DNA from: Eledone cirrhosa
Lineage: Eukaryota
Length of the DNA stretch: 64,000 bases
Direction of reading: 5' to 3'
Assembly: GCA_964016885.1 (NCBI GenBank)
Contig: OZ024740.1
Span: forward strand, 421,290,001-421,354,000
The stretch's first letter is position 1; each line of letters opens with the position of its first letter. The notes below the pieces were generated by a model, which saw nothing but the letters and a program-made list of their open reading frames with translations, was not told where the DNA came from and ran no database searches. Made by a program: the position numbers and the translations under genes. Below, piece after piece: positions 1 through 64,000 of this stretch.

Positions 1-33
1 ATTTGAAATACTAAACACAGTAAAACTAGCCTC

Positions 34-105
34 CTCCCTGGCAGGTATGTGAAATCTGGTCTCCCACGTGACAGGCAGGGATACTTACCACCAAACTACA
101 GAAGA
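34..105 (-). pseudogene. Degenerate tRNA-Asp(GTC) copy (pseudogene or SINE head)
   Basis: Minus strand reads TCTTCTGTAGTTTGGTGGTAAGTATCCCTGCCTGTCACGTGGGAGACCAGATTTCACATACCTGCCAGGGAG (72 nt), colinear with eukaryotic tRNA-Asp. The anticodon loop CTGTCAC is kept; the T arm and B box are decayed. Confidence 0.7.
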
Positions 106-244
106 CTGGCACCATTGTCAGTAACAGATAAATCCATTTTCAGCTAAAATAATATACCATGTGTACAGAAAGACAACTGCAAGAGGAGCCTAAAGAGTAA
201 GAGAAGTGGATATCAACAGGTTTTTACAGCTGGATGTCCTTCCT

Positions 245-470
245 ATCATCATCATCATCATCATCATCCTCGTTTAATGCCCACTTTCCACGCTAGCATG
301 GGTTAGACAGGAGTTGTCCCACTTGAGGCAAGGTTGTTCGGGTGACCATGTCTTGCTCATATAGGACTGTCTGGCAGGTTTTCTACGGCTGGATGCTCTT
401 CCTAACACCAACCACATTTACAGTGTGGACTGGGAACTTTTTACCGTGTTACCTACACGACCATATTACA
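245..470 (-). mobile_element. Short retroelement with RTE-type 3' end and (ATG)n tail
   Basis: Minus strand ends ...CTAACCCATGCTAGCGTGGAAAGTGGGCATTAAACGAGG(ATG)n, similar to the LINE terminus at 12110-12188. Internal motifs are shared with the copy at 24730-24998. Boundaries approximate. Confidence 0.6.
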
Positions 471-637
471 ATGTGGACTGTGTGTTTTTTTCTCGTGACA
501 CCTATACAATCTCATTTATCTCATTTATTTGGACTGGATGTTGTGGTACCAACTTTACAGAGAGAACATGGTGTTGGTGGGAGTCGGAGGATAGGGTAGG
601 GGTAGTGGATTGTGGTGTATATTTGGTTAAGAGGTGC

Positions 638-3600
638 CTACTGACTGTAGGTTTCGCTTTGTACATAGGCAAGGTGGGTCTTCTGTATTACTGAGTGGCA
701 CCAAAGATCTTGGTCTAGTGATATTGTCTTAGAGAGGTCTAAGTGTGTAAGGTTGGAATTTATCAGATCGTCCCAGGTTTTTCTGGGTCTACCTACTCCG
801 TAACTTCCATCAATTTTGATCGCCCTACATTTTTTTATACAGCTGTCGTCTTTCATGCGCATCACGTGGCCATACCAACGTAGTCTTCTCTCGAGTAAAC
901 AGCATCTGATCCCTGTTATTCCTAATTTCTCACTTAGTTCATTTATGCTTTGCCGTTCACGTATATTACTATTACACATCCAGCGGAGCATGCATGCTTC
1001 GTTCCTTTCCAGTCTACGCAGGTCCTTTGCACGTAATGCCCATGTCTCACTGCCATGTAGCATTGCTGTTCGTATACAATCTGCCTTTCATTTTTAGAGA
1101 GAAACCTTCTGTGGCCAACAGTGGTATAAGCTCTCTGAATTTTTTCCATCCCGTTCTGACTCTGGCTACTGTACTTTCAGAACACCCTCCACCACTGCTG
1201 ATTTCGTCACCCAGGTAACGGAAAGTGTCTACTATTTCTATAGAACCATCTGGGCAATAGAAGGGGCTAGTATCCTGTGGACACTTTCTACCTATTGCAC
1301 CTGAGCATCGCCCACATATAAAGTCTACGTTCTTAGATAGTTTACCTGTGATCCCACTACATCTTTTATGTACCTATAGTTTGCATTTGCGACATAAAAT
1401 TGAATTTCTGCCTACTCCTTTCCTACACACTGAGCAAGGCCATTTCTCTGAGGGTACCTGTGCCTTATTTTCCTTTCTACAAACTAGGACTTTAGTCTTA
1501 GACAAGTTAACTTTAAGGCCTTTTGATACTAGGCCATGCTTCCATGTTTGGAATTTCTTTTCTAGTTCAGCCATTGATTCAGCTATGAGCGTTAGATCAT
1601 CTGCGTATAGGAGTTCCCATAGGCAGCCGGTCTTGAACTCCTCTGTTATAGCCTGTAGGACAATAATAAATAGGAGGGGGCTAAGGACAGAGCCTTAGTG
1701 AACACCAACTTTTACACTAAATTCTTCACTATATTCATTGTTAATTCTAACCTTACTGACTGTTTCATTATATATGGCTTGAATCTCTCTCACAAGCCAT
1801 TCATCAACACCTAGTTTTCTAAGAGCCCACCAGATAATGGAGCGGGGGACTCTGTCAAAGGCTTTTTCCAGGTCTACAAAAGCTAAGTAGAAGAGTTTAC
1901 TTTTAGCTAGGTACTTCTCCTGTAGTTGTCATACAAGGAAAAGAGTGTCTGTGGTACTTTTACCTGACACAAGCCCAAACTGCATTTCATCTAGATCAAT
2001 TCGCTCTCTGATTAGTTGCGTTATAACTCTTTCTGTGACCTTCATGACCTGGTCAACTAACTTAATGCCTCTATAGTTTCCTCTATCTAGAGCATCTCCT
2101 TTACCCTTGTAGCAGTTAATGATGATGCTGCTACGCCAGTCTTTTGGTATGACCCCATTCTGTATTACTTGGTTAACTATACGGGTGACCATAGTATGTC
2201 CCCACCATTCCAGATGCCTTCAACATCTCAGCAACTATCTCCGAAGGCCCAGCTGCTTTGCCTGTCTTCATATCTTTGATTGCCTTACTTATTATACTAC
2301 CTTTAACTTGCACCGCTGGTCCTTCTATTGGATCGATTTGAGGCAGACTATCTTTTTCCCACTTATTCTCCTCATTTAATAGTCTCTCGTAGTGACACTT
2401 CCAGGCTATCTTCTTATCAGCATCAGTGAGGGCAAGTACACCGTTATCATTACGGACACACTTCTCCCCGACAATATCACAGTTTTCCTTGACACATTGT
2501 CTAGCAATCTTGAACACCTCGCGTTGTAGAACATGCTTGAACTTTCTATCCTCTGCTTCCCTTTTTGCAAGATACACTTGTCTCCTAGCTTTTCTCCTGG
2601 CCACTTGATAGTACTCTCTACTTCCCCCATCCTGCCATACTTTCCAAGCCTGCTTTTTGGCCTTGATTGTCTCCTCCACCTTACTGTTACACCACCAAGT
2701 TACTCTCCTCCTGCCAATAGGTCTGCTCCAGCCACAGATTTCATCCGTTGCTTTCAGCAGGTTCACTTTCAAGAATTGCCACTGTTCCTCTATATCGCAC
2801 GTCTCTAATTGCTCTTCCTTATTGTCAAAGGCATCAAGTAATAAGCTTTTAAATTTGTCACTGGCTATGGGGTCCTTCAACTTCCATATTCTTCACCTCA
2901 CGGTAGGCCTCCTCTGTCGTCGAGTACGTCTATTTTTTACTGTGAGGTCACTAACTACTAGGCTATGTTGGGAGGTGCATTCTTCACGGGGGAGGGATTT
3001 AGTGTTTACAACAGACACTTTGTCCCATCTTCTAAGGATATAATCTATCTGGCTGGCGTGTTCCCCTGATCTATAGGTGATCAAGTGGTTTTCACATTTT
3101 TTGAAGATTGTGTTACAGATAGTTAGGTTATTGGCATCACAGAATTCCAGGATTCTGAAGCCTTCCTCATTTCTATTTCCAACCCCATAACCTCCATAGA
3201 TTCCATCATAGCCATCACTATGTTGTCCAACGTGGGCATTTAGATCACCAGCAATAATTAGGTAGTCGCTGTCGGTTATTTGGGAGGTAGTGTGCATTAA
3301 CGTCTCATAGAACCTGTCCTTTATAACGTCAAGTAGACCAGATTGGCGTGCGTAAGCGGATATTATTGTCACAGTAGTTTTATTTAGAACTAGCCTTATT
3401 TTAATTATTCTGCAATTTACTCTATTTACATCAATTACCTTATCTACCCATTTTTCAGCTAACATAATTCTTACTCCACCCAGTCCGTTGTCGTTTCCCA
3501 CCCAGAAAAGTTTATAGCATCGTTTTTTACCCACGATGAATCTGGCAGACCCCCTCCCCTCTCCACCTAGTCTCTTGAATACAACAAACATCAACTTCTT

Positions 3601-3826
3601 TACGTTCAAGCATCTCTACAACCTCATTTGAGCAACCTTTCAATGTGCCTACGTTCATGGTACCAACTCTGAAGTTGGGAGGGTGGGATGGATGGGTTGG
3701 AGGGACGGGGGGTGGTGGTGTAGGAGACGGAATTTTGTTGGTCATCTGTGTCTGAAATAAAGAGGGGCCCTTGTATTCTCGTCTTGCAGCGGGAGGTGAA
3801 TTTATCTTTATCTGTGACATTGTCAT
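638..3826 (-). mobile_element. Near full-length decayed RTE-clade LINE ORF (APE endonuclease, RT, Cys/His-rich segment)
   Basis: Colinear ORF fragments: APE motifs GTMNVGTL, CCIQETRW, GDLNAHVG, SQIDYIL; RT motifs NYRGIKL, QFG, FVDLEKAFD, LLYADDL (~1600); C-terminal RRLRWYGHV...GRPRKTW. Several stops and frameshifts. Confidence 0.92.
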
Positions 3827-4091
3827 TGAGTGCTTAGACTTTTCAAATTTCCGCAGTCAACCCATCAAATCAACCACTTTACAGTGTGTCAGGGTACCAA
3901 TACTAGAAAGGTTGTTGTGTCCTGACTGAAGGGTCCTCTCAACCTTTTCAGCATGGTATCTATGACTAGAAGCTATTCCTAATCCAACCACATTACAGAG
4001 TGTATAGGGTCCTCTCTTTCTCCTATGTGGGAATGATGACTTGTTTGAAGGGAGTCATGTTTGTTCAGGAGGATAGGATAAAAGGAAGATA

Positions 4092-4152
4092 TCAACATCC
4101 TCATTATCATCGTTTAACGTCTGCTTTCCCTGCTAGCAAGGGTTGGACGGGT
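4092..4152 (-). mobile_element. 3' end fragment of an RTE-tailed short element
   Basis: Minus strand reads CCCGTCCAACCCTTGCTAGCAGGGAAAGCAGACGTTAAACGATGATAATGAGGATG, close to the LINE terminus at 12116-12188. Confidence 0.6.
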
Positions 4153-4739
4153 CTACATAGATCAAGTCTGTACTGGAGCAAGGTTACTGACCTCTCAGAC
4201 AGGCTGAGGGGTCTGAATTCCACTTACGTACAGTCATATCAAATGTAGAGAAGTGGTCGTGTCTTTTGACCCAAACTGAAGGTTTCTCCTAACCCCTTAT
4301 TTGGGATGGTTTCTTCATGAGATCAGTCTTTTCTAATTATCTAGCACAAAAATGGTTGAGACAGACATATGATAATAATTAAAGAATTATTTTTATAAGC
4401 AGAATTCTATTGTTAAATAAGTTATTCTGTTAATTTACCTCCCTTGCCATTGATACAAACATCAGTGCTGCCATCTTGAGTCAACACTACAACTTCACAG
4501 TATCTTGATCTAACAAAAACACTCAACTTTTGTCATTTAGTTGTGTCAAGGACATGACCACCTCTTTAGTGTTTGGTGATCTACACAATAAAAGCACCCA
4601 GAGTATACTATAAAGTGGTTGGTATTAGGAAATGTATCATCTATATGGTCCTGCCAACCCTTTGTTTGGCAAATAAATGTCTTGGTATAATTAGAAAGTA
4701 TAATTATAGAAATAGAAGAGAAAGAAAGTAAAGGGTCAT

Positions 4740-5005
4740 AACTCTATGCTGCAAAGCATGTAGTCCGACGCTCTACCGATTCTGCCAATCCATCACTCTA
4801 TAAATAATAACAATAATTGTTTCTATATTTGGCACAAGGCCAGCAATTATCCCAGTGCATTACTGGTACTTTATTTTATCGACCCCGTAAGGATGAAGGG
4901 CAAAGTTAACCTCGATGGGATTTGAACTCAGACCGTAAAGGGATGTAACTATGCTAGAAAGCATGGCGTCCAACCCTCTACCGATACTGCCAATCCACCA
5001 CCCTC
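4740..5005 (-). mobile_element. tRNA-derived SINE plus an adjacent second head fragment
   Basis: Minus strand has an A-box-like TGGCAGTATCGG and a B-box GAGTTCAAATCC, then TTTGCCCTTCATCCTTACGGGGTCGATAAAATAAAGTACCAG. The same family recurs at 19297-19665. Confidence 0.75.
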
Positions 5006-5043
5006 TATAAATAATAACAATAATAATAAAGTCCTCAGTTTAC

Positions 5044-5184
5044 CGAATGACATTGTCCCAGTCTTTGGCCAGTCTATAAGCTTCAACTGCTTCTTTATAA
5101 TGGCCATCGACTTCTTTAGCTTTAGCATACTGGATATGGATCTTGGATGATGTCACGTTTTGTAGAAGTTCCCCTACTTTGTTC
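5044..5184 (-). CDS. WDR19: WDR19/IFT144 internal coding exon (most 3' exon visible; gene continues left of the window)
   Basis: ttccag|G...TCG|gtaaac. Translates [46 protein letters not shown](R), like WDR19 [32 protein letters not shown]. Confidence 0.95.
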
Positions 5185-5289
5185 CTGGAAAAGACAGAAA
5201 TAGAAATATAACTAAAAGAAAGATATGTATAAAACTTTATATTATCTGTCTTACCATATTCAGAAATAACTTGTGTAAAAGAAACAATA

Positions 5290-5485
5290 CTATATACTAT
5301 ATATACTCAAATAAAAGCACACAACCCCCTATTTTAATGTCTGAGAAATGAATAAAAATCCAAACCCAGTTTATAAGCTGAGGCAGCTAATCAACACATG
5401 TTTAGCTGGCGAATATAAGTCGACCCCCATTTTACCATCGATTTTTGGGGGGTTACATATTCCTCGGCTTATATTACAAGGGTAA
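5290..5485. mobile_element. MITE, Tc1/mariner-superfamily type termini (copy 1 of 3)
   Basis: Termini tatatactcaaata.aagc and cggcttatatt. The core atgtctgagaaatg..aaaaatccaaacc is shared with 17607-17740 and 20107-20304. Confidence 0.65.
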
Positions 5486-5644
5486 AGGAGATGTAATTAG
5501 ATGAACCTGGGTGTCCTTTCTAGCAGAGTTGGATGAAGATGTGGGAATTTAGGGATACGTTTAGTGGAGTATAATTAGGGTTTGATTTATGGGGGAGATA
5601 GAAGGAGCAAATGCTCTTGACCCCTTGTTAAACAGGAACAGCCC

Positions 5645-5822
5645 TGGGACCCCAAACCTGAATTTCTCTGGGTCCCTTCAAACCTGAACTGCCTTGGGCC
5701 CCCAAAACCTTAAATGCTATGGTCTCCTTCAAACTTGAACTGCCCTGGGTCCTCCAAACCTGAACTGCTCTGGGCTCCTTCAAAGCTGAACTGCCCTGGG
5801 CCTCCAAAACCTGAACTGCTCC
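5645..5822. repeat. Degenerate ~21-bp tandem repeat (aaacctgaactgccctgggtcc-like)
   Basis: About 8 diverged copies seen directly. Confidence 0.7.
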
Positions 5823-6061
5823 ACAATGTCTACATGTGGCCCTGGGTATAATGAAGCCCTCATCAGTGAGTTAGATGAAACAATTAAAGTTAATTATAAC
5901 CATGTGGACCTTAGCAAGTGAGAACTAAGTTCCTTAGCCAAGTCCAGGGTACAGCATTAATAACATCATACAACTCATTAACCCTTTATTCAGAAGTTAA
6001 TCACTGTTTGCTGGATCAATAATATAGATTTTCAAAGGTGAAACTAGAAGAAAATACAAAC

Positions 6062-6144
6062 CAATTCTTGCATTTGATGTAATTTGATGCAGATTTGTCA
6101 TAGAAACCTCCTTTCTCATATAAGGCAGCAGATTCAGACCATTG
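6062..6144 (-). CDS. WDR19: WDR19/IFT144 internal coding exon
   Basis: tttcag|CAA...TTG|gtttgt. Translates QWSESAALYEKGGFYDKSASNYIKCKN(W), like WDR19 [28 protein letters not shown]. Confidence 0.93.
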
Positions 6145-6164
6145 CTGAAATACAGATACATAAA

Positions 6165-9100
6165 TATAGTGACAATGTTATAAACACATATAATATATAT
6201 AGCTACAATGTTATAACCACATATAATATATATAGCTACAATGTTATAACCACATATAATATATATAGCTACAATGTATAAACACATATAATATATATAG
6301 CTACAATGTTATAATCACATATAATATATATATAGCTACAATGTTATAACCACATATAATATATATATAGCTACAATGTTATAACCACATATAATATATA
6401 TATAGCTACAATGTTATAACCACATATAATATATATATAGCTACAATGTATAACCACATATAATATATATATAGCTACAATGTTATAACCACATATAATA
6501 TATATATAGCTACAATGTTATAACCACATATAATATATATAGCTACAATGTTATAACCACATATAATATATATAGCTACAATGTTAAAACACATATAATA
6601 TATATATAGCTACAATGTTATAATCACATATAATATATATATAGCTACAATGTTATAACCACATATAATATATATAGCTACAATGTTAAAACACATATAA
6701 TATATATAGCTACAATGTTATAACCACATATAATATATATATAGCTACAATGTATAACCACATATAATATATATATAGCTACAATGTATAAACACATATA
6801 ATATATATAGCTACAATGTTATAACCACATATAATATATATATATAGCTACAATGTTATAATCACATATAATATATATATAGCTACAATGTATAACCACA
6901 TATAATATATATATAGCTACAATGTTAAAACACATATAATATATATAGCTACAATGTTATAACCACATATAATATATATATAGCTACAATGTATAACCAC
7001 ATATAATATATATATAGCTACAATGTATAACCACATATAATATATATAGCTACAATGTTATAACCACATATAATATATATAGCTACAATGTTATAACCAC
7101 ATATAATATATATAGCTACAATGTTATAACCACATATAATATATATAGCTACAATGTTATAACCACATATAATATATATATAGCTACAATGTTATAACCA
7201 CATATAATATATATAGCTACAATGTTATAACCACATATAATATATATATAGCTACAATGTTATAACCACATATAATATATATAGCTACAATGTTATAACC
7301 ACATATAATATATATATAGCTACAATGTATAACCACATATAATATATATATAGCTACAATGTATAAACACATATAATATATATAGCTACAATGTTATAAC
7401 CACATATAATATATATAGCTACAATGTTATAACCACATATAATATATATAGCTACAATGTTATAACCACATATAATATATATATAGCTACAATGTTATAA
7501 CCACATATAATATATATAGCTACAATGTTATAACCACATATAATATATATAGCTACAATGTTATAACCACATATAATATATATATAGCTACAATGTATAA
7601 CCACATATAATATATATATAGCTACAATGTATAAACACATATAATATATATAGCTACAATGTTATAACCACATATAATATATATAGCTACAATGTTATAA
7701 CCACATATAATATATATAGCTACAATGTTAAAACACATATAATATATATATAGCTACAATGTATAACCACATATAATATATATATAGCTACAATGTTATA
7801 ACCACATATAATATATATAGCTACAATGTTATAACCACATATAATATATATATAGCTACAATGTATAACCACATATAATATATATATAGCTACAATGTAT
7901 AAACACATATAATATATATAGCTACAATGTTATAACCACATATAATATATATATAGCTACAATGTTATAACCACATATAATATATATATAGCTACAATGT
8001 TATAACCACATATAATATATATATAGCTACAATGTTATAACCACATATAATATATATATAGCTACAATGTATAACCACATATAATATATATATAGCTACA
8101 ATGTTATAACCACATATAATATATATAGCTACAATGTTATAACCACATATAATATATATATAGCTACAATGTTATAACCACATATAATATATATATAGCT
8201 ACAATGTTATAACCACGTATAATATATATATAGCTACAATGTATAACCACATATAATATATATAGCTACAATGTTATAACCACATATAATATATATATAG
8301 CTACAATGTATAACCACATATAATATATATATAGCTACAATGTTATAACCACATATAATATATATATAGCTACAATGTTATAACCACGTATAATATATAT
8401 ATAGCTACAATGTATAACCACATATAATATATATAGCTACAATGTTATAACCACATATAATATATATATAGCTACAATGTATAACCACATATAATATATA
8501 TATAGCTACAATGTTATAACCACATATAATATATATATAGCTACAATGTTATAACCACGTATAATATATATATAGCTACAATGTATAACCACATATAATA
8601 TATATATAGCTACAATGTTATAACCACATATAATATATATATAGCTACAATGTTATAACCACATATAATATATATAGCTACAATGTTATAACCACATATA
8701 ATATATATATAGCTACAATGTTATAACCACATATAATATATATAGCTACAATGTTATAACCACATATAATATATATATAGCTACAATGTATAAACACATA
8801 TAATATATATAGCTACAATGTTAAAACACATATAATATATATATAGCTACAATGTTATAACCACGTATAATATATATATAGCTACAATGTTATAACCACA
8901 TATAATATATATATAGCTACAATGTTATAACCACATATAATATATATATAGCTACAATGTTATAACCACATATAATATATATAGCTACAATGTTATAACC
9001 ACATATAATATATATATAGCTACAATGTTATAACCACATATAATATATATAGCTACAATGTTATAACCACGTATAATATATATATAGCTACAATGTATAA

Positions 9101-9917
9101 CCACATATAATATATATATAGCTACAATGTTATAACCACATATAATATATATAGCTACAATGTTATAACCACGTATAATATATATATAGCTACAATGTTA
9201 TAACCACATATAATATATATATAGCTACAATGTTATAACCACATATAATATATATATAGCTACAATGTTATAACCACATATAATATATATATAGCTACAA
9301 TGTATAAACACATATAATATATATAGCTACAATGTTAAAACACATATAATATATATATAGCTACAATGTTATAACCACATATAATATATATAGCTACAAT
9401 GTATAAACACATATAATATATATATAGCTACAATGTTATAACCACATATAATATATATATAGCTACAATGTATAACCACATATAATATATATAGCTACAA
9501 TGTTATAACCACATATAATATATATATAGCTACAATGTTATAACCACATATAATATATATATAGCTACAATGTTATAACCACATATAATATATATATAGC
9601 TACAATGTTATAACCACATATAATATATATATAGCTACAATGTTATAACCACATATAATATATATATAGCTACAATGTTATAACCACATATAATATATAT
9701 ATAGCTACAATGTATAACCACATATAATATATATAGCTACAATGTTATAACCACATATAATATATATATAGCTACAATGTATAACCACATATAATATATA
9801 TAGCTACAATGTATAACCACATATAATATATATAGCTACAATGTGTAAACACATATAATATATATAGCTACAATGTTAAAACACATATAATATATATAGC
9901 TACAATGTTAAAACATA
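6165..9917. repeat. AT-rich minisatellite, ~32-37-bp unit (gctacaatgttataaccacatataa(ta)n), ~110 copies
   Basis: Direct tandem repetition. Unit length varies through one T and the (TA)n tract. It starts ~20 nt from the acceptor of exon 6062-6144. Confidence 0.97.
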
Positions 9918-10160
9918 TTAGATCACCCATGACCTGTTGGGTCGCATTCACTTAAAAATATTTTTTAAAAATCATTTTCACTTAAAAATGATTTTTAAAT
10001 AATTAAAATATACACAGACATGTATATAATGTAAAATGAAATTGAAAGGCCCATACGTATATATGTGTGTGTGTGTGTATACATATATATATATATATAA
10101 AGGAATTTTAGCTTGATAACGGGGCTTAGAACCCTCAGATAAATGGAAAAAGATGAGTAT

Positions 10161-10231
10161 TGACGTACATGGGAGTCGAACCCACATCTGTGGTTATCGC
10201 GACCACTGTGCTGCCATTACACCAACACACC
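10161..10231 (-). tRNA. tRNA-like Pol III gene (SINE head or atypical tRNA), copy 1
   Basis: Reverse complement of 10592-10662 with two substitutions. A and B boxes intact; T5 run downstream. Confidence 0.55.
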
Positions 10232-10591
10232 ACCCATCTCTTTCCATTCAAATTAGAAACTACATTCTTAGCGAGTTTAAATGGCAAGTAAGTATGTTTT
10301 GAAACAGTGAGCGAGTTTGAAATTAGAAAATAGAATAGCTTTCACCGTATTTTTTACTAAAGGAATTTTAGCTTGATAACGGGGTTTAGAACCCTCAGAT
10401 AAATGGAAAAAGATGAGTATTGACGTACATGGGAGTCGAACCCACATCAAGCTAAAATTCCTTTAGTTAAAAATACGGTGAAAGCTATTCTATTTTCTAA
10501 TTTCAAACCTGCTCACTGTTTCAAAACATACTTACTTGCCATTTAAACTCGCTAAGAATGTAGTTTCTAATTTGAATGGAAAGAGATGGGT

Positions 10592-10662
10592 GATGTGTTG
10601 GTGTAATGGTAGCACAGTGGTCGCGATAACCACAGATGTGGGTTCGACTCCCATGTACGTCA
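10592..10662 (+). tRNA. tRNA-like Pol III gene (SINE head or atypical tRNA), copy 2
   Basis: Folds as a cloverleaf: acceptor GATGTGT/GTACGTC (3 G-U pairs), D stem GTGT/GCAC, anticodon stem GTGGT/ACCAC with loop CGCGATA, T arm GTGGG-TTCGACT-CCCAT. A box TGGTGTAATGG, B box GGTTCGACTCC, TTTTT at 10672-10676. The anticodon loop is non-canonical. Confidence 0.55.
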
Positions 10663-10814
10663 ATACTCATCTTTTTACATTTATCTGAGGGTTCTAAACG
10701 CCGTTATCAAGCTAAAATTCCTTTAGTTAAAAATATGGTGAAAGCTATATATTTTCTAATTTCAAACTCGCTCACTGTTTCAAAACATACTTACTTGATA
10801 TATATATATATGTA

Positions 10815-12154
10815 TACTGGGAAGAGTACAACAGATGCCCTCTTCTTGGTGAGACAATTGCAAGAGAGGTTCTTAGAGAAAAATAAGCCACTATACTTAG
10901 CCTTTGTTGACCTAGAGAAGGCCTTTGATAGGGTACCCCGATCTGTCATCTGGTGGTCCCTAAGGAAGCTAGGTGTTGAGGAATGGCTTGTGAGGACAGT
11001 GCAAACTTTGTACAAATGTACTCTCAGTAAAGTCAGGGTAGGAATGGAGTTTAGTGAGGAATTCTAGATACAAGTAGGGGGACATCAAGGTTCAGTCCTC
11101 AGCCCGCTCTTGTTCATTATAGTCCTCCAAGCCATAACAGAGGAGTTTAAGACTGGCTGTCCATGGGAACTTCTCTATGCTGACGATCTGGTTCTTATAG
11201 CAGAATCAGTAGAGGAGCTAGAGAATAAATTCTGGCTATGGAAACAGCAGTTGGAAGCAAGAGGACTGAGAGTGAACCCAGCTAAGACAAAAGTGTTTAT
11301 GAGTAGAAAAGAGGACAAAACTCTGATTCCATCAGGGAAATGGCCATGTTCGATATGCAGAAAAGGAACTGGCATAAATTCTATAAAATGCACACAATGC
11401 AGATCCTGGGTACACAAGAGATGTAGCGGGATAGCAGGCAAACTAACAGGTAGGGAGAAATATGTATGCAGTAGATGTACAGGGAAATTAGACAGTAGAA
11501 GTCGCATTGATAGACACATTTTTCAAATGCAGGAGGGCGCTATAGAAGTGGTGGATAGCTTTCGGTACCTAGGAGATCAGATTAGCATGGGAGGAGGGTG
11601 TTCCAAGGCCATAGTATCTAGAATAAGGACGGGTTGGAAGAAGTTTAGGGAGCTGCTTCCTATGTTGACGAAGAAGTGGTTCTCCCTGCGTACGAAAGGC
11701 CGGTTGTATGATGCCTGTGTGAGGAGCGCGATGCTGCATGGTAGTGAGACATGGGCAGCAACTGCAGAGAATATGCGACGGCTGGAGAGAAATGAGGCAA
11801 GCATGCTCTGTTGGACGTGCAGTGTAAATGTGCGTGAACGACCCAGCATAAATATGTTGAGAGAGAAACTGTGTCTAGGAGGGATAGAATGTAGTGTATG
11901 GGAGAGAAGACTGAGGTGGTATGGACATGTGATGCGTATGGAGGATGACCGATGGGTGAAGAAGTGCCAGGAAATGTCAGTTGAAGGAAGACATGGTAGA
12001 GGTAGACCACGAAAAACATGGGCGGAGGTGGTGAGAACAGACCTCAGATCATTGAAGCTCACGGTGGAGATGACGAAGGACCGTGACGAGTGGAGAGATG
12101 CTGTGCTGAATAAGACCCATCCCACCCTTGCAAGCAGGGAAGAGCGGACGTAAA

Positions 12155-12188
<34 letters not shown>
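10815..12188 (+). mobile_element. 5'-truncated RTE-clade LINE with intact 3' end and (ATG)n tail
   Basis: GKSTTDALFLVRQLQE, FVDLEKAFD, one in-frame TAG at 11065, HQGSVLSPLLF, LLYADDL, Cys/His segment, RRLRWYGHV, GRPRKTW. The stop at 12153 is followed at once by (ATG)n. Confidence 0.93.
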
Positions 12189-12189
<1 letters not shown>

Positions 12190-12684
12190 GTGGGTGTCTG
12201 AGATCTATATACACTGGTCACAGACACACACACACACACATACACTTAGAAACCCTTCCTATTTACCAGAAAATATTCGCTACACTCATCCTCTCCTAAC
12301 ACAAGTTATATGATACATATTACTTAATATTCAGTCACCAAATTCGAGCTAGATACAGTAATGCTGTATTCAATACTTTGAAGTCACCCTTTATAATTTC
12401 ATTCAACAACACCACCAGCTCTCTCTCTCTATGTTTCTCTTTCAATCTATTCTCTCACAACCACTATCTCTTTCTCTCTATCTTTCTCTCTCTCTATTTA
12501 TGAAGGTACCCGGAAAAACCCTGTATTTTGGGAACCCATGCTCCGATTTACACAAAACTTGTTTTATTCCATTTGTATTCCCATTTCAGGGTCAACTTCC
12601 TTTCAAAATATTTTCCCATTATGCACTGTTTTGGCTGTATTAAATTACAGACAAGCACACAATCACAGAGTTTTAGTAGTATAT

Positions 12685-12785
12685 AGATAATATATATAGC
12701 TACAATGTTATACCACATATAATAAATATAACTACAATGTTATAATATATATATAGTTACAATATAATAAATATAGCGACAATGA
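12685..12785. repeat. Degenerate remnant of the ~33-bp minisatellite
   Basis: tatatatagctacaatgttataccacatataat...ctacaatgttata...gcgacaatg is the same motif as 6165-9917. Confidence 0.75.
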
Positions 12786-12794
12786 AATATTTAC

Positions 12795-12870
12795 TTTCAT
12801 TGATTCCAGAATTTCAGCACATTCTTTATGTAAAGTACGGTTGGATATTTTTGAGGCAATCTTAACTCCA
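12795..12870 (-). CDS. WDR19: WDR19/IFT144 internal coding exon
   Basis: ttccag|T...AAA|gtaaat. Translates GVKIASKISNRTLHKECAEILESMK, like WDR19 [25 protein letters not shown]. Confidence 0.92.
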
Positions 12871-12999
12871 CTGGAAATAGAAACACAAACATGAAATAAG
12901 ACAGTAAAGAGATATCGGTATAACTGTCAAAACATTTTAACAACTCAGTCTTACTCTAACAATTCCAACATTGTTTATTGAGGCAAGTATGGTGTCTAA

Positions 13000-13387
13000 C
13001 CCTTTAGCATTTAAACCACCCATATCTGGCCAGAATTCTCTCACCTCTTTCTGTTTAAACTGGCCATAACTGGTCACTCATACTAATGTTAAGGTGTTGT
13101 TCTCAAAATAAATAGCATCAAAATCTCATAGATTCAATATTATGTGAGATAAAGCCTTTACCGTGAAAATACAATAGTATATATAGAGTAATGTAAATGT
13201 TATGTGAGGTAAGGCCTTTACCGTGAAAATACAATAGTATATATAGAGTAATGTAAATGTTATGTGAGATAAAGCCTTTACCGTGAAAATACAATAGTAT
13301 ATATAGAGTAATGTAAATGTTATGTGAGATAAAGCCTTTACCGTGAAAATACAATAGTATATATAGAGTAATGTAAATGTTAAAGGG
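13000..13387. mobile_element. piggyBac-type MITE containing a 4 x 60-bp tandem repeat
   Basis: TIRs CCCTTTAGCATTTA and TAAATGTTAAAGGG. Flanks (ctaa, tttg) are only degenerate TTAA. Confidence 0.6.
13138..13382. repeat. 60-bp minisatellite, 4 copies
   Basis: Four near-identical 60-nt units tatgtgagataaagcctttaccgtgaaaatac.... Confidence 0.95.
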
Positions 13388-13445
13388 TTTGAGTAGCAGG
13401 AAGAGAGGATTTATATCACTTTATTATTTATTTATGTATTTAATC

Positions 13446-13632
13446 AATTTAAACGTCCGTATAGAGCTAGTAAGCCATGACAGACTAGGGGAAGTATCTA
13501 GTACTTCTTATAGTTGAGAAACAAAAACTAGATATACAGAGATAAGTGGATATAAAAATAAAAATAAATTTAAACGTCCGTATAGAGCTAGTAAGCCGTG
13601 ACAGACTATGGGCAGTATCTAGTACTTCTTAC
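13446..13632. repeat. Local direct duplication (~65 bp, 120-bp period)
   Basis: aatttaaacgtccgtatagagctagtaagcc.tgacagacta.ggg.agtatctagtacttctta occurs at ~13446 and ~13567. Confidence 0.85.
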
Positions 13633-13714
13633 AGTAAATGTGAGAGTCACTGCTTCCATTGCCGAATGGAATAAAATTCAGAAATACTAGGACTTATGAA
13701 ATAATTATTTTTTC

Positions 13715-14060
13715 TAGCCTGTGGCGTTCAAGACATTCGGTGGAGTTGGGCTGCTGACAGTGAAGTTCTTGTCATCACTGAAGGCTCACCTTACTGAGGT
13801 GTCAGGTGATGCCCTTGAGGGTGCCTGGTTATTTCAGCACCCTAGCTTCGCCATCACCCGTGGTAATGCTGCAAGCGTGTTGTCTTGTCTCAAAGTGTGT
13901 AGTTAACTCCTAATGTGTGAGGTGTCACACTTAGTGGTGAATTGTCCCCCCCCCCCCCCCAACACACACACACCCAACCCCACCCCTTCCTTTATCGTTA
14001 TTGTTCAATGAAATATATTATTATATTTTTATACTGTGAATAACAAAAATAAAAATAAAG
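13715..14060 (+). mobile_element. 3' fragment of an RLE-type (CRE-like) non-LTR retrotransposon
   Basis: Peptide PVAFKTFGGVG...FL..L...L...SGDALEGAWLFQHPSFAITRGNAASVL resembles the CRE-clade C-terminus (ETLGGWG...LFQRLSVAIQRGNA). It is followed by a stop, a short UTR and an A-rich tail. Confidence 0.6.
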
Positions 14061-14231
14061 TGCATTAAAAATAAAGTGCATTAAAAACAAGATATACAAA
14101 GTTAAGTGAAAATATAAAAACAATATTTAAATAGAGAAGGCTGAGAGGCGAAACAAGCATAAAAACAAAGGATAAAGAAAAAATTGTGAGATATTCACAC
14201 TAAAATTGAAATAATAAAAAATGGGACTTCA

Positions 14232-14445
14232 TAATGTCCTGGGTTTGATTTCTGGACTGGGTTGTGTTGTGTTCTTGAGCAAGACACTTCATTTCACATT
14301 GCTTCAGTATACTCAGCTAAAAATGAGTACCAGCAATAGCTGGGGGTTTAACCCTGCAATGGACTGGCATCACGTCCAGGAGGGAGTCTTGTACTCTCAG
14401 TCACTTCCCACCATGTAAACTGGGATAAGCAGTGGCCTGATGTGC
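14232..14445 (+). mobile_element. 5'-truncated SINE with conserved central domain (V-domain-like segment)
   Basis: Decayed B box gggtttgatttc, then gtgttcttgagcaagacactt, ccctgcaatggactggcatcacgtccagg and ctgggataagc. Confidence 0.55.
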
Positions 14446-14981
14446 CCCCTGTCTCAAGACAAACAAGCTTTAGAGTTTATAAGAACTGAGTTCAAGATCC
14501 CTTGTATGTCTCGACTAGACAACGTCTTCTTCTATATGATTTAATCCTTCTTAGCAGACAACTGAAATATCTCTACATTTATATTTTTCAGTAACAATGT
14601 TTATTGTCTTTATTACAAACAAAAACACGGGGGGGGGGGGGGGGGGGGGGGCGTATAGGGAAGATTATCGCCCGTTTGTCTTCCTCTTTAAATTATTTAT
14701 TTTTTCTACATCTTTAACTTTGTACCAAGCAATCGTGATTACTAAAACTTCTTTCTTTTCAGTTCTGCTCTTCATTTATCTTTCCTTATTTTTCATTCCT
14801 TTCTGTCATTAGGTATGTTAAATTTTCTAACCTTTCAATTAGAGATTTATGTCAAACTATAACTTCTCATGTTCTTGTGTTTCAGACTTCATAAACAAAA
14901 TATTTTGGCTTCCTTTCAGAGATCTGTTCCGCAGCCTCTCTCGCCACCACTGGTAAATCATTTAAATTTGTCTGTACTTAC

Positions 14982-15220
14982 CGCCTAATGTCTCCAATTC
15001 GAATGGCCATGCGAGCTGTTCCTCCAGCACAGTTTTTGTTGTGTTCTTCATCACCTTCCCGATGCGTAATACCTTGTTCATAATGGCTAAGAGCTTCCAT
15101 GTACTGTCCAGTGAGTTCCAACTCTTCAGCTGATTCCAAAGAAATAAACGGAATACTTTCGGGATCTAAAACTTTAGCAAGTTGGAGAGCACTGTCCCAC
15201 TGTAAAAGATCTTTTCGCAT
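14982..15220 (-). CDS. WDR19: WDR19/IFT144 internal coding exon
   Basis: tgatag|ATG...GCG|gtaagt. Translates [52 protein letters not shown]...MAIRIGDIR, a strong match to WDR19 [27 protein letters not shown]...MSIRMGDIRR. Confidence 0.95.
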
Positions 15221-16980
15221 CTATCAATGAACAGAATAAAATAAAAGTATGATAAATATGATTCAATTTACTCCAGGATAACATATTTTTCCTCAACTTT
15301 GCAACATGGAACTGTTCTGCAATAAAATATGGGACTGTTCTACATGTCTACACCTTACTTCCACTTAAAACAATCTGCTACATTTACTTACTATTCCATG
15401 TACTCTGTACTCTCTAAGAATAATATTCCAAATATTTTATGAACTCTCGGGTCTCCAATAATCTTCCCTCACTGCTTATTAATTTTTCAGACCCCCACCC
15501 CCACTTATTAGATTTTGCTCACCTATCTCCAGTGAAAGTTTATTCTCAGTGGTAGCATTCCTGTGATAATTAATTTTCTTTATACATTAAAAAACATTAT
15601 ATATGACAAAAAAGTACATTAGAAGATATTTCATACGTCATAAAATAAATAGGATGGGTCGGGGTCTCAATATGTAAACTAAACAACTAATTCTGTTTTT
15701 TTTTTTTTAAATCAACAGAGACAACCTAGAAAAATGACCGATTTTCTATCTCTTCACTTAGTCCAACCCTGCCCGCTAATTTTTGGTACCCAAAAGTAGT
15801 TCAAGGAAAACTGCCTCCTGGAACTCACATCCTCCATCAATATACTAATCTCTATTTGCTTATACTCCACATCAACCGCAAACATTTCTAAATCTTTCTT
15901 TCCATTCCTCAAATCTTAAATGCCTCCCTCTGAGCAGGGCCATATCTAGACCTTGGGAGGCCTGGGGCGGACCCCCTCATATAACAACAACAAACACTTT
16001 AAGGGCTGCTTTCTGTTATTAAAAGTTAGCAGGGGCCTTGTTTAAAAAAAAGGGGAGGGTGGCTGTTTGAAAATGAGCCCTGTCTGGAGGGATGGGGAGA
16101 GCCATTCTTATAGGGGTCTCTATTTGACAAGGAGTATCTCTGGTCATTTTCCCCCTCCACCCCCGATAAATGCGGCCACATACAATATATGTAAAGATGA
16201 ATCTTCCTTTCCTTTTACCAGGCTGAGGAGAGTTGACAACCTTTGTTACCAAATGGTACTCAACCCAAGTCTGGAACAGTGACTGATGACATTCAAATAC
16301 TGTTGCTGTTGTTGTTGATGTTGTTTGGCTCCAAGTCAACCCTGATTGAGCAGTTGTTCTATAGGGCAGAAAATGTTTGTGTCTGATTTGAGGTAGGTTT
16401 GGCTGATAATTGTAGATCAAGTGATGGCATATAAGCTCTCTGGTTGGATCAGCCAAGACTTGCTTTTAGTGCTAATATCAAATTCTGCCCTGTAACCAGT
16501 AGCCAGTCATGTTTTCTGTTACACAAGCCGATCTTAGCACTGTAACCTTATCACAGAAGGCAAGAAAGCTAAAGAAGTGAAATGACAGAGATGAAATAGG
16601 CCTCATGTTTTCAGTAACACAAGCAGTAGTAAGAAACTCTCAAGAGAGCAGAAGGTTTTCAGAGAAGAAACCCCCACCTCAGGGATGACCATCTAACAGA
16701 GTGGATTGGATGCTTTTTTGTCATGTCATCAGTACAACCACCTTATAGGGTTGACTCAACACTTGTCACATCATTAGAATGACCATTTAACAGGGTGGAC
16801 TGGGCACTTTTTGTTGTGTCACCAGTAAAACCACTATAGAGAGTGGACTGGGTACCTCTTATCATGTCACCAGTATGACCACCATTACATGGAGGACTGG
16901 GTATATATTTTAAATTATAGTAACAGCAAAGTTCAGTATATCAACAATTAAAAGAATAAAATGTCAGATATTTACATAAA

Positions 16981-17394
16981 CTAGCAGAAAACCACCCTTC
17001 GGTGTGTATATTGATATTATACGCAAGTATATATACATGTAGATATGATACATCAAATAAAATCGTAATTGACAATATACACAGAAATTGAACAGATACA
17101 TTAAAAAAAGATGATATTATATATAAATTGCATTAGGAGAAAATTAGTGACGGAAATATATGAATGTTTATTTAAGCGATCGCTAACCGGAAGTGTTGAC
17201 ATTTGAAAATTTTAAAGAAGTGAATCTTTAAATAAGCAATAAAATATATTTAATCAAGAGCTACGAAATTTAGTAGATAAATTATGTAATATTCATTCAT
17301 TATTTATTCAAAGTAATCCAACTTATTTTGCAAATGGGATAAAGAAATTTATTATGGACAGACTCCCACACTCCTTTCTTTATTATAGTTAAGA
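16981..17394 (-). mobile_element. Non-autonomous Helitron (414 bp)
   Basis: Minus strand: A|TCTTAACTATAATAAAG ... CACACCGAAGGGTG hairpin, GTTTTCTG, CTAG|T. This gives 5' TC, 3' CTAG, a subterminal hairpin, an A-T target and no TSD. Confidence 0.72.
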
Positions 17395-17414
17395 TTTAAG
17401 GAAATCATTTTTAC

Positions 17415-17525
17415 CTCCAATGCTTCTTTTGGTCGAGAAGAAGACAGGAACGATTCTTGTGCCAAATTGAACTCTTTCAGAATCATAGCAATGTAACCAA
17501 TTAATAGATTCCATTCCTCAATTTT
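17415..17525 (-). CDS. WDR19: WDR19/IFT144 internal coding exon
   Basis: ctctag|AAA...GAG|gtaaaa. Translates KIEEWNLLIGYIAMILKEFNLAQESFLSSSRPKEALE, like WDR19 [37 protein letters not shown]. Confidence 0.92.
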
Positions 17526-17606
17526 CTAGAGTTAAAAAAACAAATAAATAGAGTTTCAATACATTTTAAACATTTATTTATAAAATGGCTGCCAAGTTTT
17601 TCAATA

Positions 17607-17740
17607 ACATATATACTCAAATATAATCTGCACCTTATTTTATGTCTGAGAAATGAGCAAAAATCCAAACCAATATGTATAAGCCAAAGCAGTTAATCAA
17701 CACATTGTTTTAATGGCATATATAAGCACCCCACCCCTTC
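17607..17740. mobile_element. MITE, partial copy 2
   Basis: Same core as 5290-5485 and 20107-20304. Confidence 0.6.
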
Positions 17741-17829
17741 ACATACAGAAGAACTCTTTAATAAACATGTTAGATGGCGTTAAATATGACATGTGACATT
17801 AAACAATGATTAAGTAGCAGAATTCTTAC

Positions 17830-17891
17830 CCCAATTTCCTTCAGATCCATCACCATAGCAGGACACCTGATTTGTCGATAAATCTCAATAG
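17830..17891 (-). CDS. WDR19: WDR19/IFT144 internal coding exon
   Basis: ttaaag|CT...GGG|gtaaga. Translates (A)IEIYRQIRCPAMVMDLKEIG, like WDR19 [21 protein letters not shown]. Phases fit. Confidence 0.88.
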
Positions 17892-18501
17892 CTTTAATAG
17901 ACATATGATAAACGATGTGAGAACTGGTCAGCTTTTAATTTTTAATCTGTTCAATCATATAACTACACTAGAACCCTTTTGACTTCTCTCCTTTTTCTTA
18001 TTCCTAACCTAATTAGACTTTTATAAAGGAGAGTTCCTTTCAGTCTTTCTCTTTCTTCACTTCATATCAACAACATTGACAAAATCCTTCTCCTAAGCAT
18101 CACTATAAATATCACCCCTATCATAAATATCATTACATTGACAGCTATATATGAACTTTCATATGAATTTCCGTTTGTATTTTTCACATCTTAAAACTTA
18201 ATCTAATTCTTTTGCGGCACATCTAGTTACATCTCACGGCACATCAGTGTGCCACAGTGCATGATTTGGGAACTATTGTTCTACACTGTCCCAGACAACC
18301 CTGGTATCATATCCGGGTAAAGATTTCATCCATTTACATTAATATACATTCAGGTCTTGAATACCCCCCCCCCCCCTCCTCCACATATCAATTTTTCAGA
18401 CTAGTAACCTCTATTTCTAAACTGGAATGACATTTTTATCCCAAAGTCATTGATGCATGTACAATTGATATTACAATTTTATGTTATTATAAATACATAC
18501 A

Positions 18502-18684
18502 GTAGAAATATATAAAGGGCAAAGGATGACAAATAAAGCAAAATTAAGTAATGTTTTACCCAGTAAATGTTTTGAACATTTGAAAAGAGGGTAATAGCTC
18601 TGAAATATCGTGTTGAAATATACTGGGTAAAACATTACTTTGTTTTGTTTTATTTGTCATCCTTTTCCCTTTATATATTTCTAC
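18502..18684. repeat. Inverted repeat, ~63-bp arms with ~56-nt spacer
   Basis: gtagaaatatataaagggcaaaggatgacaaataaa...gtaatgttttacccagta pairs with tactgggtaaaacattac...tttatttgtcatccttttccctttatatatttctac, with few mismatches. Confidence 0.85.
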
Positions 18685-18994
18685 CACATTATACCGGCTT
18701 TTTGAAACTTATCAGTCATTTATTACATATTTCACAATGGTTCATACTAACTATACTACTACATGTTGTTATATTTATCTTTCATTAACGGCAGCCATAT
18801 TGATGAAGGCTTGGTTATGGATGATGTTATATATGTTGAAAAACTCAACAAAAACATTGAACTCCTAGACATAGGCAAAGACAACACAAAAGACATAGAA
18901 TGTTCACCTCTGAAGGTGATGCTCTATCCTGGCCTTAGCTGTGATGATTAAAACAGTGTCTTTTTCTATATTTTTTTTTACTCTGTTTTGTGTT

Positions 18995-19234
18995 GTACAA
19001 ACTGAACTTCAGGGGCAGTCATGAAGACATTAAGAAGGTGAAGGAGGCTGTAACAATAGTCATAGACACCTTCACTTTGAAGGACTTCTATGAGGCCTTC
19101 ACAAAGTGGTTGGAGCCCTACAAGTGTATTAAAGTCAGAGGATCCTACTTTGAAAGAGATTAGAGTTTTTGTTATTCTTTGAAATGAATAAATGTCTCTC
19201 CTGAAGTCTCAAAACTTCCTGAATGCACCTTGTA
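18995..19234 (+). mobile_element. 3' end of a mariner-type DNA transposon
   Basis: 19023-19163 translates EDIKKVKEAVTIVIDTFTLKDFYEAFTKWLEPYKCIKVRGSYFERD*, the mariner transposase C-terminal W..R..KCI...G.YFE pattern. Then AATAAA and a TIR-like end aaaacttcctgaatgcaccttg|TA. Confidence 0.78.
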
Positions 19235-19296
19235 TGTTTAGAACATTGAAAGTTTAAACACATTAATAAAAAGATTTCTAAGTAAAATAATTATAC

Positions 19297-19665
19297 ATAG
19301 TTGATTAAATTTGCCCCAGTATTTTACTGGTACTTTTATTTTATCGACCCCAGGAGGATTAAAGGCAGAGTTCATCTCAGTAGCATTTGAACTCAGAATG
19401 TAAAGAGTTGCAACAGATGCTGCCAAGCAACTGTCATTCCACCATCTTTAAAAATATCAATAATAATTGTTTCTACTATAGGCACAAAACCAGCAATTTG
19501 AAGGGGAGAGGAAAGTTAATTAAATCACCCCCAGTACATTACTGGTGCTTTATTTATCAATCCCGTAAGGATGAAAGGCAAAGCTAACCTCGGCGTGATT
19601 TAAACTCAGAACATAAAGGGCCGTTGAATGCAAGATGATGACAATGACAAACCGCCAGCACCACC
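19297..19665 (-). mobile_element. Two tandem tRNA-derived SINE copies
   Basis: Two copies of cccagt..tt.actggt.cttt.tttatc...ccc..aggat.aa.ggca.ag...acctc...tt.aactcagaa, the same family as 4740-5005. Confidence 0.75.
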
Positions 19666-19700
19666 ATTTTTACATCTACTTTTACCAAAAAGTCCTGTAC

Positions 19701-19798
19701 CTTTATCAATTTCAAGGTTTCTAAGAGCAGCTTCTGCTACTAACTCCCAATTACTCCTGGTATCAAGAACTTCACACAACCTTCGACAATCTTGCCAC
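19701..19798 (-). CDS. WDR19: WDR19/IFT144 internal coding exon
   Basis: ttctag|G...AAG|gtacag. Translates WQDCRRLCEVLDTRSNWELVAEAALRNLEIDK, like WDR19 [31 protein letters not shown]. Confidence 0.9.
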
Positions 19799-20106
19799 CT
19801 AGAAGTAAAATAAAATAATATATTTACACTTACATACATAACACAGGGATTTTTCTCAAAAAATCATAAAGTAAGAATATACTATCAGCACTTTTATCCA
19901 TATTTTCTGGAAGATTTGATAGATTAGAATGTTAGGTTCTTTATTTCTTTTCTTCACAAGGTTTATTTAAACTATCATATGTATTGGACCTCACCTGTGG
20001 GGTCTAGTTCTCTAAATTCCTTTTGGATTTGGTTAAAGTTGGGATCAGAATTACAGTGAAGATTAACAGTAGAGTGTACCATGTGCTCCTTAAAACAACT
20101 ACATTA

Positions 20107-20304
20107 TCCCACACTTACTGAATATAAGCCAACCCCCCTATTCCTATTTTATGTCTGAGAAATAGGCAAAAATCCAAACCTCATTCATAAGCCGAGGCAT
20201 ATACTCAATACATTGTTTAGATGGCAAATATATAAACCAACCCTCATTTTACCATTGATTTTTGGTCATGTATTTCCTTGGCTTATATTTGAGTATATGT
20301 GGTA
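20107..20304. mobile_element. MITE, copy 3
   Basis: Ends ccacacttactgaatataagccaa and ttggcttatatttgagtatatgtggta form TIRs. Core shared with copies 1 and 2. Confidence 0.7.
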
Positions 20305-20474
20305 AATATATGTTATTCATGCAGAAGGCATAACTCAGAAGCATTCCAATGTCAATATTTTAAACTGCCAAGTCAGTGAATAATCTTCAGACAAAAACTA
20401 TATCCTCTCAGTTATCCCAAGATGAACTGGCAGCAGACAACAGAGACCTGAAACCTGTCAACAAAAGTTGGAAA

Positions 20475-21394
20475 GATGTATTGATAGATGTAACTGACCA
20501 TGGTCATTGGAACACTTTGGCTGTCTCATGTGTCTCAAGATGTGGGATGTATTGATAGATGTAACTGACTGTGGTCATTGGAGCACTTTGGCTGTCTCAT
20601 GTGTCTCAAGATGTGGGATGTATTGATAGATGTAACTGACTGTGGTCATTGGAGCACTTTGGCTGTCTCATGTGTCTCAAGATGTGGGATGTATTGATAG
20701 ATGTAACTGACTGTGGTCATTGGAGCACTTTGGCTGTCTCATGTGTCTCAAGATGTGGGATGTATTGATAGATGTAACTGACTGTGGTCATTGGAGCACT
20801 TTGGCTGTCTCGTGTGTCTCAAGATGTGGGATGTATTGATAGATGTAACTGACTGTGGTCATTGGAGCACTTTGGCTGTCTCATGTGTCTCAAGATGTGG
20901 GATGTATTGATAGATGTAACTGACTGTGGTCATTGGAGCACTTTGGCTGTCTCATGTGTCTCAAGATGTGGGATGTATTGATAGATGTAACTGACCATGG
21001 TCATTGGAGCACTTTGGCTGTCTCATGTGTCTCAAGATGTGGGATGTATTGATAGGTGTAACTGACCGTGGTCATTGGAACATTTTGGCTGTCTCGTGTG
21101 TCTCAAGATTTGGGATGTATTGATAGATGTAACTGACCATGGTCAGTGGAGCACTTTGGCTGTCTCGTGTGTCTCAAGATGTGGGATGTATTGATAGGTG
21201 TAACTGACTGTGGTCATTGGAGCACTTTGGCTGTCTCATGTGTCTCAAGATGTGGGATGTATTGATAGATGTAACTGACCATGGTCATTGGAACACTTTG
21301 GCTGTCTCATGTGTCTCAAGACATGGGATGTATTGATAGGTGTAACTGACCATGGTCATTGGAACACTTTGGCTGTCTCATGTGTCTCAAGATG
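20475..21394. repeat. 71-bp minisatellite, ~13 copies
   Basis: gatgtattgatagatgtaactgactgtggtcattggagcactttggctgtctcatgtgtctcaagatgtgg repeated in tandem. Confidence 0.96.
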
Positions 21395-22021
21395 CCAGGG
21401 CTTCTAAGTTTAAGTAAGTAAGTTGTGATTTGAGGAAAATTTGGTTGTTATTTCTAGCAGGTTCAGCAATTAAACAGAGGCTCCCTTGTTAAGTTAGTTT
21501 TAGTTGTTAGATCAGTATTCCTTTTAGAAAGAGGTCCAACCAATGAGCCAGACAAGCTCTCCTTACCCTCAGCTGCCCAGTATGTCTTCTTTAGTCAACT
21601 ATTCATGTTTTTCATAATTCAAGGATTTCATTGGAATTAAGTAACTATTAAGCTGATAAACCTAACCACCATAAAAACAATATCTTCAAATCAGATAACA
21701 TTTCAATCAAATGCTAGATCCTTTTAATTTATTCCCAACACAAACAAACTTTACTCTTGTATTCTACATATATATAAGAAGGTGTTGTAGTTTGCTTGAA
21801 GTATTGTGTTAGTGTATAAAGCAGTGTTATTTCAAGTCATAGACGGTAGATTTTAGAATAAATTGAAGGTATCAAAGATGTTGGTGTGTCACCTGTTATT
21901 TTGCCTTGTTACATTTTATTAAACTGGAATATTTTAAATCATAGTTCTGCTTCATTAGGGCTGATCTGGTGTAAACAACAACAACAATAACAACAACAGT
22001 TAAAACCCAGATAAATCTCAC

Positions 22022-22059
22022 CTTCTTAGTTTGATACATAATGACAAACTTTCTTGGAG
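22022..22059 (-). CDS. WDR19: WDR19/IFT144 internal coding exon (38 nt)
   Basis: ttgcag|CTC...AAG|gtgaga. Translates LQESLSLCIKLR(R). Phase 0 in, phase 2 out; both fit the neighbouring exons. Confidence 0.8.
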
Positions 22060-22139
22060 CTGCAATGAAATAAACCAGGTGTAAATGTTAAGTGGCATAT
22101 TTATTATATAATAAGATAACCAGAAATACACAGAAATAA

Positions 22140-22422
22140 ACATAACATACAGATACAGATACATATATACATATATACACAGATACATATATACACATAT
22201 ACAGATACATATATACACATATACATATATACACATATACATATATACACAGATATATATATACACAGATACATATATACACATATACATATATACACAT
22301 ATACATATATACACAGATATATATATACACAGATACATATATATACACATATAGATACATACACATATACATATATACACAGATATATATATATATACAC
22401 AGATGCATATATACACACACAC
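22140..22422. repeat. Compound (TA/CA/GA) microsatellite
   Basis: Low-complexity acatatatacacagat tract. Confidence 0.9.
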
Positions 22423-23815
22423 ATTCCAGATATATCACAGATAATATTCCTAAAGAGAGGTGAACTAAAGCAATACAGAGATACAACAAACTGCTAGCAG
22501 AACTCACACCTTACGAACAGGTAATGCAATAATATGCTATCCCTTCAACCATCTGGGATAAGCTAATGGGGAAGCCTTGACATGATCACTTTACCTGCTA
22601 GAAATAGCTGCTAAATCTCCCTCAAACTCAGAAAGGAAATGACACACTGGATAATGTAGTCTTTGATACATTGTGTGTGAAAAACATTGATGGTATGGTC
22701 ATGATTGGAATATCTTTAATCACAGGTGTGTCAGCTCATTTAGGGTTGACTTGTGGCTAAACACTAATAACAATATAAGTAATCTACAATAGGTGAAGGT
22801 GTGTGGTCCAGTGGTAAGGGTGTTGGACTGTGCATGTGAATTTTTGGAGTAAATACTTTTGTTACTCAATGTTTTTCTTGTCCCACTAAGAACCAATTTT
22901 CTATGTAAGAAAGAGATAATGTGAATGAAAGCACAGAACAGGCTTTGAACTGAGAGCTCTGCAATCAGCAACCCCCAAAATAACAACCTTGCAGCCTCTA
23001 TAATAGAAGAAAAATAAGAAGTATTGATACTTCAATCTTTAGATATTCCCTTGAAGACATTCATTTTCTCTGGAAACTAATCATTTCAAACCAGCTGGAA
23101 ATTAAAAACAATTCTCCCATCAAAATATGAAGAAGAGGTGGAATTTGCAGCTGAAATTTGAATATTTATTAAAGTGGATTTATCTACAACTAATACAAAA
23201 GTCCAGAGGAAAAGCAGCCATTTATAAAATCATTACAGTTGTAAACTTGAGCAGCTGTTTCTAGATCATCCAATCAATAGCTATAGCTACAGGGTAAAAT
23301 CTTTAATCCAAGAAAACTGATGTCAACAATAACTATTAGAAAATATGTTCAACTGCTGTAAGGAGTGAACCACCTCACATTTTTCTCAAATATACACACT
23401 CTGCCAAAAGAATGTATACACACTTCAGGGAAATAAAAGCTATTATAAATATTTAACTTGTTTAAATACTTCTATAAATATAAATACTTCTTTTGAAAGT
23501 TTGATCAAATTACAATGTCACTGGTGTAAATTAGTATTAACATATGTAATATTTGTGTGTTCATCCCACACTTCCCAGGACAGGTTGCAGGCCCATTGCC
23601 AGTTTTTGCAGTATGAAATGGAGACTGCAATATATTTTTTAACAGGCTCCTCTACCTAAGGCCTTAATGTGTCCCTTGTTAATCTACAGGAAGGATGATG
23701 TGATAAGATTCTTTTTGGTTAAAATATTTATACAAATTTTTTTTTCCTGAAGTATATGTACATTTTATTGGTTGACTCTGTATAAATGATCTGCCACAAA
23801 CATGATAATTTGTTT

Positions 23816-24108
23816 CTGAACAGAATATATTTGTATCCTCAAGTTGAATTTATTTCACTGAACAGAATATATTTGTATCCTCAAGTTGAATTTATTTAAC
23901 TGAACAGAATATATTTGTATCCCCTAGTTGAATTTATTTAACTGAACAGAATATATTTGTATCCCCTAGTTGAATTTATTTAACTGAACAGAATATATTT
24001 GTATCCTCTAGTTGAATTTATTTAACTGGACAGAATATATTTGTATCCCCTAGTTGAATTTATTTAACTGAACAGAATATGATATTTGTAACCCTTAGTT
24101 GAATTTAA
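23816..24108. repeat. 42-bp minisatellite, ~7 copies
   Basis: ctgaacagaatatatttgtatcc.ctagttgaatttatttaa repeated in tandem. Confidence 0.93.
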
Positions 24109-24304
24109 CTCTTTTGACACCAAGCCACCCCAAACTCCCACTGCTTCTATAAATGGTCCCTACTTAAATTAAAACCTTCCAACATAATTTTATATAAAAA
24201 TATGTTACAAATATCATCTTAATGAAATTATAATTTTAGTTAATCCTTCCTCATTAATTAATCAAAATACAAAGTATCTCATTAGAAATATGGTAATGAA
24301 AGGG
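24109..24304. mobile_element. piggyBac-type MITE
   Basis: TTAA|CTCTTTTGACACCA ... TGGTAATGAAAGGG|TTAA: TTAA on both sides and imperfect TIRs. Confidence 0.6.
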
Positions 24305-24511
24305 TTAATAAACTTTAGATATCAGATATGTAGATTAGTAGAACTAGTTTGATGTTGTATATATTTGATTAACTTATTAGTACCTTTCTTCCAACCATAT
24401 TTAGTAACACAACTTCTAGTAAGTTACTAAGACTAATTTAACTGACTTATATTACCCCTTACTTAAAAAATAAAACCCCTTTCACCTTAAAAAGAAGTTG
24501 CTTAATACACT

Positions 24512-25158
24512 GTACTTGATGGCTTATAAGACAGACTTTTTTTTTTAAACAAATGTCCCAGAAAATCAGCCTGTGTCTTATAAGGTCAAGGTTCAGTTTG
24601 TGTTACTGACTAGTGGAGTTCTAGTGCTGCAGTGACCCTTAAATTAAATGTTCACACTTTCCTTATGTTTTACATATGTACTAGAATATTACAACTAGAA
24701 GCATATAGACAATATGCCCCCACCCCCTCCCACTGCAAAGTGGTCATGGAGGTGCCACAGCAAAAAAGCACCCAGCCCACACTGTAAAGTGGACGTGGAG
24801 GTGCCACAAAAAAAAAGCACTCAGCACTCATTGTAAATGAGGTTGGTGTTAGGAAGGGAATCCAGCTGTAGAAATCAAGCTAGAATCAGTTCCCATATGA
24901 GTAAGACAAGGTCAGCTGACTGGACACTGCCCACAACAGGACAACCCATCTAACTCATGCTAACGTGGAAAAACGGACGTAAAACGGTGATGGTGATGAA
25001 TTACAATGTAGAATGATAATTTAAAAAATACGATGTACAAACTTCATACCCTTCACCTGACATTTGGAATTTAAACCCATTTATTAATTTTTTTTAAATA
25101 CCTGCTTAAATTGAGGTATGTCTTATAAGCCCATGTGTCTTATAAACCATCAAATACT
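24512..25158. mobile_element. TIR element (MITE-like) with a nested short retroelement
   Basis: gtacttgatggcttataagac and gtcttataaaccatcaaatac are ~21-bp inverted termini. Confidence 0.55.
24730..24998 (+). mobile_element. Short retroelement with RTE-type 3' end
   Basis: ttggtgttaggaagggaatccagctgtagaaa ... cccatctaactcatgctaacgtggaaaaacggacgtaaaacggtgatggtgatg. Same family as 245-470. Confidence 0.6.
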
Positions 25159-25212
25159 TTTCCACTACAAAAAGACTGTTGTAGCTTGCCAATAAAATTT
25201 TTAATTTCTTGC

Positions 25213-25385
25213 CTTAGTTTTTGATATTTCTGTCAGGTCCGTTTTCATCAAAAATGAAAAACATGGCAGTATCGTTGTGACTATGCGACCACTTTGGTTA
25301 AGCATGGTAACATGTCCATTATTTAGAAGGATTGGGATTTGAAAATATGGAGGCTTAGACTGATAAACCAAATCACAAATGCTTC
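25213..25385 (-). CDS. WDR19: WDR19/IFT144 internal coding exon (most 5' exon visible)
   Basis: Long pyrimidine tract then ttgcag|GA. Translates (G)SICDLVYQSKPPYFQIPILLNNGHVTMLNQSGRIVTTILPCFSFLMKTDLTEISKTK, similar to recalled vertebrate WDR19 ...KPLLLYNGELTCQTQSGKV.... Ends AAG|GCAAG (GC donor), phase 0 to the next exon. Confidence 0.8.
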
Positions 25386-25802
25386 CTGCAAAAAAGAAAA
25401 GAAAAAAAAAGAAAAATTAATAAATCAAATAAATTCTATCACTTTAAAAAGCTGTTTATACAAAGACAAAACACAGTTAAAGGGGACAAAAAGGAAAGAA
25501 AAAAAGGAAAGGAAAAGAAGAAAAAGAAAAAGAAGAACCAAACAAGAAAGAAAAGGGAAAGGGGAAGAGACAAACACAATACCCCAGTCTGAGAAAAGCC
25601 TCAGCCAAACCCTGAGGACAAAATGCAAAGGTGTTACAATGGAAAATGGCCAGAGATATATTTCTCTCCTGTGTATTGCAGTGGAGCTCAGGTTTGTGGC
25701 TCAAGTGACAAGGATGGAGGTGAAGAACAAGTCACAGGTCATTGTAAAGGAATGTTTCAATTACTAACACTGAACATTCTCATCATCCTCACCTGTTTAA
25801 TG

Positions 25803-28800
25803 TCACCTGTCACAATATTATATATCTCACCTGTCACAATATTACATATCTCACCTGTCACAATATTACATATCTCACCTGTTACAATACTATATATCTC
25901 ACCTGTCACAGTACTATATATCTCACCTGTCACAGTACTACATATCTCACCTATCACATTACTATATATCTCACCTGTCAGAATACTATATATCTCACCT
26001 GTCACAATATTACATATCACACCTGTCACAATATTACATATCTCACCTGTCACAATACTATATATCTCACCTGTCACAATATTACATATCTCACCTGTCA
26101 CAATACTATATATCTCACCTGTCACGATACTACATATCTCACCTTTCACAATACTACATATCTCACCTGTCACAATATTATATATCTCAGCTGTTACAAT
26201 ACTACATATCTCACCTGTCACAATATTATATATCTCACCTGACACAATATTACATATCTCACCTGTCACAATACTATATATCTCACCTGTCACAATACTA
26301 CATATCTCACCTGTCACAATACTACATATCTCACCTGTCACAATATTATATATCTCAGCTGTTACAATACTACATATCTCACCTGTCACAATACTACATA
26401 TCTCACCTGTCAGAATATTACATATCTCACCTGACACAATATTATATATCTCAGCTGTCACAATACTATATATCTCACCTGTCACAATATTATATATCTC
26501 ACCTGACACAATATTACATATCTCACCTGTCACAATACTATATATCTCACCTGTCACAATATTACATATCACACCTGTCACAATATTACATATCACACCT
26601 GTTACAATATTATATATCTGACCTGTCACGATACTATATATCTCACCTGTTACGATACTATATATCTCACCCATCACAATACTACATATCTCAGCTGTCA
26701 CAATACTACATATCTCATCTGTCACAATACTACATATCTCAACTGTCACAATACTACATATCTCACCTGTCACAATACTATATATCTCACCTGTCACAAT
26801 ACTATATGTCTCAGCTGTCACAATACTATATATCTCACCTGTCACAATACTATATATCTCACCTGTCACAATACTATATATCTCACATGTCACAATATTA
26901 TATATCTCACCCATCAGAATACTATATATCTCACCTGTCACAATATTACATATCTCACCTGTCACAATACAATATATCTCACCTGTCACAATACTATATA
27001 TCTCAGCTGTCACAATACTATATATCTCACCTGTCACAATACTATATATCTCACCTGTCACAATACTATATATCTCACCTGTCACAATACTATATATCTC
27101 ACCTGTCCCAATACTACATATCTCACCTGTCACAATACTACATATCTCACCTGTCACAATATTACATATCTTACCTGTCACAATACTATATATCTCACCT
27201 GTCACAATACTATATATCTCACCTGTCAGAATACTATATATCTCACCTGTCAAATTACTACATATCTCACCTGTCACAATACTATATATCTCACCTGTCA
27301 CAATACTACATATCTCACCTGTCACAATACTACATATCTCACCTGTCACAATATTACATATCTCACCTGTAACAATACTATATATCTCACCTGTCACAAT
27401 ACTACATATCTTACCTGTTACAATATTACATATCTCACCTGTCACACTATTACATATCTTACCTGTCACAATATTACATATCTCACCTGTCACAATACTA
27501 CATATCTCACCTGTCACAATATTACATGTCTCGCCTGTTACAATACTACATATCTCACCTGTCACAATACTATATATCTCACCTGTCACAATACTATATA
27601 TCTCACCTGTCACAATAATATATATCTCACCTGTCACAATACTACATATCTCACCTGTCACAATACTATATATCTCACCTGTCACAATATTATATATCTC
27701 ACCTGTCACAACACTACATATCTCACCTGTCACAATACTACATATCTCACATGTCACAATACTATATATCTCACCTGTCACAATACTACATATCTCACCT
27801 GTCACAATACTACATATCTCACCTGTCACAATATTACATATCTTACCTGTCACAATATTACATATCTCACCTGTCACAATACTACATATCTCACCTGTCA
27901 CAATATTACATGTCTCGCCCGTTACAATACTACATATCTCACCTGTCATAATACTATATATCTCACCTGTCACAATACTATATATCTCACCTGTCACAAT
28001 AATATATATCTCACCTGTCACAATACTACATATCTCACCTGTCACAATACTATATATCTCACCTGTCACAATATTATATATCTCACCTGTCACAACACTA
28101 CATATCTCACCTGTCACAATACTATATATCTCACCTGTCACAATATTACATATCTCAACTGTCACAATATTATATATCTCACCTGTCACAATACTATATA
28201 TCTCACCTGTCACAATATTATATATCTCACTTGTCACAATATTAAATATCTCACCTATCACAATACTATATATCTCACCTGTCACGATACTATATATCTC
28301 ACCTGTCACATTATTACATATCTCGCCTGTTACAATACTATATATCTCACCTGTCACAATACTATATATCTCACCTGTCACAATACTACAGGTCTCACTT
28401 GTCACAATATTACATTTCTCACCTGTCACAATATTACATATCTCACCTGTCACAATACTACATATCTCACATGTCACAATACTATATATCTCACCTGTCA
28501 CAATACTACATATCTCACCTATCACAATACTACATATCTCACCTGTCACAATATTACATATCTTACCTGTCACAATACTATATATCTCACTTGTCACAAC
28601 ATTATATATCTCACCTGTCACAATATTACATATCTCACCTGTCACAATACTACATATCACACCTGTCACAATACTATATATCTCACCTGTCACAATACTA
28701 TATATCACACCTGTCACAATACTATATATCTCACCTGTCACAATATTATATGTCTCACCTGTCACAATACTACATATCTCACCTATCACAATACTATATA

Positions 28801-31800
28801 TCTCACCTGTCACAATATTACATATCTCACCTGTCACAATATTACATATCTCAACTTTCACAATATTATATATCTCACCTGTCACAATACTATATATCTC
28901 ACCTGTCACAATATTATATGTCTCACCTGTCACAATATTACATATCTCACCTGTCACAATACTATATATCTTACCTGTCAAAATACTATATATCTCACCT
29001 GTCACAATATTACATATCTCACCTGTCACAGTATTACATATCTCACCGGTCACAATACTACATATCTCACCTGTCATAATACTACATATCTCACTTGTCA
29101 CAATACTATATATCTCACCTGTCACAATACTATATATCTCACCTGTTACAATACTATATATCTCACCTGTCACAATACTACATATCTCACTTGTCACAAT
29201 AGTACATCTCTCACCTGTCACAATACTACATATCTCGCCCGTCACAATACTATATATCTGACCTGTCAAAATACTACATACCTCACCTGTCACAATATTA
29301 CGTATCTCACCTGTCACAATATTACATATCTCGCCTGTCACAATACTACATATCTCACCTGTCACAATACTATATATTTCACCTGTCACAATATTACATA
29401 TCTCACCTGTCACAATACTATATATCTCACCTGTCACAATACTATATATCTCACCTGTCACAATACTACATACCTCACCTGTCACAATATTACAAAACTT
29501 ACCTGTGACAATATTACATATCTCACCTGTCCCAATATTACATATCTCACCTGTCACAATACTACATACCTCACCTGTCACAATACTACATATCTCACCT
29601 GTCACAATACTACATACCTCACCTGTCACAATACTACATATCTCACCTGTCGCAATACTACATACCTCACCTGTCACAATACTACATATCTCACCTGTCA
29701 CAATACTACATATCTCACCCGTCACAATACTACAGATCTCACCTGTTACAATACTATATATCTCACCTGTCACAATACTATATATCTCACCTGTCACAAT
29801 AGTACAGATCTTACCTGTTACAATACTATATATCTCACCTGTCACAATACTATATATCTCACCTGTCACAATACTATATATCTCACCTGTCACAATACTA
29901 CATATCTCACCTGTCACAATATTACATATCTCACCTGTCACAATACTACATACCTCACCTGTCACAATACTACATATTTCACCTGTCACGATACTACATA
30001 TCTCACCTGTCACAATACTATATATCTCACCTGTCACAATAGTACATCTCTCACCTGCCACAATACTACATATCTCACCTGTCACAATACTATATATCTG
30101 ACCTGTCAAAATACTACATACCTCACCTGTCACAATATTACGTATCTCACCTGTGACAATATTACACATCTCACCTGTCACAATATTACACATCTCACCT
30201 GTCACAATATTACATATCTCACATGTCACAATATTACATATCTCACCTGTCACAATACTACATACCTCACCTGTCACAATATTACATATCTCACCTGTTA
30301 CAATACTATATATCTCACCTGTCACAATACTACATACCTCACATGTCACAATATTACATATCTTACCTGTGACAATATTACATATCTCATCTGTCCCGAT
30401 ATTACATATCTCACCTGTCACAATACTACATATCTCACCTGTCACAATATTACATATCTCACCTGTGACAATACTACATACCTCACCTGTCACAATACTA
30501 CATATTTCACCTGTCACGATACTACATATCTCACCTGTCACAATACTATATATCTCACCTGTCACAATATTACATATCTCACCTGTCACAATACTATATA
30601 TCTCACCTGTCACAATACTATATATCTCACCTGTCACAATACTACATATCTCACTTGTCACAATATTACATATCTCACCTGTCACAATATTACATATCTC
30701 ACCTGTCACAATACTACATATCTCACCTGTCACAATACTATATATCTCACCTGTCACAATACTATATATCTCACCTGTCACAATACTACATATCTCACCT
30801 GTCACAATACTACATATCTCACCTGTCACAATATTACATATCTTACCTGTCACAATACTATATATCTCACCTGTCACAATACTATATATCTCACCTGTCA
30901 GAATACTATATATCTCACCTCTCAAATTACTACATATCTCACCTGTCACAATACTATATATCTCACCTCTCACAATACTACATATCTGACTTGTCACAAT
31001 ACTACATATCTCACCTGTCACAATATTACATATCTCACCTGTAACAATACTATATATCTCACCTGTCACAATACTATATATCTTACCTGTTACAATATTA
31101 TATATCTCACCTGTTACAATACTACATATCTCACCTGTCACAATATTACATATCTTACCTGTCACAATACTATATATCTCACCTGTCACAATACTACATA
31201 TCTCACATGTCACAATATTACATATCTCACCTGTCACAATATTACATATCTCACCCGTCACAATATTACATATCTCACCTGTCACAATATTACATGTCTC
31301 GCCTGTTACAATACTACATATCTCGCCTGTCACAATACTATATATCTCACCTGTAACAATACTATACATCTCACCTGTCACAATACTATATATCTCACCT
31401 GTCACAATAATATATATCTCACCTGTCACAATACTACATATCTCACCTGTCACAATATAATATATCTCACCTGTCACAATATTATATATCTCACCTGTCA
31501 CAACACTACATATCTCTCCTGTCACAATACTATATATCTCACCTGTCACAATATTACATATCTCACCTGTCACAATATTACATATCTCAACTGTCACAAT
31601 ATTATATATCTCACCTGTCACAATACTATATATCTCACCTGTCACGATACTATATATCTCACCTGTCACATTATTACATATCTCACCTGTTACAATACTA
31701 TATATCTCACCTGTCACAATACTATATATCTCACCTGTCACAATACTACATGTCTCACTTGTCACAATATTACATATCTCACCTGTCACAATATTACATA

Positions 31801-34800
31801 TCTCACCTTTCACAATACTACATATCTAACATGTCACAATACTATATATCTCACCTGTCACAATACTACATATCTCACCTGTCACAATACTACATATCTC
31901 ACCTGTCACAATATTACATATCTTACCTGTCACAATACTATATATCTCACTTGTCACAACATTATATATCTCACCTGTCACAATATTACATATCTCACCT
32001 GTCACAATACTACATATCACACCTGTCACAATACTATATATCTCACCTGTCACAATACTATATATCTCACCTGTCACAATACTATATATCACACCTGTCA
32101 CAATACTATATATCTCACTTGTCACAATTCTATATATCTCACCTGTCACAATATTATATATCTCACCTGTCACAATACTACATATCTCACCTGCCACAAT
32201 ACTATATATCTCACCTGTCACAATATTACATATCTCACCTATCACAATATTACATATCTCAACTTTCAAAATATTATATATCTCACCTGTCACAATACTA
32301 TATATCTCACCTGTCACAATACTATATATCTCACCTGTCACAATACTATATATCTCACCTGTCACAATACTATATATCTCACCTGTTACAATACTACATA
32401 TCTCACCTGTCACAATACTATATATCTCACCTGTCACAATACTATATGTCTCACCTGTCACAATATTATATATCTCACCTGTCACGATACTATATATCTC
32501 ACCTGTCACAATATTATATATCTCACCTGTCACAATATTACATAGCTCACCTGTCACAATACTATATATCTCACCTGTCACAATACTATATATCTCACCT
32601 GTTACATTACTACATATCTCACCTGTCACAATACTACATATCTCACATGTCACAATACTATATATCTCACCTGTCACAATACTACATATCTCACCTGTCA
32701 CAATAATACATATTTCACCTGTCACAATACTATATATCTCACCTGTCACTATACTACATATCTCACCTGTCACAATACTACATATCTCACCGGTCACAAT
32801 ACTACATATCTCATCTCTCACAATACTACATATCTCACCTGTCACAATATTACATATCTCACCTGTCACAATACTACATATCTCACCTCTCACAATATTA
32901 GATATCTCACCTGTCACAATACTATATATCTCACCCATCACAATACTATATATCTCACCTGTCACAATATTACATATCTCACCTGTCACAATATTATATA
33001 TTTCATCTGTCACAATACTATATATCTCACTTGTCACAATACTACATATCTCACCTGTCACAATATTACATATCTCACCTGTCACAATACTATATATCTC
33101 ACCTCTCACAATATTACATATCTCACCTGTCACAATATTACATATCTCACCCGTCACAATACTATATATCTCACCTGTCACAATACTATATATCTCACCT
33201 ATTACAATACTATATATCTCACCTGTCACAATATTATATATCTTAGCTGTCACAATATTACATATCTCACCTGTTACAATACTATATATCTCACCTGTCA
33301 CTACTATTTATCTCACCTGTCACAATACTACATATCTCACCTGTCATAATATTACATATCTCACCTGTCACAATATTACATATCTCACCTGTCACAATAC
33401 TATATTGCTCACCTGTCACAATACTACATATCTCACCTGTCACAATATTACATATCTCACCTGTCACAATACTACATATCTCACCTCTCACAATATTACA
33501 TATCTCACCTGTCACAATACTACATGTCTCACCTGTCACAATACTACATATCTCACCTGTCACAATATTACATATCTCACCTGTCACAATACTACATATT
33601 TAACATGTCACAATACTACATATCTAACATGTCACAATACTATATATCTCACCTGTCACAATACTACATATCTCACCTGTCACAATACTACATATCTCAC
33701 CTGTCACAATATTACATATCTTACCTGTCACAATACTATATATCTCACTTGTCACAACATTATATATCTCACCTGTCACAATATTACATATCTCACCTGT
33801 CACAATACTACATATCACACCTGTCACAATACTATATATCTCACCTGTCACAATACTATATATCTCACCTGTCACAATACTATGTATCTCACTTGTCACA
33901 ATTCTATAGATCTCACCTGTCACAATATTATATATCTCACCTGTCACAATACTACATATCTCACCTGCCACAATACTATATATCTCACCTGTCACAATAT
34001 TACATATCTCACCTGTCACAATATTACATATCTCAACTTTCACAATATTATATATCTCACCGGTCACAATACTATATATCTCAACTGTCACAATATTATA
34101 TATCTCACCTGTCACAATATTACATATCTTACCTGTCACAATACTATATATCTTACCTGTCACAATACTATATATCTCACCTGTCACAATACTATATATC
34201 TCACCTGTTACAATACTATATATCTCACCTGTCACAATACTACATATCTCATCTCTCACAATACTACATATCTCACCTGTCACAATATTACATATCTCAC
34301 CTGTCACAATACTACATATCTCACCTCTCACAATATTACATATCTCACCTGTCACAATACTATATATCTCACCCATCACAATACTATATATCTCACCTGT
34401 CACAATATTACATATCTCACCTGTCACAATATTATATATTTCATCTGTCACAATACTATATATCTCACTTGTCACAATACTACATATCTCACCTGTCACA
34501 ATATTACATATCTCACCTGTCACAATACTATATATCTCACCTCTCACAATATTACATATCTCACATGTCACAATATTACATATCTCACCCGTCACAATAC
34601 TATATATCTCACCTGTCACAATACTATATATCTCACCTATTACAATACTATATATCTCACCTGTCACAATATTATATATCTCAGCTGTCACAATATTACA
34701 TATCTCACCTGTTACAATACTATATATCTCACCTGTCACTACTATTTATCTCACCTGTCACAATACTACATATCTCACCAGTCATAATATTACATATCTC

Positions 34801-37800
34801 ACCTGTCACAATACTACATATCTCACCTGTCATAATATTACATATCTCACCTGTCACAATATTACATATCTCACCTGTCACAATACTATATTGCTCACCT
34901 GTCACAATACTACATATCTCACCTGTCACAATATTACATATCTCACCTGTCACAATACTACATATCTCACCTCTCACAATATTACAGATCTCACCTGTCA
35001 CAATACTACATGTCTCACCTGTCACAATACTACATATCTCACCTGTCACAATATTACATATCTCACCTGTCACAATACTACATATCTAACATGTCACAAT
35101 ATTACATATCTTACCTGTCACAATACTATATATCTTACCTGTCACAATACTATATATCTCACCTGTCACAATACTATATATCTCACCTGTTACAATACTA
35201 TATATCTCACCTGTCACAATACTACATATCTCATCTCTCACAATACTACATATCTCACCTGTCACAATATTACATATCTCACCTGTCACAATACTACATA
35301 TCTCACCTCTCACAATATTACATATCTCACCTGTCACAATACTATATATCTCACCCATCACAATACTATATATCTCACCTGTCACAATATTACATATCTC
35401 ACCTGTCACAATATTATATATTTCATCTGTCACAATACTATATATCTCACTTGTCACAATACTACATATCTCACCTGTCACAATATTACATATCTCACCT
35501 GTCACAATACTATATATCTCACCTCTCACAATATTACATATCTCACATGTCACAATATTACATATCTCACCCGTCACAATACTATATATCTCACCTGTCA
35601 CAATACTATATATCTCACCTATTACAATACTATATATCTCACCTGTCACAATATTATATATCTCAGCTGTCACAATATTACATATCTCACCTGTTACAAT
35701 ACTATATATCTCACCTGTCACTACTATTTATCTCACCTGTCACAATACTACATATCTCACCAGTCATAATATTACATATCTCACCTGTCACAATACTACA
35801 TATCTCACCTGTCATAATATTACATATCTCACCTGTCACAATATTACATATCTCACCTGTCACAATACTATATTGCTCACCTGTCACAATACTACATATC
35901 TCACCTGTCACAATATTACATATCTCACCTGTCACAATACTACATATCTCACCTCTCACAATATTACAGATCTCACCTGTCACAATACTACATGTCTCAC
36001 CTGTCACAATACTACATATCTCACCTGTCACAATATTACATATCTCACCTGTCACAATACTACATATCTAACATGTCACAATACTACATATCTAACATGT
36101 CACAATACTATATATCTCACCTGTCACAATACTACATATCTCACCTGTCACAATACTACATATCTCACCTGTCACAATATTACATATCTTACCTGTCACA
36201 ATACTATATATCTCACTTGTCACAACATTATATATCTCACCTGTCACAATATTACATATCTCACCTGTCACAATACTACATATCACACCTGTCACAATAC
36301 TATATATCTCACCTGTCACAATACTATATATCTCACCTGTCACAATACTATATATCACACCTGTCACAATACTATATATCTCACCCGTCACAATACTATA
36401 TATCTCACCTGTCACAATATTACATATCTCACCTGTCACAATATTATATATCTCATCTGTCACAATACTATATATCTCACCTGTCACAATATTACATATC
36501 TCACCTGTCACAATACTATATATCTCCCCTGTCACAATAATATATATCTCACCTGTCACAATATTACATATCTCAACTGTCACAATATTAAATATCTCAC
36601 GTGTAACAATACTACATACCTCAGCTGTCACAATATTACATATCTCACCTGTCACAATACTACATATCTGAACTGTCACGATACTACATATCTCACATGT
36701 TACAATACTATATATCTCACCTGTAACAATACTATATATCTCACCTGTCACAATACTATATATCTCACCTGTCAGAATACTACATATCTCACCTGTCAGA
36801 ATATTACATATCTCACCTGTCACAATACTATATATCTCACCTGTCACAATACTATATATCTCACCCATCACAATACTATATATCTCACCTGTCACAATAT
36901 TACATATCTCACCTGTCACAATACTATATATCTCCCCTGTCACAATAATATATATCTCACCTGTCACAATATTATATATCTCATCTGTCACAATACTATA
37001 TATCTCACCTGTCACAATATTACATATCTCACCTGTCACAATACTACATATCTCACCTGTCACAATGCTACATATGTCACCTGTCACAATATTACATATC
37101 TCAACTGTCACAATATTTAATATCTCACCTGTCACAATACTACATACCTCAGCTGTCACAATATTACATATCTCACCCGTCACAATACTATATATCTCAC
37201 CTATTACAATACTATATATCTCACCTGTCACAATATTATATATCTCAGCTGTCACAATATTACATATCTCACCTGTTACAATACTATATATCTCACTTGT
37301 CACTACTATTTATCTCACCTGTCACAATACTACATATCTCACCTGTCATAATATTACATATCTCACCTGTCACAATACTACATATCTCACCTGTCATAAT
37401 ATTACATATCTCACCTGTCACAATATTACATATCTCACCTGTCACAATACTATATTGCTCACCTGTCACAATACTACATATCTCACCTGTCACAATACTA
37501 CATATCTCACCTCTCACAATATTACATATCTCACCTGTCACAATACTACATATCTCACCTGTCACAATATTACATATCTCACCTGTCACAATACTACATA
37601 TCTCACCTGTCACAATATTATATATCTCACCTGTCACAATACTACATATCTCACCTGTCACAATACTATATATCTCACCAGTCCCAATACTACATATCTC
37701 AGCTGTCACAATATTACATATCTCACCTGTCACAATACTATATATCTCACCCGTCACAATACTATATATCTCACCTGTCACAATATTACATATCTCACCT

Positions 37801-40800
37801 GTCACAATATTATATATCTCATCTGTCACAATACTATATATCTCAGCTGTCACAATATTACATATCTCACCTGTCACAATACTATATATCTCCCCTGTCA
37901 CAAAAATATATATCTCACCTCTCACAATATTATATATCTCATCTGTCACAATACTATATATCTCACCTGTCACAATATTACATATCTCACCTGTCACAAT
38001 ACTACATATCTCACCTGTCACAATGCTACATATCTCACCTGTCACAATATTACATATCTCATCTGTCACAATATTATATATCTCATTTGTCACAATATTA
38101 CATATCTCACTGAACAGAATACTACATATCTCACCTGTCACAATACTATATATCTCACCTGTCACAATACTATACATCTCACCTGTTACAATACTATATA
38201 TCTCACCTGTCACAATACTACATATCTCACCTGTCACAATATTACATATCTCACCTGTCACAAAACTACATATCTCAACTGTCACAATACTATATAGCTC
38301 ACCTGTCACAATATTACATATCTCAACTGTCACAATATTAAATATCTCACGTGTCACAATACTACATACCTCAGCTGTCACAATATTACATATCTCACCT
38401 GTCACAATACTACATATCTCACCTGTCACGATACTACATATCTCACATGTTACAATACTATATATCTCACCTGTAACAATACTATATATCTCACCTGTCA
38501 CAATACTATATATCTCACCTGTCAGAATACTACATATCTCACCTGTCACAATATTACATATCTCACCTGTCACAATACTATATATCTCACCCATCACAAT
38601 ACTACATATCTCAGCTGTCACAATATTACATATCTCACCTGTCACAATACTATATATCACACCTGTCACAATACTATATATCTCACCCATCACAATACTA
38701 CATATCTCAGCTGTCACAATATTACATATCTCACCTGTCACAATACTATATATCTCACCCGTCACAATACTATATATCTCCCCTGTCATAATATTACATA
38801 TCTCACCTGTCACAATATTACATATCTCACCTGTCACAATACTATATTGCTCACCTGTCACAATACTACATATCTCACCTGTCACAATACTACATATATC
38901 ACCTCTCACAATATTACATATCTCACCTGTCACAATACTACATATCTCACCTGTCACAATATTACATATCACACCTGTCACAATACTACATATCTCACCT
39001 GTCACAATATTATATATCTCACCTGTCACAATACTACATATCTCACCTGTCACAATACTATATATCTCACCCGTCACAATACTATATATCTCACCTGTCA
39101 CAATATTACATATCTCACCTGTCACAATATTATATATCTCATCTGTCACAATACTATATATCTCCCCTGTCACAATAATATATATCTCACCTGTCACAAT
39201 ATTACATATCTCAACTGTCACAATATTAAATATCTCACGTGTCACAATACTACATACCTCAGCTGTCACAATATTACATATTTCACCTGTCACAATACTA
39301 CATATCTCACCTGTCACGATACTACATATCTCACATGTTACAATACTATATATCTCACCTGTAACAATACTATATATCTCACCTGTCACAATACTATATA
39401 TCTCACCTGTCAGAATACTACATATCTCACCTGTCACAATATTACATATCTCACCTGTCACAATACTATATATCTCACCTGTCACAATACTATATATCTC
39501 ACCCATCACAATACTATATATCTCACCTGTCACAATATTACATATCTCACCTGTCACAATATTATATGTTTCATCTGTCACAATACTATACATCTCACTT
39601 GTCACAATACTACATATCTCACCTGTCACAATATTATATATCTCATCTGTCACAATACTATATATCTCACCTGTCACAATATTACATATCTCACCTGTCA
39701 CAATACTATATATCTCCCCTGTCACAATAATATATATCTCACCTGTCACAATATTATATATCTCATCTGTCACAATACTGTATATCTCACCTGTCACAAT
39801 ATTACATATCTCACCTGTCACAATACTACATATCTCACCTGTCACAATGCTACATATCTCACCTGTCACAATATTACATATCTCAACTGTCACAATATTT
39901 AATATCTCACGTGTCACAATACTACATACCTCAGCTGTCACAATATTACATATCTCACCCGTCACAATACTTTATATCTCACCTGTCACAATACTATATA
40001 TCTCACCTATTACAATACTATATATCTCACCTGTCACAATATTACATATCTCACTGGTCAGAATACTACATATCTCACCTGTCACAATACTATATATCTC
40101 ACCTGTCACAATACTATACATCTCACCTGTTACAATACTATATATCTCACCTGTCACAATACTACATATCTCACCTGTCACAATATTACATATCTCACCT
40201 GTCACAAAACTACATATCTCAACTGTCACAATACTATATATCTCACCTGTCACAATATTACATATCTCAACTGTCACAATATTAAATATCTCACGTGTCA
40301 CAATACTACATACCTCAGCTGTCACAATATTACATATCTCACCTGTCACAATACTACATATCTCACCTGTCACGATACTACATATCTCACATGTTACAAT
40401 ACTATATATCTCACCTGTAACAATACTATATATCTCACCTGTCACAATACTATATATCTCACCTGTCAGAATACTACATATCTCACCTGTCACAATATTA
40501 CATATCTCACCTGTCACAATACTATATATCTCACCTGTCACAATACTATATATCTCACCCATCACAATACTACATATCTCAGCTGTTACAATATTACATA
40601 TCTCACCTGTCAAAATACTATATATCTCACCTGTCACAATACTATATATCTCACCCATCACAATACTACATATCTCAGCTGTCACAATATTACATATCTC
40701 ACCTGTCACAATACTATATATCTCACCCGTCACAATACTATATATCTCACCTGTCATAATATTACATATCTCACCTGTCACAATATTACATATCTCACCT

Positions 40801-43800
40801 GTCACAATACTATATTGCTCAACTGTCACAATACTACATATCTCACCTGTCACAATACTACATATATCACCTCTCACAATATTACATATCTCACCTGTCA
40901 CAATACTACATATCTCACCTGTCACAATACCACATATCTCACCTGTCACAATATTACATATCTCACCTGTCACAATACTACATATCTCACCTGTCACAAT
41001 ATTATATATCTCACCTGTCACAATACTACATATCTCACCTGTCACAATACTATATATCTCACCGGTCCCAATACTACATATCTCAGCTGTCACAATATTA
41101 CATATCTCACCTGTCACAATACTATATATCTCACCCGTCACAATACCATATATCTCACCTGTCACAATATTACATATCTCACCTGTCAGAATACTATATA
41201 TCTCCCCTGTCACAATAATATATATCTCACCTGTCACAATATTACATATCTCAACTGTCACAATATTAAATATCTCACGTGTCACAATACTACATACCTC
41301 AGCTGTCACAATATTACATATCTCACCTGTCACAATACTAAATATCTCACCTGTCACGATACTACATATCTCACATGTTACAATACTATATATCTCACCT
41401 GTAACAATACTATATATCTCACCTGTCACAATACTATATATCTCACCTGTCACAATACTATATATCTCACCCATCACAATACTATATATCTCACCTGTCA
41501 CAATATTACATATCTCACCTGTCACAATATTATATGTTTCATCTGTCACAATACTATACATCTCACTTGTCACAATACTACATATCTCACCTGTCACAAT
41601 ATTATATATCTCATCTGTCACAATACTATATATCTCACCTGTCACAATATTACATATCTCACCTGTCACAATACTATATATCTCCCCTGTCACAATATTA
41701 TATATCTCACCTGTCACAATATTATATATCTCATCTGTCACAATACTATATATCTCAGCTGTCACAATATTACATATCTCACCTGTTACAATACTATATA
41801 TCTCACCTGTCACTACTATTTATCTCACCTGTCACAATACTACATATCTCACCTGTCATAATATTACATATCTCACCTGTCACAATACTACATATCTCAC
41901 CTGTCATAATATTACATATCTCACCTGTCACAATATTACATATCTCACCTGTCACAATACTATATTGCTCACCTGTCACAATACTACATATCTCACCTGT
42001 CACAATACTACATATCTCACCTCTCACAATATTACATATCTCACCTGTCACAATATTACATGTCTCGCCTGTTACAATACTACATATCTCACCTGTCACA
42101 ATACTATATATCTCACCAGTCACAATACTATATATCTCACCTGTCACAATAATATATATCTCACCTGTCACAATACTACATATCTCACTTGTCACAATTC
42201 TATATATCTCACCTGTCACAATATTATATATCTCACCTGTCACAATACTACATATCTCACCTGCCACAATACTATATATCTCACCTGTCACAATATTACA
42301 TATCTCACCTGTCACAATATTACATATCTCAACTTTCACAATATTATGTATCTCACCGGTCACAATACTATATATCTCAACTGTCACAATATTATATATC
42401 TCACCTGTCACAATATTACATATCTCACCTGTCACAATACTATATATCTTACCTGTCACAATACTATATATCTCACCTGTCACAATACTATATATCTCAC
42501 CTGTTACAATACAATATATCTCACCTGTCACAATACTACATATCTCATCTCTCACAATACTACATATCTCACCTGTCACAATATTACATATCTCACCTGT
42601 CACAATACTACATATCTCACCTCTCACAATATTACATATCTCACCTGTCACAATACTATATATCTCACCCATCACAATACCATATATCTCACCTGTCACA
42701 ATATTACATATCTCACCTGTCACAATATTATATATTTCATCTGTCACAATACTATATATCTCACTTGTCACAATACTACATATCTCACCTGTCACAATAT
42801 TACATATCTCACCTGTCACAATACTATATATCTCACCTCTCACAATATTACATATCTCACCTGTCACAATATTACATATCTCACCCGTCACAATACTCTA
42901 TATCTCACCTGTCACAATACTATATATCTCACCTATTACAATACTATATATCTCACCTGTCACAATATTACATATCTCACCTGTTACAATAATATATATC
43001 TCACCTGTCACTACTATTTATCTCACCTGTCACAATACTACATATCTCACCTGTCATAATATTACATATCTCACCTGTCACAATATTACATATCTCACCT
43101 GTCACAATACTATATTGCTCACCTGTCACAATACTACATATCTCACCTGTCACAATACTACATATCTCACCTCTCACAATATTACATATCTCACCTGTCA
43201 CAATACTACATATCTCACCTGTCACAATGCTACATATCTCACCTGTCACAATATTACATATCTCATCTGTCACAATATTATATATCTCATTTGTCACAAT
43301 ATTACATATCTCACTGGTCAGAATACTACATATCTCACCTGTCACAATACTATATATCTCACCTGTCACAATACTATACATCTCACCTGTTACAATACTA
43401 TATATCTCACCTGTCACAATACTACATATCTCACCTGTCACAATATTACATATCTCACCTGTCACAAAACTACATATCTCAACTGTCACAATACTATATA
43501 TCTCACCTGTCACAATATTACATATCTCAACTGTCACAATATTAAATATCTCACGTGTCACAATACTACATACCTCAGCTGTCACAATATTACATATCTC
43601 ACCTGTCACAATACTACATATCTCACCTGTCACGATACTACATATCTCACATGTTACAATACTATATATCTCACCTGTAACAATACTATATATCTCACCT
43701 GTCACAATACTATATATCTCACCTGTCAGAATACTACATATCTCACCTGTCACAATATTACATATCTCACCTGTCACAATACTATATATCTCACCTGTCA

Positions 43801-46800
43801 CAATACTATATATCTCACCCATCACAATACTACATATCTCAGCTGTCACAATATTACATATCTCACCTGTCACAATACTATATATCTCACCTGTCACAAT
43901 ACTATATATCTCACCCATCACAATACTACATATCTCAGCTGTCACAATATTACATATCTCACCTGTCACAATACTATATATCTCACCCGTCACAATACTA
44001 TATATCTCACCTGTCATAATATTACATATCTCACCTGTCACAATACTACATATCTCACCTGTCACGATACTACATATCTCACATGTTACAATACTATATA
44101 TCTCACCTGTAACAATACTATATATCTCACCTGTCACAATACTATATATCTCACCTGTCAGAATACTACATATCTCACCTGTCACAATATTACATATCTC
44201 ACCTGTCACAATACTATATATCTCACCTGTCACAATACTATATATCTCACCCATCACAATACTACATATCTCAGCTGTTACAATATTACATATCTCACCT
44301 GTCAAAATACTATATATCTCACCTGTCACAATACTATATATCTCACCCATCACAATACTACATATCTCAGCTGTCACAATATTACATATCTCACCTGTCA
44401 CAATACTATATATCTCACCCGTCACAATACTATATATCTCACCTGTCATAATATTACATATCTCACCTGTCACAATATTACATATCTCACCTGTCACAAT
44501 ACTATATTGCTCACCTGTCACAATACTACATATCTCACCTGTCACAATACTACATATATCACCTCTCACAATATTACATATCTCACCTGTCACAATACTA
44601 CATATCTCACCTGTCACAATACTACATATCTCACCAGTCACAATATTACATATCTCACCTGTCACAATACTACATATCTCACCTGTCACAATATTATATA
44701 TCTCACCTGTCACAATACTACATATCTCACCTGTCACAATACTATATATCTCACCGGTCCCAATACTACATATCTCAGCTGTCACAATATTACATATCTC
44801 ACCTGTCACAATACTATATATCTCACCCGTCACAATACTATATATCTCACCTGTCACAATATTACATATCTCACCTGTCACAATATTATATATCTCATCT
44901 GTCACAATACTATATATCTCACCTGTCACAATATTACATATCTCACCTGTCACAATACTATATATCTCCCCTGTCACAATAATATATATCTCACCTGTCA
45001 CAATATTACATATCTCAACTGTCACAATATTAAATATCTCACGTGTCACAATACTACATACCTCAGCTGTCACAATATTACATATCTCACCTGTCACAAT
45101 ACTACATATCTCACCTGTCACGATACTACATATCTCACATGTTACAATACTATATATCACACCTGTAACAATACTATATATCTCACCTGTCAGAATACTA
45201 TATATCTCACCTGTCAGAATACTACATATCTCACCTGTCACAATATTACATATCTCACCTGTCACAATACTATATATCTCACCTCTCACAATACTATATA
45301 TCTCACCCATCACAATACTATATATCTCACCTGTCACAATATTACATATCTCACCTGTCACAATATTATATGTTTCATCTGTCACAATACTATACATCTC
45401 ACTTGTCACAATACTACATATCTCACCTGTCACAATATTATATATCTCATCTGTCACAATACTATATATCTCACCTGTCACAATATTACATATCTCACCT
45501 GTCACAATACTATATATCTCCCCTGTCACAATAATATATATCTCATCTGTCACAATACTATATATCTCACCTGTCACAATATTACATATCTCACCTGTCA
45601 CAATACTACATATCTCACCTGTCACAATGCTACATATCTCACCTGTCACAATATTACATATCTCAACTGTCACAATATTTAATATCTCACGTGTCACAAT
45701 ACTACATACCTCAGCTGTCACAATATTACATATCTCACCCGTCACAATACTATATATCTCACCTGTCACAATACTATATATCTCACCTATTACAATATTA
45801 CATATCTCACTGGTCAGAATACTACATATCTCACCTGTCACAATACTATATATCTCACCTGTCACAATACTATACATCTCACCTGTTACAATACTATATA
45901 TCTCACCTGTCACAATACTACATATCTCACCTGTCACAATATTACATATCTCACCTGTCACAAAACTACATATCTCAACTGTCACAATAATATATATCTC
46001 ACCTGTCACAATATTACATATCTCAACTGTCACAATATTAAATATCTCACGTGTCACAATACTACATACCTCAGCTGTCACAATATTACATATCTCACCT
46101 GTCACAATACTAAATATCTCACCTGTCACGATACTACATATCTCACATGTTACAATACTATATATCTCACCTGTAACAATACTATATATCTCACCTGTCA
46201 CAATACTATATATCTCACCTGTCACAATACTATATATCTCACCCATCACAATACTATATATCTCACCTGTCACAATATTACATATCTCACCTGTCACAAT
46301 ATTATATGTTTCATCTGTCACAATACTATACATCTCACTTGTCACAATACTACATATCTCACCTGTCACAATATTATATATCTCATCTGTCACAATACTA
46401 TATATCTCACCTGTCACAATATTACATATCTCACCTGTCACAATACTATATATCTCCCCTGTCACAATAATATATATCTCACCTGTCACAATATTATATA
46501 TCTCATCTGTCACAATACTATATATCTCACCTGTCACAATATTACATATCTCACCTGTCACAATACTACATATCTCACCTGTCACAATGCTACATATATC
46601 ACCTGTCACAATATTACATATCTCAACTGTCACAATATTGAATATCTCACGTGTCACAATACTACATACCTCAGCTGTCACAATATTACATATCTCACCC
46701 GTCACAATACTATATATCTCACCTGTCACAATACTATATATCTCACCTATTACAATACTATATATCTCACCTGTCACAATATTATATATCTCAGCTGTCA

Positions 46801-49800
46801 CAATATTACATATCTCACCTGTTACAATACTATATATCTCACCTGTCACTACTATTTATCTCACCTGTCACAATACTACATATCTCACCTGTCATAATAT
46901 TACATATCTCACCTGTCACAATACTACATATCTCACCTGTCATAATATTACATATCTCACCTGTCACAATATTACAAATCTCACCTGTCACAATACTATA
47001 TTGCTCACCTGTCACAATACTACATATCTCACCTGTCACAATATTACATATCTCACCTCTCACAATATTACATATCTCACCTGTCACAATACTACATATC
47101 TCACCTGTCACAATATTACATATCTCACCTGTCACAATACTACATATCTCACCTGTCACAATATTATATATCTCACCTGTCACAATACTACATATCTCAC
47201 CTGTCACAATACTATATATCTCACCGGTCCCAATACTACATATCTCAGCTGTCACAATATTACATATCTCACCTGTCACAATACTATATATCTCACCCGT
47301 CACAATACTATATATCTCACCTGTCACAATATTACATATCTCACCTGTCACAATATTATATATCTCATCTGTCACAATACTATATATCTCAGCTGTCACA
47401 ATATTACATATCTCACCCGTCACAATACTATATATCTCCCCTGTCACAAAAATATATATCTCACCTCTCACAATATTATATATCTCATCTGTCACAATAC
47501 TATATATCTCACCTGTCACAATATTACATATCTCACCTCTCACAATACTACATATCTCACCTGTCACAATGCTACATATCTCACCTGTCACAATATTACA
47601 TATCTCATCTGTCACAATATTATATATCTCATTTGTCACAATATTACATATCTCACTGGTCAGAATACTACATATCTCACCTGTCACAAAACTATATATC
47701 TCACCTGTCACAATACTATACATCTCACCTGTTACAATACTATATATCTCACCTGTCACAATACTACATATCTCACCTGTCACAATATTACATATCTCAC
47801 CTGTCACAAAACTACATATCTCAACTGTCACAATACTATATATCTCACCTGTCACAATATTACATATCTCACCTGTCACAATACTACATATCTCACCTGT
47901 CACGATACTACATATCTCACATGTTACAATACTATATATCTCACCTGTAACAATACTATATATCTCACCTGTCACAATACTATATATCTCACCTGTCAGA
48001 ATACTACATATCTCACCTGTCACAATATTACATATCTCACCTGTCACAATACTATATATCTCACCTGTCACAATACTATATATCTCACCCATCACAATAC
48101 TACATATCTCAGCTGTCACAATATTACATATCTCACCTGTCACAATACTATATATCTCACCTGTCACAATACTATATTGCTCACCTGTCACAATACTACA
48201 TATCTCACCTGTCACAATACTACATATATCACCTCTCACAATATTACATATCTCACCTGTCACAATACTACATATCTCACCTGTCACAATACTACATATC
48301 TCACCTGTCACAATATTACATATCTCACCTGTCACAATACTACATATCTCACCTGTCACAATATTATATATCTCACCTGTCACAATACTACATATCTCAC
48401 CTGTCACAATACTATATATCTCACCGGTCCCAATACTACATATCTCAGCTGTCACAATATTACATATCTCACCTGTCACAATACTATATATCTCACCCGT
48501 CACAATACTATATATCTCACCCGTCACAATATTACATATCTCACCTGTCACAATATTATATATCTCATCTGTCAGAATACTATATATCTCCCCTGTCACA
48601 ATAATATATATCTCACCTGTCACAATATTACATATCTCAACTGTCACAATATTAAATATCTCACGTGTCACAATACTACATACCTCAGCTGTCACAATAT
48701 TACATATCTCACCTGTCACAATACTAAATATCTCACCTGTCACGATACTACATATCTCACATGTTACAATACTATATATCTCACCTGTAACAATACTATA
48801 TATCTCACCTGTCACAATACTATATATCTCACCTGTCACAATACTATATATCTCACCCATCACAATACTATATATCTCACCTGTCACAATATTACATATC
48901 TCACCTGTCACAATATTATATATCTCATCTGTCACAATACTATATATCTCACCTTTCACAATATTACATATCTCACCGGTCACAATACTATATATCTCGC
49001 CTGTCACAATAATATATATCTCACCTGTCACAATATTATATATCTCATCTGTCACAATACTATATATCTCACCTGTCACAATATTACATATCTCACCTGT
49101 CACAATACTACATATCTCACCTGTCACAATGCTACATATATCACCTGTCACAATATTACATATCTCAACTGTCACAATATTTAATATCTCACGTGTCACA
49201 ATACTACATATCTCAGCTGTCACAATATTACATATATCACCCGTCACAATACTATATATCTCACCTGTCACAATACTATATATCTCACCTATTACAATAC
49301 TATATATCTCACCTGTCACAATATTATATATCTCAGCTGTCACAATATTACATATCTCACCTGTTACAATACTATATATCTCACCTGTCACTACTATTTA
49401 TCTCACCTGTCACAATACTACATATCTCACCTGTCATAATATTACATATCTCACCTGTCACAATACTACATATCTCACCTGTCATAATATTACATATCTC
49501 ACCTGTCACAATACTATATATCTCCCCTGTCACAATAATATATATCTCACCTGTCACAATATTACATATCTCAACTGTCACAATATTAAATATCTCACGT
49601 GTCACAATACTTCATACCTCAGCTGTCACAATATTACATATCTCACCTGTCACAATACTACATATCTCACCTGTCACGATACTACATATCTCACATGTTA
49701 CAATACTATATATCTCACCTGTAACAATACTATATATCTCACCTGTCACAATACTATATATCTCACCTGTCAGAATACTACATATCTCACCTGTCACAAT

Positions 49801-52800
49801 ATTACATATCTCACCTGTCACAATACTATATATCTTACCTGTCACAATACTATATATCTCACCCATCACAATACTATATATCTCACCTGTCACAATATTA
49901 CATATCTCACCTGTCACAATATTACATATCTCACCTGTCACAATATTATATGTTTCATCTGTCACAATACTATACATCTCACTTGTCACAAAACTACATA
50001 TCTCAACTGTCACAATACTATATATCTCACCTGTCACAATATTACATATCTCAACTGTCACAATATTATATGTTTCATCTGTCACAATACTATACATCTC
50101 ACTTGTCACAATACTACATATCTCACCTGTCACAATATTATATATCTCACCTGTCACAAAACTACATATCTCAACTGTCACAATACTATATATCTCACCT
50201 GTCACAATATTACATATCTCAACTGTCACAATATTAAATATCTCACGTGTCACAATACTACATACCTCAGCTGTCACAATATTACATATCTCACCTGTCA
50301 CAATACTACATATCTCACCTGTCACGATACTACATATCTCACATGTTACAATACTATATATCTCACCTGTAACAATACTATATATCTCACCTGTCACAAT
50401 ACTATATATCTCACCTGTCAGAATACTACATATCTCACCTGTCACAATATTACATATCTCACCTGTCACAATACTATATATCTCACCTGTCACAATACTA
50501 TATATCTCACCCATCACAATACTACATATCTCAGCTGTCACAATTTTACATATCTCACCTGTCACAATACTATATATCTCACCTGTCACAATACTATATA
50601 TCTCACCCATCACAATACTACATATCTCAGCTGTCACAATATTACATATCTCACCTGTCACAATACTATATATCTCACCCGTCACAATACTATATATCTC
50701 ACCTGTCATAATATTACATATCTCACCTGTCACAATATTACATATCTCACCTGTCACAATACTATATTGCTCACCTGTCACAATACTACATATCTCACCT
50801 GTCACAATACTACATATATCACCTCTCACAATATTACATATCTCACCTGTCACAATACTACATATCTCACCTGTCACAATACTACATATCTCACCTGTCA
50901 CAATATTACATATCTCACCTGTCACAATACTACATATCTCACCTGTCACAATATTATATATCTCACCTGTCACAATACTACATATCTCACCTGTCACAAT
51001 ACTATATATCTCACCGGTCCCAATACTACATATCTCAGCTGTCACAATATTACATATCTCACCTGTCACAATACTATATATCTCACCCGTCACAATACTA
51101 TATATCTCACCTGTCACAATATTACATGTCTCACCTGTCACAATATTATATATCTCATCTGTCAGAATACTATATATCTCCCCTGTCACAATAATATATA
51201 TCTCACCTGTCACAATATTACATATCTCAACTGTCACAATATTAAATATCTCACGTGTCACAATACTACATACCTCAGCTGTCACAATATTACATATCTC
51301 ACCTGTCACAATACTAAATATCTCACCTGTCACGATACTACATATCTCACATGTTACAATACTATATATCTCACCTGTAACAATACTATATATCTCACCT
51401 GTCACAATACTATATATCTCACCTGTCACAATACTATATATCTCACCCATCACAATACTATATATCTCACCTGTCACAATATTACATATCTCACCTGTCA
51501 CAATATTATATGTTTCATCTGTCACAATACTATACATCTCACTTGTCACAATACTACATATCTCACCTGTCACAATATTATATATCTCATCTGTCACAAT
51601 ACTATATATCTCACCTTTCATAATATTACATATCTCACCGGTCACAATACTATATATCTCCCCTGTCACAATAATATATATCTCACCTGTCACAATATTA
51701 TATATCTCATCTGTCACAATACTATATATCTCACCTGTCACAATATTACATATCTCACCTGTCACAATTCTACATATCTCACCTGTCACAATGCTACATA
51801 TATCACCTGTCACAATATTACATATCTCAACTGTCACAATATTTAATATCTCACGTGTCACAATACTACATATCTCAGCTGTCACAATATTACATATATC
51901 ACCCGTCACAATACTATATATCTCACCTGTCACAATACTATATATCTCACCTATTACAATACTATATATCTCACCTGTCACAATATTATATATCTCAGCT
52001 GTCACAATATTACATATCTCACCTGTTACAATACTATATATCTCACCTGTCACTACTATTTATCTCACCTGTCACAATACTACATATCTCACCTGTCATA
52101 ATATTACATATCTCACCTGTCACAATACTACATATCTCACCTGTCATAATATTACATATCTCACCTGTCACAATACTATATATCTCCCCTGTCACAATAA
52201 TATATATCTCACCTGTCACAATATTACATATCTCAACTGTCACAATATTAAATATCTCACGTGTCACAATACTTCATACCTCAGCTGTCACAATATTACA
52301 TATCTCACCTGTCACAATACTACATATCTCACCTGTCACGATACTACATATCTCACATGTTACAATACTATATATCTCACCTGTAACAATACTATATATC
52401 TCACCTGTCACAATACTATATATCTCACCTGTCAGAATACTACATATCTCACCTGTCACAATATTACATATCTCACCTGTCACAATACTATATATCTCAC
52501 CTGTCACAATACTATATATCTCACCCATCACAATACTATATATCTCACCTGTCACAATATTACATATCTCACCTGTCACAATATTATATGTTTCATCTGT
52601 CACAATACTATACATCTCACTTGTCACAATACTACATATCTCACCTGTCACAATATTATATATCTCATCTGTCACAATACTATATATCTCACCTGTCACA
52701 ATATTACATATCTCACCTGTCACAATACTATATATCTCCCCTGTCACAATAATATATATCTCACCTGTCACAATATTATATATCTCATCTGTCACAATAC

Positions 52801-55800
52801 TATATATCTCACCTGTCACAATATTACATATCTCACCTGTCACAATACTACATATCTCACCTGTCACAATGCTACATATCTCACCTGTCACAATATTACA
52901 TATCTCAACTGTCACAATATTTAATATCTCACGTGTCACAATACTACATACCTCAGCTGTCACAATATTACATATCTCACCCGTCACAATACTATATATC
53001 TCACCTGTCACAATACTATATATCTCACCTATTACAATACTATATATCTCACCTGTCACAATATTACATATCTCACCTGTCACAATACTATATATCTCAC
53101 CTGTCACAATACTATATATCTCACCTGTCACAATACTACATATCTCACCTGTCACAATATTACATATCTCACCTGTCACAAAACTACATATCTCAACTGT
53201 CACAATACTATATATCTCACCTGTCACAATATTACATATCTCAACTGTCACAATATTAAATATCTCACGTGTCACAATACTACATACCTCAGCTGTCACA
53301 ATATTACATATCTCACCTGTCACAATACTACATATCTCACCTGTCACGATACTACATATCTCACATGTTACAATACTATATATCACACCTGTAACAATAC
53401 TATATATCTCACCTGTCAGAATACTATATATCTCACCTGTCAGAATACTACATATCTCACCTGTCACAATATTACATATCTCACCTGTCACAATACTATA
53501 TATCTCACCTCTCACAATACTATATATCTCACCCATCACAATACTATATATCTCACCTGTCACAATATTACATATCTCACCTGTCACAATATTATATGTT
53601 TCATCTGTCACAATACTATAAATCTCACTTGTCACAATACTACATATCTCACCTGTCACAATATTATATATCTCATCTGTCACAATACTATATATCTCAC
53701 CTGTCACAATATTACATATCTCACCTGTCACAATACTATATATCTCCCCTGTCACAATAATATATATCTCATCTGTCACAATACTATATATCTCACCTGT
53801 CACAATATTACATATCTCACCTGTCACAATACTACATATCTCACCTGTCACAATGCTACATATCTCACCTGTCACAATATTACATATCTCAACTGTCACA
53901 ATATTTAATATCTCACGTGTCACAATACTACATACCTCAGCTGTCACAATATTACATATCTCACCCGTCACAATACTATATATCTCACCTGTCACAATAC
54001 TATATATCTCACCTATTACAATATTACATATCTCACTGGTCAGAATACTACATATCTCACCTGTCACAATACTATATATCTCACCTGTCACAATACTATA
54101 CATCTCACCTGTTACAATACTATATATCTCACCTGTCACAATACTACATATCTCACCTGTCACAATATTACATATCTCACCTGTCACAAAACTACATATC
54201 TCAACTGTCACAATAATATATATCTCACCTGTCACAATATTACATATCTCAACTGTCACAATATTAAATATCTCACGTGTCACAATACTACATACCTCAG
54301 CTGTCACAATATTACATATCTCACCTGTCACAATACTAAATATCTCACCTGTCACGATACTACATATCTCACATGTTACAATACTATATATCTCACCTGT
54401 AACAATACTATATATCTCACCTGTCACAATACTATATATCTCACCTGTCACAATACTATATATCTCACCCATCACAATACTATATATCTCACCTGTCACA
54501 ATATTACATATCTCACCTGTCACAATATTATATGTTTCATCTGTCACAATACTATACATCTCACTTGTCACAATACTACATATCTCACCTGTCACAATAT
54601 TATATATCTCATCTGTCACAATACTATATATCTCACCTGTCACAATATTACATATCTCACCTGTCACAATACTATATATCTCCCCTGTCACAATAATATA
54701 TATCTCACCTGTCACAATATTATATATCTCATCTGTCACAATACTATATATCTCACCTGTCACAATATTACATATCTCACCTGTCACAATACTACATATC
54801 TCACCTGTCACAATGCTACATATATCACCTGTCACAATATTACATATCTCAACTGTCACAATATTGAATATCTCACGTGTCACAATACTACATACCTCAG
54901 CTGTCACAATATTACATATCTCACCCGTCACAATACTATATATCTCACCTGTCACAATACTATATATCTCACCTATTACAATACTATATATCTCACCTGT
55001 CACAATATTATATATCTCAGCTGTCACAATATTACATATCTCACCTGTTACAATACTATATATCTCACCTGTCACTACTATTTATCTCACCTGTCACAAT
55101 ACTACATATCTCACCTGTCATAATATTACATATCTCACCTGTCACAATACTACATATCTCACCTGTCATAATATTACATATCTCACCTGTCACAATATTA
55201 CAAATCTCACCTGTCAGAATACTATATTGCTCACCTGTCACAATACTACATATCTCACCTGTCACAATATTACATATCTCACCTCTCACAATATTACATA
55301 TCTCACCTGTCACAATACTACATATCTCACCTGTCACAATATTACATATCTCACCTGTCACAATACTACATATCTCACCTGTCACAATATTATATATCTC
55401 ACCTGTCACAATACTACATATCTCACCTGTCACAATACTATATATCTCACCGGTCCCAATACTACATATCTCAGCTGTCACAATATTACATATCTCACCT
55501 GTCACAATACTATATATCTCACCCGTCACAATACTATATATCTCACCTGTCACAATATTACATATCTCACCTGTCACAATATTATATATCTCATCTGTCA
55601 CAATACTATATATCTCAGCTGTCACAATATTACATATCTCACCCGTCACAATACTATATATCTCCCCTGTCACAAAAATATATATCTCACCTCTCACAAT
55701 ATTATATATCTCATCTGTCACAATACTATATATCTCACCTGTCACAATATTACATATCTCACCTGTCACAATACTACATATCTCACCTGTCACAATGCTA

Positions 55801-58800
55801 CATATCTCACCTGTCACAATATTACATATCTCATCTGTCACAATATTATATATCTCATTTGTCACAATATTACATATCTCACTGGTCAGAATACTACATA
55901 TCTCACCTGTCACAAAACTATATATCTCACCTGTCACAATACTATACATCTCACCTGTTACAATACTATATATCTCACCTGTCACAATACTACATATCTC
56001 ACCTGTCACAATATTACATATCTCACCTGTCACAAAACTACATATCTCAACTGTCACAATACTATATATCTCACCTGTCACAATATTACATATCTCACCT
56101 GTCACAATACTACATATCTCACCTGTCACGATACTACATATCTCACATGTTACAATACTATATATCTCACCTGTAACAATACTATATATCTCACCTGTCA
56201 CAATACTATATATCTCACCTGTCAGAATACTACATATCTCACCTGTCACAATATTACATATCTCACCTGTCACAATACTATATATCTCACCTGTCACAAT
56301 ACTATATATCTCACCCATCACAATACTACATATCTCAGCTGTCACAATATTACATATCTCACCTGTCACAATACTATATATCTCACCTGTCACAATACTA
56401 TATTGCTCACCTGTCACAATACTACATATCTCACCTGTCACAATACTACATATATCACCTCTCACAATATTACATATCTCACCTGTCACAATACTACATA
56501 TCTCACCTGTCACAATACTACATATCTCACCTGTCACAATATTACATATCTCACCTGTCACAATACTACATATCTCACCTGTCACAATATTATATATCTC
56601 ACCTGTCACAATACTACATATCTCACCTGTCACAATACTATATATCTCACCGGTCCCAATACTACATATCTCAGCTGTCACAATATTACATATCTCACCT
56701 GTCACAATACTATATATCTCACCCGTCACAATACTATATATCTCACCCGTCACAATATTACATATCTCACCTGTCACAATATTATATATCTCATCTGTCA
56801 GAATACTATATATCTCCCCTGTCACAATAATATATATCTCACCTGTCACAATATTACATATCTCAACTGTCACAATATTAAATATCTCACGTGTCACAAT
56901 ACTACATACCTCAGCTGTCACAATATTACATATCTCACCTGTCACAATACTAAATATCTCACCTGTCACGATACTACATATCTCACATGTTACAATACTA
57001 TATATCTCACCTGTAACAATACTATATATCTCACCTGTCACAATACTATATATCTCACCTGTCACAATACTATATATCTCACCCATCACAATACTATATA
57101 TCTCACCTGTCACAATATTACATATCTCACCTGTCACAATATTATATATCTCATCTGTCACAATACTATATATCTCACCTTTCACAATATTACATATCTC
57201 ACCGGTCACAATACTATATATCTCGCCTGTCACAATAATATATATCTCACCTGTCACAATATTATATATCTCATCTGTCACAATACTATATATCTCACCT
57301 GTCACAATATTACATATCTCACCTGTCACAATACTACATATCTCACCTGTCACAATGCTACATATATCACCTGTCACAATATTACATATCTCAACTGTCA
57401 CAATATTTAATATCTCACGTGTCACAATACTACATATCTCAGCTGTCACAATATTACATATATCACCCGTCACAATACTATATATCTCACCTGTCACAAT
57501 ACTATATATCTCACCTATTACAATACTATATATCTCACCTGTCACAATATTATATATCTCAGCTGTCACAATATTACATATCTCACCTGTTACAATACTA
57601 TATATCTCACCTGTCACTACTATTTATCTCACCTGTCACAATACTACATATCTCACCTGTCATAATATTACATATCTCACCTGTCACAATACTACATATC
57701 TCACCTGTCATAATATTACATATCTCACCTGTCACAATACTATATATCTCCCCTGTCACAATAATATATATCTCACCTGTCACAATATTACATATCTCAA
57801 CTGTCACAATATTAAATATCTCACGTGTCACAATACTTCATACCTCAGCTGTCACAATATTACATATCTCACCTGTCACAATACTACATATCTCACCTGT
57901 CACGATACTACATATCTCACATGTTACAATACTATATATCTCACCTGTAACAATACTATATATCTCACCTGTCACAATACTATATATCTCACCTGTCAGA
58001 ATACTACATATCTCACCTGTCACAATATTACATATCTCACCTGTCACAATACTATATATCTTACCTGTCACAATACTATATATCTCACCCATCACAATAC
58101 TATATATCTCACCTGTCACAATATTACATATCTCACCTGTCACAATATTACATATCTCACCTGTCACAATATTATATGTTTCATCTGTCACAATACTATA
58201 CATCTCACTTGTCACAAAACTACATATCTCAACTGTCACAATACTATATATCTCACCTGTCACAATATTACATATCTCAACTGTCACAATATTATATGTT
58301 TCATCTGTCACAATACTATACATCTCACTTGTCACAATACTACATATCTCACCTGTCACAATATTATATATCTCACCTGTCACAAAACTACATATCTCAA
58401 CTGTCACAATACTATATATCTCACCTGTCACAATATTACATATCTCAACTGTCACAATATTAAATATCTCACGTGTCACAATACTACATACCTCAGCTGT
58501 CACAATATTACATATCTCACCTGTCACAATACTACATATCTCACCTGTCACGATACTACATATCTCACATGTTACAATACTATATATCTCACCTGTAACA
58601 ATACTATATATCTCACCTGTCACAATACTATATATCTCACCTGTCAGAATACTACATATCTCACCTGTCACAATATTACATATCTCACCTGTCACAATAC
58701 TATATATCTCACCTGTCACAATACTATATATCTCACCCATCACAATACTACATATCTCAGCTGTCACAATTTTACATATCTCACCTGTCACAATACTATA

Positions 58801-61800
58801 TATCTCACCTGTCACAATACTATATATCTCACCCATCACAATACTACATATCTCAGCTGTCACAATATTACATATCTCACCTGTCACAATACTATATATC
58901 TCACCCGTCACAATACTATATATCTCACCTGTCATAATATTACATATCTCACCTGTCACAATATTACATATCTCACCTGTCACAATACTATATTGCTCAC
59001 CTGTCACAATACTACATATCTCACCTGTCACAATACTACATATATCACCTCTCACAATATTACATATCTCACCTGTCACAATACTACATATCTCACCTGT
59101 CACAATACTACATATCTCACCTGTCACAATATTACATATCTCACCTGTCACAATACTACATATCTCACCTGTCACAATATTATATATCTCACCTGTCACA
59201 ATACTACATATCTCACCTGTCACAATACTATATATCTCACCGGTCCCAATACTACATATCTCAGCTGTCACAATATTACATATCTCACCTGTCACAATAC
59301 TATATATCTCACCCGTCACAATACTATATATCTCACCTGTCACAATATTACATGTCTCACCTGTCACAATATTATATATCTCATCTGTCAGAATACTATA
59401 TATCTCCCCTGTCACAATAATATATATCTCACCTGTCACAATATTACATATCTCAACTGTCACAATATTAAATATCTCACGTGTCACAATACTACATACC
59501 TCAGCTGTCACAATATTACATATCTCACCTGTCACAATACTAAATATCTCACCTGTCACGATACTACATATCTCACATGTTACAATACTATATATCTCAC
59601 CTGTAACAATACTATATATCTCACCTGTCACAATACTATATATCTCACCTGTCACAATACTATATATCTCACCCATCACAATACTATATATCTCACCTGT
59701 CACAATATTACATATCTCACCTGTCACAATATTATATGTTTCATCTGTCACAATACTATACATCTCACTTGTCACAATACTACATATCTCACCTGTCACA
59801 ATATTATATATCTCATCTGTCACAATACTATATATCTCACCTTTCATAATATTACATATCTCACCGGTCACAATACTATATATCTCCCCTGTCACAATAA
59901 TATATATCTCACCTGTCACAATATTATATATCTCATCTGTCACAATACTATATATCTCACCTGTCACAATATTACATATCTCACCTGTCACAATTCTACA
60001 TATCTCACCTGTCACAATGCTACATATATCACCTGTCACAATATTACATATCTCAACTGTCACAATATTTAATATCTCACGTGTCACAATACTACATATC
60101 TCAGCTGTCACAATATTACATATATCACCCGTCACAATACTATATATCTCACCTGTCACAATACTATATATCTCACCTATTACAATACTATATATCTCAC
60201 CTGTCACAATATTATATATCTCAGCTGTCACAATATTACATATCTCACCTGTTACAATACTATATATCTCACCTGTCACTACTATTTATCTCACCTGTCA
60301 CAATACTACATATCTCACCTGTCATAATATTACATATCTCACCTGTCACAATACTACATATCTCACCTGTCATAATATTACATATCTCACCTGTCACAAT
60401 ACTATATATCTCCCCTGTCACAATAATATATATCTCACCTGTCACAATATTACATATCTCAACTGTCACAATATTAAATATCTCACGTGTCACAATACTT
60501 CATACCTCAGCTGTCACAATATTACATATCTCACCTGTCACAATACTACATATCTCACCTGTCACGATACTACATATCTCACATGTTACAATACTATATA
60601 TCTCACCTGTAACAATACTATATATCTCACCTGTCACAATACTATATATCTCACCTGTCAGAATACTACATATCTCACCTGTCACAATATTACATATCTC
60701 ACCTGTCACAATACTATATATCTCACCTGTCACAATACTATATATCTCACCCATCACAATACTATATATCTCACCTGTCACAATATTACATATCTCACCT
60801 GTCACAATATTATATGTTTCATCTGTCACAATACTATACATCTCACTTGTCACAATACTACATATCTCACCTGTCACAATATTATATATCTCATCTGTCA
60901 CAATACTATATATCTCACCTGTCACAATATTACATATCTCACCTGTCACAATACTATATATCTCCCCTGTCACAATAATATATATCTCACCTGTCACAAT
61001 ATTATATATCTCATCTGTCACAATACTATATATCTCACCTGTCACAATATTACATATCTCACCTGTCACAATACTACATATCTCACCTGTCACAATGCTA
61101 CATATCTCACCTGTCACAATATTACATATCTCAACTGTCACAATATTTAATATCTCACGTGTCACAATACTACATACCTCAGCTGTCACAATATTACATA
61201 TCTCACCCGTCACAATACTATATATCTCACCTGTCACAATACTATATATCTCACCTATTACAATACTATATATCTCACCTGTCACAATATTACATATCTC
61301 ACCTGTCACAATACTATATATCTCACCTGTCACAATACTATATATCTCACCTGTCACAATACTACATATCTCACCTGTCACAATATTACATATCTCACCT
61401 GTCACAAAACTACATATCTCAACTGTCACAATACTATATATCTCACCTGTCACAATATTACATATCTCAACTGTCACAATATTAAATATCTCACGTGTCA
61501 CAATACTACATACCTCAGCTGTCACAATATTACATATCTCACCTGTCACAATACTACATATCTCACCTGTCACGATACTACATATCTCACATGTTACAAT
61601 ACTATATATCTCACCTGTAACAATACTATATATCTCACCTGTCACAATACTATATATCTCACCTGTCAGAATACTACATATCTCACCTGTCACAATATTA
61701 CATATCTCACCTGTCACAATACTATATATCTCACCTGTCACAATACTATATATCTCACCCATCACAATACTACATATCTCAGCTGTTACAATATTACATA

Positions 61801-64000
61801 TCTCACCTGTCACAATACTATATATCTCACCTGTCACAATACTATATATCTCACCCATCACAATACTACATATCTCAGCTGTCACAATATTACATATCTC
61901 ACCTGTCACAATACTATATATCTCACCCGTCACAATACTATATATCTCACCTGTCATAATATTACATATCTCACCTGTCACAATATTACATATCTCACCT
62001 GTCACAATACTATATTTCTCACCTGTCACAATACTACATATCTCACCTGTCACAATACTACATATATCACCTCTCACAATACTACATATCTCACCTGTCA
62101 CAATACTACATATCTCACCTGTCACAATATTACATATCTCACCTGTCACAATACTACATATCTCACCTGTCACAATATTATATATCTCACCTGTCACGAT
62201 ACTACATATCTCACCTGTCACAATACTATATATCTCACCGGTCCCAATACTACATATCTCAGCTGTCACAATATTACATATCTCACCTGTCACAATACTA
62301 TATATCTCACCCGTCACAATACCATATATCTCACCTGTCACAATATTACATATCTCACCTGTCACAATATTATATATCTCATCTGTCACAATACTATATA
62401 TCTCACCTGTCACAATATTACATATCTCACCTGTCACAATACTATATATCTCCCCTGTCACAATAATATATATCTCACCTGTCACAATATTACATATCTC
62501 AACTGTCACAATATTAAATATCTCACGTGTCACAATACTACATACCTCAGCTGTCACAATATTACATATCTCACCTGTCACAATACTAAATATCTCACCT
62601 GTCACGATACTACATATCTCACATGTTACAATACTATATATCTCACCTGTAACAATACTATATATCTCACCTGTCACAATACTATATATCTCACCTGTCA
62701 CAATACTATATATCTCACCCATCACAATACTATATATCTCACCTGTCACAATATTACATATCTCACCTGTCACAATATTATATGTTTCATCTGTCACAAT
62801 ACTATACATCTCACTTGTCACAATACTACATATCTCACATGTCACAATATTATATATCTCATCTGTCACAATACTATATATCTCACCTGTCACAATATTA
62901 CATATCTCACCTGTCACAATACTATATATCTCCCCTATCACAATAATATATATCTCACCTGTCACAATATTATATATCTCATCTGTCACAATACTATATA
63001 TCTCACCTGTCACAATATTACATATCTCACCTGTCACAATACTACATATCTCACCTGTCACAATGCTACATATATCACCTGTCACAATATTACATATCTC
63101 AACTGTCACAATATTTAATATCTCACGTGTCACAATACTACATATCTCAGCTGTCACAATATTACATATCTCACCCGTCACAATACTATATATCTCACCT
63201 GTCACAATACTATATATCTCACCTATTACAATACTATATATCTCACCTGTCACAATATTATATATCTCAGCTGTCACAATATTACATATCTCACCTGTTA
63301 CAATACTATATATCTCACCTGTCACTACTATTTATCTCACCTGTCACAATACTACATATCCCACCTGTCATAATATTACATATCTCACCTGTCACAATAC
63401 TACATATCTCACCTGTCATAATATTACATATCTCACCTGTCACAATATTACATATCTCACCTGTCACAATACTATATTGCTCACCTGTCACAATACTACA
63501 TATCTCACCTGTCACAATACTACATATCTCACCTCTCACAATATTACATATCTCACCTGTCACAATACTACATATCTCACCTGTCACAATATTACATATC
63601 TCACCTGTCACAATACTACATATCTCACCTGTCACAATATTATATATCTCACCTGTCACAATACTATATATCTCACCTGTCACAATACTATATATCTCAC
63701 TTGTCACAATTCTATATATCTCACCTGTCACAATATTATATATCTCACCTGTCACAATACTACATATCTCACCTGCCACAATACTATATATCTCACCTGT
63801 CACAATATTACATATCTCACCTGTCACAATATTACATATCTCAACTTTCACAATATTATATATCTCACCGGTCACAATACTATATATCTCAACTGTCACA
63901 ATATTATATATCTCACCTGTCACAATATTACATATCTCACCTGTCACAATACTATATATCTTACCTGTCACAATACTATATATCTCACCTGTCACAATAT
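25803..64000. repeat. Giant 24-bp satellite, consensus TCTCACCTGTCACAATAYTAYATA, >38 kb and ~1590 units, inferred intronic in WDR19; runs off the window
   Basis: Uninterrupted tandem repetition with no inserted elements. It lies upstream of a mid-gene WDR19 exon, so the earlier exons must lie beyond it. Confidence 0.98.

Follow-up and report, generated by a model that had tools for sequence, protein, structure and literature searches.

A giant intronic array of donor-like repeats in the WDR19 gene of Eledone cirrhosa, probably a neutrally expanded and tolerated minisatellite

Introduction

An intron of WDR19 in the octopod Eledone cirrhosa is filled almost completely by a tandem array of a 24-nt unit that carries a strong 5′ splice site on the sense strand of the gene. 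The array is probably a single-locus minisatellite of pseudo-donors that was expanded neutrally and is tolerated by its host, and the intron would probably be removed in one step from the real donor. The initial annotation of this DNA had proposed that the array acts as a platform for the loading of U1 or as a decoy, or else as a ladder for stepwise splicing. These functional readings are not supported by the conservation of the motif, by the orientation of comparable arrays or by the acceptor features of the repeat.

The Array and Its Host Gene

The window, i.e., the whole stretch of 64,000 nt that was analysed, contains the 3′ third of the array. The features on which the analysis rests are the following.

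25803..64000, minus strand: 24-nt minisatellite, window part (3′ third) of the array, with a donor-like 9-mer on the WDR19 sense strand
25386..25802, minus strand: 3′ unique end of the host intron, 417 nt, including a long run rich in pyrimidines; the real acceptor AG occupies 25387-25386
25213..25385, minus strand: WDR19 exon 3′ of the array (homologue residues 606-663, approximately), with a GC donor at its end
22022..22059, minus strand: WDR19 exon of 38 nt with the real donor AAG|GTGAGAT, which has 9 nt in common with the repeat unit
L010:6462-6528, outside the window: WDR19 exon 5′ of the array, with the real donor AAG|GTGAGT

The structural part of the initial annotation is borne out. 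The 24-nt array at 25803-64000 is recovered by Tandem Repeats Finder (TRF) as a 24-nt period from 25803 to 63999 with 1592.6 copies in the window, and the minus-strand unit reads as had been given, with polymorphism at +10 and +13. The acceptor lies at 25386/25385, the match of AG|GTGAGAT to the donor of exon 22022-22059 is found at 22021, and the upstream WDR19 exons are indeed situated on the far side of the array. WDR19 is a single, intact gene on the minus strand in which 34 introns could be placed; one of its exons, of 72 residues, shows 88% identity to an Octopus protein and 81% to a WD repeat-containing 19-like protein of Argonauta.

Beyond the window, the array continues for 86 kb and ends at G000:C1:421440434 (window-extended position 150434). 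Over its full length it is gapless and comprises 124,632 nt or about 5,200 copies, with 5,177 phased units, and it covers all except 444 nt of a host intron of 125,076 nt. The unique flanks of the array measure just 27 nt to the real donor and 417 nt to the real acceptor; thus, the giant size of the intron is made by the array itself. Two in-frame stops occupy positions +6 to +11 of the real donor, the intron reading Gly-Glu-stop-stop, and the first array donor is located 35 nt past the real one. Higher-order periodicity is weak, the best lags being 631 and 343 units at about 10%. A search of the 3.0-Gb genome with patterns of 35 and 18 nt revealed the unit at no second locus, all 1,543 matches of the former and all 2,611 matches of the latter being inside the array.

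Number and Strength of the Repeated Donor

The unit is a strong 5′ splice site, somewhat weaker than the real donor of the host intron. According to a matrix built from the 34 real donors of WDR19 alone, the array donor scores 9.4 and the real host donor 10.9 when the latter is kept out of the matrix; unit scores are 9.4-9.7, and the median of the real WDR19 donors is 6.8. With the host donor included in the matrix, one out of 16,203 GT sites of the intron equals the real donor score. Pairing of the unit with U1 would involve seven Watson-Crick pairs and one wobble pair. The predicted duplex of -11.1 kcal/mol is better than that of 33 of the 34 real donors, while -11.5 kcal/mol is predicted for the host donor.

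Up to about 1,600 strong motifs had been counted for the window. Strong donors are in fact abundant there, with 1,172 sites scoring at least 8, but the exact 9-mer CAGGTGAGA is present in only 972 of the 1,591 phased window units. In the whole array, two thirds of the units (3,440 of 5,177) contain the exact 9-mer and 4,510 have an intact GT, and across the 125-kb intron 4,016 sites score at least 8, which is about 32 per kb. A seed as donor-like as this is uncommon; it was encountered in 9 of 2,661 ordinary intronic 24-mers and in 2% of shuffled units.

Splicing across the Array

Evidence on the transcript comes from sequencing run X4, the kind of which is not on record and which was counted as RNA because two of its contigs are spliced. 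One of these (161 nt, depth 2.4) bridges the entire array, from the real donor to the acceptor at 25385; the other connects 25213 to 22059. That the spliceosome must ignore more than a thousand decoy donors had been anticipated; it has to pass over thousands of donor-like sites, and the first contig demonstrates that it is able to do so. Junctions from array donors were not found in this run, compared with one contig for the canonical junction, at a depth (2.4) that is too low for rare junctions to be expected. The array itself is likewise uncovered in X4, and neither absence counts as evidence. Runs X5 and X7 of organism C yielded short chance matches only. Splicing of an array donor to 25385 would leave premature stops in the transcript, because the in-frame Gly-Glu-stop-stop precedes the array.

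Comparison with Known Repeats

In the human genes F7, 6-16, CBS, lamin B2, and PDGF, minisatellites repeat a donor into the intron, and the first donor is used, sometimes together with the next two, according to the available account of these repeats (PMC1557585). One counterpart is the 37-bp VNTR of F7 IVS7, where the real donor is followed by functional-looking pseudo-donors and the most upstream donor is the one in use (PMC1557585). As in these cases, the WDR19 array lies at the 5′ side of its intron with a donor in the repeated unit. F7-type minisatellites, as described there, consist of 5-25 units, the first of which extends across the exon-intron boundary (PMC1557585), whereas the first unit of the 24-mer does not reach the boundary and its donor differs from the real one (CAG|GTGAGA versus AAG|GTGAGT). 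A 49-mer array elsewhere in WDR19 corresponds exactly to the boundary-spanning F7 type, unlike the 24-mer array. Derivation of the unit from the real host donor is unproven, the likeness beyond a 7-nt core having a P value of 0.58 and ranking 8-10 (tied) among 34 donor flanks.

A second counterpart is the VNTR in intron 18 of ABCA7, which shares with the WDR19 array a unit of similar length (25 versus 24 nt), the location at the 5′ start of the intron, a donor in each unit, and a premature stop upon use of a unit donor (PMC5954066). The parts of this report at hand describe up to 427 copies and a widely varying length; the second donor is used to some extent, and long alleles skip the next exon more often (PMC5954066). 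The ABCA7 VNTR has the real donor at its start and a maximum of 427 units (10.7 kb), whereas the WDR19 array begins 27 nt past the donor and, with about 5,200 units (124.6 kb), is about 12 times longer (PMC5954066). By analogy, the array would be functionally akin to the F7 and ABCA7 repeats, from which it differs by its scale and in not being shown to derive from the boundary.

Tandem repeats also generate giant introns in the ciliary or flagellar genes kl-3 and kl-5 of Drosophila; these are of megabase scale and Y-linked in the accounts available, unlike the WDR19 array (PMC6508621, PMC11207136). In the main texts of mostly non-subscription papers, no octopod or cephalopod report of the array or of donor-bearing intronic satellites was found.

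Variation of the Motif and the Array of a Relative

The donor motif is not kept by selection-like conservation in the WDR19 array and decays freely. G+1 varies in 11.1% of the 5,177 units, which is the highest value among the 22 non-polymorphic positions, followed by G-5 (8.5%) and G-1 (7.9%). GT is lost in 667 and AG|GT is intact in 3,881 of the 5,177 units. The initial annotation had suggested a comparison of variant rates inside and outside the 9-mer; bearing in mind that the units are copies of one another and variant counts are therefore not independent events, mean variation at non-polymorphic positions is 4.6% inside versus 2.5% outside, hence no motif-specific conservation is seen. Random sets of positions are seldom as variable as the 9-mer (P=0.047), and rare haplotypes follow the same order, with 16.6 (inside) versus 12.2 (outside) per position. 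The two common polymorphic positions are correctly described as lying outside the motif, which is no more than chance would provide (P=0.38 for both of them missing a 9-mer). Loss of GT is uneven along the array, with about 4% among the 1,600 units nearest the donor (5′ 38 kb) versus 16-21% in units 2,000-4,800; the array may consist of two domains of amplification, or the motif may have been retained close to the donor.

In a relative (run X3), one contig of 342 nt spans the exon and enters the same repeat. The first unit is altered there at -3, +1, and +3, including the loss of G+1, and the stop behind the donor is retained. The summed repeat depth of the relative is 670-1,090 versus 15-16 in unique DNA, while in two runs of the own species repeat and unique depth are about 41,000 versus 7.4 and 64,000 versus 9.2. 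With contig depth as a rough guide to copy number, the relative likely possesses tens of units, since the depth ratio of the own species is close to the assembled count, and the expansion is likely recent.

Other Intronic Arrays and Satellites Sharing the Core

Giant arrays without donors are common and tolerated in WDR19 and in other genes. WDR19 itself contains 27 intronic arrays, which make up 239 of 296 kb of intron (81%). Five others of more than 5 kb (including those of 36, 32, 17, and 13 kb) are devoid of a strong donor, and two small ones are copies of real donors. Donor-free introns of this gene include those with 64-, 31- and 48-mers. A survey of 1.196 Mb from nine dynein heavy-chain genes yielded 148 arrays, two of which, of 86 kb and 20 kb, have no strong donors. 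Donors scoring at least 8 were found on the sense strand in three and on the antisense strand in six of the 148 arrays; for scores of at least 6.8 the numbers are nine and eleven. A sense-strand bias, for which a test had been suggested in the initial annotation, is thus not seen for the donors of these 148 other intronic arrays. Arrays of at least 3 kb are G-rich on the sense strand in 10 of 12 cases (p=0.039, with the threshold set after the data had been seen).

A 13-nt core of the unit recurs elsewhere, being present in 1 of the 148 surveyed units versus 0 of 44,400 shuffles; most core-sharing satellites were found by searching for the core itself. Among the surveyed units, a 44-mer on the antisense strand of a dynein gene shares 14 nt with the WDR19 unit. 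A 51-mer with 669 copies forms a 34-kb array on the sense strand in an intron of an MROH-type gene (Pfam HEAT_Maestro, E 7e-08), with 644 exact copies of the same 9-mer and the motif intact in 518 of 542 anchored units. A small 38-mer array lies in sense orientation in TPK1 (E 0.00028, below the cut-off). A further array with the core, a 39-mer (C3), measures at least 43 kb, and a family of 52-mers shares the core but reads CAG|CT, and thus lacks a donor; it occupies at least nine loci, with about 260 kb at one of them. For the last two, 12 of the candidate exons were scanned with no Pfam match below E 0.07 and no hosts were found, and they were left out of the orientation count. Among the core-sharing arrays with a host, WDR19 included, three are sense and one is antisense (one-sided P=5/16), which is too few to decide. 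Kinship of the WDR19 unit with the other core satellites was considered and is not supported, there being no significant likeness beyond the core (P 0.22-1.0).

Most Probable Scenario and Alternatives

The array would have grown from a short ancestral repeat whose unit happened to contain a strong 5′ splice site, and slippage and unequal exchange would have inflated it, as would hold for many introns in the genome. The real donor, which also scores higher, would be favoured by exon definition and by the rule, known from human F7, that the most upstream donor is used. If the first array donors were used now and then, the two in-frame stops would stay in the transcript, and nonsense-mediated decay would clear it. 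As its AGs lack acceptor context, the array would be poor at forming pseudo-exons or ratchet points, and its lone donors would be harmless. As a side effect, U1 would probably bind some of the units on nascent RNA. In this scenario, general principles of exon definition, of nonsense-mediated decay, and of growth by slippage are transferred to the WDR19 array. Against neutral expansion stand the single contig of low depth, the rarity of the seed (0.3-2%), the uneven loss of GT, and the sense arrays in MROH and TPK1.

It is conceivable, albeit unlikely, that the side effect is larger, the nascent intron loading U1 snRNP at thousands of unpaired donors, forming a locus-bound body, and slowing or skewing WDR19 splicing with array length. 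The model for this is chicken LL2R (lumpy loop 2), which carries slightly more than 5 donors per 2 kb and to which snRNPs are recruited, as far as the available text of that report goes (bioRxiv 10.64898/2026.03.19.712899). Both are transcribed tandem arrays with many donors and few acceptors and poly(A) signals, and the 4,016 strong sites of the WDR19 intron, with almost no usable acceptors and no AATAAA, amount to the same imbalance (bioRxiv 10.64898/2026.03.19.712899). The increased skipping of the next exon in long ABCA7 alleles (PMC5954066) and the second such array in MROH point in this direction as well. LL2R is described as a non-coding transcription unit of its own, whereas the WDR19 array resides in the intron of a protein gene, with donors more than 10 times denser and with a recruitment of snRNPs that is only putative. 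Canonical splicing does happen in WDR19, however, and the motif decays freely. Furthermore, compared with the U1 pool of the cell, a single locus with its few nascent transcripts takes up little.

A broader form of this idea, which appears quite unlikely, is that octopod genomes have a class of giant satellites in introns with a CAG|GTGAGATATA core (WDR19, 125 kb; MROH, 34 kb; both sense). Their nascent transcripts would take up U1 snRNPs by the hundreds to thousands, gather splicing factors into bodies bound to the locus within ordinary protein genes, and tune the output of their hosts by repeat length. The core-sharing arrays are the best support for the earlier functional reading, and their largest member has no donor.

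A selected platform, whose donors would be maintained because they prevent premature cleavage and polyadenylation or assist elongation through the giant intron, is very improbable. Its strong donors are on the sense strand and better kept in the 5′ 38 kb, and the core-sharing arrays are predominantly sense (3:1), among them both giant ones; a sense strand rich in G is, though, a general tendency of large arrays. The whole 125-kb intron contains no AATAAA and 30 ATTAAA, in comparison with 49 AATAAA in 34.8 kb of short introns, hence there is no AATAAA to suppress, and the reach of telescripting, as stated in the accessible part of the source, is about 0.5-1 kb from the poly(A) signals that it suppresses (PMC5499120). 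The array has the U1-pairing sites that telescripting would use, on the basis of predicted pairing, but not the nearby cryptic poly(A) signals. Moreover, as the intron without the array would be 444 nt long, the array creates the very length it is proposed to solve, and giant arrays devoid of donors are tolerated.

Removal of the intron in steps, with AG|GT junctions acting as acceptor and then as donor, is hardly credible. The array does contain 4,040 AG|GT sites within a long intron, a likeness to recursive and dual-specific sites (PMC6110457, PMC10809524). In the acceptor matrix they have a median of 2.3 and overlap the 6 weakest of the 34 real acceptors (at most 1.4); the first of them follows a T-run and scores 7.1. 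If a unit of 24 nt were retained, it would preserve the frame and introduce no stop in 5,062 of 5,092 cases, and tandem dual-specific sites are in use in UBC (PMC10809524, as far as available). The lack of a polypyrimidine acceptor context, already remarked upon in the initial annotation, is nevertheless pronounced: all 34 real WDR19 acceptors have an AG-free zone of at least 18 nt and at least 8 pyrimidines at -18 to -4, and 2 of the 4,040 array sites combine both features. A YTRAY motif at -45 to -15 accompanies 134 of the 4,040 array sites versus 17 of the 34 real acceptors, and AG|GT is intact in only three quarters of the units (see above). With the first array site 35 nt from the real donor, the distance is too short for an intron. 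Recursive sites of flies are conserved and mostly more than 1 kb apart in the material available (PMC6110457), whereas the array sites have no acceptor context, no conservation, and a spacing of 24 nt.

Scarcely probable, finally, is a motif acting at the DNA level, i.e., that the core of the unit, which is taken here to be an E-box (CANNTG), or another protein-binding site favours expansion or binds a factor, with the donor likeness as a by-product: the two most variable motif positions (-1 and +1) are the NN of CANNTG, the E-box is intact in 4,486 of 5,177 units versus 3,881 for AG|GT, and the core, with GT or lacking it, is found again in other satellites and more often than in shuffles, but G:G steps may simply mutate more, there is no likeness beyond the core, and most of the core satellites were retrieved by means of the core.

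Significance

The WDR19 array provides no evidence of a new splicing mechanism. It constitutes the largest intron front-loaded with pseudo-donors that was found, with about 4,000 strong sites versus 427 units in the longest ABCA7 allele in the accounts available. As such, it puts to an extreme natural test both the first-donor rule and the question of whether U1 sites left unpaired on nascent RNA have any effect. Controls are built in, namely the donor-free giant arrays in WDR19, the relative with its probably short array, and the GT-less sister satellite. For the octopod genome, it is an instance of introns that enlarge through locus-specific minisatellites.

Arrays at WDR19 Splice Sites

Within WDR19, the following features of the minus strand are considered, where window-extended positions carry the window numbering on beyond position 64000.
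Window-extended 176449-178179 (L013), minus strand: array of 35 tandem 49-nt units
Contig C1 near 421268428 (L053), minus strand: array of 4.5 tandem 55-nt units, directly behind another WDR19 donor
Window 25212-22060, minus strand: GC-AG intron, covered by a spliced contig

Unit 1 of the 49-nt array includes the final 32 nt of a WDR19 exon together with the real donor of that exon; this array is a true boundary minisatellite of the F7 type, which is named after the human gene and has a first unit spanning a real exon-intron boundary. GTGAGTGT is retained in 33 of the 35 units and the real exon end in eight, and AATAAA occurs eight times within the array. The units of the 55-nt array are similar to the adjoining WDR19 donor and its flank, three of them containing CAG|GTAAGA.

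Six of 27 WDR19 arrays start or stop within 10-42 nt of a splice site, with examples at window 6160-9914, in L011 (41-mer), and in L013 (16-mer). The GC-AG intron is confirmed by the spliced contig. Decayed fragments resembling, by eye, reverse-transcriptase sequence of non-LTR retrotransposons are present in introns at window 1000-3700 and 10820-12150.

Satellites at Other Loci

Three further satellites lie at other loci of the Eledone cirrhosa genome.
C17:15195134-15229267 (L179-L182), sense strand of a MROH/Maestro-type gene: 51-nt array of 669 units
C3 from 370631472 (L187-L190, L199): 39-nt array of at least 43 kb
C10:41.46-41.73 Mb, also C1, C4, C6, C8, and C9: multilocus 52-nt satellite family

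In the C17 array, CAGGTGAGA occurs 644 times in the sense orientation of the gene, and AATAAA is absent; the closest exon predicted upstream of the array is roughly 3.5 kb away. CAG|GTGAG is found in about three quarters of the C3 units; no host gene was found within 30 kb upstream. The 52-nt family is related to the C17 51-mer, with CAG|CT replacing the donor.

Strand Composition

At C19:6.71-6.80 Mb, a dynein heavy-chain gene region is present twice, inverted and with almost equal scores, which is either a recent duplication or an assembly artefact.

Across WDR19 and nine dynein heavy-chain regions, 10 of 12 arrays of at least 3 kb are G-rich on the sense strand, and no such trend is seen below 500 nt (57 of 116 arrays), the length threshold of this comparison having been picked post hoc. 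The sense-strand G-richness of the large arrays might originate from R-loop-linked expansion.
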